Source: Adineta steineri
Taxonomy: Eukaryota
Direction of reading: 5' to 3'
Length of the DNA: 64,000 nt
Assembly: GCA_905250115.1 (NCBI GenBank)
Contig: CAJNOI010000163.1
Coordinates: 59,707-123,706, forward strand
In this document: one piece after another, positions 1 through 64,000 of the stretch
Layout: each line of letters begins with the position of its first letter
Position numbering within the stretch: position 1 is the stretch's first letter
Notes under the pieces: generated by a model
Database searches by the model: none
What the model saw: the letters and a program-made list of their open reading frames with translations, nothing else
Told to the model about the DNA's origin: nothing
Program-made: the position numbers and the translations under genes

Positions 1-10722: not shown

Positions 10723-11604
10723 TTATGAATATTTAAGTGATAAAAATGGTTCTATAGCCTCAGCAATTAATTCATGTACATTAGTTGTAAGATGAAAATT
10801 ATCTATAAAAACATATTTTGTTGGATCTTGACATAATTCTATCACTGTTGTAGTATTAAATTGTTTCCAACATCGATCGATAGTATTTGAAAACTTCATC
10901 CTAGATTGATTTGCAATGATTTTTGTCAGCAATGAATATGTATCAAATATTTGTATAGAACTTGTTGGATAAGATTTTTGTATTGTATTAAGATTTTCGA
11001 ATAGAATATTATTAGTTAGGATTGTCAATAAAGTAAAAAATATTGATTGATGAAATCTATTGACATATGGAAGTGTTTGTACAGGTGTTTGATTAAATAT
11101 AAGAAAATGTTTTGCACCAACAGCTAATAAATCTTTAATTGAATTCATTAAACTATGAATAATTTGTATTGGTGTTACAGTATGATCGAAAACAAAATCA
11201 TTTCCACTAGCCCATATAATGTGGAGTGTACGATTATGAGTAATTGTATTTTTATCAGTATGATTTAAATACATTTGAACTTGTTGACGAATACCTGGAA
11301 CGGCAATTGTGTTTAGAAGTGTATGACCTTTTATAAAATTATTATCCGTTGTTGCACTACCATAAGCATAATTAAATTTCTGTTTGATATCTAATCTATC
11401 AACCCAATTAGGACCATTAGAAAATCGACCTTGATAATAAGGTGGAACAGTAGGCCATACATAATTTGTTAATTTATAAGTATTTCCAGTATCTGAATAT
11501 GAATCACCAAAGATAACTATGTTATTATAACGATTTGTATTAAACTTTATTTTTAAAGTTAATGCTGAAGATATCAAGAAAATATGAATAAGGAAAATCG
11601 ACAT
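10723..11604 (-). CDS. Secreted GDSL/SGNH-family lipase or esterase, intronless.
   Basis: The real ATG maps to + strand 11602-11604 (the ORF-track start at 11625 is GTG). Signal peptide MSIFLIHIFLISSALT, then the GDSL block IVIFGDSYSDTGN, and a C-terminal DNFHLT catalytic D-x-x-H. Confidence 0.7.
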   Translation of the reverse strand: MSIFLIHIFLISSALTLKIKFNTNRYNNIVIFGDSYSDTGNTYKLTNYVWPTVPPYYQGRFSNGPNWVDRLDIKQKFNYAYGSATTDNNFIKGHTLLNTIAVPGIRQQVQMYLNHTDKNTITHNRTLHIIWASGNDFVFDHTVTPIQIIHSLMNSIKDLLAVGAKHFLIFNQTPVQTLPYVNRFHQSIFFTLLTILTNNILFENLNTIQKSYPTSSIQIFDTYSLLTKIIANQSRMKFSNTIDRCWKQFNTTTVIELCQDPTKYVFIDNFHLTTNVHELIAEAIEPFLSLKYS

Positions 11605-12592
11605 ATGATAAAATATTATGCACACGTAACCTTATTTTTCTTTACTGAAGCAACATGTTTATTTTACAATGTTTACTCAAGTGTATCAATTGATTTATAG
11701 TGGAGAAAAAAGAAGCAATCAGAACAAAATTTTATTTTATGTTTATTGGATATTATAATCTATCTATTTAAAGGATAGACAGATTATTTTAAATATATCG
11801 GTGGAATAATCTTTCTATATAATCGTAGTTTGAAATTATTTTACTATTTATATTTTTTGAATTGAAATAAAGATAATTGTCAAGTAACGCTTGTGTCTTG
11901 ACTTGTATTTAAATCTTTCTCGTCGAAGAAATGGACTATTAAATGATTCAAATCGATATAGAAACTCGATTCCTCACTCTCAGATACTTTGTATGAAGGC
12001 TTATGGACTTGATTGATTGTTTTTTTTTATATTTTATTCAACGAATTAAACTATTTTCATTGTGGAAAAAAACACAGTCTAATAAAATTTTACATATATA
12101 TTCACATTTATAAATCGATTTATTTAATCAAGTTTTAAACAAATACAGTTTATATTCTTATATTGAATTGCGTGCTTCAAGGTGATTCATTTCATAGATA
12201 AGAAATAAATGTAAAATATTATTGGATTACATCATAACAACGGTTTATCCAATCATTAAATACAACAATTACTATTAGTTTTATTACTTTGTGCCTGTTT
12301 CTTTATCCTAGTTTGGATCTATTATAACTTTTTTGTATTGTTTTCAATGTAGTCTTCTATCATATTTTATGTTATATATTTTTTCTTTTTCTTTCGTTCT
12401 CTCATTACACTTTATCAAGCAAGTATAAAAGAATGATTAATACTATTTGACCCACTCTATATGATATATAAGAAATGGTAAGTGCAACAAACTGTAATAA
12501 AAAAAATTATTCTCATATTAATGTATATTTTATTAATACAGATAAATAGGAATATCTTTTAGATTAGTCGAGTATTTTTTTGAATCTAAATC

Positions 12593-14036
12593 ATGGGTAA
12601 ATTACGTATAGCAATTATTGGTGCTGGTCCATGTGGTCTTGCACAATTATCAGCATTTAAACAAGCTGAACAAGAACAACAAGTTGAATTAGTCTGTTTC
12701 GACAGACAATCGGATTGGGGTGGTCTATGGTTGTATACATCAAAAATTGGTATCGATGTTAATGGTGAACCAGTTCATTCAAGCATGTATCGTCAGTAAG
12801 TAATAAATATATATGGAAAATTTCAGACAAAATAAAATTATCTTTAGTCTTTGGTCAAACAATCCAAAAGAATTATTTGAATATCCTGACTATACATTCT
12901 ATAATCATTTTGGTTGTTATCTACCATCACATTTACCACGTGTTCTTATCTATGATTATTTTATTGGTAGAGCAAAAGCAAATAATCTTCGACAATTTAT
13001 TCGTTTCAATACAGCTGTTCGTCATGTTGATTTTAATGATGATAAAAAAGAATTTTCTGTTGAAATTGAAGATTTAAATACAAATTCATTTGAATGTTTA
13101 TCATTCGATCGTGTTATTGTAGCCAATGGTCATTACCATATGCCGAATATGATTGCTATTGATGGATTAGATCAATATCCAGGTCGAGTTATTCATTCAC
13201 ATGAATTTCGTGGTGCAGATGAATTTAAAAATCAGAATTTATTAATTATTGGTAGTAGTTTTTCTGCAGATGATATTGCTGTACAATGTTATAAATTTGG
13301 TGCTAAATCAATAACAGTGAGTTGTCGTCAAAAACCAATAGGATATAAATGGCCTTCTGCAATAAAAGATGCAGCAATGATTACTCGTATAGATGGTCAA
13401 ACAGCTCATTTTAATGATGGCTCAAGCGTTGATAATATTGATGCAATTATAATTTGTACTGGTTATCGTCATTCATATCCATTTATGTCTAGACGATTAT
13501 GTTTACAAGCTGATGTTACTGAATTTGTTCCAGCGAATCTTTATAAAAGTATTTTTTGGATTGATCAACCATTTGTTGCATATTTAGGTGCTCCGAGACA
13601 AATTTTTTCATTTCCGTTATTTGATGGACAAGCTGCACTTGTACGTGATGTTTTTCTTGGTCATATTAAATTACCAGATAAAAATGAAATGAAAATCGAT
13701 GTAGACAAATGGCGAACAAGAGAAAAATCTATGTCTCCTACTGATTTCTTTGCTATGGTTGATCTTCAAACTGATTATATGAAGGATATTATTAACTTAT
13801 TACATACTTATAAAAATAATCAATCTTTATTAACATTTGATTTTGATAAAGGTGGTGAGATGACAAAGAGATTTCTAACAAATAAAGTAAATGATATACT
13901 TCATTATCGTGATGCATCTTATGAATCGATTGTTGATACAAACCACAGTAAAACCATTGATATTTGCAAATCATGGATTGAAAATATGGATGATTCAATG
14001 GAAAACTTATTAAATGATTATCGAAAGATATTATAA
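12593..14036 (+). CDS. Flavin-containing monooxygenase (FMO), two exons (12593 to about 12791 and about 12855 to 14036).
   Basis: FAD Rossmann motif [16 protein letters not shown]…SSMYR at the exon 1 end, then after a roughly 62-bp intron [17 protein letters not shown] (FMO-identifying region), NADPH motif [14 protein letters not shown], and FATGY-like [11 protein letters not shown]. Confidence 0.75.
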
Positions 14037-14287
14037 TAAATTGTAGACTTTTTTTATTTTCTTTTTCCATAAAAATTATGTTAGAATAAAATAAATTAGG
14101 AACTAATTTTTCACTCTGTTAGTAAAAGTTGCGACTGATTCATAAAATACAACATTCAAAAAACTGTAGGTTACATATAAATTCAAGTAAAAGTTTAATT
14201 TTGTATTTAGACGATAAACTACTTTCAAAATAATTACTATTGCATATGTCTTAAATACAATCGAATTAATATTTTATTGATATATAA

Positions 14288-14545
14288 ATGACTGTCCATT
14301 TCAAAATGCTATTTTTTGAATAATTTTCCATAGGAACAAGATGAAGAATTTCGGTTTTCATCGTTGAAAGGAACTAATCAGTGACACCCTCTTTTTCTAA
14401 ACGCTTTAGATAATAGTTTTAGAAAAATTTTGTTTATATAAATGTTGATGTCTCTATGCAACGATGAAAACCGCAGCTCTTCATCTTGTTTCTATCAAGG
14501 GTTACTCAAAAATTATTTACCCACCTTTTATTTTGAAATGGACAC
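14288..14545. mobile_element. Foldback (long-TIR hairpin) element of about 260 bp.
   Basis: Left arm tgactgtccatttcaaaatgc…ggaacaagatgaagaatttcggttttcatcgttg. Right arm is its near-exact reverse complement (caacgatgaaaaccgcagctcttcatcttgtttc…ttttgaaatggacactg). Arms of about 100 bp at about 85% identity. No ORF. Confidence 0.6.
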
Positions 14546-15292
14546 TGTTTGCTTATATAAATTCATTATATTGTATATCGAATATAATTAAATTGGTAAT
14601 CTGGACAAGGAATATAATTGAGTCAAATCAACATTATAAGTAACTTTTAATAGTATATTCAGTGGTTATAAGATAAATGACAAAAAACGACCTCGTTAAA
14701 CAATAATATCAAAGATCATTTCTCGAGTAATCTTTTTTTTTGTTTTATATAATATATGTTATTTACACTTAACGTCATGAATTTCGAATAAAAAGAAGCA
14801 ACATACTCAGTCAGAGTAAGAAAGTAAATATATAAAGAATGATCAAAGTTCAAAAATTTAAAGATATGGTTTACTAGAATATATCAAGATAAAATTTCCA
14901 GGTATATGATTCATTTAATTATTTTACAGCGAAACTTTGACTTTTAGAAGACGAAAAAAAAGAGTGTCGTTATTTCTAAATCTTTATCATTTTCAAGATA
15001 ATGTATGAAAATGGCAAGAGCAAAGTACAGGAGGAGAAAAGAAATAGTGAATATCTTATCACTAGTAGAATTTGTATCATGATAATGACCATGAAAGTCT
15101 TCTCTTTAAATATTTTATCATCATATAAAAAGTCTCACTATTGTTGATATATATATATACGTTTTTATTTTAATAAATATAATATTTTAAATTATTATTT
15201 TAGATTCATTGAAATGCAAACATCTTTGAAGTATATATATTTATTAACAATTCTTTTTATGATATTTATTAAATTTTAGTTCACGTACTCCA

Positions 15293-18200
15293 TTGGTCAT
15301 ACCTGACTCTCAGCCAAAAAGTTACAATCGTTGGCTACTTGTTGTAATTGTTATTCTACTTTCCTTAGCTATCGCTTTGGGTATTTTATATGGATTAGAA
15401 AAATCTAAAATCAAACCATCTCCACCTACACCTACATCTACACCTACACCCCGTAATATCTTTCATTTATTTTTTTTATAAAAATATAAATTAATTTCAT
15501 TTTCAGAGTACGATGATCTATGTTTAACACCCTTTTGTGTCAAAGCAGGTATATATATATAATATATTTGTGAAATAACAATTTTTTAAAAATTTATTAT
15601 TTTAGCGGATTATATATTGGATTCTATTGATGAAACAGCTGAGCCTTGTGAAGATTTTTATCAATTTGCATGTGGATCATGGTTAAAAAGTGCGCGTATT
15701 CCGGAAGAAAGTAAGTTTATATTTTGTTTTTTTTGTCAAAAATATAGAAAAATATTATGTTTTAATAGCTGGTGTTCAAAATACCTTTAATCAGTTAGAT
15801 CAACAATTGGATTTAAATGTTATTGGTATGTTTAAATAATTAATGTCTTAAAAATTTCTAACCTTATTTTATTATTAAGATCTTTTATCTTCAACAACAG
15901 TACCTGATACAACAGCAGCTGTTGCTCATGCACGTGAATTATATGCTTCATGTATGAATGAAACTAAAATTGAATTAGATGGTGTTGAAGCTGTACTTAC
16001 CATTGTCAACAATGAATTTGGTGGTTGGCCTATTTTACAACCTCCATCACGCAGTGTTCCTGGCTTTGATTTGACAGAACTTTTACTTAAATTACGTAAA
16101 TATGATAATGGTATAATTTTTAGTATTGCTACAGCAACTAATCAAGAAAATTCATCAGCATATGATATTGAAGTAAAACAAATATTGATTTATTTTTGAA
16201 AAATTTTTAAAGAAATTATTTTAGCTTGGACAAGGTACTCTTGGTTTACAAGAAACAGAATATTATAATAATGAAACCGCTATTACTGCAGCTTATCGTC
16301 AGTTTATGATAGATTTGGCTTCAGCATTAACAAATAATTCCATGGCAGCAATTAAAACTGATGTTGATGAAATATTTGCATTAGAAAAAATTATTTCTCA
16401 AGTAATTTAGGTTTTTGAATAGTATTTTATATTAGGAAATATTTATTTTATTTAGTATCATTGGTCTGCTTCAGAACAACGTCTTCGAGATAATGAAACC
16501 ATACGAACAACTGTTGGTGGCCTTGCTGCAGCATTTCCATCATCTGTAAGAATTTATTTCAAATAATCTACTTTATTTTTATAATTTATTCTAATATTTA
16601 GTTTAATTTTACTGATTATGTTCGTCAATCATATCTTCTTGCTAATGTAACTTTACTTGATACAGATGTTATATCTGTTAGTGAAGTTGCTTATTTAGTA
16701 AATGTTTCATCTATTCTTCAAGCTGCTCCAGCACATACTGTTCAAAATTACTTAGTTTGGCGTTTCATGATGAATCGAGCAAATAATATGCCAAGTCGAA
16801 TTCGTAATACTCGTATACAATTTGATCGAGTTTTTAAAGGAACTAGTGCTGAACCAACACGTGCAGTAATCTGTTCAAATTATGTTAATGATAATATGGG
16901 TTTTGCTGTTTCAAGACTTTATGTTAAAAAATATTTTGATGATAATGCTCGTACACAATCAAAAGATATTATTAAAAATATTCGAGCTTCAATGACAAAA
17001 ATGCTTGAAGACGCTTCATGGATGGATGCAGATTCAAAAGCTAAAGCTGTTGATAAAGTAATAAAACATTTACTTGTTTTTTTCTTGACAAAAATATATT
17101 GACAAATTTAGGCCGCAGCTATTTATGAAAATATTGGTTATCCTGATTATATTGCTAGTGACAATACAACACAATTGGAAAAAATGTATGCTGAAGTAAG
17201 AAATAATATTTAAAAAAAAATTTTAGAATTCCTATTATATTTGTATTTTTTATAGTATATATTTGATACATCATATATTAAAAATGTTCTTCTGATGCAA
17301 CAAGTTAAAGCTCGAGAAGATTTTCGAACACTTCATGAAGCTGTTGATCATCGTGCATGGGGTGATCTTCCTCCAACTGTAGTCAATGCTTTCTATGAAC
17401 CATCAACAAATGCTATTTGTAAAGTCTTTTTATTTTAAATTCTTATATTCTCTAATAATTTATTTATTTCTATAGCTTTTCCAGCTGGTATTTTACAAAT
17501 GCCATTTTTTAACAAAGATGCACCAAAGTAAAATAATCTTTTTTTTTTCTTTAAAAATCATTTATTTTATATTTTTATTCTAGATATCTTAATTATGGTG
17601 GTACGTAATTATCTGATTATTATTATTTGAAAGGTTATGATTATTGATTTAGGTATTGGTATGGTTATTGGTCATGAAATAACACATGGATTTGATGATG
17701 ATGGTCGGCAATATGATAAAAATGGAAATCGAATCCCTTGGTGGACAAATACTACCATTACACAATTTAATGAACGTAAACAATGTATTATTGATCAATA
17801 TAGCAACTATACAGTCGCACAAATTCATAAAAATGTATTTTAATTTCTCATAATTATTTATTTAATTAAAAGAATTTTCTTTTTCAGTTAAATGGTGATC
17901 AAACACAAGGAGAAAATATTGCTGATAATGGTGGAATCAAAAGTTCATTCTTTGTAAATAAATTCTATTTTGATTTTATAACTTAGAAAAAAATTATTTC
18001 TTCTAGGCTTATCAAAATTGGGCTAAAGAAAATCCAAATGTCGATAAAAGATTACCAGGTTTAAGTAAATATTCTCAAGAACAAATGTTTTTCATTGGAT
18101 ACGCTCATGGATGGTGTGCAAAATTCACTGATGCTTATGCATTAAATCGAGTTTTAACTGATGTTCACTCAATTCCACAATTTCGGTATTTCTATTTTTT

Positions 18201-18339
18201 TTCAAGTTTTTGATGATAAGTTCGTTTTTTTATTTATAGAGTTCTTGGTCCATTATCCAATTTTGCTGAATTCGATCGTGTGTTTAAATGTACACCTGGT
18301 CAAGGAAACAGTCGTGTTAACAAATGTTCAGTTTGGTAG
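15293..18339 (+). CDS. M13-family zinc metallopeptidase (neprilysin / endothelin-converting-enzyme-like), type II membrane protein, about 14 exons.
   Basis: N-terminal signal anchor [31 protein letters not shown] cysteine region; zinc-binding [22 protein letters not shown] (HExxH); [14 protein letters not shown]-terminal …[16 protein letters not shown] stop (18337-18339). Introns 50-70 bp. Confidence 0.8.
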
Positions 18340-18663
18340 TCTCCATATATCCTATTGACATTGAATTAAATAAATAAAATAAATTGTTTTTTTTTTATTA
18401 TTATTATATGTGACGTGAAGAGAATAAAAAAAAGAAAAAGAAATAATATTCTATTAAAATACACGGAACAAAGAAAAAGAATGACTTTTAAAAAACATTA
18501 CTATAATGTTTCCATTTTCTTGATTATAATATTTTCTTTCTAAGTGTTTACCATGGTAATGTCTATATACTACTCTTCAAAATAAAGTCATTTCTTTTTC
18601 CTCATTTAAAAAGCATGTCCTCATATTGTTAACTTCAAACAGATCAGTATCATAAGAAAAATT

Positions 18664-21600
18664 ATGTCGAGAACTAAAGTCGAGCGTAAATATGTATGTG
18701 AATTTTATTTTATTTTTCCAGTAGAAATATATTTTTTGCTAATAGAATCCTGCTCAATATGATTCTGCATTTGATTCACTTCCGATTAATTCTCGTCGAT
18801 GTGTTGTCTTTTCTCCTGACAAGTAATAAGACATATTTTAAATAAAAATATTTAATTGATTATTATTCTTCAGTCCAAATAAGAAATTATGCCATTGTAA
18901 TCGAGCTGCAAATGAACATCCTGAAATAGATAATCAATCGAGAGAGAATGAACAATGGCGATTAGATACTCATACAATTAAAGAACCTAACAAAGAACAA
19001 GGTGTTTGTTTAACTAATGGAGCACCGGTATGAACAAAAAATAAAATAAATAAATTATATTGTTTATTTTCAATTGTATAGTATGTTCGATGTGATATTG
19101 AAACTGATCCAACTGTTGTTGAAACAATTCTTTTGGATATTTGGAAGATACCACGGCCAGCACTTTTAATGCAAATAATTGGTGGACATAAATATTTTAA
19201 ATTACAAGGAAAAATGGGAGATACTTTTCTTGATGATTTAGTGAAATTTGTAAGCAAATCAAGTAAGAATAAATTTTTTATTTTTATGTTTATATTGATT
19301 GGAAGTAAATTTTTGAAGACACTTGGTTACTTACAAGTGGAGCTAACGTTGGTATTGTTCAACTTCTTGGACAGACAATTCGCAAACGAAAATTAACCAA
19401 ACCACTAGATAAAACCGTAGCAATTGGTGTTTGTAATTATGGATGTATTAAAAATATAAAAGATTTTCAACGATTAGAACCAAATAATTTATCTTTAATT
19501 GAAAGTCAGGATTTAGTAAGTAGTTAAATCAAGAATTTTGAGTAAAATCTAAGAATTAAAAAAAAAAAGTTTATACAAATTATAAGAAAATATCTCCAGA
19601 GAGAGAAAAAAATGTAAAATATATTAGTAGTTCTTATTTAAAAAAAACGTTTCTTTTTCTATAGAAAAATGTGAATCAATGGCGAGCTGGTGAACAAAGT
19701 TTAGAAATGAATCATACACATTTTTTATTACTTGATGATGGAACAATTCGATATTTTGATATAGGTGATTATCGTACTCGTTTAGTAAAAACTATTGCAC
19801 ATAAACACACAAATCAAACTTTACCAAGTATAATTTATATTATTTTTCAAACAAAAAAAAATAATCAATTAAAATCTTTATATTTTAGTACCAATTGTAA
19901 CATTATTATTCGAAGGTGGTGAAGATTCAATTCGATCGATCTATAATGATCTTCGTAGAAATATTCCCATCATTATTATTAATGTAAATTATTCTAGTAA
20001 TAGAAAACTTATTATTTTATCTTTTAGAATACTGCTCGTATTGCTGATTATCTTGTTCGATGGTTATCAAGAACAACAGAAATGGATCTTGATGTTGATT
20101 GGACAAATCCAGTTGATATTAATGATTATATAATATCAAACAATTCAAATAATTTAGATTCTACTACGAATCCATCTAACAACTCTAATCAAAATCCGTA
20201 CGTAATATATTTAGAATTTATATACGACTTTTTTAATTTTATTACGCGAATACATAATAAGATGCCTGCCCTATAATGTCGCATATAGCAACTCCATCTT
20301 GGACTCAGTGAGGGGTTGGCAGGGGCGACGATTGTGGCGAAAAATCAGTTTTTGAAGTATCTTCGAAGTAGTATGTCATCTTTTTTAACGGCTTTTACTG
20401 AGAAAAAAGAATCGCGAAGGAATGACGGTCACCAATCACTGCGTTTGCCATTGCTTTGATTTAATTCTAACACCTCGGCTAATGGTTCTTCGTTTACTTG
20501 ATCTAATCAATAAATAATTTTCAAAGTTTTACTATGTATTCGCGTAATAAAACTAAAAATATTATGGCTAAGACTTTTGGTATATTTTTATTATTTAGTT
20601 TATTCGTAAAATTTGAAAAATATATCGATTCAATGAGTGATGAATTATTTCAAGCAATCAATGGTACTGATCAAAATCGTTCAAGAAAAATTATAATAAC
20701 AGATAATTTAAAAACAATTAATAATAATATTCTTCTTATGATTCTATATTGTTTACAACCAAAAGTTCGATCAAAAATAAGTATATTTGATTATAATAAA
20801 AATGAAAAATTATCTGAAACAATTCTTCGAAGTATTTGTAAATGTAAGAATTTGCTAATTAAATGTCTTATTTTTTTTCTATTTATTTTTTATAGCTGTT
20901 GAAATTAAAATTCATAAAAAGAAATCAAATTTAAAAAAAACTGATAATTTTATACCACATTTCGATCATCTACTTGAATTAGCAATTGATTGGGATTGTA
21001 TAAATACAGCAAAAGAATGGATTGTTCAAGATTCTCTCGATAATATTTATGATAAAAAATCTATATTTTTTCGAGCATTAACAAAACAACGACATAAATT
21101 TGTTCATTATTTTATTCAACTAGGATCTGAAATTGATGAAATATTTTTTCATCCAAAATTAAATCCATTTGCTTCAAGAAATAATAATAAACGTTATCAA
21201 GAATTCATATCATTATTATACACTGAAGAAGCTATTGTATGTATATGTCCTAGGGGAGATTAAATTTTGAAGGGTGCCAATGTGGGTGTGGGTGGGTGGG
21301 TATGGGTGTGGGTTGGGTGGATGTGGATTAGGTGTGGGCTGGGTGTGAGTATGATATTGGATGCGCTGGATCCACACCCATACTGACACCCTTCAAATTT
21401 TAATGTCCCCTAGGACAAATTAAAATCTTCAACTTTTAGTAGGAAATGTATGGAAAAAAACTATAATTTTAATTTCCCCTATAATATATATATAATAGTT
21501 AATGAATATTTCTATTTATTATTATTAGAATCGTGAAGATTGGTTACTTCGAAATATAATTCAAACTACAAATGATCGAAATGAAAAAATAATTTGTTCA

Positions 21601-24355
21601 ACTGATGATCTTAATCAATTATTTCGAGATCTTATTGGTGGTTATATCAAAAAGCTTTATTATGATACACAAATTGAAGAAGAAGAAGATCGTATGGGTA
21701 TTAAACATTTTACAAATATAATATCACCAATGCCTGATATTGAACAAGGACAATTAGTTCATACGGAAATTATTTATAAACAATTAGCAAAAGATTATAT
21801 TATTCGAGATCTTTTTCTTTGGGCTATCGCTATGAATTATATGGAACTTGCTAAAGTATTTCTTGCTCATATGAAAGATCGTATATGTGGAGCTTTAATA
21901 GCAACTGAAATTCTTTCACATTTACGTGATAAATCATCCGATGCTGTTTATGGTGATATTAAAGTTGATCTTACACGTTGGATTAAATATTTTGAACAAT
22001 ATGCACTTAATTGTATGGATTTATGTTTTAAAAATGATCCAAATATGGCACAAATATTAACTGTACAACGTGTAGAAGCGTTTGGTGATGTAACTTGTTT
22101 ACAGGTTAAAGAAAAAACAAAATTTTAAAACAAAAAATATTTGAATAATTTTTTCTATTAGGTAGCTGATGATGCAAATAGTAAACGATTTGCTTCACAT
22201 CCTTGTTGTAGACAAGCAGAGAATAGTATTTGGTATGATAAATTACATTCTGATCAATTTCATATACGTTATTATATCGGACAAGTAATTGGGATATGGA
22301 CATTAGGTTTACTTGCACCATTTACAGCGCGGTTTCGGTCTGTAAATCAAGTAAGAATTCTTTTGTTTTTCTATAACAAATTTTCGTTTTTTTTGTTATT
22401 GAAAGAACCCACTGCCAACTGAACCAACGTAAATAAAAATAAATAATTTTATTCAATAATAGTTTTTGTTTTTCTGTACTATATTTAGTTTACAACCATA
22501 TGGTATTAATTATTGTGATTCATATGCTATTAATCATTTTGATAACAATATTACTAAAAAATTGTATCAAATCTGGCAATTTCATCAATCTTTACATATT
22601 AAATTTACCTATCATCATGTATGATTTATTAAATAGATAATATAATTTATAAAATATTCTATTTTTTTTAGATTCAATATACAGTTTTTTTATTTTTATT
22701 CAGTTATGTTTTATTATTTAGTTTTGAACCAATTTATGATGATAAATCAAGCATTCATCTAGCAGAAATTTATGTTATTTTAAGCGTTACATGCATGCTT
22801 ATCGAAGAAATTCGTATTGTAATTTAAAACAAAAAAAAGAAATTTTTTTATTTTCTCGTATTTAGTTTTTTAGCCAAGATAGTCTTTCATTGATGGGCAA
22901 ATGTTATAATTATTTTGGTTATTTTTTCAAACAATTATGTTTAATTTCATTTCTTTTATTTTATATTGGTTTAATCTTACGATTTAAAGCTAATGGTTAT
23001 TCTGAAACTTTTCAAGCAGCTAGGTAAATTAGTTTTAAAATCATAAATAATTAAAAAACTTTTTTTTAATAGAGTTTTTTTGGGTTATGATTTATGGTTA
23101 TGGTGGATGAGATCTCTTTCATTCATTACAGTTAGTCCATTTCTTGGACCTCATTTAGTATCAATTGGAAAAATGGTAAGACATATACTAACGAGGGAAC
23201 ATACCAAACTGTCGGAGAGTGTGGGTGAGAGGAAAGAGAAGATCTACACCCACACCCACACCCTATGATAAAAAAATAGTTTTTGTATTTTAGTTAAAAA
23301 ATTTAGCATTTTTTGCTATATTTATCGCTGTTATGATGACTGCATATGGTGTAGCTTCACGATCGATGGCTTTTTATGGTACATTCCCATTTACTGGTCG
23401 AGAAATATTTAAATCCATTCTATATCCTGTTTATTATCTGCTCTATACAAATTTATCGGGTGAATTAAGTGGATTAGATGGTATATATATACATATATTG
23501 TAAAATACTCTGATGATGATGATGATGATTGATATTTTAGAATCGACCTATGATACTACAAGTATTGCTACGCATGTATTACTTGCTTTTCATATGCTTT
23601 TAATTAATGTTCTACTTGTTAATTTATTAATTGCAATGTTCAAGTATATTATTTGATTTTTTGTTTTCTACTATTGAATATTTTGTATTCTATATAATTT
23701 TAGTCAAAGTTTTCAAGATGTTCAATCGATTCAAACTGATATTTGGAATTATCAACAATATGCTGTTGTTAGAGAATATTATGATCGACCACCGTTATTC
23801 CTTCCATTCAGTACAATATTTGATATTATTGCTCTGATTAAAATGTTTTATCATTGGTATCTTCGAGTACGTTATAATTATGCTAATCCATTACAACGTG
23901 TATTTAGTAAGCTAAATTACCGAAGAAATGATAATTATTTTTAATGATTTTTGTTTTAGAAGTGATTGCTGTTCAACCAGAACTTGAACTTGTTTGGCAA
24001 GAATTTGAAAGTGCATCAACATATGCTTATGCACAACGTGAAGCATTGACTAAAATCGATAGGTGATTAAATATAAATAAAAGAAATTATTTTTGTATGA
24101 AATTTCTTATTTTTAGAGGAACCGTGGAAAATGATTCTGTTTCACGAGAATCCGGAGGTACAAGTGGAGATTCATCAGGAAGTAATAATCGAAAAGAAAA
24201 TGATGCAATTACGCAACTACGCAATGAATTTAAAATAGCAATTAGAGATATTCGAAATGATGTATGTTTAATGAAAATAATTATTAATCTTTTAGAACAT
24301 ACAATTATTTTTTTTCTTTAATTTTCAGATACGTCTTATCGCGAAACAAAAATGA
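18664..24355 (+). CDS. TRPM-type (melastatin-like) cation channel gene of more than 20 exons. It spans repeat-bearing introns.
   Basis: Proposed start MSRTKVERKY|NPAQYDSAFDSLPINSRRCVVFSPDNPNKKLCHCNRAANEHPE (compare the TRPM N-terminus ECVYF…CQCGY..HE). MHR region YVRCDIETDPTVVETILLDIWKIPRPALLMQIIGGHKYFKLQ…; LELAIDWDCINTAKEWIV (compare LELAMEWNRVDIAK). Pore/TRP region TSIATHVLLAFHMLLINVLLVNLLIAMF. C-terminus ends IRLIAKQK at about 24355. Two MITEs lie in its introns. Confidence 0.75.
20238..20560. mobile_element. MITE-like insertion of about 320 bp within a TRPM intron, with TIR TTTTATTACGCGAATACATAATAAG.
   Basis: 20238-20262 ttttattacgcgaatacataataag is the exact reverse complement of 20536-20560 cttattatgtattcgcgtaataaaa. 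The interior is GC-richer than the flanks and non-coding. Confidence 0.55.
21249..21415. mobile_element. Hairpin MITE of about 165 bp with 28-bp TIRs and a degenerate TGTGGG-like (telomere-motif) core, in a TRPM intron.
   Basis: TIR cctaggggagattaaattttgaagggtg … cacccttcaaattttaatgtcccctagg. Interior gtgggtgtgggtgggtgggtatgggtgtgggttgggtgg. Confidence 0.65.
23215..23268. repeat. Telomere-motif micro-hairpin (gtgtgggtg…cacccacacccacaccc).
   Basis: Inverted TGTGGG-like and CCCACA-like arms around a short spacer, in a TRPM intron. Confidence 0.5.
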
Positions 24356-24436
24356 TCTTGTATCAATAAACATGACGCTTTTTTTATAAAAAAAAAAACT
24401 CTCATATGCAGTTTATAATATTTTTCTTTTGTATTA

Positions 24437-25847
24437 TTAAGTGCTTTTTCCTTCAATCCATGAAACAGAAACAATAGCCACAGAAATTTGATCTGCAAAT
24501 GTTTGTTGACCATTTTCAAAAACTAAAGCGATATTATCTCCATTACCGAGAACTGTCATATCAGAATAGGAACTAAGTCCCAAATAAAGTATACGAGATA
24601 TTGGCCATGAATGGGCTTCATCATATGAAAGTCGAAGAGTTAAATTTGAACGTATTGTTGCATTTGATGGTCCACTGAAAAGAATACGACTAGGAATTGT
24701 AGATATGCGTTCGATCGAACAAACTACACCAGTCCATGATTTGGTAACTGGTTCTATTAATGATGAATCAATTCCAAATTCAGTAAATTCATCTGCACCA
24801 TTAGTAGAACGTGCAAAATAACGATGTCCAGGTATTGGTGAAAAATTTCTTCCATTTAAATAAATATGTGAAGTACTCGCATTAGTAGCAATCAATTGTA
24901 CAAGCTGTGATTCTCGAGTGTATTGTTGTGCTATACCTGTGAAATTCCACTCTCGTTTTTGATTTTTTATTGGCATTTTACTTTTTAGTACACATGCATA
25001 ACAACTTGGACATGAACCATTAACTCCTGGATGACTTGATCCATTTGTACATACAAATGGCATCTATAGTAGATGTAGATTCTAGCTAATAAGTAGAACT
25101 TTACTTATATTTATCATACCAATAATGTTCCAGTGTCAGAACAATTTCTAACTTCACATAGTGATCCAATGATCTATAATATAAATCATCTATGAATATA
25201 ATAACTATGAAAATACTATACCTCAATACCATGACCAACAGCAGGTTTTATTGATTTACTAAAAGGTGAAGGAGGAAATACATTCAATGGTATTGGGTCT
25301 GACCATGTCATTCCCTATACGAGAATAAATACATAATAAAAATGAAATAGTTTACATTCTTTTTAAAATTTACTTCATTTGTAGATGTAAAAACAAGAAC
25401 TGATGAAAGTACTTGTAACATCAGATAAACCATGTTTGACGTACTATCCCATACTACAGTATAGAAATCGATATTTCCTCTGTATACTGTTTGGGCAGGA
25501 AGCCAAGTGAATCCACTATCTTCTGAACGACGCATTTCTAATCCACCATCCTCATTTTGACTGATATGTTTTTCTAGTCCGTCTTCCAATGCTGGTGCAC
25601 AATTATTTACAAATCGACCTTCGGCAAATACGATCATATTAGTTCTTTGAACATTGGTAGTTAGAATAGCTGGCTATGAAATTCTTTTTTACTAGAAAGA
25701 TTCAATGTATCATATATATATATTACTTACTTGACGATAACATGGATATTTACCATCATATGGTTTAAAAACTGTAAAAATTTGTGGATCTTTTGTATTG
25801 ATATTTGAAACTAGTGTCATCATTATCAAAATAATAAATACTTGCAT
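24437..25847 (-). CDS. Sialidase (exo-alpha-sialidase/neuraminidase, BNR/Asp-box repeats), secreted, about 4 exons.
   Basis: Exon 1 (25847 to about 25731) MQVFIILIMMTLVSNINT… signal peptide ending …YRQ|. Exon 2 has the Asp-box SEDSGFTW. The last exon (about 25068 to 24437) has DEAHSWPIS and FENGQ. Splice sites gtaag/…ag are found on the minus strand. Confidence 0.65.
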
Positions 25848-26151
25848 TTCTGTTAAAAATATGATCAACACCATATCTACAATAAAATTTTACTCACTTG
25901 AGTTGCATTTAATACTACGAAAGACTAACTGATATCATCATCTTTACCTGTGTAAGAAGAATAGATATGCTTTATATATAAAAGTGAAGAATATATTTAA
26001 AAACGACAACCACAATCGAGTGAGATTATGGTAGATAAAAAATAAATATATATATATAGGTACCAACTGATAAAATTATTAAATATCAATTTCTTAAGAT
26101 TAATATATAGAAATATGTTTATTTAATTCATGAAAGTGATATAAGAGTACG

Positions 26152-26802
26152 TTAATCTAATCGTGTTAAATTTCTAATAGTCACTTTTTGTCCTTGTGAC
26201 AAAAGGCACACAGCTGGTATAACAACAGCACCTGAATTAGGTAATTCTTTCGTTGGTGTTCGAACACCATCTATAATAAATGTAAATTTTCCAATTTCTT
26301 TTCTCGAAGGAAGATTCAATTCTAATCCAATTACTCCACTATCTCCATTAAATTTTGGTAAATTACCATGGATAGAGTCTGTACCAGATACAATATCACC
26401 AGTCGATGGATCATAAGACCATGCAGTCTGGGAAGCACCTAAATAACCAAAAAATCCCCAGTCAGGACCAAGATTCCAATCTAGTAAGAAGCCAACACCA
26501 ATCTGACCACTTTTCATAGCTTCTACATTAAATTCTAAAAACCATTTGCCTGAATGTAATTTTGATTTTGTTGGAATTGGAATCCAACTTGCCTCATATG
26601 GTTTTAACCATTCTACAGTACGATTATCGTTGCTAAACTTAAGAACATTATTCGGTGTTTTGTCTGAATTAAATTGAAATTCACCAAAGTTATTCAAATT
26701 GTCTGATGAAAAAGTGGAAGAATCCAGTAGATGCGGTTCTTTTGAGTTTTTGATAGAATTAGATTTCTTGGAATTTTGTTTGTTTGCCATAATCAAGTTC
26801 AA
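26152..26802 (-). CDS. SPRY (B30.2-like) domain protein, intronless, 216 aa.
   Basis: GKWFLEFNVEAMKSGQIGVGFLLDWNLGP…WGFFGYLGASQTAWSYDPSTGDIVSG…VIGLELNL…KFTFIIDGV matches the SPRY beta-sandwich consensus (W.E..h….G..hGh… W.ydg). Confidence 0.6.
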   Translation of the reverse strand: MNLIMANKQNSKKSNSIKNSKEPHLLDSSTFSSDNLNNFGEFQFNSDKTPNNVLKFSNDNRTVEWLKPYEASWIPIPTKSKLHSGKWFLEFNVEAMKSGQIGVGFLLDWNLGPDWGFFGYLGASQTAWSYDPSTGDIVSGTDSIHGNLPKFNGDSGVIGLELNLPSRKEIGKFTFIIDGVRTPTKELPNSGAVVIPAVCLLSQGQKVTIRNLTRLD

Positions 26803-27507
26803 TAGATTGTAATAAATTTGATGCGTTATCTAATAAGAAAATAATATTTATAGCTTTCATAAATTTATTTTCTATGAGTATGGTTTTTCTTCAGTTAGTA
26901 AAATGTACTAAAAAATTGATCACAAGCGTACTTTGAACATCAAAACTGTTGAAAAATTACATGATCTCACATTTTTCATGTAGAAAATGTAAGGAATTAT
27001 TACTATTAAGTATGAAAGTTAATAAGTATTGGCTCTAAATCAAACAATTTTGGAACTTTCCTCTATGCATATAAATATAGTGTCATACATAAAGTTTGCT
27101 TCATGTTCTTCTCATCATTCGCTTAGGTAACCATTGAAATTTATCTACAGAATATTTCACATGTATTTTTTGTTACCTCACAATAGGTCATACTTAATAC
27201 CATAACTTACCGACACTGTCCGTATAAAAGAAAAACTATGAATAAAGTTCTATCGATACACAAAAAATCGGTCAAATTCAATTGAATCGAAGTGGTAATA
27301 TTGGAATGTCTTATTGCATTGTTATTTATAGGTCACCTTGTAGTATGATGAATCACAATGACACGTCATTTGTCTACAAACACGAATTAGTCATTCAATG
27401 TAAAATTCATGTTTCTAACGATTAAGAAAGGAACAACCGATTACATGGCGTAGAGGCTGTGTAATTGATAGATAGCGCTATTTAGCAATTATATAAGAAA
27501 TTACTAG

Positions 27508-27552
27508 CAGATATGATGGTTGAGGGTGGGTGACCCACACTCACCCTCAAGA
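27508..27552. repeat. Telomere-motif micro-hairpin (ggttgagggtgggtgacccacactcaccctcaag).
   Basis: Near-palindromic. Shares the CACCC(A)CCCTCAA(G) end motif with the copies at 37893 and 55060. Confidence 0.5.
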
Positions 27553-28442
27553 TGGTTCAAACCAAAGAAAGTATTTTTATTGACTTTATTTGAATGATTA
27601 TTTCAATAGAACGGTAAACATCTTTAATCATTTATTTGTCTTATTTTTGTATTTTAGTTCATTTCGTCAGACGACACTGAGGCATTATGCGAAACTAAAA
27701 AAGATTTTCGCGGCTACTACAAAACCCTTTTTTAGTTTCGTATGACGCCTTTTTTGTTTTCATTGTATCTAAAATTTATTGTAAACAGATCAAAACATAT
27801 ATGCTAGCAACCAGTGGGTTTCTACTGTATTTCACTGGAACACAACCTTATACAAGGAGTTCGTAGCTATCGATCTAACATTACTCGATGATGAAACTTA
27901 CAACTATTGTTTTTCTTCGATTGATATATTAAATTCTAGTTTTCAATTACGGATATTTGTAAAAAACTGATAACCAATATGACGTGGTTTCATACAAAAT
28001 ATAGAACACATAAATAACACTGTTTTTTGTTTTTATTTCACAAAATTCTATCGTTTCATTCTGTCATGAAATAATCAAATACAATGTTAGAAAAAGTAAA
28101 TTAAAAAACGTTTTATTACAAAACCTATTGATCTATTCTTATTCGGACTTTATTCAATCGAGTTAACAACAAAATATTCGTTCCTCTTGTATATCACTTT
28201 ATCACTAGAACTTAAGGAAAAAAATTAATAAATTCTGTTTCTTATCTCAGTGTATACTTTGTCGTCATTATTTTGCATTCTCTTCTCTTCAAATAAGTAA
28301 TTTCATCACTTTGAGAAATTGATAACATATCACAAATATAAACTCACGTAAAACGAAAGAAACAAAGCAACAATATATTTCATTCTACCAACATAAAGCG
28401 CCATACAAAGCCATCGCAGCAGTTTTAACCAACGTCGAAGAA

Positions 28443-31400
28443 AATGCCTGCTACGTTTCTTACATTACCGGTAGAGCTTGTCTACCGAATTCTGGATCAT
28501 CAGAGTGATTTAACAATAGTATGCTCAATGCAAAATGTGTGCCAACGGTTCAATGCAATTCTCAGCAGTTACCATCGATACCAAGTAAACTTTGTTTAAT
28601 CATGATTATCTATCTTTCTGCTATTTCTGAATTGCGTTCCATTCTTACCATCTATATCTCTGAGAAAATGCCTGAATAAAATAATGACGAAGCATATTAA
28701 TTCATCAAGCATTAATCTCCCCAAACGATTTATATACAGCACCATAGAAATAGAAAAGAAAAATGAAAATATACGTAAAAATCATATTCTCTTTACTTCT
28801 CTAAAAACTCCACTGTTTCCGCATCGTTTTTACCCGTCCATGTGCAATATTTAGAAGAAAAAGGAAAGGAGAAATTGTCTTTACCTGCATACCTGGACTA
28901 TTATTCATATATCTTTCGCGTTGAAACGAACTGTTTGGTAAAGACTGAAGGCTTCACAGGAGTTGTAGCTGAAATAAATCAATTATCCTTGATCAGGTTG
29001 ATTTTGCAGCCAGAAGATATCTAATATTATATAACATACTACTAGTTTTTTTCATTTCATATGAGCACATATTATTTCAGACAGGCTATACTTCGATTTA
29101 ATTAGTGGCATATGCCAGAATAAAGAAATGTGATAACACTCAGAGAGCCTACATATAGATCTTAAACATTTACACAGTTACGAACAGCATGAGCTCCTAC
29201 GATTCTATTAATTGTTTAATATCTAAATCATGTATAAACCTCTCTACGAACAATTAATCATCAAAAAACAGAGATGAGATAACCTTTTACAGATATGCGA
29301 CAAGATTTACTGAAGAACTACTAAACTGTAAATGATATACTCATAGCTAAATATTCAAATAAAACTTTGTTTACTTGATCACTAAATTCAACATCTATAT
29401 TGAAATATCTCAGTTTTCAATAGCAACACAGAACAATTCTTTGGCGCATAACATGACAGAAACTTCTCTGATCTGACTTGCTTAATTGAATATGATTGGA
29501 CATTCAGAAAGAATACTTGAATATATCGAGCAATACTTGATCATAAGCTTTATCTACAGTAACCCGATTGATTCCTTCTCTCTCATAATATTTTCCTTAA
29601 TTTTTCAACTCTCCAAGGTGGAGATTTGCAAAAAGTGAAATACCGAACTGTTCTATCCTCATCTCTTTCCACAAGATTTAACCAATGTCTCATACAGCAA
29701 TATGATAACTCTTCGTCCCTCTTTATCTATTCAATCTACTAATCTATATTGTTTCATACAGACACTCACCAACTTAAATCTCTTCTTCAATGAGCTCGGA
29801 GATCTTGGAGCACAGCAGCTAGCAAGTGCGTTACGAAATAATAAGGTAGATATCATTTTGTTCCACATCTATTTCATATATCCATCTGTAATTTTTCATG
29901 CAGACACTCACTATATTAAATCTTATATACAATCAAATCGGACATGCAGGAGCACAACATTTAGCAGATGGGTTACGAACTAATATGGTAAACATGATTC
30001 ATTTCCTCATCTATTTCATATATACATCTGCACTTTTTCATACAGACACTTACTACATTAGACCTCGCCCGCAATCACATCAAACATGTCGGAGCACGGC
30101 ATCTAGCAGATGCATTACGAACTAATACAGTAAATATCATTCTTTTCCTCATCTATTTCATATATACACCCGCACTTTTTCATGCAGACACTTAGCACAT
30201 TAAATCTCTGCCACAATGAAATCGGAGCTGTTGGAGCACAGCATCTAGCAAATGCATTACGAAATAATAAGGTAAATATTATTCCGTTCCACATCTATTT
30301 CATATATGTATCTGCACGTTTTTATACAGACACTTAACACATTAAATATTGAGAGCAATCAAATCGGAGATGTCGGTGCACAGCATCTAGCAGATACATT
30401 ACGAAATAATAAGGTAAGTATCATTCTGTTCCAGATCTATGTCATCTACACTTCTTCATGCAGACACTTATCACATTAAATCTTTGGAGCAATCAAATCG
30501 GAGATGTTGGAGCACAGCATCTAGCAGATGCATTACGAAATAATACAGTAAATAGCATTCTCTTTCTCATGTATTTCATACATTCATCTGGACTTTTTCA
30601 TGCAGACACTTACTAGCGTAGATCTCGGCAGCAATCAAATTAGAGATGTTGGAGCACAGCATCTAGCCGATGCCTTACAAAATAATACGGTAATTACCAT
30701 TGTCTTTCTCATCTACTTTATATATTCATCTACGCTTTTTCATACAGGCACTTACCACATTAAATCTTCGCAGCAATCATATCGGACATGTAGGAGCACA
30801 GGATCTAGCAAATGTATTACGAAATAATAAAGTAATTATCATTGTCTTGCTCATCTATCTTATATATCTATCTGCAATTTTTTATGCAGACACTTAGCAC
30901 ATTAAATCTCTACCACAATGAAATCGGAGCTGTTGGAGCACAGCATCTAGCAAATGCATTACGAAATAATAAGGTAAATATTATTCCGTTCCTCATCTAT
31001 TTCATATATCCATCTGCACTTTTTCACTCAGATACTTACGACATTAGATGTCGGCGACAATAAAATCGGATATGCAGGAGTACAGCATCTAGCAGATGCA
31101 TTACGAAATAATACGGTAAAAATCAGTATCTTGCTCATCTATTTTATATATCTATCTGCACTTTTTCATGCAGTCACTTACTAGGTTAGATCTCGCCAGC
31201 AATCAAATTAGAGATATTGGAGCACAGCATCTAGCCGATGCCTTACAAAATAATACGGTAATTACCATTGTCTTTCTCATCTACTTTATATATTCGTCTG
31301 CACTTTTTCATACAGACACTTAGCACATTAAATCTCGACCACGATGAAATCACAGATGTTGGAGTACAGCATCTAGCAAATGCATTACGAAATAATAAGG

Positions 31401-32270
31401 TAATTATCATTGTCTTGCTCATCTATTTCTTGTAACCATATGCGCATTTTGATGCAGACACCTATCACATTAAGTCTCGCGTGGAATAAAATCGGAGCTG
31501 TTGGAGCACAGTATCTAGCAGATGAATTACGAGATAATAAGGTAAATATCATTATATGCTTCGTCAATCTCATATATCCATGCGTACTTTGTCATACAGA
31601 CACTTACCACATTACATCTATCTGGGAATAGAATTGGAGATGTTGGAGCACAGCATCTAGCCGATGCCTTACAAAATAATACGGTAATTACCATTGTCTT
31701 TCTCATCTACTTTATATATTCGTCTGCACTTTTTCATACAGACACTTAGCACATTAAATCTCGACCACGATGAAATCACAGATGTTGGAGTACAGCATCT
31801 AGCAAATGCATTACGAAATAATAAGGTAATTATCATTGTCTTGCTCATCTATTTCTTGTAACCATATGCGCATTTTGATGCAGACACCTATCACATTAAG
31901 TCTCGCGTGGAATAAAATCGGAGCTGTTGGAGCACAGTATCTAGCAGATGAATTACGAGATAATAAGGTAAATATCATTATATGCTTCGTCAATCTCATA
32001 TATCCATGCGTACTTTGTCATACAGACACTTACCACATTACATCTATCTGGGAATAGAATTGGAGATGTTGGAGCACAGCATCTAGCCGATGCCTTACAA
32101 AATAATACGGTAATTACCATTGTCTTTCTCATCTATTTTATATATCCATTTGCACTTTTTCTTGCAGACACTTACCACATTAGATCTCGCGTACAATAAA
32201 ATCGGAGAGAAACTTGAGGGTGAAATCAATGAGTTCATTGTACAGAACAAGAAAGTGTCAAAGATGTGAA
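28443..32270 (+). CDS. F-box / RNI-type leucine-rich-repeat protein. Its LRR region is encoded by about 18 tandem 84-bp exons, each followed by a 58-bp intron.
   Basis: Exon 1 MPATFLTLPVELVYRILDHQSDLTIVCSMQNVCQRFNAILSSYHRYQ|gtaaac is an F-box. From 29761 each exon reads TLTxLNLxxNxIGDVGAQHLADALRNNK (RNI LRR) in phase 0, and each intron is gtaa…atctatttcatatatccatctgcactttttcatgcag. The last exon ends …YNKIGEKLEGEINEFIVQNKKVSKM stop (32270). The exons between 28587 and 29700 are unresolved. Confidence 0.6.
29761..32200 (+). repeat. Tandem array of 142-bp units (84-bp LRR exon plus 58-bp intron), about 18 copies, with a 100% identical 426-bp (3-unit) tandem duplication at about 31217-32124.
   Basis: Unit starts at 29761, 29904, … 30606, 30748, 30890, … 31458, … 31842. 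ORF pairs 31385..31573 / 31811..31999 and 31410..31631 / 31836..32057 are identical and offset by exactly 426 bp. Confidence 0.85.
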
Positions 32271-32773
32271 TGTTGATATCGACGATATACGGATTACTAC
32301 TAGAAAACTATTGATGCATTTATAAATAATTTTTTTTTGTTCTGTGTTATCGTAATCAAATATAAATAAAACTACTTTGCGGTGATATTTGTGATAGTTG
32401 ATGGAACTTTATATCATACTACAAAATTATGCATAATTGAATCTCGTTATTTGAAAAGGGACATATGTTAGAGTACCACAGTGCGTTACGGAATTTCATT
32501 TTTTTCACTTGTTGAATCCATATCTCTTCGATATCAAAAGAAATGTCTTGCAATTTTCATCAGAAATTCAGACTGTTAAGTTCTATTACCAGTAAATAAT
32601 TCATGAGGTTCCATGTTTTAGAAACAGAGTTATGGAAGAAACACTAATTCATCAGTGAAAATTTCAACAAAATCTTTGATATTTTGTTTTTTTCATTTGA
32701 TTCGATGTGAATAGTTTTATAATTTTCTAAATCATCTATTTGCAAAGATCAACTTGTTAAAGAGGGTGTTTTT

Positions 32774-32802
32774 AATGATACGGCGACCACCGAGATCTAC
32801 AC
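32774..32802 (+). other. Exact Illumina P5 flow-cell adapter sequence (AATGATACGGCGACCACCGAGATCTACAC) embedded in the assembly. This is an assembly/contamination artefact.
   Basis: 29/29 nt identity to the P5 oligo, read directly from the sequence at 32774-32802, in an otherwise AT-rich intergenic region. Confidence 0.9.
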
Positions 32803-33592
32803 TCCCATCCTCAAAATCTTTAATGAATTGATAGTATAAAATACGAGTGATAGCGACAGAGGAAGAGAGAGCAAGCACATCCCAAAGAGAGTAGAGAAAG
32901 AAATACTCCGTAGAAAATTCTTGAATTCAACAGGAAGGAAAAAAGAAAGCGAACATGTACTATTAACAAATTAGTAAGGGATGTTCTAGAAAAGGACGTC
33001 TGTCACTGATTATGAACATCTTTCTTGGCATAGTCATGCTTTTTTCAAGGTAAAATAGATCTGATATAAATTTTCTGATGCGCCTTTCATGCGTTAATAT
33101 ACAAACATTTGTATATTTGACAGGCGATCTTTTTTTCCAAAGAACCAACCTTGCAAAAGCAATTCTTTCTGATGTTTGTTTCATTCAAAATAGTTAATTT
33201 GACATTTTATGACGACAGTTATCTGTCTGTTATATAAATAGCACACAGATAGTTCCCACGATTTTTTAAAGAAATATTTTAACTAATGTCTGAACCCTTC
33301 TTCATTTTTTTATAAGAAGATTTTTTCTTGATACATCTCTTAGTGCATTTTTGTAAACTGAGAAAATATTTTTATCTTTAATGGACAGGATACTAAAAAT
33401 CATACTGTCAATACACACCTCACAGGAGAAAAAATGAGAGAACATCCGAACGTCTTATTCCGTATATATACACATTAGATAATTTACTTGACAGGCATAA
33501 TTTTTATTTCTGGAATATACTTAGACGATTACTTTGGATAGTTTGAAAAAATATTAATCTACTACAAACACGATATTCTTCGAATATATTAA

Positions 33593-34576
33593 ATGGCTAG
33601 TATTACATTGAAAGACATTGCTTTCGTCAATAACACAGCAACGAATGAAACATTATCATATCCAGTCAGCGGAATAGTTTTATCAAAAATGACTCGTTTT
33701 TGGATTCTTCTTATTTTTGAAGTTCCATCACTTTTCTGTTGTGTTTTATTACTTTATTATTTATGCTTTGATCGGATACAAAGAAATGCACTCAATAACC
33801 ATGTCATCATTGCTATTCTCATCTTTAATTTTTTCTTGCTGATTATTGATATTCCAAATTATCTTACACTTTTTCGTCTTCACTATGTCTGGCCATCAAC
33901 ACCAATTAACTGTTATATCTGGTTAGTTGTAGATATAGCTGGCTATTATGGATTAGGTATACTTATGGCATGGGCTTCGATCGAAAGGCACATTTTAGTA
34001 TTTCATCATCAATGGCTTAATACTTTAAAGAAACGTATTTTTATTCATTATATTCCATTAGCTGCAATTATTTTGTATCTGTCTATTTTCTACACTATAC
34101 TTATTTTCTTTGTGCCTTGTGATCATACATTAAATTACGCAGCATATACTTGTGGAGGTGCATGTGCGTATGAAATAGCAGCTCTTTCGATGTATGATGG
34201 ATTCGTCAATGGTGATATACCCTGTTTTGTAACTACAATATTCAACATTTTACTGGTTATTCGTGTTATCAAACAAAAACAACGTCTTCATCAACATGTA
34301 CAATGGCGTAAACATCGAAGAATGATTATACAACTGCTCGCGTGTGCCGGACTCTTTATTGTATTCAATCTTCCTCTGGTATGCATTTATGTCGCTCAAG
34401 CATTCGGTGTACCGTATGGTGCAACTGGTCAATTTGAGTATTTTGTTTATTTTCTGGCTTATTTCATTATGCTTTGGATGCCTTTCGTGTGTCTTGGATC
34501 ATCACCAGAAATCTTATCAAAAATAAAGAGAATAATGAAACCACAACGTATCAACACTACAATTACTCCACATTAA
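33593..34576 (+). CDS. Intronless seven-transmembrane receptor-like protein (rhodopsin-class-like GPCR, orphan), 327 aa.
   Basis: Seven hydrophobic segments. ASIERHILVF sits at the TM3 end (E/DRY-like ERH). Basic ICL3 KQKQRLHQHVQWRKHRR. NLPLV…WMPFVCL in TM6/7. Confidence 0.5.
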   Translation: MASITLKDIAFVNNTATNETLSYPVSGIVLSKMTRFWILLIFEVPSLFCCVLLLYYLCFDRIQRNALNNHVIIAILIFNFFLLIIDIPNYLTLFRLHYVWPSTPINCYIWLVVDIAGYYGLGILMAWASIERHILVFHHQWLNTLKKRIFIHYIPLAAIILYLSIFYTILIFFVPCDHTLNYAAYTCGGACAYEIAALSMYDGFVNGDIPCFVTTIFNILLVIRVIKQKQRLHQHVQWRKHRRMIIQLLACAGLFIVFNLPLVCIYVAQAFGVPYGATGQFEYFVYFLAYFIMLWMPFVCLGSSPEILSKIKRIMKPQRINTTITPH

Positions 34577-35520
34577 TCAGTAAACATTTTACTTAGTTAC
34601 ATATATGTTGTATTGTACATTCGTTCGTAATTCGATTGCTTATATTTATTTGTCGTAGTTAGATGCGTGAGGCTGTACACATGAGTCTAACATGAATTCC
34701 TAAATAATACCCACCCATACCCATTTCTTCTTCTTATTATTATTGTAAAATAAATTAATGACTAAAATCGTTCTTTTATCAATTCTTAAAGCATATCATT
34801 GTCGATGTTGATGAGAAACAAAGCAAGTTTTTCATTAATCAAACTTTTTTTTGTTGTTTGTTTTTTAAACGAATAAAATTTATTTGTGGATGTGAATGTA
34901 AGTCTCGATGAAAAGAATAATCACACCCACACATAACAACATATAAATAATTTAAATTAAATAAATTCAACCAATAATAATAATATAATTAAATTTTATT
35001 CACAAGAAAATACTCAAAATTCATATTTAATAATACATCGTTCAGTACATGTACTATTTAAATCTTTTTAATAAATTGCCTGATAATGATACTTGTTATA
35101 GTATTAAAGAATTTCATATATTTCGTTTAATCGCCAATTCTTTTTAGAAATTTTGAAGATATGAGAAGAATTAATTATTATTTTATTTCTAAGAGTATAA
35201 ACTGAAGTTTAACAGAGAAAATTAAATTATTATTTTAACTATCACATCATCTCACGATACATCGCGTAGGCTATATGAATAATGTTGTTTTGCACTCGAT
35301 TGTTCTGCACACATACACGACTTTTTCTTTTCTATATGATATCATTGGTGTGCGTCTGATCATATTAGCGTTCGTATAGTATATAAATGTTATTATTTTT
35401 ACGTTATGCATGAGTGAAAAGCATGTTTTATTTTGATAAAATAACGATGTATGATCGAAGATAAATGAATCTTATACTTATAGTTTGATTTTTGATTGTA
35501 TAAACTAAAAACGAAACGAA

Positions 35521-36637
35521 TGGCAAGTAATTCGACTAAACCTCATCCTTGGTTTGAAATTTGTCATTCACGTCCATCAGCTAAATACCAAGTATTTATA
35601 TTTCCAGGAGCTGGTGTACCAGGTATGAATTTATTATTTAATCAATTTTATTAATTCTTTTTTTTTCTATTAAATTAAGGTTTTTATTATAATAATTGGG
35701 ATAAAGATTTTCCTGAATATGAATTTTCATTAGTAATTTATCCTGGAAGAGCAAAACGACTTGGTGAAAAATGTTTAACAACTATAGAAGAATATCTTAC
35801 TCAATTAGATCAAGAACTTCTACCATATATGACGAAACCATGTATTTTTATTGGTCATAGGTATATTATTAAGTTATAAAAGTTTGATATTTTATTTTTC
35901 TAATATTTATTTAATTTTAGTATTGGAACTATAATTAGTTTTGCATTCGCTAGACATATAATTGAAACAACAAATAAAGGAGATTTAATTAAATTAATAC
36001 TTGCAATGGGACGAGGAGCACCTCATACAGCAGGTTTGAATGAATTTTGTTTCATAAAGAAAAAAGTTTCATTATAAAAAAAAATAGATACTGTTTTGGA
36101 GGGTGATCAATCTTATGTTGAACAGACGGATGAAGAACTTGTTCAACACTTAAAACAATCAGCAGGTCTGATTATTTTTAATTTTATTCTTATGTAAAGA
36201 ATTCTATTTATTTAGATCCTAACACAGTAGAAATTTATGATTATCAACCATTTGTTGATATGGTATTACCTATGTACAGAGCTGATGCAAAAGTTAGTTA
36301 CATTTTGACTATTATTAAAAATTCAAATTTTCATTTTAGATTGGCAATGTATCAGTTTCATCTACTCCAATAAATACTCCAATTATTGTTTATGAAGGAG
36401 AAAAAGATGAAGGTCTCAATATAGAATCTTTAAATAGGTAGAAGAGAATTTGTTTTTTATATATAAATGAAAGAATATAATTTCCATATTTAGATGGTTA
36501 GAATTAACAACAAATAAAGATTTATTTCGTGTTCGACTGTTTCCTGGACATCATAATTTTCAATCTGAATGTCAAAATCAAGTATTACAATGTATGAAAG
36601 AAGATTTTAATAATGTTTTAAATAATTCAAAAGTTTA
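35521..36637 (+). CDS. Type II thioesterase (OLAH / SAST-like alpha/beta hydrolase), about 7 exons.
   Basis: MASNSTKPHPWFEI…QVFIFPGAGVPG|…FYYNNWDKDF…IFIGHS|IGTIISFAFARH (GxSxG nucleophile elbow)…PIIVYEGEKDEG…RLFPGHHNF (catalytic His) … stop at 36637. Introns 50-60 bp. Confidence 0.65.
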
Positions 36638-37861
36638 GAATTAACAATTACATTTTTTTCTTTTTACAATAAATACTTAGATTGAAATTTTGCAAGAATA
36701 AACTATTGTTATGCACGATCATTAGTTTGTCTCTCTTAGACTGAAACAAGAAAAAAAATGGGTGTCACATACTATTTTTAATTGTAATTTAAAAGATGTC
36801 ATATGAAAACTATCATTAGTCTAAACGTCTAATTACAAAAATCAAAGATCGTTAATATATAAGCTGTTTGTTTTTATTTGATTCTATTTATACTGATATA
36901 GAAAATTTCGATATTCAAAAATATTGCAGAAGAGACAAAAAAAAGCTTCATTATAATAACTATGAAAAACTAATGTAACTACTCTTTAAGGTTGAATGAT
37001 GTTTGTAATTATATAAGACACTATAAGATCTATTATGTGTGTTAAAAATGAAATTTTCATCAAGAAAAAAAGAAGGATACTCTTAAGAAATCAAATATAT
37101 AATATTATTGATTGATTTTGAAAGTACTAAGACTAAATGTTGATTGTTGTTTTTTAATTTATTTTTCACTTCAATCAATAATCTCAAGACCTTAATCAGT
37201 AGATTATCAATTGGAGAAAAAAAATCGAATTATAGTGTCTTGCTCTGATTAAGATTGTATAATTGTTTTGAGATAAATCTCCACCGAGACATTATTATTT
37301 ACTTTTGATGCAGAAAGAAAAGAAAATGTTTTTTTTTGTAATTAATTAGCAGCTGAACTTGGCTCATTTTGTATAGAAGCATTTTGATCATCACCGTTAT
37401 GTAAAATTTCTCTTGTTTGTTGTTCAGGAGTTTGATTTTCACCAATAATTGATTTCCATATTGAACCATCTATTTGTTCTTATATAATCACGGAAATTTT
37501 GTTTTAGTATTAAATAAAGTAATACAGTAAATAAACCATTTGCATAAAAAAAAACTAATGTAATAAAATTTAATATTTGTATATATGGTGTTGTTCCTCG
37601 TTTCATTAAGTGTATCATAAAGTTGAAGTATCCGTAATGGTGACTAATTTACAAGAATAATATTATTATTGATAAAGCAAGTGTTGTTGAAGGTCGTGAT
37701 CTCATTGACCAACGATGAAGAAATCATATTATACGAAATGAAAATGTACATGTTATTGATGATGGAAGTACAAATACGCAAGCAAATTTTAATTGTAAAT
37801 AATGTGATAATTCATTAGCTGTCCAACGTGATTTACATTCACTTACACCAGATACTAATGC

Positions 37862-37912
37862 AACTCGAGAGCGGGTGTGAGTGGAATAGATTTGCTACAC
37901 CCACACCCTCAA
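37862..37912. repeat. Telomere-motif micro-hairpin (gagcgggtgtgagtgg…ctacacccacaccctcaat).
   Basis: Inverted GGGTGTG/CACACCC arms. Confidence 0.45.
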
Positions 37913-38769
37913 TTATAAGGATATTCTCTAATTCTTTCCTATGATTGCTATTGAAAAAGGCATGTAGATTTTTCTTTAGAATTAATTTAAATTACAATGT
38001 AAATATAAAAATAGTTAATAATTCTTTTAAATACACAATGATATAAATTGGTACTATGAATATCAGAAGAGTTCAATAAAAAAATTGGATGTTATTTTGT
38101 AGGATTCAACTTCATCAAATAAGCAGAACTGGATCGGAATAAATACAACAGTCCCATTGTTCATCTTTAGTAGAAGTAACAAAGAGTTTCGGTTAAACTT
38201 TGATGGCATATTTGATTTGAGCTGTGCTAGAAATTGCTTACGACAATGGTTGGTAATGCACGTTATCTTTGGATAGTTTTTTATATAAGTGTTAAGGTTT
38301 GACCCACGCCAATGGTGGCTGGATTACAGGAAATTTTACTTAAACAAAATTAATAAAATATGAAATTTATTGAGAGTTCGATAGGCAGTTTACCGTTTTT
38401 TTCGATCTTGTTTTTTGTCATTGGGAAGACTCTTCGTCAATGTATTTTCGGTAGTAAATGATACTGATTGTACATTAAGAACATCCGACAAGGTTGAATA
38501 GCCGAGAATTTGATTCATCAATAAAATACGAAGTTCATATAATTAAATTATATACAAGAATGATGAAAAAAGTCAAGCTCACTTGTTGCGTCAATAAATC
38601 GAGTTGTACTCGTGTGTACATGCTTCTATAGACTAGATCCGTTGAAAAGAAACAAAATCATCAGGTGATAATTCTTATTAATGATGAAACGTCTTTTATA
38701 CCATTATCAGTTGTGCTCTATGTCAATGCAGAACCTTTCATAGGTAGATAGGCAGTAATCAATGATAAA

Positions 38770-39280
38770 GGAGGGGGCGTTTATGATTGGAAATCAGTCC
38801 CTTTTCAGATTTTGCCATGGTATTCCCGGTTACATAATTCTTGAACCCAGCTGAATTTAGATGGTGAGCCCATTTCCAGTAGAGTACGGCGGTTCCAAAA
38901 ATTACCCTGAACCGGATCCGTTAAAGTATTATACGAATACGAATTTTTTTTTCAAAAAATTTGAATTATTTAATAATTGACACTAAAGACATATAATGTT
39001 TATTTAGAAGAGCATATCGTTCAAAACGTACAAGACTGAGTAAAACAATCAGAGAACTTTACAAAATAACATGTTCTATATTATAGTACGGCGGTTCCAG
39101 TGAAGCTTCGGCCAGTTGAAATGAAAAAACAGCGGTTTCGATTCGGTTTCGATTTCAAAAGACCGGTTACGGTTCGATTTCGGTTCCAAAAGGTCGGTTC
39201 CGGTTCGGTTTTCGGTTCCATTTGTTTTGGAATCGTCGTACCCTAATTTCCGGTCATAAACATCCCCCTCCATTTTCATA
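38770..39280. mobile_element. Foldback/MITE-like element of about 500 bp with CGGTTCC/GGTTCGATTTCGGTTCC internal subrepeats and G5-TTTAT-type termini.
   Basis: Termini ataaaggagggggcgtttatg … ataaacatccccctccatttt (imperfect inverted). Two copies of gtacggcggttcca. A run of accggttacggttcgatttcggttccaaaaggtcggttccggttcggttttcggttcc. ORF 39076..39375 overlaps it and is probably spurious. Confidence 0.5.
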
Positions 39281-40510
39281 GCAACAAAGATGAACAATAG
39301 TAACAAGATTCCACATATAATCGATAGTGACCACGAAGATTTCACTGGCTTTGAAAGAATTATCGAGTAAATCAATGAGAATAAGACTGTTTTAGATATG
39401 ATATATCCTTAACAATTCAGGATTGAGACGATTATGATACTTGTTTAAATTATCTGAAATACAAAATAGCATCATTTTATAGATACATCTCTCGATGTAA
39501 AATGGATTAAATAGTTTCGTACTTATGACAAACGATAAAGAATTTTACGAAGACTTTATGGATATATTTGTTAACTAAATACGTGGTATTATTTTGTAGG
39601 ATAAAAGCTGCTAACTACTTGATCTGTTGGCAAAAAAGGAAAATAACAAAAGATTCAGAGTCACAATTTATATAAGTAGAAATGAATACTGATCTTATTT
39701 TATTTTTATAGACTAAATCCAAGGAATGTAATGGTATTTATTATTTAAAAAAAGTACTCCAAGGATGATAAGAAGCGAAAATTAACAAATAAACGTACTA
39801 CCTGTATATCATCTGAACAAACACGAATAACTAAATAAAGTCTCTTCATAGCAGTGATCACTGATCTATGATCGTGTATTTTACGTACTAAAAAAAGAAA
39901 CTAACACACCGAACACATTTAGTATAGGTAAGAATACTTTTCATTCGTTCGTGTAAAGCATATAAAATAATGTAAACAGCTAAATGATAGACAAAGAACT
40001 ACAAATTTGTGTCCTTCCTTCAGCATGGTGATCATTGATGCGTAGATTATACTAATTTCTTTTTTCTTCTTTTTATTTATTTAATGTTATTTTCTATCTT
40101 GATGATATACAATAATCTTGTGTATTTTAGTCTGAATTTCGAAAAAAACTACTTCAATTTAGAGTGTTGCAAACCGACCTAATATCCGGTAATATTTTTT
40201 TTATGATTAGTATGAAAAAAACCAATCAAAATAAATCTGATAATAATTAAGAGATTGATTATGCATCACAATATTTCATAACAACGTGCGTTTCTTTTAG
40301 TAATTTTGTGATGCTTCAGATAAAAAAAATTTTATTTTTTTATTAATTAACATTTTAAAATATGAATCTTGAGGATATGGAGTGGATGTCAATAAAGACA
40401 TTGGCAAAACCTATACCTTTTGCTTACTCGTTATAATAAACAATAGTTTTTATTGGTAGAAAAACAATCAAAATATAATAAAAACTTAAAAAAGTTTATT
40501 TTCGTTTTGA

Positions 40511-40771
40511 TCATTCTGAAGTCACGTAAATTGATGAGATGTAACACGATGAAAATCGATGTATGAGATAAAGTATACTGTCGTCATTAATATTATAATG
40601 ATTGAATGTAAAGTAGTTGTCAAGTTTTTGACCACTGAATAGAAGATGCTGATTGTCAGATAAGAGACCGATCTTGTTTTGAATTTGAAGTCTCAGTTTT
40701 TCGATCGAATCCGAGGATTTTACTTCGAATGGTATAGTGATATCGTCCAGTGTTTTAACAAAGATTTTCAT
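40511..40771 (-). CDS. Small ubiquitin-like (beta-grasp) protein. It may be a terminal exon of a larger gene.
   Basis: MKIFVKTLDDITIPFEVKSSDSIEKLRLQIQNKIGLLSDNQHLLFSGQKLDNYFTFNHYNINDDSILYLIHR aligns position by position with ubiquitin ([72 protein letters not shown]). It lacks the C-terminal GG. Confidence 0.5.
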   Translation of the reverse strand: MKIFVKTLDDITIPFEVKSSDSIEKLRLQIQNKIGLLSDNQHLLFSGQKLDNYFTFNHYNINDDSILYLIHRFSSCYISSIYVTSE

Positions 40772-41506
40772 CTTTTAAAAAGTGACAAGCGAATGAGTAA
40801 AGATAATATCAAAAAGGTACTGTTTTATTGATAAATCCCTTTACTGATATTTACTATTTTGTTCTTTCTTACATCGTATATCAATAAATAGTATGTTAGT
40901 TAGTCGTGAGAGGTGAAAGTATAATGTCTAGAGACAAAAGAAAATAAAAAAATATTTGATTAAGGTCTGTGAAAGAAAATAATTTCGATAAATCACTACG
41001 AAGATAGGGCGTAGGTGCGAATTTGTGTCATCTTTAACTGACATCCACTACACTCACATCTTGCATTTGATAGCTTCGTAAATTATTTCTATCGTTGATC
41101 TATACGATTTATTAAACATATAGTCTTTATCATTCATAAACTCCAAAACTTTTGGCTTGATTTCAACGAAAAACAATATAACTAAAATTAACATAGATGA
41201 TATTGTCGTGAGATTGAGAATGATAAAAGAAATACTCTCAAACAATTAGCGACGATATTAATGATAAAATGTAGTAATACTGTATTGGCGGAAAAGTAAA
41301 AATTTCCATAGAATACCTTGCATTACATCGGCTTGTGCAATAACATTACATGCATACAACGTGCAGAATTGTTAAAAATATTTACCTACTTATTTTTCTT
41401 TGTATCGGAGTTACATGTTACTGAATGAGTCATTCGTTCTATATCTCGACATTGAAAAATCAGTCAAAAAAAATGAATATGTTCGAAAATTCTTGATTAA
41501 TTTCAG

Positions 41507-44500
41507 ATGAAACAATCTACAATATCTAATTTAGTTTTATCACCATTTAATGATATAACAATTGTACTTGAGCTTGGCCGTGAAAAAAGTTTCAAAGCTA
41601 AACAAGAAATAATCAACTATTTACGAGAACAACGAGCACACATTTCATATATTCTTACAGCTAGTGTATGTATAATTTTCTTCTTCTATATCATACATAC
41701 CTTAGTTTTTTCAAGACTGATTATGTTTTGACAACCGAGAATGTTGATAGTTATAAGATACGTCGTGCTAAACAACTCGGCATACCAATAATCAATATTG
41801 AATATGTGTATGAATATCGTCGCTTACCATCTGGTCAATCATTAATTGATATTAACAAATTTATTATCAAATCCGTTGAAGATCAAGAAAATTTTATAAA
41901 AACTGGAACTATTCCTGTTGCAGGTAATAATCAGGTTTCCCTCTTCTAAAAATCATGTCATATATCCTTATTCGATTAGAATCTCGAGTAAATTCGATCA
42001 AAATCAATAAATTCGATCTAAATAAAATCAAGTTATGGAATTCAGACGATGCGAATTTACCTCGTTTCGATGATTCAACACATTGTGAAATTGGCAAATG
42101 GGCTATTTTTAAAGTTTATTTCTATAGCTATTCTTTTCTTATATTTCTATTGTTCATAACAGGAAATCAACGATAATTCAAATGTATTTTTCGTTCTTGA
42201 ACTTCAAATTATTCCTGAACAATACTATGATCAAACAACGAGTGATTATCGACTACGATTTCGATATGAAAAACAACAACAAGATAAAAATATATTAATA
42301 CAATATGCATTTGGAAATGATCCAAATGAACTACAACAATTATTTGCATCATATTATTATCGATTATCATCAATGCCACGTATAATACGAATTCGTGACA
42401 AATTACCTAATCAATTCGGTTCAAAATTATTATTACGTGTAAGTAAATAACATTTAATGAAAAGAATAAAACAATTGTGATCTCAGTCTTTATTTACTCA
42501 TCGTATTGATACACAAATACTTGATGAAAATGTCTGTCAATTAATTGAATCATTATGGTTAGAATCAATTGGTGATCTAAATAAAATTTTGAGTATATCA
42601 CCTGAATCAATCACTCTTAAAACGGTATATTTATATTTATATTTATTTTTCTATATATCGAAATTAGTTTAATATAGATCATTGAAGCAGAAGCTGTATT
42701 GCTGAAACTCAAATCAACTCAAGATCCTGCTGCGGCACTTCATTTCTATTCACTTATACCACATCGACCACAATATACTATTGATCTCATAAAAAATCGT
42801 CGAGTATTGATTGAGAAAATCGATTTATGTCAAGTATATTTCATTCCTTTTTATTCATTTCACTTGATCTTTTATCTATTCAGATGCTTCGAGATATGCT
42901 TACAGTTAATGAATTAACTAATTGGAATGTTAAAGCACCCATTGAAGCTAAATACCGAGCATTGAAATGCTATATAGAAACAATAGCAAGTTCAACATCT
43001 GAATATAAAAATATTGTTAAACTTATTCAATCATCAACAGATAGGTATGAAAATTTGAATTAACTCAACTTCAAGTTTTTTTGTTTACTATAGTGGTGAA
43101 CAAATTATTATTCATAATATATTCAATGTGACTAAACAAACTGATGTACTTAATTTTTGTAATACATTATCAAATCAACGACAACTATTTCATGGATCGA
43201 AATATACGAATTTTCTTGGAATTCTTTCACGGTAAAATAATCAATTCATTCTTTAATATTTCTATTTATGATTATGTATATATATTTAGTGGTTTAGTCA
43301 TGCCTAAAATGGTAATTGAAGAATTAGGTGTTGCACGTACTGATATTGGTTGTCTTGGTTATGGAATTTACTTTTCTGATTCTGTTTCTACCTCTCTTAA
43401 ATATACGTCGCCAAGCACAGTACGACCAGGACGTCGATTATTATGCATTTGTCAAGTAGCATTAGGTGAATCAGCTAATTATTATTCATTTTCATCAACG
43501 CTCAACAAGCCTCCGGATGGTTTCCACAGTACACACGGAGTTAAACGAACAGAAGATAATCATTCAATGTTTACTGTAAGCATAATTATAGTATCGATTC
43601 CTATAATCACAAATATTATTTAGGATGATGAATATGTAATCTATCAATTAGATCAACAACTTTTACACTACATTGTCGAAGTATCATGGATACCGAATGA
43701 TATTGTCAATATTGAATTAGAACGATTACCTATTGTTCATCATCAACAAGATGTATTAAAATTAAGTGAACATGGTAATGATGATTGTGTTTTTATTAGA
43801 TTATATATTTTATATATTCTAGTCGAAGTTCCAATGACAATTGATGATGATGTTATTGAAATTGCGGAACAAGATTATGGTTTGATATGTCCATCATCAG
43901 GCAAACTTGTTCCATTAAAATCCTACCATATTCGTGCTCAAATTGTTGATGTTACAGTTGAAGTAATTCAATCTGTAGTGTAAAAAAAATGTAAATTCAT
44001 CATTTTTCTATTTAATGCAAAGGTTGTTCTCTATCAAGTCTATTATAACATGAGTTCTACACCAATCGAAGCAAAATATGTATTTCCTTTAGATGAAAAT
44101 TCAACTGTATGTGGTTTTGAAGCACATATCAATAATAAAATCATCAAAGGTGTTGTTAAAGAGAAAGAACAAGCTAAACAAGAATATCGAGAAGCAATTG
44201 AAAAAGGTCATGGTGCTTATTTAATGCATCAAGAACAAGCACAAGTATTTAGTGTTGCTGTAGGTAATTTACCAGCAAATACTGAAGTTATTATCAAAAT
44301 TACATATGTTGCTGAATTAGAAATTGAAAATGGTGATATCATTTTTCGTTTTCCATCTAAAATGACTTCATGGCAATCGAAACAAGCAATTGAAACTCGA
44401 GATCAATCATCGCTACGATCAATTGGTATTGTTGATGAAAAAGTTGAATTTAGTTTTAAAGCATCAATACGTATGCCATATAATATAATAAAATTATTTT

Positions 44501-46209
44501 CTCCAACACATCGCCTTCGTCGAAAACTAACTGATTGTATAGCTATGATTGAACTCCTTGATAATGTTCTACTTGATCGAGATTTTATTCTTTCCATAAC
44601 ACTTGATAGTACGAATTTACCTCGAATATCAAATGAAACAAGTGATCTATCAAATAATTTTAATTCTCAAGCGTGTATGCTTACTTTCTATCCACGATTT
44701 GAAATATCAACAAATACAAATGAACAAATTGAACTTATTTTTATTATTGATGTATCAAATTCAATGAATGGAAATTATGTAAAACAAGCGAAACAATTAG
44801 CTCATTTATTTTTAACAAATTTAAAAACTGATGATACAAATACATACTTTAATGTTATTACTTTTGGATCAGGTAATAAAATAGGATTCCCGAGTTTTTC
44901 TTAATTAAATTTAAATTATTTAGATAATGATGAATGTTTTCCAATATCAATGTTAACTACGAAAGAAAATCTTGATAAAGCTAAACATTATGTTCTAGTT
45001 CGTAGTTTTCTTCTTTTCGATCGTGAAATATGTTTGATTATATATATTTTAGCATTCACCTATTCATCGTGGTAATACGGATCTATATGCTGTTCTACAT
45101 CGTTACTCATTATTATCATCAGTATCGGTAAAATTTGGACGTCAATTTATTCTTTTATCTGATGGACATATTCATGATCTTAATTCAATTCTTCTTCTAT
45201 TTAAACATCGATCGACAATGCGTCATGATCGTTTATTTTCATGTTCAATTGGTGATGTTGCTAATAAACATGCTTTAAAACAATTAAGTAATGGAGCAAG
45301 TGGAGGTGGTTTAACAATAATATTTGATTCAAATTATCGATCGAAATGGAAAACAAAAGTATTAAATATTCTTGAATATGTTCGACAACCATGTGTTACA
45401 AGTATATCAATCGATTGGCATGGTCAATTAGATGAAGAACAAAAGTTTAATATGCAAGCACCTAAAATGATTCGATCTTTATTCAATGGTATGCGTTTGA
45501 CTGTCTATCGATTTATACGAAATTGTCATAAGGCAACATTAACAGCTATTATTGATGGACAAGAATTTGTTACTACTGTATTTAGCAGTCCAATGACAAC
45601 AACTAAAGGACGTATTTTACATTGTTTAACTGCTCGAGCACTTATCGATGATTATGATAATGGAATATTGAATATAGACGAGAGTGAAAATGAATTGATT
45701 AAGATTCAATATAAACAAGATCTTATTGATTTAAGTATTAAACATTCTGTTGTTAGTGCATATACAAGTTTTGTTGCCATTGAAGAACGTGATGTTAAAA
45801 CGGATACAAAACCGGTTCAACCAGGTGAGTAGATTCGTCGGTTAATAAGAAACAAGCAAAATTAAAAGTTGTTTTAGGTGTTCATCGTCTTCAAGTTATG
45901 CTCGAAGGTGATGAAGACTTATTACCATATATGGGATGGGATGGTGATGTATCAAATTTAACTTCAATCAAACAGAAATTAATTGATGCACGTATTTCAC
46001 TTGATAGTGCATCGATTCTAAGCAAAAGAGAAATAATTATTGATATTGAAAAACTTTGTCAAACAATTTCTTATCGAACAGGTGGTGATGCTAAATTTAA
46101 TACAATGATGAGTATTATACGTACATATCGTTATTCATTGAATGAATACGATAAAGCAAATGAAATAGAAGATACAATGAAAAGCGGTATATTGAATGAT
46201 TTAAGATAA
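41507..46209 (+). CDS. Vault poly(ADP-ribose) polymerase-like gene (PARP4/vPARP architecture: BRCT, PARP regulatory and catalytic, VIT, vWA), about 14 exons.
   Basis: BRCT DYVLTTENVDSYKIRRAKQLGIPIINIEYVYEY. Catalytic triad intact: QLFHGSKYTNFLGILSRG (H), GYGIYFSDSVSTSLKY (Y), DDEYVIYQLDQQ (E). VIT domain YVFPLDENSTVCGFEAHINNKIIKGVVKEKEQAKQEYREAIEKGHGAYLM. vWA MIDAS IFIIDVSNSMNG. Stop at 46207-46209. Confidence 0.75.
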
Positions 46210-46586
46210 ATATTAACTCTATATATATATATATTAAATTTAAAAAATAAATAGATATAACAACTGAAATGATTAATGCAACACCAGAAGAACAACAGAT
46301 ATTACAACAACATTGTCAAGCTAACAATTTTATAATCCCACGCGACGAAATGTATGTAAAATAAGAAAATATTTTAAAAAAAATTTGCATTTATTTTCTT
46401 GTAGTGAACCAATGGTTGATTTAAATGGTAAGAAAATAACTTGATTATTAAACTTTGAATATAGCCCAGAAAAAAAAGTAAATAAAATATTTATCTTTAA
46501 TTTTTATGGATTTAGGTCAGCTTGGAAGTGATTTGAAACAATTAACACCAATGGAGCAAAAGGTAAAGATAGAAAAACTATGCACT

Positions 46587-47284
46587 ATGGTAAGTTAATT
46601 TAATATCATATATATATGTAGAAACAACGCTGAAAATTAAATATTTTATTCTAGGCTGATCAATTGACAGAAGAACAAATAGCTGAGTTTCAAGAAGCTT
46701 TTTATCTATTTGACAAAGATGGTGATGGAACAATTACAACAAGACAATTGGGTACGAAATTCTTTATTTATTTTTCTTTAGATCTATATATATTTATTTA
46801 AATATTGATTAGGTACAGTGATGCGCGGTCTTGGTCAAAATCCAACTGAAGCTGAATTGCAAGATATGATCAATGAAGTTGATGCTGATGGTAAGGTTTT
46901 AATCAATCAAATAGTAAACTTGATTATATTAAAAAAGAAAAGAATTTTTAACCTTTGATTGAAAATTTACTTCTGTTTGTTTTATTGTTAGGTAATGGTA
47001 CAGTTGATTTTCCTGACTTTTTAACGATGATGGCACGTAAAATGAAGGATACTGATTCGGAAGAAGAAATTCGCGAAGCATTCCGTGTCTTTGACAAGGA
47101 CGGTACTGGATTTTTATCAGCTGATGACTTGCGGTAAAGGAAAAAACTAGTATATAAATATATTTATTCTGCTTTCTTTCAAGTCATATCATGACAAATT
47201 TGGGTGAGAAACTCACCGATGAAGAAATTGATGAAGTCCTTCGAGACGCAAATATTGATGAAGGTTAGACTGTTATTTTTATTA
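46587..47284 (+). CDS. Calmodulin-like gene. Exon 1 is ATG only, followed by 4 exons encoding EF hands 1-3 and half of EF hand 4. The C-terminus is truncated or divergent.
   Basis: ATG|gtaagt at 46587-46592. Then [133 protein letters not shown], about 90% identical to canonical CaM over residues 1-133. The frame then hits TAG (47282-47284). No exon encoding DGQVNYEEFVQMMTAK was found downstream. Confidence 0.65.
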
Positions 47285-47461
47285 AAGAATACTTTCTTGC
47301 CTGAAGAAACGGTCATATGAAGAAAATTTGATTTTGTATGTCTGTCTGTATGTTTGTAGCAAAATCAAAAAAAACATCCCCCTAAAGATTAATGCTTAGG
47401 TTTCTTTCATATCTAGCTTTCGTCTAGTCAGTTTCTTTTGCATTAAAATTTCAGCCAATCG

Positions 47462-47530
47462 AGTGGATGGGTGTAGTGTGAGTGTAGTTATAGATATTAC
47501 ATCCGTCTTTCTTACACACCCTTATGTTTG
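47462..47530. repeat. Telomere-motif micro-hairpin (gtggatgggtgtagtgtgagtgtag…ttacacaccc), located just 3' of the calmodulin-like gene.
   Basis: G-rich TG/GGGTG arm opposed by cacaccc. It sits where the missing last calmodulin exon would be expected. Confidence 0.4.
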
Positions 47531-47876
47531 GTTTTAGAGGGGAAACCTGTACAGAAAGATTACCCATGGCAACACGTGTTAAAAGCATTAGAATCAACGG
47601 ATGATTGGAATAACGTCGATTTGAGCGTTTTGGACTGTATGGATGAATCATCCTATTCAGATTTTAGTAAGTTATACAAATAGTTAAAAAAAACTTTCAT
47701 GAAAAGAAAAATATTGAATTGTGAGAATTATAAACAAGTGTTACGAAAATATTTAATTTAGTATAGCAATATTTTCAGTGATGTTGATTTTATGGTCTAT
47801 ATTAGTTGCAGTCACAAAAAAAAATTAGTTATCGTTATGAATCTTCTTTTTAGCAAACCGTGCATCAGAAATACAA

Positions 47877-50496
47877 TTGAAAAAAGCTAATTACACACAA
47901 GTATCATGTGAGGACGAGGAAGCAGCTTTTTCGGACAGTGAAAATGACGATAACGAATATTATGAACCATCTTCTCCTCGGTTTACACCCATTCGTAGAT
48001 CTTCTTTTACGAGTCATGATTTGGCCACTCCAATGATGGTTGTAACTAATGAAGAAGAACGCTCTCAAAAAACGAATTTACTATTAAGATCACAACCTGA
48101 TTACATGCCAACATCTCCTAGTTATAAAAAAACAGAAGAAAAGAAAGAGAAAAAAAGTAAGATCGTTATAATTAACAAATCCATTTTATATATTCATTAT
48201 AGAATCAGTGCCTGAACCATCACAACCAAAGTTTGATACTACAATACCAATGTTCGTATATTTCAGACTTTCTATCATGTAAACATTGACATTTTCATTT
48301 AGGATGGAAAGTTGTAAGATGCCATCATCGGATCGCAGCGAAAGTCCTATGAATAATAGTAAGATATGAAGCTCATCTTAGCAATGTTTATGAGTTCAGT
48401 ACACTTGAGTTTTGACTGATTTTTCAAAATTAAAATCATTAAGAATTACCAAATTTTCCTCGAGCACGATCTTTAGTCATTGTAGTTCAATATTTCAATT
48501 AATTCGTTATACATATTAAATATGTTCATTTTAGGTATCGAATTAATAACATCAATCGATCCTTTTGACAATGTTGCAGATACTTCTGTTCCTTCTCCTG
48601 CACCATCGTCATCAACAGCAGCATATCGAACAATATCGCTATCAGAAGAAGCAGCATCATCTTCATCTAGGCAGGGTGGCAGCTGTATGGGATCTTCTAT
48701 AGTATCAGAACCGAAGCTAATTATTAGTAAGATAGAATCAAACAACTTTTTCCGACCATTTGAATTAATAAACTATATGATCATAGATACATCTTTTCAA
48801 TCCTACATAAAACCTGGCAAACATGGTCGCGGTCGAGTTATTACATATGATTCACAAGAACCTATTGCTAATATACAAGTTGAAACACTACAAACAAATT
48901 CTACATTTGTACATATTGATCAAGATATATTATATGATGAAAAGTGTGATGATGCAAGAGATATGACGAAAACTTCAATATATAATACACCTATCTGTGA
49001 TCTACTACTTCTCGATGTCTCTCCACTTAGTTTGGGCGTCGAAGATATTTACGGTAATATGCATATACTTATTCCTCGTAATACAACCATTCCAACACGA
49101 ACTCAATTTTATCCAATATTTACAAATGCATATGCTTATCAAACAACAGCTACTATTCGCATATTTGAAGGTGAACATACTCTCACAAAATACAATGTAT
49201 GTAATGTTTTAATTTGATAAACATTTTATTTCTAATTTTCCCTATTGTATAGATGTTCTTGCACGAATTCAGTCTTTCTGATTTAACAAATAATTTTGCT
49301 GCTGAGACACTTGAAATATCTATTCGTATGGATATTGATGCTAATGGTATACTTCATGTCGATGCTGAAGAAGTTTGCTCGGGTGCCAAAACTTCATTGA
49401 CTTTCGGAAATGATAAACATAGTTTGCTAATGATTGAGATATTTGATATTATCATTAAATAGTATTTATATTTATGTAGAATCAACAAAAGATGATATTG
49501 AGCAACATATTTTATTTATAGAACGTGATGCAAATTGTAAAGCTAAATATGGTTAGTTTTCAAAGGATATATTATATTTAATTAGTATTATTTTTTGTAG
49601 TTCGTAACCGTAAACCAGATGATCCTCGATATCCAGTTCGTATTCTGTTATCTTTGTATAGTTTGATTGTTTTTATTTTTTATCTTTTGTTAGTTGAATG
49701 GTCAAATTCAAGGTATAATACACAACTTTTCCAGTGAATTTGGTACTTCATTCGGTAATTTATTCGTAGTTCTTGTTTTGAGAAATATATTGTAATCATA
49801 TATAAATTCAGGTCAAACGATTACTGCTCCACTTCTCAGTAAACTAAAAGATATCCGTTTTACAACAACAATGATTGAAGAGCTAATGAAACTTCAATCT
49901 GAAGTATTATTATTTACAAAATTCCATTAACTATTTATTATATTCCATTTGATTTACATATAGGATGGCTCATTTGCATTAAATATAGATTTAGCTAATG
50001 TACTTTATATCAATCATAAGATCTTTAATGATCTTGAACATTATTTACGTGAACAAGGCTTTAACTCACTCGGTGAGAATGAATAATTTATTGGTAAAGT
50101 TTAGAGACATGTATTTCAATTTTCTTAGCTTTAAGTATACAAAATGAAATTCTTCGTTTGATTGGTACGGGCATCATTCTCATATGGCTTGTTTTTCAAG
50201 CGCAAGTTTTAGAACAAAATACATCACAATTTAAATTTAACTTGGAACAAATCATGGTAAATGGATTCTTTTTAGATCTTCTTCTTTTTACATTTTCATC
50301 TTTCTAGATATCTACGGTTCCTCTGTACAATCATTTACCTTCTAAGCTGATCGAACAAATTAGCAAAGCTATTGAATTCTATCAACAAACAAGTCAACAT
50401 AATAATATATATTGTAGTCAATTGGAGTTGAAGGATCCAACGTGGGACATATTTATTCAACATTTGTTCATTGATATCGATCATGTCAATAATTAA
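47877..50496 (+). CDS. Protein with an Hsp70-type substrate-binding domain but no nucleotide-binding domain. It has an acidic/S-P-rich N-terminus. Multi-exon.
   Basis: LLLLDVSPLSLGVEDIYGNMHILIPRNTTIPTRTQ…TIRIFEGEHTLTKYN (compare Hsp70 LLLLDVAPLSLGIETAGGVMT.LIKRNTTIPTKQTQ…IQVYEGER.MTKDN). The next exon has LEISIRMDIDANGILHVDAEE (compare IEVTFDIDANGILNVSA). Upstream exons encode EDEEAAFSDSENDDNEYYEPSSPRF… and PSPAPSSSTAAY…, with no ATPase motifs. Confidence 0.55.
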
Positions 50497-50778
50497 ATTA
50501 TGCATTCTAATGGCAATTCTTTCTTATTCGAATATAGTCTTATCTTTATACTTTAATTATTCTAAATTTGAAACATTTCAATATTGTTTGTTTATTCTTC
50601 AACAAAAACAGGATGTGGGATGCGAGTGATGAAACACTCACGCTCTAATAAATTGACTATTTTCAAAGACATCTGTTTCTCTTATATATTATTACTTTTA
50701 ATCATTCATTTTAATCAAATTATAGATTTCTACTATAAAGCTTGACACAAACTTGCCACTGAAAAGAGAAATGTATAG

Positions 50779-52329
50779 TTAAACTTTAGTTAAAATCCAA
50801 CGTAGGGCATCGTTTTGAACAAAATCGACGATGCCGACGTTGGATGTATCATGAAGAGCAAATACACGCCACCATGCATTTCGAGGTCGGAAGCGGAATA
50901 CATTGTTTCCGTACGAAGAAAGTACCCATTCCTGATTAACATTGCTTGACCAATTGTTTGTTTGAACTCCACCAGTTTTTGCCGTTACATTGTAAGCGGT
51001 AAGAGCACTGGCGTTGGCATTTTGTGACGATAATCGATAAGTACCATTATCAAGCCAACTAATATTCCATTTCTGATGTGCACTATTGCATCCTCCACTT
51101 TCTAATTGAACTCTACTGACGTTGCCATTGACATAAGTACTAAGACATTTATCTGGTTGTGATTTCGGCGCGAGACGATAAATGCCATCGGGAAGAACAC
51201 GAGCTAATTCTTCTTGCATTTGCATATAGGCCGGTTTCAGCTGATAATTCGAGTCACTAGGTAGTGCAGCTCCTTCCGTATTGTTATAAAAAGCAGGAAC
51301 CCAACTGTATCGATCGGTGAAACCCCAAGTGATTAGTGCACGACATCTTGGAGAAAAGTGTAATGCATACTTCAAGAGAGCACGATAGAGACGGCCTTGT
51401 CTCTCTAAATCATTCGGATCTCGAGGATTTCCTGCATTTATCGGAATAGCTACATCTAACTCAGTTACCATGAAATCAAAGTCATTGTCTATTAATCGTT
51501 GAGCATTCTGGTAATGTTGATCACCAGGATTGACTGTTCGTGAGATTCGTATATGCCATTGCATACCAACACCGTGAATGGTAGCACCTTGTGATCTCAC
51601 CCATTTGATTAGTTCAAGTACTCTACTTGATTTTGATCCCATATCTTCATTATTATAATCATTGTAATATAATTGAGCCTGAGGATCAGCTTGATGAGCA
51701 AACATAAAAGCATATTTAACAAAATCTTGGCCCAATTTTCGATACCAAAAGCAATCACGCAAATTAAATGGACGACTATTATTCTTCGAATCCTCGACGG
51801 CTTCATTTACTACATCCCACCAAAGTACTTTGCTTCGGTAGCGACCGACTACTGCATGAATGTAATCACTCAACAATAACTTGACTTTGTCGGATGATAA
51901 TGACGATTCCTGTTTCAATAACCAGTCTGGCGTATATTTGTCTTGAGCCCACACTAGAGTATGTCCTCGTATTTGCATTCCATTCTGTTGAGCCCATCCT
52001 GTGGAATTTGGTGTCGAGCCCAAAAGCCAATCACAGTCGATCCAACTGTAATTGTTTATACCACGCCACAGTTTCATAGGTTTAAAATCGTTCTCCGGCT
52101 CAATCACATGATAGTTTTTTTTTATAAAGGAGTTGTACTGGCCACCGTCGATATCCTTTCGTAAATTGTTAATGCTAGCTGCTGTGCCAAATAAAACGCC
52201 GCGAAGAGCTGAAGATGCTCGAAGTCCAAATGGATCTATTGCCCTAACAGGTGCACTATTCATCAAGTAGTACCATAGTAGTATCGTCGTCCACTTCCTG
52301 ATGAACGATGATGAGAAATGGCACTGCAT
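50779..52329 (-). CDS. Secreted GH10 endo-1,4-beta-xylanase with a C-terminal ricin-B lectin (CBM13) domain, intronless, 516 aa.
   Basis: GH10 catalytic signatures WDVVNEAVED (acid/base Glu) and MVTELDVAIP (nucleophile Glu). HTLVW and ITWGFTD are also present. C-terminal QxW repeats: AHQKWNISWLDNGTYRL, NQEWVLSSYGNNVFRFR, NDALRWIL. N-terminal signal peptide. The ORF is GC-richer than its flanks. Confidence 0.85.
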   Translation of the reverse strand: MQCHFSSSFIRKWTTILLWYYLMNSAPVRAIDPFGLRASSALRGVLFGTAASINNLRKDIDGGQYNSFIKKNYHVIEPENDFKPMKLWRGINNYSWIDCDWLLGSTPNSTGWAQQNGMQIRGHTLVWAQDKYTPDWLLKQESSLSSDKVKLLLSDYIHAVVGRYRSKVLWWDVVNEAVEDSKNNSRPFNLRDCFWYRKLGQDFVKYAFMFAHQADPQAQLYYNDYNNEDMGSKSSRVLELIKWVRSQGATIHGVGMQWHIRISRTVNPGDQHYQNAQRLIDNDFDFMVTELDVAIPINAGNPRDPNDLERQGRLYRALLKYALHFSPRCRALITWGFTDRYSWVPAFYNNTEGAALPSDSNYQLKPAYMQMQEELARVLPDGIYRLAPKSQPDKCLSTYVNGNVSRVQLESGGCNSAHQKWNISWLDNGTYRLSSQNANASALTAYNVTAKTGGVQTNNWSSNVNQEWVLSSYGNNVFRFRPRNAWWRVFALHDTSNVGIVDFVQNDALRWILTKV

Positions 52330-52667
52330 TGCTTTAGCAAATTATGTGACACAACTATTATAAAAAAGAAAGATTGGTATTGTTCTACTGATGCCGGTTT
52401 ATTTTATTTTCATTTCTTTGAAGAATTGAAATAATACTTTAATCTTTTTTAATATACAGTAGATCATGTTTCATTCTCATCAATTTAGAGTAGGTGTCGA
52501 TTAAATATGGTACCCATATTCTCGTCAATCTCCATCGCTAATCATTCGCACTGTCGTTAAGATGTACCTTTTTGTACTTCATATTTTGGTTTCTAATGAA
52601 CTATGTTTCGTAACAGATGTAATTTTCTCTATAAACATGCAGCAAAGAGTTTATTGAGATAGTTCTT

Positions 52668-52735
52668 GAGCATGTGGGTGTGGATAAAAGCAATACATAT
52701 AAATATCACCTCAGCATGAACACCCACATTCTACT
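52668..52735. repeat. Telomere-motif micro-hairpin with termini catgtgggtgtgg … catgaacacccacat.
   Basis: The CATGTGGGTG/CACCCACATG terminal inverted pair is the same as in the copy at 57098. Confidence 0.5.
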
Positions 52736-52985
52736 AAAAAGTATCCTAATAAATCATAGTTGTATCGAATTCATATAAATATTTCGATTTATAGAATTAA
52801 AAGTAAACTTAATGGTTACAATGTAATTTGAAATATTGATAAATAAGCAATAGAATAAAAGATAAAGCATACTAAAGAAGTAAACAACCGAATAAGAACA
52901 TAAAAATATTCAAGAGAACTTCACAAATTACATGTTATCTAAGTATGTTATTTTTTTTCTACAATATTTTGAGATACAATACAAA

Positions 52986-54047
52986 TTATGAGAGGTTGGA
53001 CATTTTTCTTTTAGAAATTCCACGTGCATCACATTCGCAGATATTTAAAAGAATATCTATAGCACGAGAGTCAGAATTTGTAATGATTATGTCTTGATAA
53101 GTATCATCATTAAAATCATAAACACCAATATCAGATCCATAACGGACCATCTTATCCGATAATATGTTTTGCGTCTCAAAATAGCCGTCCCCATATCCAA
53201 GTAGCACATCTATACCATATGGCCTACCCGCAGCAGCAATGTCTAAATGATCATCACAATTAAAATCACCTACAACAACTGTAGATGGTATGCGATTAGA
53301 TTTCATGACAAAGTTATTCTTGACGGTGAAAAATCCATTTCTATATTTAGACAACACAGTGACTATGTTTATGCGTTCATCAGAGACAACGACGTCTGGT
53401 TGAGCATCGCCGTCAAAATCACCGCTTACACTATGGTGTGGATCAGAACCCAGGAAAGTATAAGATCGCTTCTGTACTTCAAAAGTTCCATTACCGCACC
53501 CAAGAAATATACCAACATTTACAGCTCTACTATTGGTGACAGCAATATCTACGTGTCCATCGCTATTAAAGTCACTAACAGTCAATGATTCAGGCTCACT
53601 TTGATATCCAGTAGAAAACATCAGCTGCGGTGAAAAAGTGTCATTAGCATTTCCAAAAAACACACAGACATTAGAATTAACAGTATTAATGACAGCAATA
53701 TCTGAATAATTGTCATGATTGAAGTCGACTACAACGATGTCATCGGGTATACATTTCGTTGTCCCTAATATTATATTCCGGACTCTAAAAGTTCCGTTAC
53801 TATTTCCAAATAGAATGTTTACATAGTTTGCATCGCTAATGGTGAATACGAGATCGGCTCGATTATCATTATTGAAATCACCAACTTTCATATGTGTCAT
53901 CCATAAAAAACTTCCTTTTTGAAAAATATTTTCTTTTGTAAAACGTCCGTTAGCATTCCCAGACAGTATGATCACACTTTCGTGATAGTTAGAAAAAACC
54001 ATAATATCAAGCCGACTGTCATCGTTGAAATCAGCAACAGCAAACAT
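52986..54047 (-). CDS. FG-GAP/VCBS-repeat (integrin-alpha-like beta-propeller) protein. The main ORF is intronless and there is a possible short upstream signal-peptide exon.
   Basis: At least 7 repeats of the form DFN(N/H/S)D.hhDIhV…h(F/L)GNGNGTF, for example VGDFNNDNRADLVFTISDANYVNILFGNSNGTF, VVDFNHDNYSDIAVINTVNSNVCVFFGNANDTF, VSDFNSDGHVDIAVTNSRAVNVGIFLGCGNGTF. An aatag acceptor lies just upstream of the first ATG in frame. Confidence 0.7.
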   Translation of the reverse strand: MFAVADFNDDSRLDIMVFSNYHESVIILSGNANGRFTKENIFQKGSFLWMTHMKVGDFNNDNRADLVFTISDANYVNILFGNSNGTFRVRNIILGTTKCIPDDIVVVDFNHDNYSDIAVINTVNSNVCVFFGNANDTFSPQLMFSTGYQSEPESLTVSDFNSDGHVDIAVTNSRAVNVGIFLGCGNGTFEVQKRSYTFLGSDPHHSVSGDFDGDAQPDVVVSDERINIVTVLSKYRNGFFTVKNNFVMKSNRIPSTVVVGDFNCDDHLDIAAAGRPYGIDVLLGYGDGYFETQNILSDKMVRYGSDIGVYDFNDDTYQDIIITNSDSRAIDILLNICECDARGISKRKMSNLS

Positions 54048-55024
54048 TATATCACCGTAAGCAATATCCGATATATTTATTGATATTGATCGAAATTCTA
54101 ACTTGCAAAGTGGAGCTATTAAAAATAAAATAATAAATTACTTTTTCGTATTCTTAGCGTAAAAGTATCTGGAAACATATTTATGCAAGTTGATATTAGA
54201 ACAGCTATTACATTTTTAGTTTTAGCAATCATTGAATAGCAGGAATACTCTACTAACTACGTTTGATTTAATTCATCTGGACATATTTAATCAAGAGAGA
54301 GAAACAGACGATTCTAGTCACTGGAATGGGAACCAAAAGCTATTATTACACTACTAAACTATAGATAAGAACTAAGTTGTAACTTCCATTATTTTGACGG
54401 AGAAGTTTTATTCTACAGCAATAACAAGTTTCAAAACACTTGTTAAAATTTAACTTGTGAACAGGAATAAGTTTCTGGTTATTCAGATTTAAAAAATAGT
54501 TTCATTTAACTATTATAGACATAAAACATATAGTGTTGTCCACACTAGTCAGAAAGTTCGTGACGATTTTATTTTGTACAAACTCTGAAGGAAACCTCGC
54601 CTTGTACTTTCATCATCTAGCTTCGATCACTGTAATATAGAAAAGTAGACAGGATAAAAGATCAATTCGAGTGATGTCACAACGAATGTGAATAGTTTCG
54701 AGTAATTCTATGTGAATCTATAGTCAAAAGATATCCACTGAGTTTTGTAACAATAGCGCTTTTTCTTGTATAACCAGACTATAAGAATTCCAACTATATA
54801 AGAGCTGAAGTTTGTCAGTTTTTCACTTTAATTCACTGACCTGTTGTGCTTGACAATGTTGATGTTGTTGTGTTTATTGTTGAGTTCAAATTAGTATCAA
54901 CTGTTGCACTGGCTGATGAAACTAATAAAAATATATTTGATAAATGCTCTCTTACAAAAATTTATTAGCTTAAATATTAAGAAAATTCAAAGTAAAATTG
55001 CATATAAAAGAACAATTTAGAGGT

Positions 55025-55080
55025 AGATGTGGGTGATTTTTCTTTGATAGATCACATCAACATCCTCACCCACCCTCAAG
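55025..55080. repeat. Telomere-motif micro-hairpin (gatgtgggtgattttt…cctcacccaccctcaag).
   Basis: Shares the CACCCACCCTCAAG end with 27508. Confidence 0.45.
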
Positions 55081-55345
55081 AATAATCAACGACTATCACA
55101 TTTACATTTATTTCGTCTTCCTGAGATTAATTTATTTAAGGTTTTGAAATGAATTCGAAGTGACTTTGCATGGCAAAATAAATTACACGTGTGAGGGAAT
55201 TTTATGCTTACCTTGTCGTGCGACATAAAATGAAAAAATAGTTAGAACTAATATGATCGAAATCAATAGTAGACATCCGAGGAGGATCTTCCAAGAACAT
55301 CGAATTGATGTAGTGACAATTGTTCTAATAAAAAGATATTTTAGA

Positions 55346-57022
55346 TTACAATTTGAATGAATACAACAGAACAAAAACATACCGAGATGTTATAGATGTC
55401 GGTCTCGATTCTGAGTTAGAAGCAGGATTATGTATGGTTGTGCTAAGAGTAACATTTGGTGTTATTTCAAGAGAATTGACAGGATGAATAGTATTCATCC
55501 GTTTTTTTCGATAATTATTTACTCTAAATGCAATTCGAACTATTTTAGGACAAATCCATTTAAGAACAATTGCTAAACCACCTTGAAGACCAAGTAAGAC
55601 AGTTATTATATAGATAAAGCTGCTTTTTTTTTGAATATAAGTATATGAACAATACGATAGAGAACATGCATGAAAATAAGATGAATAATTCATCTTCGTC
55701 TCCCATTTCTCGATGAATAGATTATCGATAAGTACAGCTATTGTAGTGTTTATTGAGAAGCGACTCCTATTGGCCAAGAGAGGATTATGAGATTTCGTAT
55801 AATTAGTATATTTATGAACGAGATCAATACATGAACGATCATAAAAACATTCAAGAGTCGAAGCACGAAATGATTCGCTTGGAGTACAACCAATTTTCAA
55901 ACCTTTAATTGGAGTTATTTCAGATGAATTTGATTTAATAAAATTTGCTTGACTTGTACAATTTAAATACAATCCACAAGAACACCCGTCATAAATTATA
56001 GCTCGAGTAGACGCATAAGTATATTTACGTGAATTCGGAACACCAATATATTCGAAATTTGTTGTATATGTTGACATGTAAGCATTTCCATGATTGATAT
56101 TTCGAATTAAGAAGAGAAGTTGACGGAATGTAGTAGGTACATTTGATTTGGTTTGTTCGATTAACGAATCAAGTTGATCACGAAAATTTGTTTCAGATAG
56201 AAGTTGAGAAGTAACAAATAGTGAGGTACGAAACTGGTTAATAGAATCGTATACTGATGTATTAGAGAGTTGACATAGTCCTTGAAGAGCTTGTAAATGA
56301 GCAGAAAGAAAACGACGATAGTCTCTTGATACATAAATAGACAAGTTAGAGATAAGACCAGATATAAGATCATTTCGGTATTGTTTTGTTGCAAATGGAC
56401 TCATACAAATCTATAAATAACAAAAGAAATAAAAAGAGGGAAAAACTATATTCTCAATTTCTATATAAAGCGTCCACAAAAACATTCTCATAAAATAAAC
56501 CTCCTTTTTTCAGTCAACTATCAACATATTTATTAAAGATATTATTCATTTCGGTTGTCAAGATTTATAATAGAGACGAAGAGAAGAACCGCCACTATAT
56601 CAACTATCGTTTATATTGAGCAGATTAGTATAATCTTAACTAACCGCATGAAATATTGGTTCAATTTCGATAAACTGATCATAAGTCGATGCAATCACTG
56701 AGCATGGACATTTTAATTCATCTCCATATTTTTGTCTTGAATCATTGTAAAACCTAAAAGATGGTTTATTGAAAGTCTTTGTCACTACTTGTGGTTGAAC
56801 TACGGTATAGATGGTGAGGATACTAAGACCACCGATGAATAAAGCAATGTAGAGACGGGTCGCCCATTGACCAAGACGTTTAGCTATTATTCGATCCATA
56901 CCACTACCCATATCACGTAATGAGAATATGTTTAGATCGATCAAAGTGGTACGCAAAAGTTTAATCAGACTTCGCATAGTAATTCTGAATCGATCGCACC
57001 AATTTTGATGAACTATACACAC
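55346..57022 (-). CDS. Member 1 of a lineage-specific two-TM membrane protein family with an N-terminal signal anchor, a conserved C-P-C-S motif, a large Cys-containing ectodomain and a C-terminal TM. Two exons: 57022 to about 56640 and about 56404 to 55346.
   Basis: Exon 1 …LYIALFIGGLSILTIYTVVQPQVVTKTFNKPSFRFYNDSRQKYGDELKCPCSVIASTYDQFIEIEPIFHAV. Exon 2 …GCSCGLYLNCTSQ…LECFYDRSCIDLV…YFHACSLSYCSYTYIQKKSSFIYIITVLLGLQGGLAIVL (C-terminal TM) followed by a basic tail. Paralogs lie at 57445-60984 and 61532-63009. Confidence 0.55.
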
Positions 57023-57097
57023 AAAAACAAATTATACATTTTCTTCGTTGATATAAAGTTTACTATTTCTCAACCGAAAAAGATGGTTGAAAAAAAT

Positions 57098-57160
57098 TTA
57101 CATGTTGGGTGTGGGTGTGGGTGCGTAGTCATTCGATTTCATTGACACCCACATCCGACT
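57098..57160. repeat. Telomere-motif micro-hairpin (catgttgggtgtgggtgtgggtgcg…cattgacacccacatcc).
   Basis: Contains (TGTGGG)2-like units, with an inverted cacccacat end. Confidence 0.5.
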
Positions 57161-57444
57161 CTTATTGACTTTTACTCACCTATAGTCTATTTTTTTTTGA
57201 CTCTCTTCGATTTCCTAGCACTATAAAGATATATCTCTTCTAGCGACAAAAGTCTTGAACTGTTTGAATTTTATTGAACTATCAATTCTTAAATCTTTTT
57301 AATAATCAATAGTAAAGTATCATGTTAGATGATACATCAATTTTTCTTACTTTTCTTCTCATTTTATACAAAATATATCATATAAAACATAAATCGTTGT
57401 TATATAAATATATTTACTCCGTACTTATTTTTATAGATATATTA

Positions 57445-60400
57445 TCAATGATTACCTTGTTGTTGTTCTTGTTGTTCTTGTTTTCTTTTACGTATCATTG
57501 CCCATAATTTGAAGAGAAATTTGATAAAATAAGGAGTGATAAGATGTAGAGAAGCAGCAAGACCACCGATCGTGGACAACAATGTCATAAATATTCCTAC
57601 AATAGTCTTCGTACGAATTTTCTGATGATAAGTACAATACTTTGGTGCACATGATTCGTAAAACTGTTCATACGACGGAGTTGAATTCCATTGTTCCACC
57701 ATCATTTCTTTGATAATAGATGATATTAAAGTAGTTGGAGGAAAACGACTCCGTTCTGAGTCATAAACAAGAGGACGCAAATCAAACATGGGTCCATTTA
57801 GTTTAAGCGTCCAGTCAGAATTTGATGAGTAAGTCAGTAGATTTACAAAACAATCTGAACCTGAATTTGATTCTGAATATAAACATTGCAGAGTTGATCC
57901 TAGAAGAGAATCACTAGCAAGACAGCCTCTAATAAAACCTGGTATTTTATGAATAATATTATCGTTGTAAACGACAGCCGCAGTTTGACAATCCGGATTA
58001 GTGGCACAAACACAGTTGATCGATGTCGAATTGATTTGAATTCCAGGCAAAATAAATGATACCTAGAAAAATAAAGAGAAATCTATGTTCTACTATCAAT
58101 TAATATTAAGTGATTAATACTCCTCTATCTTAGTAATGGAAAGTTTTCCAAGAAAAAAAACTAGTTAGCACATCTTTCATATGAAAAAGACTTGTGAAAA
58201 GTATAGTAGTGATTATATACGATGAATTATTAGTTGATATTCTAATATTATATTATTCCACTCTTTTAGATATAGATAAATGTGTTCTCGAAAAACGGCT
58301 TCATAGACATTGTTTTTACTCTACTCGTTTGTCTCGGTAAGTTAAATATTGAGAGTCAGATCGGATGAACTTATCATTCGACAGCTCATAGGCTAACTTT
58401 TCCTATAGGTTGACTCAATCAATCCATTCAATATTCTGATACCATCACACACTTAAATCGATTCCTATCTCTTATTTGAAGTGATTATGTTGAAAAGAAA
58501 TTAGAGTATATAAGAAAAACATGTAGCAACATATATCATAGAATATTTATATAAATAAATGCGAAAACTTCGGATTTTATCCGAGAGTTATGTGTACAGC
58601 AAAAAGTATATATGGAAATCATAGGAAAATATCAGTATTTTTGCAGTAACTCGAGAATGACTCGTCCAGTTAGGCTCAACTTTAAACTCGACCAAGATTT
58701 TGATGAGACTGAATTGTGTAGAAAATTTCATCAAAATCTGCCTCTCCTTTCTCAAGTTATCGTGTATACGGACGGACGGACACACTGACCGATTCTAGAA
58801 TGTATTCACTTTTTGAGTACACACAAATGAAAATATCTATAGTAATAATGATCATATGACATAATTTTGTTAAGATTATAAAAAAACGTTTATGAATATA
58901 AATACGTTATTTTCATAATCGAATTCAAATGAATAAATGAATATTATCGTAGATTCAATTTGAAGGGACAGGTGGTGGTCATTTAAAATATATAGGATAC
59001 AAATCTGATATGAATAAACTAGGATTTTGTATTTACTATAATGGTATTCATTATGATGCTCTTTTACCTTTTCGAAATAATTCTCAACAATTTGTACCAC
59101 ACTTTGATATAATTAACATGAGTTTATAAAAAGTAACACGATTTAGCTAAAGCAAAGAAGTTTTTATTTATGCGAATGAATAAATCCTCCGGAACTAACT
59201 CCTCGCCGCGTCCTACGGGATAAAAAGAGGGCATCCGCAGGGCCTATGGAGCAGTTCCTTAGTGCGCTCAAGGATGAATTTTTTTAAGCAGATTGATCAA
59301 AATCAATCTATCGTGAACTTCATTTTTCGAGTACATAAAAATAACGTTCACTCTATGGAGAACAAACAAATATCACACAGACACACTATTAAGATATATG
59401 ACTTTTTCACGGTTTTTCGCAAGTGTGGTACTGAAGACATATCGAACGCAGCATATCCACCCCCTATTATTTTACATCATTTTACAGCTCTTGATGAATT
59501 CTATCTACTCTAAAAAAATATTATTGATAATACGAAAAACAAACAAATATCGCACTGACACATTGTCAACATATGTGAGTTTTCTATAATTTACCTACCC
59601 TATCGTACAAAGGAAATCTTGTGTGCAACCTATTTACCCCTATAATTTAGTACCATATTGTAGCTCGTGAAATTCTCTATCGAATGGTATATAATAAGTG
59701 GAATTTTATTTGACTCTGGTAGAAAAATTGCTGACGAAAACGGCATTATAGTATTATTCCCCCCAAAAAAATATAGAAAAATATCAGTATTTTTGCAATA
59801 ACCCAGGAATGGCTCGGCCAATTCTGCTCATCTTCGAACTCGACCGAGATCTTAATGAGACAGTTCTGTGCACAAAATTTCAGCTCAATCGGATGAGCCT
59901 CTCAAACGTTATCGTGTATACGGCCGGACGGACGGACGGCCGGCCACACTGACCGATTCTAGAAGTGTACTCACTTTTTGAGTACACAAAAAGTGCCATA
60001 TGAATATTGTCTTATATGTTCTCTACATAGAATAATGTTTGAATGAATTTATTGTATACGATAATTCATCTGTTAGTTATCAATTGCTCTAGTACGTTTT
60101 AACTGCACACAGTTTTGCTTACTTCTGTTGTTTATGTTTGACGTTTCCAACCTAACTGTTAGTGTCAACAAAAAATAATAGATTTCTAACAAAGAGAGAA
60201 AACTTTTATAACTATATTGCTGAGTTTCTCGTCGAAGTCGATTGGAATTCGATAACATATTACGATTCGTCAAAAGAAATAAAAGATTTTATTATTCTGA
60301 ATATTAACATACCGGTACTAAATGTTGATTGCTCTTTTCATCTCCAATATCGTTCATAATTAGATTAGTACTCGTGACAAAATTATGAAGCATAGCTGGT

Positions 60401-60984
60401 ATCATATAAGGCTGATCGATCTGTATAACAAAGCGCACAAGATCGTTTTGGAGATTAAAGTAAAAAATCGTCGATTCATAAAATTGCTTAAGAGTTTCAT
60501 TTAGTTGCGTATTGAAATCGCTTTCATTGAGTACAGTTGAAGCGATGAAGAATTGCGTCAAAAAACGGTCGACAGAGTCATGAATCGTTTTATTAGCTAG
60601 ATAACAAAGATCGGACAACAATCGAAACTGTGGCAAAGCTTGCTTACGCCAATCATCATACCGGTTGAAACTCGCGCTTTGTTTCCATATTGAAGACCAA
60701 TCATCAGTAATAAAAATACTTGAACATACTTGATGTAAGGTTGGAGATAATAAAACGAATGAACGATACGAGATTGCTTGGGTTGAACAAGGACAAGTGA
60801 GTGTAGTATAATGCAAAATTTGTAAGTCTTTATAAGTATTGAATGATGGATTTGGAATAAGCTTTGTAACTGTTTGAGTACTCAATGCAGTGAAGAGAAG
60901 AAGAATAATAACAGAGACTAATGAGAAAAACAGAAAAATGAACATGTTATTATAAGTATGTCTTCGATTAAAGGATCTTGACAA
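57445..60984 (-). CDS. Member 2 of the CPCS two-TM family. The N-terminal exon 60984 to about 60316 and the C-terminal exon about 58066 to 57445 are separated by a roughly 2.2-kb intron filled with interspersed repeats. It may be a pseudogene if the splice is lost.
   Basis: N-exon MFIFLFFSLVSVIILLLFTALSTQTVTKLIPNPSFNTYKDLQILHYTTLTCPCSTQAISYRSFVLLSPTLHQVCSS… ends VPVC|gtatgtt. C-exon (acceptor tttttctag) …PGIQINSTSINCVCATNPDC…LGSTLQCLYSE…YESCAPKYCTYHQK…IVGIFMTLLSTIGGLAASL, then KRKQEQQEQQQ. Homologous to members 1 and 3 throughout. Confidence 0.45.
58588..58830. repeat. Copy A of a roughly 230-bp interspersed (SINE/MITE-like) repeat ending in a (ACGG)n microsatellite plus the palindrome gtgtactcactttttgagtacac.
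   Basis: Matches 59755-59992 at about 75-80% identity in the same orientation. Shared blocks: aaatatcagtatttttgca, aactcgacc, gttatcgtgtatacggacggacgg, cactgaccgattctagaa. ORFs 58588..58785 and 59630..59821 overlap the repeat and are probably spurious. Confidence 0.6.
59755..59992. repeat. Copy B of the same roughly 230-bp interspersed repeat.
   Basis: See copy A. Ends …cgtgtatacggccggacggacggacggccggccacactgaccgattctagaagtgtactcactttttgagtacac. Confidence 0.6.
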
Positions 60985-61531
60985 AAATTGAACAATAGAA
61001 ATTTATCATTTATTAATGATAAAAGACATTCAATGAGGAATTTGAGAAGTTCATTAACATAGATTTCAATATCTTCTAGAAGAATCAGTAGTATTACACA
61101 TGAAAAATGTATTTAATTCTCGTAATTTCATTGAGAAAATCAAGTATTAAATAAATCAATATTTGCAGTTCAAATGTTCAACTATTGTCAAGAGAAATAG
61201 CCTGTATATGTTTTTTAATATCCAGATATCTGAGAACCAACATTCACTTACTAATTATTTTGGCATCTGAATATAACTTTCTACTGTAGTATATATGTAC
61301 TCAACAAAAAACAAAGTTATGTACAGTAAAATATAACTATACCAGTTAGTAAAATCAAATAGACATATGTGGTAATCTTTTGTTGTTTAATACTGTTTTC
61401 TGTTCGATCATTGGCCTTCTTAAATAAGTTTAATCGTTTCATCCATTGAGTAAATCTGCTCAAACGCATGTTTTGATGCACTATGAATTAAATATAAATT
61501 TTATTTACTATGAAATATTTTTTTATTTATT

Positions 61532-63009
61532 TTAAAACATACCGAAATTGACATTTATGTTTCTTACACGATATCTCACTTTCAATGAGATATTCATTAT
61601 AAACGATGCCATTAAACGAAGTATCATCACGAGACCACCATAGAGACTAATGAAAAGCGTAATGGCATAAATAAATTCAGCTTGATGTGTTTTTGTGTAT
61701 GTGCAGAATGAAGGATTACAATGATCAAAATACTTTGAATAATTTGGTTTTGGTAACCATTCGTCAATCAAGAGATCATTCAAATAATCATTAAAAGAAA
61801 GATTTTGTTGCTTCGAAATTAGAGTAGAGTTTGTCCAATTGATGTGCAACTAAATAAAACGAATATATATGAAAGTTAAGATAGTCTCATACATACATCG
61901 TTCAAAGATGGAAAATAATCGGACAATAATTCCAAACATTCGATTTCATATAAACAATCAAGTGTACTTTGAAGAAGAGCTTCAAGAGGAATACATGCTC
62001 CGAAGAATCCACTAACAATTGTAGAATTTGGTAGATTCTTAAAGTGAAATCTTCCAAAGACACTGTTAGATTCATCTATTACTGGATTAAGAGTAGCCGC
62101 AATAAACAGATTATGTGTGCCACAGGTTAATATGTCTCCAGATGCATGAGTGTACTCCGTTGATAATAGACTAAACATCGTACCCGCGATTAAATGGTGT
62201 ACTAATGTAACTAATAAATTCGTATTAAGAGCTGAAATTAAATAGTTTGCTCGAATAGTTGATCGAAAATAGTCCAAGAACGTAATCATTCGAGCAGATG
62301 CACCTTTCTTGTAAGATTCAATGATAGTATTCACTTCGTGCTCAACTTGTTTGTCAGGAAGAAGATAAATAGTAACAAATTCATTACTACCAACATCATT
62401 TTTAGTATGATTAACTATGTCTTGAGCCAATGAACAAAAACTGGACAAAATTTCAAACTAAATTAAAACAAAATTAATCTTAAAAGTGGATGTAGGAAGG
62501 AAAGGTAAGAATGAGATGAGCGTGTGCCTGAATTCATCTTTTCTGGACACAGTATTCAGCTTTTTAAGATGCAATATTTCCTATTTTTGAATGAGGTAAA
62601 TTCTTTTATTTGTCCTCATATAAATTAATTCTGAAACTAGAATATTAAATCTCTTATGAGAAACTGTACGACAATTAGCTCAATAATTTTTTTTGAGTAG
62701 CTAATTTCAACCTACCTGAGAACTAGCTGTTGTTCGAAAATCCGACACTCCATATCGACTTGCATTTGATAAATATAATGCATGAATCCATTCTTGACTA
62801 ACGAAACGACTTGAACAAACAGGATGAAGTTTGATTGTATTAGAAACAAAATTTTTATAAGTTATGCTGGTTGTTGAACATGGGCATGAAAGAGTTTTGT
62901 TATATTTAGAGTAAAGTTCCTTGAATTTGACAGGTGTAATATTAGACTCAGTAACTGTTGAAGATTCTGTTTGCATCATAGCAGCGTAGAAAATCATATA
63001 TAAAGACAC
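61532..63009 (-). CDS. Member 3 of the CPCS two-TM family, three exons (63009 to about 62710, about 62459 to 61893, about 61849 to 61532).
   Basis: Exon 1 …KTLSCPCSTTSITYKNFVSNTIKLHPVCSSRFVSQEWIHALYL…SSQ|gtaggt. Exon 2 FEILSSFCSLAQDIV…LTCGTHNLFIAATLNP…FGACIPLEALLQSTLDCLYEIECLELL…ND|gtatgt. Exon 3 LHINWTNSTL…YFDHCNPSFCTYTKTHQAEFIYAITLFISLYGGLVMIL (C-terminal TM). Confidence 0.5.
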
Positions 63010-63605
63010 TGAAATAAATAAGAAAAACTATGCAACTACTTACGTTTGATATGGTTACAAATATTCAGGAAAAGATTAATCACATAAAAATGATATTTAA
63101 CGTTTCCTACGACTAAATAGTATTATTTTAGATATATTTGATTCTCAATTTGTTCGTATGATCAACGAAAGTTGTCGACCTTAAGAATCAATAGTGAGAC
63201 AAAAGAAGATTATGTTTTGTATACAAAGTTTCCCAATTACTCTTGATTAAAATAAAATACTAGATCAACTCTTTCCAAGCGTTTACAAGTCGACTATGCA
63301 TTTTATTTAAGGCTAAGAAAAATAATAAATTTCAACTAACATCTAGTTCACTTATATTTGTTAATGTACTCTAGACACTCTTGATAGTCATACTGACTAT
63401 TCTGCTTTAGCTTTCGACTTTAATTATTTCTGATATAAAGCTCGAGCTTTTTTAGTAAAAGGTGTTATCTTCGGGATATATACTATCATTTCCATAGAAG
63501 AACTTCCAGAATAATATTTAGGAAGATGTGAATCTATGTGTGTGCGTTTATAGATCAGATTATTATACTCATCTCCTACCAACCACCACTCTATTTTCAA
63601 CAATA

Positions 63606-63971
63606 TTAGAGTAAATATCCGATTTCTACTTTTCTAATAGTTTTTCTCATAAATTTGTCTAAAATTGGTAACCATGGAAAATAAACTACATTAATATGCT
63701 TCAAACAATTCGAATAAGTTTGTAGAAGAAGAAGAAGTAGAAAATCAGTCACCGATTCAAACATAAATATGCGTTTAAAAATCGAAAAACGTGTATGTGA
63801 CTTACCCACGAGTAGAAGAACGTATAGCCAAGTTTTATATTTTTGGTGTTTAAGAACAATTGCTGGATCTTGCAGTTCATCATCGTCATCATAATCATCT
63901 TCTTCGAGCATAAAGAGATTATAACCGAATACTTTTCGAATAAAGCAATGAAACAAGGTCTTGAGATTCAT
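63606..63971 (-). CDS. Hypothetical ORF (121 aa) with an acidic stretch (EEDDYDDDDE). Unsupported by homology.
   Basis: ORF only. No recognisable motif. It lies next to the CPCS cluster. Confidence 0.2.
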   Translation of the reverse strand: MNLKTLFHCFIRKVFGYNLFMLEEDDYDDDDELQDPAIVLKHQKYKTWLYVLLLVGKSHTRFSIFKRIFMFESVTDFLLLLLLQTYSNCLKHINVVYFPWLPILDKFMRKTIRKVEIGYLL

Positions 63972-64000
63972 CGTTCAAAGAATCAACCTTTTGAAGAGTG

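Follow-up and report, generated by a model that had tools for sequence, protein, structure and literature searches.

Head-to-head telomere-like repeat pairs in the bdelloid rotifer Adineta steineri and their possible origin in break repair

The window, i.e. the whole stretch of 64,000 nt analysed here, comes from the bdelloid rotifer Adineta steineri and contains about a dozen short, inward-facing pairs of telomere repeats. How did they come to be there? A first-pass annotation of this DNA saw them as a family of miniature foldback elements, or as footprints, seeded by TGTGGG, which published work confirms as the telomere repeat of bdelloids (PMC7943196, PMC8494291). The question is thus whether the pairs moved to their present sites as elements or were made where they stand.

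Telomere-like runs and pairs in the window

Scoring of 12-mers against (TGTGGG)n gave 24 runs with at least 10 of 12 matches in the window, compared with 2.1 ± 1.8 in Markov-1 shuffles of it, an excess of about 11-fold; at a threshold of at least 11 matches there were 12 runs, for 0.1 in the shuffles. Within the window, then, the motif does exceed chance expectation, and the elements can be regarded, as first proposed, as real, telomere-derived and sited in introns or intergenic DNA. The layout of a pair is flank, G-run, spacer (10-45 nt), C-run, flank, with the two runs convergent; Rotaria shows the same G-run/spacer/C-run structure, as do contigs from environmental bdelloids. Density is about one pair per 5-6 kb, and in the annotated A. 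steineri loci about 12 of the 14 intergenic spacers longer than 500 bp contain at least one arm. The real pairs have DNA-fold z-scores between -1.3 and -4.1. The features are listed below, none of them with an assigned strand; the leader is a conserved motif described in the next section.

21249..21415 (e21): palindromic insert in a TRPM-like gene, 12 nt into an intron; 28-nt outer inverted repeat (31 nt with TGT/ACA included), whose inner ends (TTTGAAGGGTG) resemble the leader; convergent pair at 21279-21391, with G-run 21279-21353 and short C-run 21369-21391
23215..23265 (e23): convergent pair in an intron of about 110 nt; G-run GAGAGTGTGGGTGAGAGG, centre AAAGAGAAGATCTA (a motif common to unrelated loci), C-run (CACCCA)x3; present in A. 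steineri L130/L131
27520..27557 (e27): convergent pair, the smallest; leaders on both sides (left, TTGAG; right, the full 12-nt leader on the minus strand, AACCATCTTGAG); DNA-fold z-score -4.1; orthologues in L129 and L133 with longer left arms
32762..32816 (e32): decayed pair, GAGGGTGTTTTT...GAGATCTACACTCCCATCCTCAAAATC; orthologue in L129 (9156-9204) better preserved
34709..34841 (e34a): lone C-run (34709-34724) and TCAA tail (34838-34841)
34883..34936 (e34b): convergent pair; decayed G arm TGTGGATGTGAATGTAAGT opposite CACACCCACACAT; G arm intact in L129 (TTTAGGTGTGGGTGTAGAT)
37867..37914 (e37): convergent pair; G-run GCGGGTGTGAGTGG, spacer, CTACACCCACACCC, then a TCAA tail (minus-strand leader of 5 nt); shared by all A. 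steineri haplotypes
39571..39638: haplotype-specific segment, 68 bp in place of 180 bp elsewhere, as defined by alignment
41006..41048: weak, decayed candidate pair, GATAGGGCGTAGGTGCG...CATCCACTACAC (threshold 9/12); counterpart at L129 17537 carries AGGGCGTGGGTGCG
47468..47525 (e47): doubtful member, TGGGTGTAGTGTGAGTGTAG...ACACACCC; G arm 10/12, C arm below threshold, fold z-score -0.5
52664..52732 (e52): convergent pair; leader TCTTGAG (52664-52670) and G-run on the plus strand, 33-nt spacer, CACCCACAT; 254 nt past the stop codon of the FG-GAP gene
55022..55081 (e55): convergent pair; GATGTGGGTG, spacer, CACCCACCCTCAAGA, with minus-strand leader TCTTGAG; intergenic, 268 nt past the stop codon that ends the ORF at 55346-56404
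57103..57158 (e57): convergent pair; (TGGGTG)x3 G-run, 22-nt spacer, CACCCACAT, leader absent; between two tandem paralogous minus-strand genes; fold z-score -2.75

Eight of the ten sites originally listed as inverted pairs are indeed such, but the one at 34690 is a lone C-run and the one at 47462 is doubtful; the decayed pairs at 32762-32816 and 41006-41048 were absent from that list. The ends described as shared between elements are so in part: CATGTGGGTG...CACCCACAT is present at 52668 and approximate at 57098, and the CACCC-CTCAAG end matches exactly at 55060-55080 alone, being approximate at 27531 (CACTCACCCTCAAG) and 37893 (CACCCACACCCTCAAT). Despite these approximate matches, the latter end is the key conserved feature. 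The idea that the last calmodulin exon is missing at the 47462 element is not supported: no other candidate is as weak as this one, and the calmodulin-like frame merely runs into an in-frame TAG after ...IDEG. As for e34a, alignment shows that in the window haplotype a 113-bp insertion (34725-34837), for which a source was searched and not found, splits the C-run from its TCAA tail; other haplotypes have unbroken C-runs (23, 27 or 43 nt) that finish with CCCTCAA, and no G-run partner exists in any haplotype compared.

Orientation of the arms and their leader and trailer motifs

Non-redundant sequence of Adineta and Rotaria, 142.6 kb in total, contains 20 convergent pairs and 2 divergent ones, both divergent cases being neighbouring pairs. 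When arms were selected by their leader, a C-run partner was found on the inner side of 16 out of 37 and on the outer side of none (0/37). Exactly such a polarity would result from two G-strand extensions that grow towards one another. Moreover, in long pairs the order of variant repeats differs between the two arms, which are therefore not mirror copies and point to independent syntheses. Lone arms without an inverted partner exist as well (e34a among them), and most spacers are mutually unrelated. The e57 spacer and L001 17744 have a 9-mer in common, possibly by chance.

Many arms open with a conserved non-telomeric leader, AAC(C/T)ATCTTGAG, of which no description was found in the literature searched. 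It varies in length in a nested fashion up to a sharp maximum of 12 nt, and position -8 is unconserved. Besides the window, it occurs at further A. steineri loci and in some 50 moss-metagenome contigs of low GC content, next to unrelated flanks. Most pairs carry it on one arm only, while e27, L074, L120 and L042 have it at both ends. It also heads long arrays that reach contig ends, and it recurs within arrays (L040, ...GGGTGTG/ACTATCTTGAG/GGTATGGG; L099 likewise), as expected if copying restarts on one template. A trailer motif, (TAGA)TCTTCTCTTTA, can be recognized too; the trailer/centre motif is common to unrelated loci, Rotaria included, and a subset of pairs has a centre of about 10 nt, AAAGAGAAGA, in common, with no other conserved internal sequence.

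Comparison across haplotypes and species

In another bdelloid species (contig L135), the introns that correspond to those of e21 and e23 are 52 nt and 47 nt long, respectively, and lack the elements; telomeric repeats thus occupy internal sites that are empty in an orthologue. Among A. steineri haplotypes, which are 3-7% diverged, no element differs by simple presence or absence, and arm lengths vary freely. At 39571, where the window lacks a pair, the 180 bp of the other haplotypes begin with a G/C pair whose G-run starts 1-2 nt from the homology break. One arm lies exactly at the synteny break between the window and L003 (L003 3915 versus window 50251), Rotaria synteny stops at pairs just past the FG-GAP gene, and the syntenic Rotaria locus L007 has no counterpart of e55 or e57. 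Filler, deletion or rearrangement therefore accompanies several sites: the 39571 segment, the extra non-telomeric DNA of e21 and the L003/window break. The earlier suggestion of breakage hotspots gains some support from the insertion in the e34a tract, the pair at the edge of the replaced 39571 segment, the arm at the L003 break and the differences in arm length between haplotypes.

The orthologue of e52 (L003 1467-1538) differs from it by one 6-nt repeat unit plus substitutions amounting to about 15%, compared with about 11% in the flanks, and shows no compensatory changes. This neutral decay argues against a selected hairpin.

Possible origins of the pairs

On balance, we think it somewhat more likely than not that the pairs are head-to-head interstitial telomeric repeats, i.e. 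scars of double-strand-break repair or end capture, which is close to the 'footprints' of the first-pass annotation. Each site would have begun as a break. A reverse transcriptase, most likely telomerase, would extend the 3′ end on each side by copying a C-rich RNA template, so that the left end gains TGTGGG-type repeats on the top strand and the right end gains them on the bottom strand, i.e. CCCACA on top. Both ends having been extended, they would then be joined with little filler, which gives the layout seen in the pairs. Where the end is non-telomeric, copying may often begin 3′ of the repeat template, which would place the leader, putatively derived from bdelloid telomerase RNA, before the G-run, and it may sometimes overrun the template to yield the trailer. 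Later the tracts would decay neutrally, slip in steps of 4-6 nt and stay fragile. Of all this, the excess of runs, their convergent orientation, the two motifs, the sites empty in another species, the coincidence with breakpoints and the neutral decay were observed directly, while the enzyme, the initial break and the extension of both ends ahead of joining are inferred.

There are precedents. In vertebrates, short interstitial telomeric sequences (ITSs) occur at internal break sites (Nergadze 2007, PMC2246262; Sola 2021, PMC8537989), and some are flanked by a retrotranscribed telomerase-RNA fragment from just beside the template (TERC-ITS; PMC8537989). Out of 41 TERC-ITS loci in 30 vertebrate genomes, 3 are head-to-head, and such cases (Xenopus, mouse lemur) were attributed to telomerase activity at both edges of the break (PMC8537989). 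The bdelloid pairs resemble these ITSs in having repeats at internal sites, in their sudden appearance relative to empty orthologous loci and in the filler or deletions, but here the head-to-head arrangement is the rule, the density is far higher, and the leader, whose derivation from telomerase RNA we infer, is very short (12 nt at most). Closer by is A. vaga, a member of the same animal group, in which telomeric repeats are added at broken ends: lines of this species carry telomeric repeats and Athena fragments at deletion breakpoints, soft-clipped reads mark a few recent breakpoints, and the repeats were suggested to serve as temporary caps, with scars left behind (PMC13564844). Fixed head-to-head pairs, an orientation rule and a leader motif are, however, not described in that study.

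Several observations sit less easily with break scars. An RNA whose 3′ end is fixed, for instance an Athena RNA cleaved by its ribozyme, would explain the sharp 12-nt limit of the leader no less well than an internal region of telomerase RNA; the stereotyped order of leader, G-run, centre and C-run would suit a small hairpin retroposon too; 17 nt of the e21 outer inverted repeat are neither telomeric nor flank-derived; the density is very high for repair scars; and the spacers are not accounted for.

One alternative is a non-autonomous hairpin or foldback element, either MITE-like or a SINE-like retroposon, spread by transposition and with leader plus telomere-like repeats as its terminal inverted repeats. 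MITEs and foldback transposons are likewise short, with inverted-repeat arms, non-coding locations and lineage-specific insertion (as for e21 and e23), and here all pairs have inverted arms, the layout with its AAAGAGAAGA centre is stereotyped across many unrelated loci and genera, a few pairs have leaders at both ends and e21 has its additional inverted repeat. We nevertheless consider such an element unlikely. No direct repeats flank e21, e23, e52, e55 or e57, i.e. target-site duplications are absent, and the leader (CTCAAGATGGTT) accounts for the GATGG repeat at e27. Most pairs have asymmetric ends, with the leader confined to one arm; the arms are variable telomeric repeats, not mirror copies when paired, and may stand alone. 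In the loci compared, spacers are mostly unrelated, the conserved interior is limited to the centre motif of a subset, and no longer parent element was found in 471 kb. Arms also lie at rearrangement edges beyond which synteny does not resume, and the same leader heads the long arrays running to contig ends. A mobile family is not borne out by the allelic comparison either, given the lack of simple presence/absence differences. As to the 'classic 28-bp-TIR MITE' at 21249-21415, its 28-nt inverted repeat (21249/21414) is real, with 2 mismatches, but its status as a MITE is not upheld: it is a single-copy palindrome lacking a target-site duplication, and no second copy of the repeat was found in the window or in 128 compared loci.

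Another possibility, to which we give somewhat less credit still, is that the arms are extremely 5′-truncated cDNAs of the 3′ end of endonuclease-deficient Penelope-like elements (Athena/Terminon), primed on free 3′-OH groups at breaks, the leader then copying a ribozyme-defined RNA 3′ terminus (...CUCAAGAURGUU-3′). At the 3′ end of their RNA these elements combine (ACACCC)n, i.e. C-rich reverse-complement telomeric repeats, with an adjacent hammerhead ribozyme, and they use exposed ends or breaks as primers (PMC8557442, PMC3846280), and the breakpoint fragments in A. vaga are theirs (PMC13564844). They are abundant in bdelloid subtelomeres, among foreign genes, and Penelope-like reverse transcriptases are prone to make inverted repeats through self-priming. 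The leader, at its 12-nt limit, ends in the complement of GUU, and GUU is a permitted hammerhead cleavage triplet. However, searches of the window and 20 loci at gathering thresholds revealed neither a hammerhead nor any other Rfam family, no reverse transcriptase ORF or longer Athena-like sequence adjoins any arm, nothing is shared beyond the arms, and the repeats, with their long arrays and irregular variants peculiar to each species, resemble iterative telomerase products. Gladyshev and Arkhipova reportedly established in 2007 that canonical Athena attachment leads to repeats in the same orientation; chains of one orientation, as opposed to the head-to-head pairs seen here, count against this origin. 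Were it true, CTCAAGAT(A/G)GTT would be expected after the C-rich repeats at the 3′ ends of Athena/Terminon consensus sequences.

Selected elements, i.e. paired telomere-repeat binding sites or hairpins serving as insulators, terminators or promoter elements, seem very improbable: arms do populate most long intergenic spacers, e52, e55 and e57 follow stop codons at distances of 254-288 nt and in Rotaria the orthologous FG-GAP gene is followed by pairs at about 260 nt, but e52 is not conserved above its flanks, arm length is polymorphic, element strand is inconsistent relative to neighbouring genes, two elements are intronic, and e55 and e57 lack Rotaria counterparts. Telomere-telomere fusion sites, such as human 2q13, also hold G- and C-strand arrays head-to-head, but they are single events joining two ancestral chromosomes, whereas about a dozen pairs lie here within 64 kb, in surroundings of conserved synteny and even in introns, and synteny with the other A. 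steineri haplotypes, L135 and Rotaria continues through most of them, which speaks against chromosome fusion.

Returning to break repair by telomerase, if the leader is a copy of telomerase RNA, then CUCAAGAU(A/G)GUU would be expected 3′ of the template in the telomerase RNA of bdelloids.

Setting and enrichment of the telomere-like runs

Bdelloid rotifers tolerate DNA breakage on a massive scale, and their genomes contain an unusually large number of foreign genes. The window (30% G+C) intermixes ordinary animal genes, among them a TRPM-like channel, a calmodulin-like gene, a GPCR and an HSP70 fragment, with intron-poor, bacterial-looking genes that include a GH10 with a ricin domain, an FG-GAP/VCBS gene, an ADP-ribosylglycohydrolase and a GDSL lipase; they were placed by means of ORFs and of gene calls that third parties had made on related loci. 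The GPCR ORF is 100% identical to an A. steineri protein, and the FG-GAP ORF has its top matches in A. steineri and Rotaria. The features needed below are as follows.

928-943 and 1326-1340: a C9 run and a G8 run, inverted, about 400 bp apart (TAAACCCCCCCCCATA, TAGGGGGGGGTTTAT), upstream of an LRR ORF
29700-32210: LRR-coding tandem array that yields many paralogous self-alignments at about 80% identity; A. steineri haplotypes differ in the number of repeats
32762-32816 and 41006-41048: two decayed telomere-like pairs
33593-34576: GPCR ORF, 327 aa
46600-47120: calmodulin-like gene, four EF-hand-coding exons
50779-58050, minus strand: intron-poor gene run (GH10 with ricin lectin domain, FG-GAP/VCBS, two tandem paralogues of an uncharacterised membrane protein)

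The repeat accepted for bdelloid telomeres is TGTGGG (PMC7943196, PMC8494291). When each 12-mer was scored against all phases of (TGTGGG)n, 24 runs with at least 10 of 12 matches were found in the window, against 2.1 +/- 1.8 in Markov-1 shuffles, and 12 with at least 11 of 12, against 0.1. The first-pass annotation had described ten dispersed hairpins; at eight of these sites there is a true pair, i.e. a TGTGGG-type G-run on the plus strand, a spacer of 10-45 nt and a C-run of the CCCACA type. The site at 34690 is only a lone C-run, that at 47462 is a marginal and the weakest candidate (fold z-score -0.5), and the two decayed pairs come in addition. DNA hairpin folding of the real pairs gave z-scores of -1.3 to -4.1. 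At 15413-15452, AAACCATCTC precedes a (CACCTA)-type C-rich run, CACCTACACCTACATCTACACCTACACCCC; the leader-like AACCATCT lies on the 'wrong' side of a C-run.

Two more specific claims fared less well. The supposed classic MITE at 21249-21415 does have a real inverted repeat, but it is flanked by no target-site duplication and has no other copy in the DNA compared. Its inner ends are TTTGAAGGGTG, related to the leader described below, and its outer repeat is 17 nt; the site, e21 (sites are named by their kb position), appears to be an insert of the same sort as the others in a larger, palindromic form. Nothing ties the element at 47462 to the loss of a calmodulin exon: the calmodulin-like frame stops at an in-frame TAG after ...IDEG, and another exon comes after the site. 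As the last recognisable calmodulin-like exon meets this TAG (…RDANIDEG, then stop), the usual C-terminal helix is missing; the gap of about 435 nt to the next exon-like ORF is unusually long.

Orientation, haplotypes and related species

In a pool of 142.6 kb of non-redundant bdelloid DNA (the window, the A. steineri loci L001, L003 and L004, and the Rotaria locus L007), adjacent runs of opposite type are convergent, G-run then C-run, in 20 cases and divergent in 2, both of the latter being two pairs side by side. Pairs in Rotaria have arms of up to 86 and 75 nt. A scan of metagenomes with TCTTGAGGGTGTGGGTG yielded some 50 contigs of low GC, most of them moss-associated, with the same architecture; of 37 arms in this set, 16 have their partner C-run on the inner side and none has it on the outer, in contigs where assembly palindromes are possible. 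Telomere-repeat pairs are therefore class-wide and not peculiar to the window. Around the head-to-head telomeric centre of two such contigs (L033 1380-1707, L120 1500-1640) the inverted repeat reaches well into the flanks, in L033 by 100 bp or more; they may be genuine palindromes of large size, e.g. from sister-end fusions, or assembly artefacts, and as possible artefacts they were set aside. In three contigs of other bdelloid species from moss metagenomes (L026, L028, L099) the arrays consist mostly of TGAGGG units with higher-order periodicity (TGAGGG every 19-24 nt or so in L099, a repeat of about 65 nt in L026), which suggests that telomerase templates are species-specific and possibly long.

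Six elements (e23, e27, e32, e34a, e34b and e37) occupy the same sites in other A. steineri assemblies at 93-97% identity, and arm length varies between assemblies, the C-run of e34a being 15, 23, 27 or 43 nt. Structural differences cluster on the telomere-like tracts. In the window haplotype a 113-bp insertion separates the e34a C-run from its TCAA tail. Window 39571-39638 is replaced in other haplotypes by 180 bp of unrelated DNA that opens with a G/C pair, 1-2 nt away from the point at which homology is lost. The diverged copy L003 has a leader and G-run that start exactly where its collinearity with the window ends (L003 3915, window 50251). A search for the source of the haplotype-specific inserted segments of 113, 68 and 135 bp identified none. 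A difference between L001 and L002 at 1046 was rejected as a breakpoint, being a scaffold gap (N). One A. steineri scaffold, L133, carries at 18834-20984 a second copy of the e34a/e34b region (window 34215-37792), then a 1.3-kb deletion, and is joined in several places to remote parts of the window (13.9 kb, 25.1 kb); either a segmental rearrangement or a scaffolding artefact could account for this.

Window 17.6-26.7 kb has a collinear counterpart in L135, a contig from a more distant bdelloid. Its TRPM-like introns are short and element-free, 52 nt against about 284 nt in the window at e21 and 47 nt against about 110 nt at e23, so that e21 and e23 are lineage-specific insertions. Between e52 and its orthologue in L003 there is a difference of one 6-nt unit, and about 15% of positions are substituted, against about 11% in the flanks; none of the changes is compensatory, which indicates neutral decay rather than a selected hairpin.

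In the minus-strand gene run, telomere-repeat pairs stand between successive genes. Rotaria remains syntenic with the window up to pairs that lie about 260 nt past the FG-GAP gene. Since gene order in L007 is preserved between the paralogues and FG-GAP, with GH10 missing, GH10 may have been added at a pair in the Adineta lineage. Just upstream of the FG-GAP gene of L003, positions 1-62 match window 56100-56161 at 92% identity in opposite orientation, which implies an inversion or deletion between the two copies beside FG-GAP.

Leader and trailer motifs

In many pairs, one arm and sometimes both begin with non-telomeric bases. This leader reads (AA)CCATCTTGAG in Adineta, running into GGTGTGGG, and AACTATCTTGAG in environmental contigs, running into GGTG; the flanks outside it are unrelated among loci. 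Leader lengths are nested (TTGAG, TCTTGAG, ATCTTGAG, etc.) and pile up at exactly 12 nt, and position -8 is not conserved. In the window the leader is distributed as follows.

e27: full 12 nt on the right, TTGAG on the left
e37, e52, e55: present
e32: decayed form

The leader also recurs within arrays, as in the locus L040 (...GGGTGTG, then ACTATCTTGAG, then GGTATGGG) and likewise in L099, and long arrays reaching contig ends start with it. After many G-runs there follows a trailer, (TAGA)TCTTCTCTTTA, or AAAGAGAAGATCTA on the opposite strand, seen in e23, e32, Rotaria L007 26686 and several metagenome loci. Literature string searches for these motifs found nothing relevant, and for the leader gave unrelated primer sequences only. 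CAAGATGG was rejected as a start-codon context, with only very short reading frames downstream. The spacers of e57 and L001 17744 have CGAATGACT in common, but a 9-mer could be shared by chance among all the pairs compared.

Origin of the pairs

The reading towards which we lean is telomerase-type, RNA-templated capping of both ends of a break, followed by joining. The 3' ends on the two sides would each gain G-strand repeats and then be joined, so that a G-run comes to lie to the left of a C-run. A single RNA with a C-rich template would be copied, from a start 3' of the template and sometimes on beyond its 5' side; the leader with its sharp limit and nested lengths, the recurrence in arrays and the trailer all point to this. 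The closest documented case is that of the vertebrate TERC-ITS, in which break-inserted telomeric repeats are flanked by retrotranscribed telomerase-RNA fragments (PMC8537989, PMC2246262). Head-to-head TERC-ITS are found at one Xenopus and two lemur loci, and were attributed to telomerase activity at the two ends of the break (PMC8537989). For the bdelloid leader, an origin in telomerase RNA is putative. In A. vaga, fresh deletion breakpoints carry telomeric repeats and Athena fragments, read as transient neotelomeres that leave scars (PMC13564844).

It is unlikely that the pairs are instead a small hairpin mobile element: no target-site duplications surround them, most spacers are unrelated, and some arms stand alone (e34a in all haplotypes, and arms at several metagenome loci). 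In long pairs the two arms have their variant repeats in different orders and thus are not mirror copies, and all-against-all BLAST of 471 kb of bdelloid-like DNA, with telomere-like runs masked, found no longer parent element beside any arm. Truncated 3'-end copies of Athena-type elements, which do carry (ACACCC)n beside a hammerhead ribozyme, seem to us rather less probable again, as neither ribozyme nor element sequence was found here; an Rfam search of the window and 20 loci returned no hammerhead and no other RNA family. Selected intergenic elements are a very improbable origin. Poly(A) signals around e52, e55 and e57 lie at inconsistent positions. GT...AG introns or introners were dropped: e55 is antisense to its neighbour genes, and e21 and e23 lie inside larger introns.

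Under capping and joining, a fixed, orientation-specific signature would constitute a genome-wide record of past breaks, and the tracts would mark whether foreign genes or rearrangements enter at capped ends. Published densities of 'TGTGGG' would then mostly gauge scars, not closeness to telomeres. The leader motif would help to locate the bdelloid telomerase RNA or another reverse-transcriptase template in use. We advance a larger proposal only tentatively, and consider it doubtful as a whole: that bdelloid chromosomes are routinely re-stitched at ends first capped by telomerase on both sides, that head-to-head mini-telomeres, in their tens of thousands, are a record of earlier breakage and perhaps of the capture of foreign genes, and that leader and trailer are the sequence around the template of the bdelloid telomerase RNA, ...AAGAUCUA-CACCCACACCC-UCAAGAU(A/G)GUU. 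If so, the putative template-RNA locus would be single-copy, about AGATCTACACCCACACCCTCAAGAT(G/A)GTT, without extended repeats.

What the first reader, a model, noticed from the sequence alone, without database searches (positions are those of the whole stretch)
29761..32200. LRR domain encoded as a tandem array of about 18 exon+intron cassettes with a strict 142-bp period
Each 84-bp exon encodes one 28-residue RNI-type LRR (TLTxLNLxxNxIGDVGAQHLADALRNNK) in phase 0. Each is followed by a roughly 58-bp intron that is itself conserved between units (…atctatttcatatatccatctgcactttttcatgcag). The whole array therefore looks like a 142-bp satellite, yet every unit keeps GT…AG and the reading frame. 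This architecture allows repeat-number change by unequal crossing-over without frame loss, a recipe for rapidly evolving binding surfaces that is typical of immune or recognition receptors. The N-terminus is an F-box, so the protein is a candidate SCF substrate adaptor with a hypervariable LRR. A naive repeat finder would report this as a tandem repeat.
Basis: seen in the sequence. Interest (0 to 1): 0.7.

Follow-up and report, generated by a model that had tools for sequence, protein, structure and literature searches.

The report
Rotifer F-box gene with exon-cassette LRRs
This is a real, intact gene of the bdelloid rotifer Adineta steineri in which each leucine-rich repeat is its own 84-base exon followed by a tiny 58-base intron. 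The exon+intron unit has been copied in tandem 17 times, a gene design already known from ciliates, brown algae and vertebrate immune genes.

Summary
TRF finds one array at 29752-32208 with period 142 and 17.4 copies. It resolves into 17 open 84-nt phase-0 exons, each flanked by AG|…|GT, plus a terminal exon that starts an 18th repeat. Sixteen introns are 58 nt and one is 50 nt, so the period is not strictly 142.

An F-box-like exon (28444-28584) lies 1,177 nt upstream. Three A. steineri paralogs share the same layout of F-box exon, long first intron and 84+56..58 cassettes. One public gene model splices exactly at these junctions.

The introns look conserved because the cassettes are young. 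Intron divergence (p 0.22) matches synonymous divergence (pS 0.25). An old Rotaria array keeps the 84-nt exons but its introns have drifted apart.

A perfect 426-nt (3-cassette) duplication with a 67-nt crossover tract shows unequal homologous recombination directly. Paralogs carry about 5, 7, 17 and 21 cassettes. At the observed divergence, chance would keep the ORFs and splice sites intact with P about 2e-7, so this is not a pseudogene.

dN/dS is at most 1, so positive selection is not shown. An immune role is untested.

The design is known from Tetrahymena 90-bp exon arrays, brown-algal ROCO genes and vertebrate NLR/RNH1. This is a new member of a known kind, and of moderate interest.

The parts
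28444..28584 (+). Exon 1: start codon plus a 47-residue F-box-like domain (MPATFLTLPVELVYRILDHQSDLTIVCSMQNVCQRFNAILSSYHRYQ). It ends in phase 0 and the donor GT is at 28585.
   Evidence: ORF list. Pfam F-box-like E=2.5e-4 and F-box E=2.2e-3, both below the gathering score. It is 77% identical to exon 1 of paralog P0052, whose public model is named 'F-box domain-containing protein'.
28585..29761 (+). Intron 1, 1,177 nt (GTAAAC...ACAG), with no ORF in any forward frame. Its last ~45 nt resemble the 3' part of a cassette intron. 28720..29152 is a 433-nt stretch absent from the paralog L001.
   Evidence: Three-frame translation is full of stops. Collinear similarity patches with intron 1 of L001. 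Paralogs also have a long intron 1, 753 nt in L001 and 992 nt in L004. No TIR or TSD was found.
29762..32167 (+). Array of 17 exon+intron cassettes. Each has an 84-nt phase-0 exon encoding one 28-residue RI-type LRR, followed by a 58-nt GT..AG intron (50 nt in unit 5). Exons start at 29762, 29904, 30046, 30188, 30330, 30464, 30606, 30748, 30890, 31032, 31174, 31316, 31458, 31600, 31742, 31884 and 32026.
   Evidence: TRF, exon scan, intron table, nhmmer, Pfam LRR_6 E=3e-80.
30414..30463 (+). The one short intron (50 nt instead of 58). It makes unit 5 134 nt long and breaks the strict period.
31217..32135 (+). Recent in-register duplication. The sequence has perfect period 426 (3 cassettes) over 919 nt, which is 2 x 426 plus a 67-nt crossover tract. 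The tract (TTGGAGCACAGCATCTAGCCGATGCCTTACAAAATAATACG|GTAATTACCATTGTCTTTCTCATCTA) spans an exon/intron junction.
   Evidence: 31217..31709 is identical to 31643..32135. The 67-nt tract is present three times, at 31217, 31643 and 32069.
32168..32269 (+). Terminal exon. It holds the first ~13 residues of an 18th LRR, then a non-repeat tail (…GEKLEGEINEFIVQNKKVSKM) and the TGA stop.
   Evidence: A homologous terminal exon with its own stop is present in paralog L001. blastn similarity continues to 32378.
32365..32370 (+). AATAAA, a candidate polyadenylation signal 96 nt after the stop codon.
   Evidence: A similar ATAAATAAAAC is present after the stop in L001.

Best explanation
What it is. Window 28444..32269 (+) is an intact protein-coding gene of the bdelloid rotifer Adineta steineri. 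It has 19 exons and encodes a 556-residue protein. The protein consists of a 47-residue F-box-like head, 17 complete ribonuclease-inhibitor-type LRRs plus a partial 18th, and a short tail.

How the array is built. Each LRR (one beta-strand, loop and helix) is exactly one 84-nt exon in phase 0. Each exon is followed by a near-minimal 58-nt intron. Because the exon is symmetrical and a multiple of three, any whole number of cassettes can be gained or lost without breaking the frame.

How it grew. The array grew by unequal homologous recombination between misaligned cassettes. The introns were copied along with the exons. They look conserved only because most cassettes are young (dS about 0.3), not because the introns have a function of their own. 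Their similarity does lengthen the identical tracts on which in-register recombination can act.

Which steps are shown and which are inferred.
- Shown: the anatomy, the intactness under selection, the recombination footprint, the variation in cassette number between paralogs, and the RI-type fold.
- Inferred from family knowledge: the F-box docks on Skp1 in an SCF ubiquitin ligase, and the concave LRR face (variable positions 8, 9 and 11) selects the substrate.
- The identity of the substrate and any immune role are unknown.
For: Anatomy.

Organism: the 450-aa ORF at 3367-4716(-) is 100% identical over full length to an A. steineri protein.

Splicing pattern:
- The public model P0052 of the closest paralog (locus L001) reads ...SYDRYQ|TITTLNL... 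and joins seven 28-residue units exactly at the predicted junctions.
- Other Adineta and Rotaria models have the same RYQ|TLT junction.
- The layout of F-box exon, long intron 1 and 84+56..58 cassettes recurs in L001 and L004.
- An array of 21 cassettes sits behind a different N-terminus in L002.

Selection: at the observed 13-14% divergence from consensus, random mutation would leave all 14 non-identical units without a stop codon with P about 1e-3. It would leave all GT/AG intact with P about 3e-4, and both together with P about 2e-7. No exon has an indel. The only length change is in an intron.

Young cassettes rather than constrained introns:
- Between-unit identity is 78.8% in exons, 79.0% at third codon positions and 78.0% in introns.
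- pS is 0.25 against an intron p-distance of 0.22.
- The Rotaria locus L003 keeps 84-nt phase-0 exons and 54-58-nt introns, but its introns are near the shuffled baseline (0.595 against 0.517).

Recombination:
- There is a perfect 426-nt period over 919 nt with a 67-nt shared tract.
- Units 4 and 9 are 99% identical in exons, and units 7 and 11 are 94%.
- The 5'-edge units 1-3 are the most divergent, as expected for arrays homogenised by unequal exchange.

Fold: Pfam LRR_6 3e-80, RI 1.7e-34. The AF2 model of P0052 has pLDDT 83-98 across the LRRs and matches NOD2 (rmsd 1.4 A), NLRP3 and RI.

F-box: 8 of 8 family N-termini hit Pfam F-box, the best at 1.5e-8. The only weak PDB hits are FBXL2 and cyclin F.
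Against: - No transcript data could be consulted. Splicing is inferred from signals, frame and gene models of paralogs, and those models are themselves automatic predictions.
- This sequence's own F-box score is below Pfam's cut-offs. The F-box part of the AF2 model is of low confidence (pLDDT about 52).
- Intron 1 is about 20 times longer than the cassette introns.
- dN/dS of 0.62 even in the helix positions points to rather weak constraint on the protein sequence.
- The perfect 426-nt duplication could be an assembly error rather than biology.
- No public protein identical to this gene was found, so no outside annotation confirms it.
Confidence: 0.78

Rival explanations
1. The array is a decaying pseudogene or a non-coding 142-bp satellite that merely descends from an LRR gene. 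On this view the open frames and splice signals are leftovers.
For: Codon positions 1, 2 and 3 are almost equally divergent between units (78.9, 77.6 and 80.5% identity). dN/dS is 0.78. No public protein model matches the gene. TRF reports it as a plain tandem repeat.
Against: All 17 exons are open and exactly 84 nt long. All cassette-intron dinucleotides (GT and AG of each) are intact. Simulation gives P about 2e-7 for that outcome under neutral decay at the observed divergence. Amino-acid variation is patterned, with positions 8, 9 and 11 variable and the L/N/G/A scaffold nearly invariant. The start codon, terminal exon, stop and AATAAA are all in place.
Confidence: 0.04
2. The cassette introns are conserved because they are functional, for example as splicing enhancers for very short introns, as small-RNA precursors or as recombination signals, and not because the copies are young.
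For: The intron consensus is recognisably similar in three different A. steineri genes, including one with a different N-terminus (gtaaNtatcatt…tcatcta…ctgcactttttcatNNag). Window-versus-L002 intron identity (0.68) is higher than third-codon-position identity (0.60).
Against: Within the array, intron identity equals third-position identity (0.78 against 0.79), and intron p-distance is about equal to pS. The 0.68 figure comes from gapped global alignment, whose shuffled baseline is already 0.52, so it cannot be compared with ungapped third positions. In the older Rotaria array the same exon design persists with introns near that baseline. There is no Rfam family in the window.
Confidence: 0.07
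3. The F-box exon does not belong to this transcript. The LRR array would then be an LRR-only gene, or would use another first exon, and 28444-28584 would be a separate or dead exon.
For: The gap is 1,177 nt, against 50-58 nt for all other introns. The F-box scores are sub-threshold. An in-frame ATG at 29702 opens directly into the first LRR exon (ORF 29702..29983).
Against: The same layout is present in three A. steineri paralogs, with intron 1 of 753, 992 and 1,177 nt. The F-box exon ends in phase 0 with a GTAAAC donor. The 5' flank, exon 1 and both ends of intron 1 are collinear with paralog L001. Annotated models in Adineta and Rotaria join RYQ directly to TLT.
Confidence: 0.08
4. The last three cassettes (the perfect 426-nt duplicate) are an assembly artefact. 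The true array would have 14 complete cassettes.
For: There is zero divergence over 493 nt, while other cassette pairs differ by about 20%. Tandem arrays are prone to mis-assembly.
Against: The junction has the exact form expected of in-register homologous exchange, 2 x 426 plus a 67-nt shared tract, and it keeps the reading frame. Paralogs show that cassette number really does vary. No reads were available to test this.
Confidence: 0.12

Closest known systems
[quoted passage not shown] 2019, PMC6564038)
   Same: Each LRR unit is one exon of fixed length. Exon+intron units repeat in tandem inside the gene and are detectable at nucleotide level, so repeat finders mask them. Intron length is characteristic of each array. 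Exon number varies widely between paralogs. Growth is attributed to unequal crossing-over. Ka/Ks is below 1. Older arrays keep the exon design but lose the intron similarity.
   Different: Exons here are 84 nt in phase 0, not 90 nt in phase 2. Introns are about 58 nt, not about 250 nt. The LRRs are RI-type 28-residue repeats. The host is an animal. An F-box head is present. No retrotransposon association was seen here. The origin is almost certainly independent.
Brown-algal LRR-ROCO genes with 72-bp LRR exons (Zambounis et al. 2012; PMC11378527)
   Same: One LRR per exon, symmetrical intron phase, exon duplication and shuffling, and a proposed role as diversifying receptors.
   Different: Those genes have 72-nt phase-2 exons and 23-24-residue LRRs joined to a ROC-COR GTPase. 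Positive selection and alternative splicing are reported there and are not shown here.
Vertebrate RI-type LRR genes: RNH1, NLRP/NOD family (Hoss et al. 2019, PMC6642158) and zebrafish NLR-B30.2 (Howe et al. 2016, PMC4852459)
   Same: They share the same LRR class (RI-type, 28-29 residues) and strict exon modularity that keeps the frame. Zebrafish LRRs are each on a single exon and vary in number. The nearest solved folds are NOD2, NLRP3 and RI.
   Different: Human NLRP exons are 171 nt, encode two repeats, and have their border inside the beta-strand. Here one repeat equals one exon, with the border in the helix-to-strand loop. There is no NACHT domain here. Vertebrate introns are long and not similar between units.
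F-box/LRR substrate receptors of SCF ligases (FBXL family, e.g. Skp2, FBXL2) and Ralstonia GALA/RipG F-box-LRR effectors
   Same: They share the N-terminal F-box followed directly by an LRR solenoid. FBXL2 is one of only two weak PDB sequence hits of the N-terminal profile. The RipG4 (GALA) LRR domain is among the best sequence and fold matches to the LRR part.
   Different: FBXL proteins use 26-residue cysteine-containing LRRs, not RI-type ones. GALA proteins are bacterial effectors with 24-residue repeats. Skp1 binding is untested here.
Expanded LRR multigene families of bdelloid rotifers (noted for Adineta vaga in Arkhipova et al. 2013, PMC3846280)
   Same: This gene belongs to that expansion. 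Hundreds of Adineta and Rotaria proteins with the same RI-type LRRs were hit.
   Different: Within the papers searchable here, I found no description of the cassette architecture, of array dynamics, or of the range of N-terminal heads (F-box, RING/B-box, kinase+U-box, ADP-ribosyltransferase).

Membership tests
RI-type (ribonuclease-inhibitor-like) LRR proteins, Pfam LRR_6 / RNI-like | Tandem 28-29-residue repeats with LxxLxLxxN/CxL followed by an alpha-helix | tested here: met
   Pfam LRR_6 scores E=3e-80 (258 bits, cut-off 23.4) with 18 stretches. The repeat consensus is TLTTLNLSRNQIGDVGAQHLADALRNNT. Ribonuclease inhibitor in the PDB scores E=1.7e-34.
RI-type (ribonuclease-inhibitor-like) LRR proteins, Pfam LRR_6 / RNI-like | Curved beta/alpha solenoid fold | tested here: met
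The AF2 model has pLDDT 83-98 over the LRRs, with a strand and a helix every 28 residues. Foldseek matches NOD2 5irn (rmsd 1.4 A over 209 columns), NLRP3 and RI 1dfj.
F-box proteins (SCF substrate receptors) | About 45-residue F-box motif recognised by Pfam F-box / F-box-like at the curated threshold | tested here: inconclusive
   The window sequence scores 21.2 bits against cut-off 24.3 (F-box-like) and 18.3 against 20.5 (F-box). Both matches are in register and nearly full length. All 8 aligned family N-termini hit the models, the best at E=1.5e-8. LPxE, I16/L17 and VCxR are present.
F-box proteins (SCF substrate receptors) | Three-helix fold that binds Skp1 | not testable with these tools
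   The AF2 model of the paralog gives three helices (10-18, 22-27, 29-42), but at pLDDT about 52. Binding needs an experiment.
FBXL subfamily (Skp2-like) | Cysteine-containing 26-residue LRRs after the F-box | tested here: not met
   The repeats are 28 residues long and of RI type. The protein is F-box plus LRR in layout but not an FBXL in the strict sense.
NLR (NACHT-LRR) receptors | Central NACHT/NB-ARC NTPase domain | tested here: not met
   There is no NACHT or NB-ARC hit in Pfam for the 556-residue product. No ORF lies between the F-box exon and the array.
[quoted passage not shown] | Consecutive exons of exactly equal length, each one LRR, all introns in the same phase | tested here: met
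   There are 17 consecutive 84-nt exons and all flanking introns are in phase 0.
[quoted passage not shown] | Exon+intron unit repeated in tandem and similar at nucleotide level, with unit number variable between paralogs | tested here: met
   TRF gives period 142 with 17.4 copies. Intron identity between units is 78%. Paralog arrays have 7.4, 21.3 and 4.8 copies.
[quoted passage not shown] | Common descent with the Tetrahymena family (90-bp exon, phase 2, 30-residue repeat) | tested here: not met
   Exon length, intron phase and LRR class all differ. The resemblance is in architecture and mechanism, not in family membership (PMC6564038 compared).
Non-coding satellite / tandem repeat | No constraint on reading frame or splice signals across units | tested here: not met
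   Simulation gives P about 2.4e-7 that all 14 non-identical units keep an open frame and GT/AG at the observed divergence.

The most novel reading that the evidence does not exclude
In bdelloid rotifers, RI-type LRR cassette arrays may form a large, fast-turnover intracellular recognition repertoire. The arrays are joined to interchangeable effector heads: F-box, RING/B-box, kinase+U-box and ADP-ribosyltransferase, all seen among the hits. Such a repertoire would be a ubiquitin-ligase-based counterpart of NLR immunity. Array length and specificity would be reshaped by in-register mitotic recombination, possibly during repair of desiccation-induced breaks, in a lineage without conventional sex. 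Automatic annotation largely misses the repertoire because the arrays are masked or truncated as tandem repeats.
Probability: 0.2. Interest if true: 0.65.

Novelty: new member of a known kind. Interest (0 to 1): 0.33.

Why it matters
The locus is a clean animal example of a gene that grows and shrinks by whole exon+intron cassettes. It carries a direct footprint of the last event: a perfect 3-cassette duplication with a 67-nt crossover tract across an exon/intron junction.

It shows that intron similarity inside such arrays is a clock for array age, not a sign of intron function.

There is also a practical lesson. Public gene models of this family are often truncated inside a cassette intron or fused to neighbouring genes, and this gene has no model at all. 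LRR repertoires of bdelloid rotifers are therefore probably under-counted.

None of this overturns current understanding. The design and its evolutionary mechanism are already described in ciliates, brown algae and vertebrates.

Tried and rejected
Look-ups that found nothing:
- Exact-sequence look-ups were tried to recover the same or the allelic locus from public assemblies. Haplotypes or isolates could therefore not be compared for cassette number.
- Look-ups of an A. vaga member and a Rotaria socialis member also failed.
- A scan of metagenome contigs for the intron/exon junction motif found nothing.
- An Rfam scan of the whole window found nothing, so there is no known RNA in the introns.

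Structure:
- AF2 on paralog P0052 without an alignment gave pLDDT below 50 for the F-box.
- With a 15-sequence alignment the LRRs became confident, but the F-box stayed near pLDDT 52. The F-box fold could not be confirmed structurally.
- A profile search of the PDB with the F-box alignment gave only E about 0.4 hits, to FBXL2 and cyclin F.

Intron 1:
- I looked for hidden exons, repeats elsewhere, decayed cassettes (only a doubtful remnant at 29670-29761, E=0.57) and transposon ends. Nothing convincing turned up.

Positive selection:
- A Nei-Gojobori comparison among units gave dN/dS of 0.92 at the concave positions and 1.42 only for the three loop residues 13-15. That is too few sites to mean anything.

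Positional orthology:
- I looked for one-to-one correspondence of cassettes between the window and L001. There is none; every unit is 70-86% identical to every other.

Full report
**1. What is in the sequence**

Tandem Repeats Finder reports a single large array in the window: 29752..32208, period 142, 17.4 copies, 77% matches. Reading the sequence and scanning for AG|84 nt|GT with an open frame resolves it into 17 exons of exactly 84 nt. They start at 29762, 29904, 30046, 30188, 30330, 30464, 30606, 30748, 30890, 31032, 31174, 31316, 31458, 31600, 31742, 31884 and 32026.

Each exon encodes 28 residues with consensus TLTTLNLSRNQIGDVGAQHLADALRNNT. All exons begin and end on codon boundaries. 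Every intervening sequence starts with GT and ends with AG. Sixteen of these introns are 58 nt. One, 30414..30463, is 50 nt, so the period is 142 in 16 of 17 units and not strictly constant.

A terminal exon (32168..32269) starts an 18th repeat, then diverges into a short tail and a TGA stop. AATAAA follows at 32365.

A profile of the unit finds no other significant copy in the 64 kb. It finds only a doubtful decayed remnant directly upstream, at 29670..29761 with E=0.57, and an equally weak hit (E=1) at 43741..43819.

**2. The 5' end**

The only F-box-like sequence is the ORF starting at 28444. It reads MPATFLTLPVELVYRILDHQSDLTIVCSMQNVCQRFNAILSSYHRYQ and is followed by GTAAAC. Joining 28584 to 29762 gives a continuous 556-residue product.

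The implied intron 1 is 1,177 nt, an outlier, and has stops in all forward frames. Three lines of evidence support the join.
- The closest homolog is the A. steineri protein P0052, named 'F-box domain-containing protein'. It reads …SYDRYQ|TITTLNLRWYEIRG…, that is, the same junction.
- Its locus L001 has exon 1 at 8001..8141, a 753-nt intron 1, and seven 84+58 cassettes.
- A third paralog, L004, has an F-box exon, a 992-nt intron 1, and 84+56/57 cassettes.

The window and L001 are collinear at 73-78% identity across several regions: the 5' flank, exon 1, both ends of intron 1, the array and the 3' UTR. Their neighbouring genes differ, so these are paralogs and not alleles.

Short annotated proteins with the same RYQ|TLT junction occur in A. 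ricciae and in several Rotaria species.

**3. Organism**

A 450-residue ORF elsewhere in the window (3367..4716, minus strand) is 100% identical over its full length to an Adineta steineri protein. The best hits of the LRR protein are Adineta and Rotaria proteins. The window has about 30% GC.

**4. Is it a live gene?**

The units differ from their consensus at 13.9% of exon positions and 13.1% of intron positions. I placed the same number of random substitutions on the consensus unit and counted the outcomes.
- All 14 non-identical units stay free of stops with probability about 1e-3.
- All keep GT and AG with probability about 3e-4.
- Both hold together with probability about 2e-7.

That figure treats units as independent, which overstates it somewhat. 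No exon carries an indel.

Amino-acid variation is patterned. Positions 8, 9 and 11 of the repeat are the most variable, with entropy of 2.1-3.3 bits. The L, N, G and A scaffold positions are invariant or nearly so.

This pattern fits a gene under selection for an intact LRR solenoid. It does not fit a decaying array.

**5. Why the introns look conserved**

Between units, identity is 78.8% in exons, 79.0% at third codon positions and 78.0% in introns. Nei-Gojobori pS is 0.25, against an intron p-distance of 0.22. The introns are therefore as diverged as silent sites.

The same exon design is present in the Rotaria magnacalcarata gene for P0014 (locus L003): 84 nt, phase 0, border between …N[TKA] and TL…, introns of 54-58 nt. 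There, however, introns of different units are near the shuffled baseline (0.595 against 0.517), and TRF sees no array.

So the one-LRR-per-exon design is old and shared by at least two bdelloid families. Nucleotide-level similarity of exon+intron units marks recently amplified arrays. Tetrahymena shows the same contrast between young and old LRR arrays (PMC6564038).

**6. How the array changes**

31217..31709 is identical to 31643..32135. The stretch 31217..32135 thus has perfect period 426, which is three cassettes. Its length is 919 nt, or 2 x 426 + 67.

The 67-nt tract is present three times. It covers the last 41 nt of an exon and the first 26 nt of its intron. This is the footprint expected of unequal homologous exchange between cassettes three units apart. 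It adds 84 codons in frame.

Older events are also visible. Units 4 and 9 are 99% identical in exons, units 7 and 11 are 94%, and intron 11 equals intron 14. The 5'-edge units 1-3 are the most divergent, with mean 73-76% against 77-84% for the others. That is typical of arrays homogenised by unequal exchange.

Cassette number differs among paralogs: 17 here, 7 in L001, about 5 in L004, and 21 in L002. L002 has a different, B-box/coiled-coil-like N-terminus.

I found no positional orthology between the units of the window and those of L001.

**7. What the protein is**

The LRRs are of ribonuclease-inhibitor type.
- Pfam LRR_6 scores E=3e-80 with 18 stretches.
- Among solved structures, sequence hits include RI-like proteins, LRRC34, RI, NLRP5/14, NOD2 and the Ralstonia GALA effector RipG4, which is identified.
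- An AF2 model of paralog P0052, built with a 15-sequence alignment, is confident across the LRRs (pLDDT 83-98). It has one strand and one helix per 28 residues.
- That model superposes on NOD2 (rmsd 1.4 A), NLRP3 and RI.

In the model each exon corresponds to one complete strand-loop-helix unit. The exon border falls in the helix-to-strand loop. In human NLRPs, by contrast, 171-nt exons hold two repeats and are split within the beta-strand (PMC6642158).

The F-box assignment rests on the following evidence.
- In-register but sub-threshold Pfam matches for this sequence (21.2 and 18.3 bits).
- Hits for all 8 aligned family members, with best E=1.5e-8.
- FBXL2 and cyclin F as the only, and weak, PDB profile hits.

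The F-box fold itself stayed at low confidence.

It follows from family knowledge that the protein is probably an SCF substrate receptor. This was not tested. There is no NACHT domain. The repeats are not the 26-residue FBXL type.

**8. Selection on the binding face**

dN/dS among units is 0.78 overall, 0.92 at the concave x positions (3, 4, 6, 8, 9, 11) and 0.62 in the helix. This points to weak constraint and diversification among repeats, but it gives no evidence of positive selection. The 'hypervariable receptor' and 'immune' readings remain hypotheses.

**9. Comparison with what is known**

Bdelloid LRR family expansion has been noted before (PMC3846280). The cassette architecture is well described elsewhere.
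- Tetrahymena LRR genes have arrays of exactly 90-bp exons in phase 2. Their exon+intron repeats are about 347 bp, exon number varies, and growth is by unequal crossing-over (PMC6564038).
- Brown-algal ROCO genes have 72-bp phase-2 LRR exons (PMC11378527).
- Zebrafish NLR-B30.2 genes have each LRR on a single exon (PMC4852459).
- Human NLR and RNH1 genes show strict LRR exon modularity (PMC6642158).

This case has the same kind of architecture and the same mechanism. It differs in several ways: it is in an animal with near-minimal introns, it uses an 84-nt phase-0 unit of the RI class, and it sits behind an F-box.

Within the searchable literature I found no description of this architecture in rotifers. 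That literature covers open-access papers only.

**10. Annotation**

Neither the full product nor its first 131 residues finds an identical or near-identical public protein. The best hit is P0052 at 67% over 44% of the query. Yet another gene of the same window is present at 100% identity.

Models of paralogs are visibly damaged.
- P0247 ends …NNKVSHTFE, and P0246 and P0250 end similarly. All three read into a cassette intron.
- P0052 skips its terminal exon and is fused to a PDZ gene.
- P0009 stops before its array ends.

**11. Verdict**

The conserved introns are explained by recent amplification. The F-box/SCF role is probable and the immune role is speculative. It is a new member of a known kind and of moderate interest.

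Noticed in passing
window 1721-3082 (+): An intronless 453-residue ORF whose C-terminus carries RI-type LRRs (Pfam LRR_6 E=2.9e-7). This is a second LRR gene in the window with a completely different gene structure: no cassettes and no F-box.
   Followed up: partly
window 50779-52329 (-): A single-exon 516-residue glycoside hydrolase family 10 (xylanase) with a ricin-B lectin domain (Pfam GH10 E=1.7e-74). It is of a type usual in bacteria and fungi, so it is a candidate horizontally acquired gene, as is common in bdelloids.
   Followed up: no
window 3364-4716 (-), 5318-6076 (-), 10723-11625 (-), 12813-14036 (+), 52986-54047 (-): A run of intronless enzyme-like ORFs: ADP-ribosylglycohydrolase (hundreds of rotifer paralogs), pirin, GDSL lipase, FMO-like monooxygenase and an FG-GAP repeat protein. 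The window is gene-dense and rich in expanded or possibly foreign families.
   Followed up: partly
window 29153-29189 (intron 1) and L001 8287-8323: A 37-nt block inside the long first intron is 35/37 identical between the two paralogs, while the surrounding intron is 66-87% identical or unalignable. It also forms an imperfect inverted repeat with 29209-29228. Its meaning is unknown.
   Followed up: partly
window 28720-29152 (intron 1): A 433-nt stretch is present in the window but absent from the collinear intron of paralog L001. No terminal inverted repeats, target-site duplication or other copy in the window was found.
   Followed up: partly
window, the 3' ends of many cassette introns (e.g. 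29898, 30182, 30458, 30600, 31168): Nine of the 17 cassette introns end in ...catgcag, which places an ATG in frame with the next exon. The ORF list therefore shows a series of 'MQTLT...' ORFs. An in-frame ATG at 29702 also opens into the first LRR exon. This is probably a by-product of the acceptor consensus, but it would allow LRR-only products from internal starts.
   Followed up: no
L001 (A. steineri CAJNOE010000093.1) about 9889-9990; L004 6510-6650; L002 9617-10201: Public gene models of the family are truncated or fused. P0052 skips a terminal exon that has its own stop and continues into a PDZ gene. P0247 reads into a cassette intron although a fourth cassette follows. P0009 ends while its 141-bp array continues for about 4 more cassettes.
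   Followed up: yes
proteins (e.g. P0002, P0005, P0008, P0031): The same RI-type LRR module in Adineta and Rotaria is joined to very different heads: F-box, RING+B-box, protein kinase+U-box, and NAD:arginine ADP-ribosyltransferase. The closest non-rotifer relatives are Mortierellaceae fungi and NACHT proteins of unnamed organisms. This hints at domain shuffling around a shared LRR cassette array.
   Followed up: no
window 33593-34576 (+): A single-exon 327-residue rhodopsin-like 7TM receptor ORF lies immediately downstream of the LRR gene (Pfam 7tm_1 E=1.1e-5, below the cut-off). It belongs to another family reported as expanded in bdelloids (PMC3846280).
   Followed up: no

What the first reader, a model, noticed from the sequence alone, without database searches (positions are those of the whole stretch)
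32774..32802. Exact Illumina P5 adapter 29-mer embedded in the sequence: probable chimeric join or contamination
AATGATACGGCGACCACCGAGATCTACAC is the Illumina P5 flow-cell oligo. It occurs with 29/29 identity at 32774-32802, in an AT-rich intergenic stretch between the F-box/LRR gene and the 7TM receptor gene. Adapter sequence inside an assembly marks unremoved adapter reads and often a false junction. Synteny across about 32.7-32.9 kb should not be trusted without read support.
Basis: partly seen in the sequence, partly recalled or inferred. Interest (0 to 1): 0.7.

Follow-up and report, generated by a model that had tools for sequence, protein, structure and literature searches.

The report
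Sequencing adapter overwrote 21 genome bases
The Illumina P5 sequence is really there, but it is a laboratory artefact that overwrote 21 bases of a rotifer intergenic region at a spot that naturally matches the end of the P5 oligo; the surrounding assembly is correctly joined.

Summary
The P5 29-mer sits at 32774-32802 with 29/29 identity, none is expected by chance, and no other adapter part occurs in the window.

The window is Adineta steineri (bdelloid rotifer), very probably the 10x Genomics/Supernova assembly. Eight homologous copies from seven loci lack P5. Loci from three other individuals are collinear with the window for about 10 kb on each side, so there is no false junction.

At the site they read AGGTGTCATTACTCTTTTCAT-CGAGATCTACAC. 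The window reads TTTTAATGATACGGCGACCAC-CGAGATCTACAC. The last 12 nt of "P5" are therefore native genome. Only 17 nt of P5 plus four T's are foreign, and they replace exactly 21 nt in register.

In 124 P5 copies in bacterial and archaeal assemblies, wherever enough upstream sequence is present P5 follows a T-run in almost every case, which I read as the poly-T linker of the flow-cell oligo. About 8% are the same internal, in-register type.

Best explanation: the surface-bound P5 oligo primed inside library molecules at the native 12-mer. Read 2 then called P5 plus linker, and the signal of full-length strands resumed in register. Supernova kept this as a variant path.

It is a technical artefact of low biological interest. 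The remedy is to replace 21 bases, not to split the contig.

The parts
32770..32773 (+). TTTT, foreign. Interpreted as the 3' end of the poly-T linker that tethers the P5 oligo to the flow cell. It replaces native AGGT. The T at 32769 is native or ambiguous.
   Evidence: all seven other sequences in that alignment read AGGT here; in public assemblies, wherever enough upstream sequence is present, P5 follows a T-run in almost every case.
32774..32790 (+). AATGATACGGCGACCAC, the 5' 17 nt of P5, foreign. It replaces native GTCATTACTCTTTTCAT with no length change.
   Evidence: the 21-nt block 32770-32790 has 15/21 mismatches to L001, against 13/169 in the flanks (binomial P = 4e-14).
32791..32802 (+). 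CGAGATCTACAC, native genome sequence that happens to equal the 3' 12 nt of P5. This is the proposed internal priming site.
   Evidence: identical in L001-L004. One mismatch in L005a, three in L005b. L127 has CGAGACCTACAC; about 6 such 12-mers are expected per 171-Mb genome and 0.002 per 64-kb window.
32803..32805 (+). TCC, where relatives have CTA or CCA. Two of the three bases are unique to the window. TC equals the next two bases of the TruSeq universal adapter. Origin undecided: natural variants or a residual mixed signal.
28444..32310 (+). Upstream neighbour: an F-box-like plus LRR_6 gene with a 142-bp exon+intron LRR array at 29752-32208. Not affected by the artefact.
   Evidence: The homologous gene is called at L001:7002-8593.
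33593..34576 (+). Downstream neighbour: an intronless 7TM (rhodopsin-family-like) receptor gene. Not affected. Used as the anchor to fetch homologous loci.
23240..23249 (+). Internal control: a native 10-nt match to the P5 3' end (AGATCTACAC) that is not overwritten.
   Evidence: the upstream 21 nt are identical to L002 and L003.

Best explanation
This is a sequencing-chemistry artefact and not a misassembly.

Shown: the A. steineri genome has, in the intergenic region upstream of the 7TM receptor gene, a native 12-mer CGAGATCTACAC identical to the 3' end of the Illumina P5 oligo. In this assembly the 21 nt just upstream of it are replaced, base for base, by TTTT plus the first 17 nt of P5. 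Both flanks are otherwise collinear with other individuals.

Inferred mechanism: on the HiSeq X flow cell, surface-bound P5 oligos (5'-poly-T linker-P5-3') annealed by their 3' end to this internal 12-mer in library strands and were extended. This produced truncated strands (surface-T(n)-P5-downstream genome-R2'-i7'-P7') in the same cluster as the full-length strands. Read 2, primed from the downstream end, reads identical sequence on both kinds of strand until it reaches the 12-mer. The more abundant truncated strands then give reverse-complement P5 and a few A's from the linker, and then they end. The remaining full-length strands supply the signal from that point on, so the read returns to true genome in register.

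Every library molecule covering the site is susceptible, so many reads carry the same 21-nt 'variant'. Supernova received untrimmed reads, treated the variant as a bubble arm and emitted it.
For: 1. The P5 match is exact and is the only adapter fragment in the window. No read-primer or index part follows it.

2. The organism and data type fit. The receptor is 100% identical to A. steineri CAF1146618.1/CAF1318544.1, on a 200,132-bp contig. The A. steineri 10x pseudohap assembly has an N50 of 200.1 kb. Its linked-read library was sequenced on HiSeq X and assembled with Supernova 2.1.1. The paper describes adapter filtering only for the other Illumina libraries (PMC7943196).

3. Eight homologous copies lack P5 and read AGGTGTCATTACTCTTTTCAT (AGGTGTAACTATTCTTTTCAT in L127) followed by CGAGATCTACAC or a near variant. 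They come from seven loci: six assemblies of three individuals, one of which carries a second paralogous copy, and one more distant ENA contig. The alignment has no gap at the site.

4. The 21-nt block has 15/21 mismatches against 13/169 in the flanks, P = 4e-14.

5. Collinearity holds for about 10 kb on each side.

6. About 6 such 12-mers are expected in the whole genome, so an adapter landing exactly in register on one is not a coincidence.

7. There is support beyond this window. Among 124 P5 copies in GTDB species-representative genomes, wherever enough upstream sequence is present P5 follows a T-run in almost every case. The run is typically 10 or more T's, followed by poly-C in some contigs. 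I read this as the linker signature. Nine or ten copies are internal 'T-run + P5 + genome' cases with no read-primer part, and 8-9 of 10 keep a single reading frame across the site, where about 1/3 would be expected for random joins.

8. In L045 (aspartokinase) FFNDTATT replaces AALNADVC without a gap, and EIYT, encoded by GAGATCTACAC, falls on the conserved EIY[ST] motif. Close relatives L128 and L129 show the native DNA GCGACGCTCGGCGCGGATCTCTGCC-AGATCTACAC at the same length. L039 (prephenate dehydratase) is also in register.

9. Several contigs resume genome sequence right after complete adapter + P5 + T-run (L034, L077, L097, L107, L111, L120). This fits base calls being taken over by a second template once the first one ends.
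Against: No reads were available, so the mixed-cluster step, the Read 2 orientation and the Supernova bubble step are all inferences.

The T-run here is only 4-5 long, against 6 or 10 in most other cases. I cannot explain that difference.

Assignment of the window to the 10x assembly rests on contig length and accession pattern, because the window's own contig could not be retrieved.

A native 10-nt match at 23240-23249 is not overwritten. The L045 relatives suggest that 10 nt can suffice, so the outcome is probabilistic and not a sharp rule.

The poly-T linker sequence of flow-cell oligos and the 10x SI-PCR primer sequence are recalled from my own knowledge of Illumina and 10x documentation. 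They were not checked here.
Confidence: 0.65

Rival explanations
1. Chimeric join or misassembly: unremoved adapter reads glued two unrelated pieces of genome together at about 32.8 kb.
For: Adapter sequence inside contigs can mark false joins. One such case with a full TruSeq adapter and an N was seen in the GTDB scan (L122).
Against: Both flanks are contiguous and collinear in assemblies of three other individuals and in a distant relative. The replacement preserves length, and the 3' 12 nt of the 'adapter' are native.
Confidence: 0.02
2. Mispriming in solution during library PCR, by an amplification primer ending in ...GATCTACAC at the native 12-mer. An assembler or gap-filling step then stitched the adapter-headed reads to the upstream contig.
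For: It explains the dependence on 3' homology. Mispriming of index primers is visible elsewhere, for example L066 and L103, where P5 + i5 + a partial Nextera primer runs into genome.
Against: Solution primers carry no poly-T, yet TTTT precedes P5 here and T-runs of 6 to about 12 T's precede it in nearly all the internal cases. Misprimed products have nothing upstream of P5, so the exact in-register return to genome would have to arise by chance in the assembler. That would have to happen independently in assemblies built by Supernova and, judging by contig names, several other assemblers. From my own recollection, the 10x SI-PCR primer extends into the Read 1 site, so its 3' end is not ...ACAC.
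Confidence: 0.12
3. Post-assembly consensus or polishing error: adapter-containing reads were aligned end to end without clipping, and a majority vote substituted the bases.
For: It would give a length-preserving substitution.
Against: The paper describes no polishing step for the 10x assemblies, only Supernova followed by ARKS. Aligners normally soft-clip 15 mismatches in 21 nt. The reads would still need an origin such as internal priming, so this is a variant of the last step and not a separate cause.
Confidence: 0.1
4. Genuine genomic sequence of this rotifer lineage that matches P5 by chance or through real integration of synthetic DNA.
For: Bdelloids take up foreign DNA (established knowledge), and 12 of the 29 nt are indeed native.
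Against: The other 17 nt plus the T's match a synthetic oligo and its linker exactly. They differ at 15/21 positions from all eight homologous copies, which are otherwise 88-94% identical. The same in-register pattern occurs in unrelated bacterial assemblies.
Confidence: 0.005

Closest known systems
Ordinary Illumina adapter contamination of assemblies (read-through of short inserts; e.g. Moeller et al. 2024, PMC11536531)
   Same: Same synthetic sequence and the same ultimate cause: untrimmed reads reached the assembler. The T-run before P5 is shared with the read-through cases in public assemblies.
   Different: The ordinary kind sits at contig ends and carries the read-primer and index parts next to P5 (98 of 124 cases). 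This one is 32 kb inside a contig, has no read-primer part, replaces native bases in register, and depends on a native match to the P5 3' end.
Internal, in-register 'T-run + P5 + genome' cases in GTDB genomes (L039, L040, L045, L071, L072, L090, L096, L098)
   Same: There is no read-primer part, a T-run precedes P5, both flanks are genomic, and the reading frame is kept across the site. For L045 the native 3' match and the equal length were shown at protein and DNA level.
   Different: Those have 6 or 10-12 T's where the window has 4-5. They come from other library types and, judging by contig names, other assemblers. Most lie in coding sequence, where they corrupt 8-10 residues. The window's case is intergenic.
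Adapter-marked chimeric scaffolds (false joins)
   Same: Adapter sequence lies in the interior of a sequence record.
   Different: The flanks here are truly adjacent in the genome.

Membership tests
Illumina P5 oligo-derived contamination | Identity to the P5 29-mer beyond chance | tested here: met
   29/29 identity. 0 of 100 shuffles gave a match even with up to 3 mismatches.
Illumina P5 oligo-derived contamination | Absent from the homologous position in independent assemblies of the same species | tested here: met
   L001-L006 and L127 lack it. The native 21 nt are conserved.
Illumina P5 oligo-derived contamination | Preceded by T's from the flow-cell linker | tested here: met
   TTTT at 32770-32773 replaces native AGGT. 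T-runs precede P5 in nearly all public cases that have upstream sequence. That the T's come from the linker is from my own knowledge.
Ordinary short-insert read-through adapter contamination | P5 adjoined by an index and/or a read-primer sequence (TruSeq or Nextera) | tested here: not met
   ACAC is followed by TCCCATCCTCAAAATC, which is genome. No TruSeq or Nextera part occurs anywhere in the window.
Ordinary short-insert read-through adapter contamination | Located at a contig end | tested here: not met
   The site is at 32.8 kb of a 64-kb window, with collinear genome on both sides.
Chimeric join / misassembly | The flanks are not adjacent in independent assemblies | tested here: not met
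   End-to-end alignment across the site, and about 20 kb of collinearity with three other individuals.
In-register P5 overwrite by internal priming (class defined here) | Native sequence matches the 3' end of P5 | tested here: met
   CGAGATCTACAC is native in L001-L004. About 6 sites are expected per genome.
In-register P5 overwrite by internal priming (class defined here) | Length-preserving replacement upstream of the match | tested here: met
   21 nt for 21 nt, with no gap.
In-register P5 overwrite by internal priming (class defined here) | Single reads (Read 2, one orientation) carry P5 flanked by genome on both sides, with a quality drop at the junction | not testable with these tools

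The most novel reading that the evidence does not exclude
The window is one instance of a systematic and little-described Illumina artefact. Surface P5 oligos prime inside inserts wherever the genome matches about 10-12 nt of the P5 3' end. Mixed clusters then yield reads in which P5 plus linker overwrites about 20-30 bases in register. Such sites survive in public assemblies (about 8% of the P5 hits in the capped GTDB scan), silently corrupt 8-10 codons when they fall in genes, and would be wrongly handled by adapter screens that trim or split contigs.
Probability: 0.55. Interest if true: 0.25.

Novelty: not a real feature. Interest (0 to 1): 0.1.

Why it matters
This has no consequence for rotifer biology. 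The site is intergenic and 21 bases are wrong.

It has some practical value for curation. The contig should not be broken at this point. The 21 nt at 32770-32790 should instead be restored from reads.

The same in-register overwrite occurs inside genes in public bacterial assemblies. One example is an aspartokinase whose residues AALNADVC (as in PDB homologue 3ab4) became FFNDTATT. It mimics a divergent protein segment there, and a check for frameshifts will not catch it.

Tried and rejected
1. I looked for other adapter parts in the window (P7, TruSeq, Nextera, small-RNA, mate-pair, PacBio, ONT, TSO). None was found, so this is not a full adapter read-through.

2. I looked for inverted or direct repeats at the site that would indicate a palindromic chimera. 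Nothing relevant was found. The only structure is the 142-bp LRR array further upstream.

3. I tried to retrieve the window's own contig, or the alternative haplotype arm of the same sample, by exact protein look-up of the receptor and two other ORFs. None is on record, so the native sequence of this very clone could not be shown.

4. I searched the literature for a description of internal priming by flow-cell oligos or of in-register adapter overwriting. I found only the general contig-end contamination paper. One search failed on a term that was too short.

5. I considered that the 3 bases after P5 (TCC) might be the start of the TruSeq adapter. Only TC matches, so this stays undecided.

6. 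L092 and L103 from the GTDB set did not give a clear single frame across the site and were not counted as support.

Full report
**Observation.** The 29-mer AATGATACGGCGACCACCGAGATCTACAC is present once, on the + strand, at 32774-32802 with no mismatch. None of 100 dinucleotide-preserving shuffles gave a match even with three mismatches allowed. A screen with 17 adapter and oligo sequences found no other adapter fragment in the 64 kb. The screen covered P7, the TruSeq read-primer sites, Nextera, the small-RNA adapters, the mate-pair junction, PacBio, ONT and the 10x TSO. It allowed about 20% substitutions and also checked shared 11-mers. The bases after ...ACAC are TCCCATCCTCAAAATC. They are not the TruSeq (TCTTTCCC...) or index+Nextera continuation that normally follows P5.

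**Context and source.** The site lies between two genes.
- Upstream is a gene with an F-box-like first exon and a long array of RNI-type LRRs (Pfam LRR_6, E = 2e-30). The LRRs are encoded by a 142-bp exon+intron tandem array at 29752-32208.
- Downstream is an intronless 327-aa 7TM receptor ORF at 33593-34576.

The receptor is 100% identical to an Adineta steineri protein (CAF1146618.1/CAF1318544.1) seen on a contig of 200,132 bp.

These genomes come from Nowell et al. 2021 (PMC7943196). The A. steineri 10x Genomics linked-read library was sequenced on HiSeq X. It was assembled with Supernova 2.1.1 into pseudohap and megabubbles versions and then scaffolded with ARKS. Adapter filtering is described only for the other Illumina libraries. 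The pseudohap assembly has an N50 of 200.1 kb. I infer that the window comes from the 10x assembly. I could not retrieve its own contig.

**Comparison with homologous loci.** Near-identical receptor proteins led to six loci from the reference and maximum-haplotig assemblies of three other A. steineri individuals (L001-L006). A more distant ENA contig was also found (L127). None contains P5 on either strand.
- Window 32200-33700 aligns end to end at 93.7% with L001-L004 and at 87.8% with L005.
- The window is collinear with these loci from about 23.2 kb to 44.5 kb.

The two flanks of the adapter are therefore truly adjacent in the genome.

**Anatomy of the site.**
- The relatives read GGGTGT-AGGTGTCATTACTCTTTTCAT-CGAGATCTACAC-CTACATCC.
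- The window reads GGGTGT-TTTTAATGATACGGCGACCAC-CGAGATCTACAC-TCCCATCC.

There is no gap at the site. The last 12 nt of 'P5' (32791-32802) are native sequence. They are identical in four assemblies, and the other copies have one to three differences. The foreign part is the 5' 17 nt of P5 (32774-32790) plus four T's (32770-32773), and it replaces exactly 21 native bases.

That block has 15/21 mismatches to L001, against 13/169 in the immediate flanks (P = 4e-14). At 29% GC only about six copies of this 12-mer are expected in the 171-Mb genome. The adapter sits exactly in register on one of them, which points to a homology-driven event and not to random contamination.

A native 10-nt match to the P5 3' end at 23240-23249 is not overwritten.

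**Is this a one-off?** A capped scan of one genome per bacterial or archaeal species returned 120 loci with 124 P5 copies.
- Wherever enough upstream sequence is present, P5 follows a T-run in almost every case. The run is typically ten or more T's, and in some contigs poly-C follows it.
- From my own knowledge, the flow-cell P5 oligo is tethered by a poly-T linker, and reads that run to the end of a template give rc(P5) plus A's. The T's here fit that.
- 98 of the 124 copies continue into TruSeq or Nextera sequence, and most of these lie at contig ends. That is the ordinary pattern described by Moeller et al. 2024 (PMC11536531).
- Nine or ten copies are of the window's type. They are internal, have a T-run (mostly 6 or 10-12 T's) followed by P5, and then run straight into genome with no read-primer part.
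- In 8-9 of these 10, the long ORF on one side continues in the same frame on the other side. Random joins would do so about one time in three.

Two cases were examined in more detail.
- L045 (aspartokinase) aligns to PDB aspartokinases without a gap. FFNDTATT stands where 3ab4 has AALNADVC, and EIYT, encoded by GAGATCTACAC, falls on the conserved EIY[ST]DVDGVYT motif. Its close relatives L128 and L129 carry the native DNA GCGACGCTCGGCGCGGATCTCTGCC-AGATCTACAC at the same length. That is an in-register overwrite with a native 3' match of at least 10 nt.
- L039 (prephenate dehydratase) is also in register against 6vh5.

Several further contigs resume genome sequence directly after complete adapter + P5 + T-run (L034, L077, L097, L107, L111, L120). 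This looks like base calling continuing on a second template once the first one has ended.

**Mechanism.** The shown parts are:
- a native 12-nt match to the P5 3' end;
- an in-register replacement of the 21 nt upstream by T's plus P5;
- intact flanks;
- recurrence of the same pattern in assemblies built from other library types and, judging by contig names, with other assemblers.

The rest is inferred. Surface P5 oligos primed internally on library strands at the 12-mer during cluster generation on the HiSeq X. This gave truncated strands that still carry the Read 2 primer site. Read 2 coming from downstream reads the same bases on truncated and full-length strands up to the 12-mer. It then follows the more abundant truncated strands into rc(P5) and a few linker A's. 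When those strands end, it follows the full-length strands, so it returns to genome in register. The site is hit in every molecule, so the 'variant' is well supported, and Supernova kept it as a bubble arm.

The T's argue against solution PCR primers as the source. The in-register return within single assemblies from different pipelines argues against an assembler-made junction.

Some weaknesses remain.
- No reads were examined.
- The T-run here is only 4-5 long.
- The three bases after the match (TCC against CTA or CCA) are unexplained.

**Verdict.** The adapter identification is right, and the 'chimeric join' interpretation is wrong. It is a technical artefact confined to 32770-32790 in an intergenic region. 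It has no biological meaning and only minor methodological interest. The correct remedy is to restore 21 bases, not to split the contig.

Noticed in passing
window 31217-31709 and 31643-32135: An exact 493-bp repeat at offset 426, which equals three 142-bp LRR exon+intron units, lies inside the LRR array. L001-L004 lack these three units. It could be a very recent tandem duplication or a Supernova repeat-resolution error.
   Followed up: partly
window 29752-32208: The LRR domain is encoded as a 17-copy tandem array of 142-bp units. By my reading of the ORFs and the GT donor-like motif, each unit holds one roughly 84-nt LRR exon and a roughly 58-nt intron; this split was not tested. The period is therefore not a multiple of three.
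   Followed up: partly
L005:625-1595 and L005:18834-20984: The As_ASTE805 assembly carries a second copy of the LRR-receptor intergenic region and of the receptor 3' part within 20 kb. This is either a local duplication in that individual or a scaffolding artefact.
   Followed up: no
window 23250-23265: A CCCACA-type microsatellite directly follows the native AGATCTACAC 10-mer. It differs from L002 and L003 downstream.
   Followed up: no
L034, L077, L097, L107, L111, L120 (GTDB genomes): Long genomic sequence continues directly after complete adapter + P5 + a 6-10 T run. It looks as if a second template in the same cluster took over base calling once the short template ended.
   Followed up: partly
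L045:450-1661 (uncultured Butyricicoccus sp. UMGS682, UQVU01000008.1): The aspartokinase ORF has 8 residues corrupted (FFNDTATT) by an in-register P5 overwrite. Close relatives carry native sequence there.
   Followed up: yes
L066 and L103 (GTDB genomes): P5 + i5 index + a partial Nextera primer (TCGTCGGCAGCGT / TCGTCGGCA) runs directly into genome. This looks like mispriming of the index PCR primer, a different route from the one inferred for the window.
   Followed up: no
window 1275-1334 and 21281-21345: Short G-rich tandem repeats: (GGGTGGGCTTCTAATATG)x3.4 and (TGTGGGTTGGGTGGATGGGAATAGG)x2.5.
   Followed up: no

Follow-up and report, generated by a model that had tools for sequence, protein, structure and literature searches.

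Xylan-catabolism transcripts of foreign origin are common to bdelloid rotifers and have been read as digestive (Eyres et al. 2015, PMC4632278), about 80% of the candidates for horizontal gene transfer (HGT) are common to four bdelloid species (PMC5916493), and plant-cell-wall enzymes acquired by transfer are on record from Szydlowski et al. 2015, as relayed in PMC5916493, and from the CAZyme repertoire of A. vaga, as relayed in PMC4498783. These papers deal with xylan enzymes as a category, and the literature we searched yielded no mention of a GH10-CBM13 family in bdelloids or of its affinity to Armatimonadota-type proteins, and no link between an Armatimonadota/Abditibacteria donor and bdelloid HGT. 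Both the gene analyzed here and the phenomenon that it represents are already public: thousands of genes in bdelloid genomes are foreign, those for xylan-degrading enzymes among them, and this gene has been auto-annotated as an endo-1,4-beta-xylanase (the UniRef name for CAF1146689.1). The locus compares with these cases as an intact, intron-free gene for a putatively xylan-digesting enzyme that is bacterial in origin, was acquired anciently by bdelloid rotifers, and is still under selection.

The gene lies in a 64-kb stretch of Adineta steineri DNA (the window), where an open reading frame (ORF) at 50779..52329 on the minus strand runs from ATG to a TAA stop in one continuous frame and encodes 516 aa. 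By our own calculation, the chance of an open frame of this length is about 1e-19 (with stops expected at about 8% of codons in DNA of 30% GC), and the ORF can be taken as real and complete. The sequence-only reading of this stretch had described a single-exon gene, which agrees both with the uninterrupted frame and with the gene models of relatives, which measure exactly 3 x aa + 3 bases, introns being absent from all copies inspected. A tblastn search of the 64-kb window returned one locus only, with no second GH10 copy; a truncated extra GH10 copy is present only in the other A. steineri assembly.

From M23 onward, the protein matches GenBank CAF1146689.1 / CAF1318616.1 (UniRef100_A0A815EZ81, A. 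steineri) exactly. This public record of the same gene starts at M23 (494 aa) and leaves out a 22-residue N-terminal extension, which is found as the same 22 codons in frame in the second A. steineri assembly. The extension forms most of a putative signal peptide (aa 1-29, MQCHFSSSFIRKWTTILLWYYLMNSAPVRA, 52243..52329, minus strand), for which the evidence comes from paralog alignment, the second assembly and an AlphaFold model: residues 1-29 align with the clearer signal peptides or N-terminal signal-like segments of paralogs, and the model predicts a helix over residues 7-24 followed by a low-confidence stretch at 25-29. The n-region contains R11/K12 and is followed by WTTILLWYYLM and then V-R-A before I30, with an h-region that is only moderately hydrophobic (maximum Kyte-Doolittle value of 1.5 over 9 residues). 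We infer that the enzyme is probably secreted, and the correction to the public gene model restores the segment that would direct it.

The catalytic domain spans aa 38-372 (51214..52218, minus strand). It matches Pfam PF00331 with E=1.7e-74 and scores 251.3 bits where 22.1 is the cut-off, the alignment extending over profile positions 4-309 of 311; the corresponding match to PDB entry 1xyz, a solved GH10 xylanase, has E=3.3e-55. The AlphaFold model (mean pLDDT 90.8) superimposes on 1xyz in Foldseek with a TM score of 0.93 (normalized to the target) and an rmsd of 2.1 Å, and each of the 50 best PDB matches listed is a GH10 structure. Both catalytic glutamates named in the sequence-only reading align with the motifs of the solved enzyme, with N175-E176 at the catalytic NE motif and T289-E290-L-D292 at the TE motif. 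The acid/base catalyst E176 lies in WDVVNEA (codon GAA, 51802..51804, minus strand) and the nucleophile E290 in VTELDV (codon GAG, 51460..51462, minus strand), and N175, E176, E290 and D292 are invariant across 55 family members. Family model, predicted (beta/alpha)8 barrel fold and both motifs together indicate membership of glycoside hydrolase family 10 (CAZy GH10, clan GH-A), and the residues of the catalytic domain, as aligned, are those of classical endo-1,4-beta-xylanases. GH10 also covers other specificities, endo-beta-1,3-xylanase being one example, and because of this, family membership does not settle the substrate.

The C-terminal domain (aa 381-516, 50782..51189, minus strand) is predicted to be a ricin-type, CBM13-like beta-trefoil of three repeats of about 45 residues. 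The match to Pfam RicinB_lectin_2, at 29.7 bits, exceeds the cut-off of 25.6, the AlphaFold model is all-beta over aa 382-515, and Foldseek matches the domain to 1xyf. A single-sequence PDB search with this domain gave only a weak match to ThreeFoil, and a family profile was required to obtain ThreeFoil at 5.3e-14 across all three repeats and the Streptomyces CBM13 structure 1knl at 6e-6, with HA33 and 1isv also recovered. The earlier description of a CBM13 lectin domain with three QxW repeats thus stands as regards the trefoil, but only two of the repeats carry a canonical QxW (Q419-K-W421 and Q466-E-W468), the third site being a degenerate L509-R-W511 at a position where most paralogs have QxW. 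The Asp of the L-D-V sugar pocket, whose role is established for R-type lectins, is missing from all three subdomains: where ThreeFoil has this Asp, the rotifer protein aligns with S397, T444 and A491. The pocket Asp is retained in two repeats by some paralogs, the Didymodactylos copy for one. As aligned, the canonical sugar pockets of the lectin domain are degenerate, and because the pocket Asp is absent from every subdomain, it is doubtful that the trefoil targets the enzyme to xylan.

These features bear directly on what the protein may do for the animal. The product would be a secreted retaining endo-beta-1,4-xylanase that follows the standard GH10 double displacement, with E290 attacking the anomeric carbon and E176 serving as acid/base, and its likely role would be the digestion of xylan, extracellularly or in the gut, from plant, moss or algal detritus. 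Alternatively, the gene may have been retained for a protein that does not digest plant xylan but acts in defense or on the wall polysaccharides of algae or fungi, with a trefoil that does something other than bind xylan. The replacement of the pocket Asp in all three repeats and the LRW at the third QxW site are compatible with such a role, as is the spread of specificities within GH10. That bdelloids upregulate foreign glycoside hydrolases upon fungal infection (PMC11258130) points the same way. Against this stand the classical xylanase residues of the catalytic domain, the fact that the nearest solved structures are all xylanases, and the digestive reading given to bdelloid xylan-catabolism genes in the literature (PMC4632278). 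On balance, we consider a nondigestive role unlikely and xylan digestion the preferred reading.

All named close relatives of the protein come from bdelloid rotifers (Adineta, Rotaria, Didymodactylos), and the 120 best matches include no named metazoan from outside the bdelloids. Outside the bdelloids, the best match is a xylanase from an Abditibacteriaceae bacterium metagenome-assembled genome, HEX8236633.1 (P0121; 473 bits, 49% identity), in an alignment that spans the GH10 domain, the linker and most of the trefoil; its gene sits among typical bacterial genes on a contig of 362 kb. A search of 185,579 GTDB species genomes placed three Armatimonadota at the top (4e-87 to 2e-80), followed by Fibrobacteria at 2e-61, and a reciprocal search with the Abditibacteriaceae protein led to Fimbriimonas ginsengisoli, Fimbriimonadaceae and the bdelloid family. 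In neighbor-joining trees built from one domain, the bdelloid family is monophyletic (bootstrap 98-100%) and lies inside a group of Armatimonadota-type GH10 proteins (bootstrap 93-95%), the named non-bdelloid members of this group all being Armatimonadota or Abditibacteriota, and several of the nearest bacterial-type sequences are metagenome proteins without names. The sister relationship to Abditibacteriaceae has a bootstrap of 20-47%, too low to decide the exact sister taxon, and the exact donor can only be suggested, as a bacterium of this general type. The nearest sequences outside the bdelloids, Abditibacteriaceae, Fimbriimonas and other Armatimonadota, are thus bacterial rather than fungal, oomycete or metazoan.

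Given a bdelloid clade nested among bacterial GH10s and a bacterial best match, sequence comparison indicates that the transfer was bacterial and ancient and was followed by duplication, and that it predates the separation of Adineta, Rotaria and Didymodactylos; the neighbors of the Rotaria ortholog differ from those in the window, so synteny adds no dating information. The horizontal transfer proposed in the sequence-only reading is supported by phylogeny, composition and linkage alike, and can now be refined to a bacterial donor. Non-metazoan best matches, linkage to metazoan genes and clan membership, the features by which bdelloid HGT is recognized (Nowell et al. 2018, PMC5916493), are all present at this locus.

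A fungal or oomycete donor in place of a bacterium would be conceivable on general grounds, as fungi often act as donors to bdelloids and are rich in GH10 xylanases (general knowledge, and Szydlowski et al. 2015 as relayed in PMC5916493). Yet the solved fungal GH10s score only 107-137 bits against the rotifer protein, compared with 191 for Clostridium thermocellum XynZ, the highest-scoring bacterial GH10 of solved structure, and 296-473 for the Armatimonadota/Abditibacteriota proteins, every named non-rotifer protein in the well-supported group with the rotifer clade is bacterial, and the two-domain architecture with its conserved linker is common to the Abditibacteriaceae protein. We saw no fungal or oomycete GH10 of >50% identity grouping with the bdelloids among the best 150 representatives (which carry no organism names), and we regard such a donor as very improbable.

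Vertical inheritance from an ancestral animal GH10, with loss from most other animal lineages, is likewise very unlikely. GH10 genes do occur in a few other animals, such as the beetle Hypothenemus hampei, but the beetle gene has itself been attributed to transfer from Streptomyces (PMC4943190), and vertical descent would have to accommodate a close family whose named members are all bdelloid, the nesting of that family in a bacterial radiation with 93-95% support, and the absence of introns from all inspected copies.

The sequence-only reading had also noted that the gene is richer in GC than the neighboring animal genes. Its GC content is 0.409 and its GC3 0.333, against a pooled GC3 of 0.169 in the exons of neighboring animal-type genes (z=7.7). 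No GC3 value in the window is higher, though an FG-GAP ORF (0.28) and another ORF (0.30) come close. The flanks have 27-28% GC, compared with 41% in the gene and 51-58% in the bacterial loci, and the rotifer GC3 falls far below that of the Abditibacteriaceae homolog (0.33 vs 0.69, in a gene of 57% GC). Such a composition fits an old and largely ameliorated transfer. Relative to the 95%-identical copy in the second assembly, the gene shows 31 synonymous changes and 12 nonsynonymous ones (dN/dS = 0.098), and it is under purifying selection.

Physical linkage places the gene among those of the host. Its 3' end faces a convergent multi-exon eukaryotic gene on the plus strand with PARP, VIT, VWA and HSP70-like exons (41501..49217, from Pfam matches on exon ORFs), the last long coding ORF of which lies about 1.6 kb away; in the second assembly (GCA_905250065.1, L001), a 2034-aa PARP-VIT-VWA gene model, which has EF-hand matches in addition, ends 276 bp from the GH10 stop. 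On the opposite side are ORFs with FG-GAP or no Pfam matches. The same 64-kb window holds a multi-exon TRPM channel gene (19082..24318, plus strand; SLOG-in-TRPM and TRPM2-like domains, in the concatenated exon ORFs, PF18139 matches with E=1.8e-25 and PF25508 with E=3.3e-20) as well as M13 peptidase and Argonaute genes, all intron-bearing like the PARP-VIT-VWA gene, and a 7TM receptor gene. The linkage to metazoan genes that the earlier reading had asked to see confirmed is thus found on a shared contig, and the GH10-PARP region is collinear, at 95% identity, in the independent assembly. That the ORF is a bacterial contaminant assembled or misjoined into a rotifer contig, as the missing introns and the bacterial identity of the closest non-rotifer relatives might suggest, has a negligible probability and is excluded because the same linkage recurs in the second A. 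steineri assembly, the AT-rich flanks, the intron-bearing genes elsewhere on the contig, the low GC3 relative to the bacterial homolog, and an identity of <=49% to any bacterium against 65-77% to orthologs in other bdelloid genera all counting further against it. We reject contamination along with transfer from a fungus and vertical inheritance.

Taken as a whole, the explanation that we prefer, and consider very probable, is that A. steineri, a bdelloid rotifer, has a functional nuclear gene at this locus, with the enzyme, single bacterial transfer and role proposed here. A bacterium of Armatimonadota/Abditibacteriota type would have passed a two-domain gene, GH10 plus ricin-type trefoil, to the bdelloid stem lineage in one ancient transfer, after which the gene would have taken on the AT-rich composition of its host, gained a eukaryote-style signal peptide, and duplicated into several paralog lineages, with tandem arrays in some genomes. 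We further hypothesize, tentatively and as a proposal that falls a little short of evenly balanced, that the whole bdelloid GH10-trefoil family derives from a single pre-radiation transfer from an Abditibacteria/Armatimonadota-like donor of shared moss, soil or crust habitats, and is now animal-specific, intronless and tandem-amplified, with a lectin module that has lost its canonical pockets and has perhaps been repurposed. If true, this single-transfer reading would name a donor phylum and offer a tractable case of post-transfer domain evolution. The locus shows cleanly, and with good linkage, how an animal has domesticated a plant-cell-wall enzyme of bacteria, and as such it is one more case rather than a new concept; its new points are modest, comprising the Armatimonadota/Abditibacteriota-type affinity, the corrected N-terminus, the degenerate lectin pockets, and a paralog lineage that appears older than the split of Adineta, Rotaria and Didymodactylos.

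Among known systems, the bdelloid cell-wall enzymes acquired by HGT represent the same phenomenon, that is, microbial glycoside hydrolases in an animal genome, mostly ancient and read as digestive. The Streptomyces-derived GH10 of H. hampei (PMC4943190) represents a separate transfer from a different donor. The catalytic domain of C. thermocellum XynZ (1xyz) is the best solved match both by sequence (34% identity) and by fold, but belongs to a cellulosomal multidomain protein and is phylogenetically not the closest relative. HEX8236633.1 shares the GH10-linker-trefoil architecture, including a conserved linker (YWQMQEELGRNLPDGVYRLS vs YMQMQEELARVLPDGIYRLA), whereas most Armatimonadota relatives are without the trefoil domain; HEX8236633.1 differs in the 57% GC of its gene and in its bacterial neighborhood, and the bacterial proteins have a loop insertion of about 9 residues, which follows the strand of the nucleophile and is missing from every aligned bdelloid copy. 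The same design of a GH10 barrel with a C-terminal CBM13 beta-trefoil is found in Streptomyces olivaceoviridis FXYN (1xyf, 1isv) and S. lividans Xyn10A (CBM13, 1knl), and Foldseek aligns 497 columns of the rotifer model to 1xyf across both domains, although overall identity to the Streptomyces GH10-CBM13 proteins is only 24-25%. All three sugar sites of the Streptomyces CBM13 are functional, whereas in the rotifer copy none of the three retains the pocket Asp and one QxW is degenerate.

The GH10–trefoil gene lies at 50779..52329 (-) as an uninterrupted frame of 516 amino acids from ATG to TAA. For an open frame of this length we calculate a chance probability of ~1e-19, given ~8% stops among random codons at the GC content of the window (0.298, about 30%). 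The complete, single-exon ORF of the sequence-only reading is thus borne out, and every inspected copy of the family is exactly 3 × aa + 3 long and hence lacks introns. The GH10 domain spans aa 38–372 (Pfam, E=1.7e-74), with a ricin-type trefoil at the C-terminus (RicinB_lectin_2, 29.7 bits, cut-off 25.6). The nearest solved structures are GH10 xylanases throughout, and alignment to the catalytic domain of Clostridium thermocellum XynZ (1xyz) recovers both of the catalytic glutamates claimed previously, in the acid/base motif WDVVNEA (E176) and the nucleophile motif VTELDV (E290). With 55 family members as input, AlphaFold gives a confident model (mean pLDDT 90.8), which superimposes on 1xyz with a TM of 0.93 (normalised to target) and an rmsd of 2.1 Å; both domains of the Streptomyces olivaceoviridis GH10–CBM13 xylanase align with it.

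Across the 55 members, N175, E176, Q257, H259, E290, D292 and W335 are invariant, and W343 nearly so, while the two A. steineri copies differ at 31 synonymous and 12 nonsynonymous sites (dS 0.10, dN/dS 0.098), which argues that selection maintains the gene as an active GH10 enzyme. The double-displacement chemistry of GH10 enzymes is established, and by analogy the rotifer enzyme would use it, its likely role being to digest xylan from detritus or algal food. This would agree with the literature, which reads the foreign xylan-catabolism transcripts common to all bdelloids examined as digestive (PMC4632278).

Searched as a profile, the C-terminal domain hits the designed protein ThreeFoil over all three repeats (5e-14), as well as the trefoils of botulinum HA33 and the CBM13 modules found in Streptomyces xylanases (1knl, 6e-6; 1isv, 6e-4), and on this basis the beta-trefoil assignment holds. 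Of the three QxW repeats described earlier, however, only two are canonical, the third reading LRW. Furthermore, whereas ThreeFoil carries a pocket Asp, the aligned rotifer positions are S397, T444 and A491; some paralogs retain the Asp in two repeats. As this residue is central to sugar binding in R-type lectins, xylan targeting by the trefoil of the window copy is uncertain, and we class the domain as CBM13-like, not as a proven CBM13.

GenBank entries CAF1146689.1 / CAF1318616.1 (Adineta steineri; UniRef name endo-1,4-beta-xylanase) match the protein exactly from M23 to the end. Both the CAF1146689.1 model and P0001, the GH10 protein of a second A. steineri assembly (GCA_905250065.1), begin at M23 and so lack a 22-codon extension at the N-terminus (52264-52329, -). 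Since this in-frame extension is common to the copies in both assemblies and lines up with signal-like N-terminal segments of paralogs, the true product most likely has 516 aa and includes a signal peptide, which would make the public model truncated. As the hydrophobic core of this segment is moderate only, secretion is likewise putative.

A contaminant contig can be rejected, because the GH10 gene adjoins a large PARP-VIT-VWA gene (41.5–49.2 kb, converging on the GH10 3' end) in two independent assemblies alike. In the second, the PARP-VIT-VWA model (with EF-hand matches too) stops 276 bp from the GH10 stop, and P0001, 98% identical to the window protein, sits on a 292-kb contig (CAJNON010000115.1) collinear with the window over ~17 kb at about 95% nucleotide identity. 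Linkage to metazoan genes is likewise confirmed within the window, where the intron-split eukaryotic genes, besides PARP-VIT-VWA, include Argonaute (7–9.9 kb), an M13 peptidase (15.2–17.8 kb), a TRPM channel (SLOG-in-TRPM and TRPM2-like domains, about 19–24 kb) and a rhodopsin-type (7TM) receptor (33.6–34.6 kb). Between the 7TM receptor and PARP genes, a stretch otherwise poor in ORFs contains a stand-alone ubiquitin-like ORF (40514-40774, -; Pfam ubiquitin, E=2e-15). Directly beyond the PARP-VIT-VWA gene, the 292-kb contig bears a truncated third GH10 copy (20513-21485), whose 230-aa model corresponds to aa 287–516, plus about 230 bp of 3' flank, and is 95.6% identical to the window copy and to the main copy of that contig alike. 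The window has no counterpart at the equivalent place (about 41673), and this copy could reflect either a genuine segmental duplication or a join made in assembly.

The gene (GC 0.409) is flanked by DNA of 27–28% GC, and its GC3 of 0.333 is the highest among 19 long window ORFs (range 0.07–0.30) and significantly above the 0.169 of exons pooled from animal-type neighbours (z=7.7), as the sequence-only reading had anticipated. It is nevertheless below that of the nearest bacterial homolog (GC 0.57, GC3 0.69), so that its composition is mostly, though not completely, ameliorated, which is what an old transfer would lead one to expect.

In a search of 5.8 billion proteins, the named sequences among the best 120 matches are bdelloid only (A. 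steineri, Rotaria sp. Silwood1, Didymodactylos carnosus, A. ricciae, A. vaga), the remainder being metagenome proteins of like architecture (45–77% identity). The next tier, found by exhaustive search of 50%-identity representatives, holds a Fimbriimonas (Armatimonadota) cluster and P0121, a xylanase from an Abditibacteriaceae MAG (473 bits, 49% identity), whose match runs from the GH10 domain through the linker and over most of the trefoil. P0121 is genuinely bacterial, as its neighbours on a 362-kb contig are histidine kinases, phytochrome, PPK2 and 6PGD. A GTDB scan (one genome per species) places three Armatimonadota MAGs first (4e-87 to 2e-80), followed after a gap by Fibrobacteria (2e-61) and Streptomyces (about 1e-53), and these three Armatimonadota genomes are the best named matches of the sister-group metagenome members in every case. 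Reciprocally, P0121 retrieves GH10-only Fimbriimonas ginsengisoli and Fimbriimonadaceae proteins (50–63% identity), interleaved with the bdelloid family at 43–48%. Solved fungal GH10s reach only 107–137 bits; the named nearest non-bdelloid matches are bacterial (Abditibacteriaceae, Armatimonadota).

Neighbour-joining trees of the GH10 domain (Kimura distances, 100–500 bootstraps) recover the bdelloid-type family as monophyletic (98–100%) inside a group with Armatimonadota-type bacterial proteins (93% with 251 sequences, 95% with 125). In the denser tree the sequences that branch next to this family are the four two-domain proteins of bacterial type (P0126, P0130, P0121, P0305), joined at nodes of only 20–47% support; thus, affinity at phylum level is well supported, unlike the exact donor. 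Homology extends through the linker (YMQMQEELARVLPDGIYRLA vs YWQMQEELGRNLPDGVYRLS), and a loop deletion after the nucleophile strand is common to all aligned bdelloid copies, a pattern that fits the two domains having been transferred together in one gene, which then diverged among bdelloids. The bacterial affinity, bdelloid monophyly and linkage to animal genes together support the horizontal transfer originally proposed.

The paralog lineage of the window copy unites A. steineri, Rotaria and Didymodactylos sequences (bootstrap 100%), whereas the copies from A. vaga and A. ricciae fall into several other lineages, with vaga/ricciae pairs in each, indicating that duplication is older than the divergence of these genera. 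Within this lineage, A. steineri is 74% identical to Rotaria and 65% to Didymodactylos; the Rotaria ortholog has neighbours unlike those in the window. In A. vaga and A. ricciae the best proteins reach only 52–56% identity, so the ortholog seems missing from these species, or absent from the database. Five tandem intronless family genes adjoining a fragmented GH3 gene, at 7376-21063 of an environmental long-read contig (ERZ26165376 ctg355139, 396 kb, 38% GC), point to local amplification in some genomes.

Elsewhere in the window, single-ORF genes with microbial-type domains are interspersed among the multi-exon animal genes: META (114-602, +), ADP-ribosylglycohydrolase (3364-4716, -), Pirin (5318-6076, -), GDSL lipase (10723-11625, -), FMO-like (12813-14036, +), BNR/sialidase-like (24440-25673, -) and FG-GAP repeat (52986-54047, -), all probable candidates for further horizontal acquisition. 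In a run of exon-sized LRR_6 (RNI-like) ORFs (29639-32196, +), 31404-31628 and 31830-32054 give identical 75-aa translations, which points to either a tandem duplication of very recent date or a repeat arising in assembly. Paralogous ORFs without a Pfam match (55346-63027, -) share the motif L-x-C-P-C-S-x(4)-Y-x-x-F, have hydrophobic segments at their C-termini, and appear to be an uncharacterised tandem membrane protein family, possibly lineage-specific.

Our literature search found no description of a bdelloid GH10–trefoil family or of its Armatimonadota-type affinity. The kind of system is already known: clan tests assign a foreign origin to 6–9% of bdelloid genes, about 80% of those being common to four species (PMC5916493); Rotaria and Adineta are listed as having foreign enzymes for the catabolism of cellulose, xylan and pectin (PMC4632278); A. 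vaga is cited as having 623 glycoside hydrolases, the richest animal CAZyme set (cited in PMC4498783); and a beetle carries a Streptomyces-derived GH10 (PMC4943190). The rotifer gene is itself already deposited and annotated. Beside these systems, the Armatimonadota-type donor affinity is an incremental detail, and the corrected gene model and the degeneration of the lectin pockets likewise add little.

What the first reader, a model, noticed from the sequence alone, without database searches (positions are those of the whole stretch)
55346..63009. Tandem cluster of an uncharacterised two-TM 'CPCS-motif' membrane-protein family (at least 3 paralogs, one split by a TE-filled intron)
Three same-strand paralogs share an N-terminal signal-anchor TM directly followed by a strictly conserved L-x-C-P-C-S-x-x-x-x-x-Y-x-x-F motif, a 250-300 aa Cys- and N-glycosylation-rich ectodomain (LGSTLQCLY / LQSTLDCLY; C-x-P-x-x-C-x-Y), and a C-terminal TM with a GGL motif and a basic tail. 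I do not recognise this as any named domain family. Tandem duplication and divergence suggest a lineage-specific receptor or adhesion family. Member 2 has a 2.2-kb intron colonised by two SINE-like repeats and other debris, which suggests ongoing decay or regulatory remodelling.
Basis: seen in the sequence. Interest (0 to 1): 0.6.

Follow-up and report, generated by a model that had tools for sequence, protein, structure and literature searches.

The report
One giant three-module rotifer membrane gene
The three "paralogous genes" are three internal repeats of a single 12-exon bdelloid-rotifer gene that encodes a 1,798-residue, seven-transmembrane surface glycoprotein ending in an integrin-like FG-GAP propeller. 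The repeat unit matches no known domain or solved structure and belongs to a very large, uncharacterised family seen so far only in bdelloids.

Summary
Three minus-strand units share the L-x-CPCS-x5-Y-x2-F motif, a Cys-rich and sequon-rich ectodomain, and a second TM with GGL. They are 27-28% identical pairwise (E 1e-37 to 6e-41).

They are not separate genes. Canonical GT..AG introns join all three units in frame, then a seventh TM, a Ser/Thr stalk and the FG-GAP ORF at 54047..52986. The result is one 1,798-aa ORF (63971..52986, 12 exons). An environmental bdelloid contig (L003) carries the C-to-B and B-to-A-to-TM7-to-FG-GAP junctions inside uninterrupted ORFs. Annotated 1,749-1,824-aa Adineta proteins align with the model end to end.

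The module has no Pfam hit, no PDB sequence hit and no significant structural match in PDB or BFVD, although the AlphaFold model is confident (pLDDT 85). A profile search finds 3,794 cluster representatives. The best-scoring are typically three-module proteins, and every named one is a bdelloid.

The 2,250-nt intron is real and holds two copies of a dispersed ~215-nt repeat. The gene is intact (dN/dS about 0.49 against a related copy).

Most likely function (inferred): a fast-evolving surface receptor or adhesion protein whose three ectodomains pack together. Interest is moderate.

The parts
52986..63971 (-). Whole gene: 12 exons, 11 GT..AG introns, one ORF of 1,798 codons plus stop
   Evidence: Assembled. 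It aligns end to end (aa 1-1784) with annotated 1,749-1,824-aa Adineta proteins.
63806..63971 (-). Exon 1: start codon, acidic cytoplasmic N-terminus (NLF...EEDDYDDDDE) and first half of TM1
   Evidence: The homologous first exon in L003 is preceded by an unrelated gene.
62716..63008 (-). Exon 2: second half of TM1 and the CPCS motif of module C (motif at 62886..62875)
61897..62457 (-). Exon 3: module C ectodomain (helical stalk and LQSTLDCLY head)
61543..61849 (-). Exon 4: end of module C ectodomain, TM2 (SLYGGL) and basic tail. It ends ...NVNF G|gtatgt.
61343..61480 (-). Exon 5: cytoplasmic linker 1 (VHQN...LNLF...) and first half of TM3
   Evidence: The same peptide lies inside one uninterrupted ORF in L003.
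60313..60917 (-). Exon 6: second half of TM3, the CPCS motif of module B (60795..60784) and the helical stalk
58063..60312 (-). Intron 6, 2,250 nt. It holds two copies of a dispersed ~215-nt repeat (58616-58827 and 59768-59992). About 1.76 kb of it is absent from the related A. steineri locus L006.
57456..58062 (-). Exon 7: module B Cys-rich head (CVC...LGSTLQCLY), TM4 (STIGGL) and basic/Gln-rich tail. It ends ...QQQ G|gtaatc.
56645..57012 (-). Exon 8: linker 2 (VHQNWCDRF...LNIF...), TM5 and the CPCS motif of module A (56710..56699)
   Evidence: The linker is continuous with module B in the single L003 ORF 9995-12223.
55383..56410 (-). Exon 9: module A ectodomain, TM6 (GLQGGL) and cytoplasmic loop 3
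55212..55324 (-). Exon 10: TM7 (ILLGCLLLISIILVLTIFSFY)
54841..54921 (-). Exon 11: Ser/Thr/Asn-rich extracellular stalk
52986..54115 (-). Exon 12: seven-bladed FG-GAP/VCBS beta-propeller with seven D-x-N-x-D-x3-D loops spaced about 51 aa apart, ending ...ICEC...stop
   Evidence: Pfam PF13517 at E 7.7e-37 (6 stretches) and PF01839 at E 1.4e-19. Motif spacing.

Best explanation
The region is one protein-coding gene of a bdelloid rotifer (Adineta-like), on the minus strand from 63971 to 52986. It encodes a 1,798-aa polytopic surface glycoprotein.

The chain consists of three diverged copies (C, B, A) of a roughly 440-aa module. Each module runs: basic cytoplasmic linker with an LN[IL]F motif, TM helix, CPCS motif, long-helix stalk, disulfide-rich beta head, second TM helix with GGL. 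After the third module come a cytoplasmic loop, a seventh TM helix, a Ser/Thr-rich stalk and a seven-bladed, Ca-loop-bearing FG-GAP beta-propeller. The predicted topology puts the N-terminus in the cytoplasm and exposes the three Cys-rich ectodomains and the propeller outside the cell. Everything to this point is shown by the sequence or strongly supported.

The following is inferred. The three ectodomains and their six TM helices pack into one compact pseudo-trimeric body. The protein acts as a cell-surface recognition, adhesion or sensing receptor, with the propeller as an added ligand-binding head. The family has diversified massively and quickly in bdelloids, as recognition receptors do.
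For: Gene structure:
- All 11 introns are GT..AG and every junction keeps the frame. This gives a single 5,397-nt ORF in DNA of about 30% GC.
- In contig L003, one uninterrupted ORF (9995-12223, 'translates to query: yes') contains the second half of module B, its TM, the linker, all of module A, its TM, the loop, TM7, the stalk and the first FG-GAP blade. A second uninterrupted ORF (8917-9972) contains the module C tail, the linker and the first half of module B.
- Single-frame tblastn HSPs in L003 cross the window's exon 4/5, 5/6, 7/8 and 8/9 junctions.
- The model aligns from aa 1 to 1784 with annotated proteins P0129, P0122, P0137 and P0130 at 36-42% identity.
- The top profile hits are 1,250-2,244 aa long with three matched stretches. 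Of 152 long homologues, 111 lack the propeller (median 1,245 aa) and 41 carry it C-terminally (median 1,693 aa).

Topology:
- There are seven hydrophobic segments.
- 31 of 33 N-x-S/T sequons fall in the predicted ectodomains.
- The three ectodomains hold even Cys counts (10, 12 and 12).
- The linkers are 16-21% K+R, against 7-10% in the ectodomains.

Folded, compact assembly:
- The module A model has pLDDT 85.3.
- The three-module homologue P0314 has pLDDT 85.3 and pTM 0.76 over 1,161 aa.

Functional gene and fast evolution:
- No stops or frameshifts appear in the window or in the aligned exons of the related copy L006.
- dN/dS is 0.49 overall, with pN/pS of 0.7-0.8 in the ectodomain exons 3 and 7.

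Family size and range:
- 3,794 cluster representatives at E<=1e-3.
- Named members come only from Adineta, Rotaria, Philodina and Didymodactylos.
- FG-GAP expansion in bdelloids is noted in PMC3846280.
Against: - No transcript data were available, so splicing in this genome is inferred from sequence and from relatives.
- The function has no experimental or homology support. The module matches nothing of known function.
- Coordinates of the three-module model could not be inspected, so 'pseudo-trimeric packing' rests only on the pTM value.
- Stop codons follow each inter-module donor site within 2-11 codons. Intron retention could therefore also give shorter one-, two- or three-module products.
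- The related A. steineri locus L006 has lost most of the propeller exon, so the propeller is dispensable in some copies.
Confidence: 0.65

Rival explanations
1. The three units are independent tandem paralogous genes, possibly an operon resolved by spliced-leader trans-splicing, which bdelloids possess. Each would encode a two-TM protein, and the FG-GAP ORF would be a fourth, unrelated neighbour.
For: Each module has an in-frame Met near its start. Stop codons follow each inter-module donor site within 2-11 codons. Public gene models often split the locus, for example P0001, P0009 and P0011.
Against: In L003 the junctions lie inside uninterrupted ORFs. Conserved peptide extends upstream of the candidate Met codons: VHQNWCDRFRIT in the window against RVHLLDRIKIN and VRRKLLDRFKML in homologues. 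Donor, acceptor and phase are conserved in L001. Full-length annotated proteins of 1,750-1,824 aa exist in A. ricciae and A. steineri and align with the window model end to end. The split models break inside modules, which is typical of prediction errors.
Confidence: 0.07
2. The three two-TM modules form a single-chain pseudo-heterotrimeric ion channel or mechanosensor. This would be a covalently concatenated analogue of the trimeric two-TM channels (P2X, ASIC/ENaC/FaNaC, PAC), with TM2, TM4 and TM6 (GGL motif, neighbouring S/T/Q) lining a pore.
Confidence: 0.13
3. The units are a decaying pseudogene cluster or a remnant being broken up by transposon insertion.
For: There is a 2.25-kb intron with repeats. 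dN/dS is relatively high (0.49, and up to 0.79 in exon 3). The related locus L006 is rearranged and has lost most of the propeller exon.
Against: The window copy has an intact 1,798-codon ORF in AT-rich DNA, 11 canonical introns and all conserved Cys, GGL and Ca-loop motifs. dN/dS is well below 1.
Confidence: 0.05
4. The module derives from, or is, a viral or retroelement envelope/fusion glycoprotein. One family member is named 'Envelope protein' in UniRef, and bdelloid LTR elements carry env-like ORFs.
For: UniRef gives the name 'Envelope protein' to P0002. The module has a glycosylated, Cys-rich ectodomain with long helices. Bdelloid Vesta4 ORF3 has two TM regions with cysteines between them (PMC5408684).
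Against: Nothing significant was found in BFVD (best E 0.28, TM-score 0.19) or in PDB. No gag, pol or LTR lies next to the gene here or in L003. The gene is a multi-intron host gene with conserved intron positions. Vesta4 ORF3 is only 220-230 aa. There is no furin site followed by a fusion-peptide pattern.
Confidence: 0.03

Closest known systems
FG-GAP / VCBS beta-propeller proteins (integrin alpha N-terminal propeller, ITFG1/TIP, CRTAC1, bacterial VCBS proteins)
   Same: The C-terminal 380 aa are a genuine FG-GAP_3/FG-GAP propeller with seven Ca-binding-type D-x-N-x-D loops. The propeller is extracellular and sits on a membrane anchor. The domain family is known to be expanded in bdelloids (PMC3846280).
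   Different: In integrin alpha the propeller is N-terminal, followed by thigh and calf domains and one C-terminal TM. Here it is C-terminal, follows seven TM helices and a mucin-like stalk, and has no thigh, calf or GFFKR elements. The preceding 1,390 aa have no counterpart in any FG-GAP protein known to me (from my own knowledge).
Trimeric two-TM channels with large Cys-rich ectodomains (P2X, ASIC/ENaC/DEG/FaNaC, PAC/TMEM206)
   Same: Each module has the same topology: cytoplasmic ends, two TM helices, and a 315-345-aa disulfide-rich, glycosylated ectodomain. There are three such units per functional entity, and the second helix carries a conserved small-residue motif.
   Different: There is no sequence or significant structural similarity. 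The three units are fused in one chain and have diverged to 27-28% identity. The ectodomain begins with a long helical stalk. A seventh TM and a propeller are appended.
Uncharacterised bdelloid proteins already in public databases (e.g. A0A814JS41 A. steineri, A0A815XYW5 A. ricciae, G3KGU8 A. vaga, A0A1Z1R185 P. roseola 'telomere-associated protein')
   Same: They have the same architecture and are clear homologues. Examples are P0129 at 42% identity over 1,820 columns and P0122 at 40%.
   Different: None carries a functional name, Pfam domain or publication describing the module. Many database models are fragments or fusions of neighbouring modules.
Env-like ORF3 of bdelloid LTR retrotransposons (TelKA, Vesta4, Vesta6c; PMC5408684)
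   Same: Membrane-anchored, Cys-containing and glycosylated, in the same organisms.
   Different: TelKA env is a paramyxovirus F homologue (pfam00523). Vesta4 and Vesta6c ORF3 are 210-230 aa. Our module gives no Pfam, BFVD or PDB match and lies in an intron-rich host gene without retroelement neighbours.

Membership tests
FG-GAP / FG-GAP_3 (VCBS) repeat propeller (PF01839, PF13517), C-terminal part only | Pfam profile match above the gathering threshold, in multiple repeats | tested here: met
   PF13517 at 126 bits (cut-off 26.9) with 6 stretches. PF01839 at 69.9 bits (cut-off 22.1).
FG-GAP / FG-GAP_3 (VCBS) repeat propeller | About seven blades, each with a D-x-[ND]-x-D-x3-D Ca-binding-type loop | tested here: met
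   Seven motifs at aa 1451, 1502, 1553, 1604, 1655, 1706 and 1756, with spacing of about 51 aa.
Integrin alpha subunit | N-terminal propeller followed by thigh and calf domains, a single C-terminal TM and a GFFKR tail | tested here: not met
   The propeller is at the C-terminus, after TM7. There are no Integrin_alpha2 or other integrin Pfam hits, and no TM follows the propeller.
P2X receptor (PF00864) | Profile match; two TM helices with 10 conserved ectodomain Cys in the P2X pattern | tested here: not met
   No Pfam hit at E<=1. No PDB sequence or fold match. Only the topology is alike.
ASIC/ENaC/DEG (PF00858) | Profile match; palm, thumb and finger ectodomain fold; GAS or G/SxS motif in TM2 | tested here: not met
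   No Pfam hit. Foldseek matches to FaNaC1 and ASIC5 have E 2.4-4, probability 0.05 or less and TM-score about 0.1.
CD36/SCARB (PF01130) | Profile match; N- and C-terminal TM helices flanking a beta-barrel ectodomain | tested here: not met
   No Pfam hit. No fold match.
Viral or retroelement envelope/fusion glycoprotein | Structural or profile similarity to a class I, II or III fusogen, or location within a retroelement | tested here: not met
   BFVD best E 0.28. No Pfam env family. Neighbours are ordinary host genes.
TMEM128 (PF20479) and TetR_C_39 (PF21626), weak Pfam hits seen | Score above the gathering threshold over most of the profile | tested here: not met
   TMEM128 scored 15.8 bits against a cut-off of 23.9, on a TM helix. 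TetR_C_39 scored 26.6 against 27 over 35 aa. Both were rejected as spurious.
Bdelloid three-module 'CPCS' family (unnamed; defined here) | Three tandem modules, each TM, C-x-C motif, helical stalk, Cys-rich head and GGL TM, joined by basic LN[IL]F linkers | tested here: met
   The window model has all three modules. It aligns end to end with family members. The family consensus shows the threefold repeat.
Bdelloid three-module 'CPCS' family | Transcribed and spliced as one mRNA in this genome | not testable with these tools
   No transcript data. Inferred from canonical in-frame introns and from uninterrupted ORFs in L003.

The most novel reading that the evidence does not exclude
The three modules fold into a covalently linked pseudo-heterotrimer of two-TM subunits with a previously unseen ectodomain fold. 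This would be a single-chain counterpart of trimeric P2X, ASIC or PAC-type channels, working as a ligand- or force-gated channel or sensor, sometimes coupled to an FG-GAP ligand-binding propeller. It would have diversified into thousands of variants only in bdelloid rotifers, for example for pathogen or environmental sensing in an asexual, desiccation-tolerant animal.
Probability: 0.12. Interest if true: 0.85.

Novelty: categorically new. Interest (0 to 1): 0.55.

Why it matters
If the reading is right, bdelloid rotifers carry one of the larger uncharacterised membrane-protein families in public data. There are 3,794 cluster representatives at 50% identity. The family is built on a domain with no detectable relative in Pfam, PDB or BFVD. 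Its architecture, three fused two-TM modules with or without an FG-GAP propeller, is one for which I know no precedent.

The result also has a practical use. Public gene models for this family are often split or mis-fused at module boundaries. Copy counts and orthology for bdelloid "orphan" genes are therefore distorted, and the module definition and conserved intron phases given here would allow re-annotation.

Functionally, a large, fast-evolving, lineage-restricted surface family is a natural candidate for recognition of pathogens, substrates or conspecific cells. That makes it testable against existing bdelloid infection and desiccation RNA-seq data.

The caveat is that many animal lineages have large orphan receptor families. 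Without a function this is a lead, not a discovery.

Tried and rejected
- Pfam scan of the three units gave nothing above threshold. The TMEM128 and TetR_C_39 hits were sub-threshold and rejected.
- A PDB sequence search with the family profile returned only a designed coiled coil (E 8e-4, on a TM or helical stretch), which I rejected.
- The AFDB50 library was not available, so relatives among predicted structures were not tested.
- The 'Envelope protein' and 'Telomere-associated protein' names on homologues were followed into the literature (PMC5408684, PMC6431247). They do not describe this family. The Terminon paper (PMC5850863) was not held.
- tRNA and Rfam scans of the intron repeats were empty.
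- Five literature searches found no description of the family.
- I could not list the weak tail of the profile hits. Absence outside Bdelloidea is therefore only 'not seen among about 400 best hits', not proven.


Full report
**Context.** The window is AT-rich eukaryotic DNA (26-36% GC). The best protein matches of the region are all from bdelloid rotifers. Adineta steineri is closest at 81-87% identity, followed by A. vaga, A. ricciae and Rotaria. A related A. steineri contig (L006) is 81-92% identical at the nucleotide level in both exons and introns. The window therefore comes from an Adineta-like bdelloid, but not from that exact sequence.

**Observation check.**
- The CPCS motif occurs three times, starting at 62886, 60795 and 56710. 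A fourth CPCS string at 21752 lies in a stop-riddled frame and is chance.
- In all three units the motif reads L-x-CPCS-x5-Y-x2-F.
- Each unit also has a preceding hydrophobic helix, an STL[DQE]C[LF]Y motif, a C-x-P-x2-C-x-Y motif, and a second hydrophobic helix with GGL followed by a basic tail.
- BLASTP between the units gives 27% identity (E 6e-41) and 28% identity (E 1e-37) over nearly their full length.
- No other copy is present in the window.

**Gene structure: the main correction.** Reading the DNA between the units showed that each unit ends at a canonical donor site and the next begins at a canonical acceptor in the matching phase.
- Module C to B: ...NVNF G|gtatgt (61543) joins to tcatag|TGCATCAAAAC (61480).
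- Module B to A...QQQ G|gtaatc (57456) joins to tgtatag|TTCATCAAAAT (57012). Both junctions give '...VHQN...'.
- The tail of the third unit joins through a 58-nt intron (CG|gtatgt at 55383, tattag|A at 55324) to an exon encoding a further TM helix.
- Upstream, an exon at 63971-63806 supplies a start codon, an acidic N-terminus and the first half of TM1.

Assembled, the 12 exons give a single 5,397-nt ORF of 1,798 codons. All 11 introns are GT..AG, with lengths of 797, 258, 47, 62, 425, 2250, 443, 234, 58, 290 and 725 nt.

**Independent evidence that this is one gene.**
- A JGI metagenome contig from a bdelloid relative (L003) carries the same order: module C, B, A, TM, FG-GAP. An unrelated AAA/DUF8254 gene lies upstream of its first exon.
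- In L003, one uninterrupted ORF (8917-9972) contains the module C tail, the linker and the module B N-half. Another (9995-12223, translating exactly to P0029) contains the module B C-half, TM, linker, all of module A, TM, loop, TM7, the stalk and the first FG-GAP blade.
- Single-frame tblastn HSPs in L003 cover window residues 343-660 and 702-1323. They therefore cross the window's exon 4/5, 5/6, 7/8 and 8/9 junctions.
- The A. steineri paralogous locus L001 has the same module order and the same donor positions and phases.
- The window model aligns from residue 1 to 1784 with annotated full-length proteins P0129 (A. ricciae, 1,749 aa, 42% identity), P0122 (A. steineri, 1,824 aa, 40%), P0137 and P0130.

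Many other database models are fragments or chimaeras that break inside modules, such as P0001, P0002, P0009 and P0011. That explains why the locus looks like several genes.

**Topology.**
- A hydropathy scan finds seven TM-grade segments, at aa 49-67, 399-417, 482-500, 844-862, 946-964, 1280-1298 and 1371-1389.
- With the N-terminus inside the cell, 31 of 33 N-x-S/T sequons fall in the four predicted extracellular segments.
- The three ectodomains contain 10, 12 and 12 cysteines.
- The cytoplasmic linkers are 16-21% Lys+Arg, against 7-10% in the ectodomains.
- The C-terminal 380 aa match FG-GAP_3 (E 7.7e-37, six stretches) and FG-GAP (E 1.4e-19). They carry seven D-x-N-x-D-x3-D loops at a 51-residue period, which indicates a seven-bladed propeller.

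**What the module is.**
- Pfam gives no hit at E<=1 apart from a sub-threshold TM artefact.
- A family profile finds nothing real among PDB sequences.
- AlphaFold2 with an 84-sequence alignment gives a confident model of module A (pLDDT 85.3). It shows an amphipathic linker helix, TM1, two 30-38-residue helices forming a stalk together with the TM extensions, a beta-rich head bearing the conserved cysteines, and TM2.
- Foldseek against PDB and against BFVD gives no hit at E<=1e-3.
- AFDB50 was not available.

Within the limits of these libraries, the ectodomain has no known relative.

**Family.**
- A profile search of 1.84 billion cluster representatives finds 3,794 proteins at E<=1e-3 and 1,474 at E<=1e-30. 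The best are 1,250-2,244 aa long with three matched stretches.
- All named members come from Bdelloidea: Adineta vaga, A. ricciae and A. steineri, Rotaria species, Philodina roseola and Didymodactylos carnosus. They are labelled 'uncharacterized', 'transmembrane', and in single cases 'envelope' or 'telomere-associated' protein.
- Among 152 retrieved homologues of at least 1,100 aa, 111 lack FG-GAP motifs (median 1,245 aa) and 41 have them C-terminally (median 1,693 aa). There are thus two architectures: three modules, and three modules plus propeller.
- A three-module member (P0314, 1,161 aa) is predicted with pLDDT 85.3 and pTM 0.76. I take this as indirect evidence that the three modules adopt a fixed, compact mutual arrangement. 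I could not inspect the coordinates.

**State of the gene.** Against the related copy in L006, exons 1-9 show no stops. Overall pS is 0.21 and pN is 0.11, giving dN/dS of about 0.49. pN/pS reaches 0.7-0.8 in the ectodomain exons 3 and 7. The gene is constrained but evolving fast. L006 itself is rearranged: it has a partial second copy and has lost most of the propeller exon.

**The large intron.** Intron 6 (60312..58063) sits at a position that is also an intron in L001, L003 and L006, but there it is short. About 1.76 kb of the window's intron (roughly 59989-58227) has no counterpart in L006. This stretch contains two copies, 77% identical, of a ~215-nt repeat that ends in (ACGG)n and a TGTACTCA...TGAGTACA hairpin. 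The repeat occurs in several other low-GC metagenome contigs, at 84% identity over 207 nt in L007 and 74% over about 160 nt in L008, L010 and L012. It is therefore a dispersed element. It shows no tRNA or Rfam similarity, so 'SINE' is not established. Nothing suggests that it damages the gene.

**Mechanism.** What is shown: one gene, seven TM helices, three homologous glycosylated disulfide-rich ectodomains and an FG-GAP propeller.

What is inferred: a cell-surface recognition, adhesion or sensing protein. The grounds are the extracellular Cys- and sequon-rich architecture, the integrin-type propeller, the very large lineage-restricted family and the elevated dN/dS.

A more daring reading is a single-chain pseudo-trimer analogous to P2X, ASIC or PAC channels. 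It fits the 'exactly three two-TM modules' rule, the conserved GGL helix and the high pTM. It has no significant structural support.

Readings I consider unlikely, with the evidence listed under rivals:
- Separate genes or an operon.
- A pseudogene cluster.
- An origin from a viral envelope gene.

**Novelty.** Homologues are already in public databases, but only as unnamed predictions. I found no paper describing the module or the three-module architecture. PMC3846280 notes only that FG-GAP and other repeat families are expanded in A. vaga. I rate it as a new domain family and architecture of moderate interest, because its function is unknown and large orphan receptor families are common in animals.

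Noticed in passing
window 50779-52329 (minus strand): Directly downstream of the big gene lies an intron-less 516-aa ORF. It encodes a GH10 xylanase (PF00331, E 1.7e-74) with a ricin-B lectin domain, in a locally GC-richer stretch (0.356 against about 0.30). It looks like one of the horizontally acquired carbohydrate-active genes typical of bdelloids.
   Followed up: partly
window 43144-45832 (plus strand): Exons encoding a PARP catalytic domain, VIT and vWA domains. The combination is vault-PARP (PARP4)-like.
   Followed up: partly
window 48522-49217 (plus strand): A 231-aa ORF whose C-terminal part matches HSP70 (PF00012, E 5e-13). It is probably an exon of an HSP70-family gene.
   Followed up: no
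L006 12824-14607 (A. steineri CAJNOG010000942.1): The related A. steineri locus carries, after module A, a second partial copy made of exon 1, exon 7, the start of exon 8 and only the last 28 codons of the FG-GAP exon. This is a rearranged or deleted duplicate, and it is the source of the chimaeric database protein P0001.
   Followed up: partly
window 58616-58827 and 59768-59992; L007 56-258; L008 7712-7867; L010 6637-6792; L012 3212-3367: A ~215-nt interspersed repeat ending in (ACGG)n and a TGTACTCA...TGAGTACA hairpin. It is present in several unrelated low-GC metagenome contigs. Its class is unknown, with no tRNA or Rfam similarity.
   Followed up: partly
window 61480-61469 and 57012-57001 (minus strand): The exons that follow the two inter-module introns both begin with nearly the same bases (T[GT]CATCAAAA[CT]) and encode V-H-Q-N. 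The TM1-splitting introns of modules C and B are both phase 1. This suggests the module duplication copied intron positions as well. Module A has lost the TM1 intron.
   Followed up: partly
database homologues P0002, P0179, P0287, P0293, P0160: There are odd source names: 'Envelope protein' for P0002 and 'Telomere-associated protein' for the P. roseola member P0179. A sub-threshold TetR_C_39 Pfam hit (26.6 against 27 bits, 35 aa) recurs in several family members. None reflects a real relationship that I could find.
   Followed up: partly
window 61542-61535, 57455-57446, 55382-55347 (minus strand): In-frame stop codons follow each inter-module donor site within 2-11 codons. Intron retention would therefore give one-, two- or three-module proteins ending just after their second TM helix. 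This may be chance in AT-rich introns, but it could allow alternative shorter isoforms.
   Followed up: no
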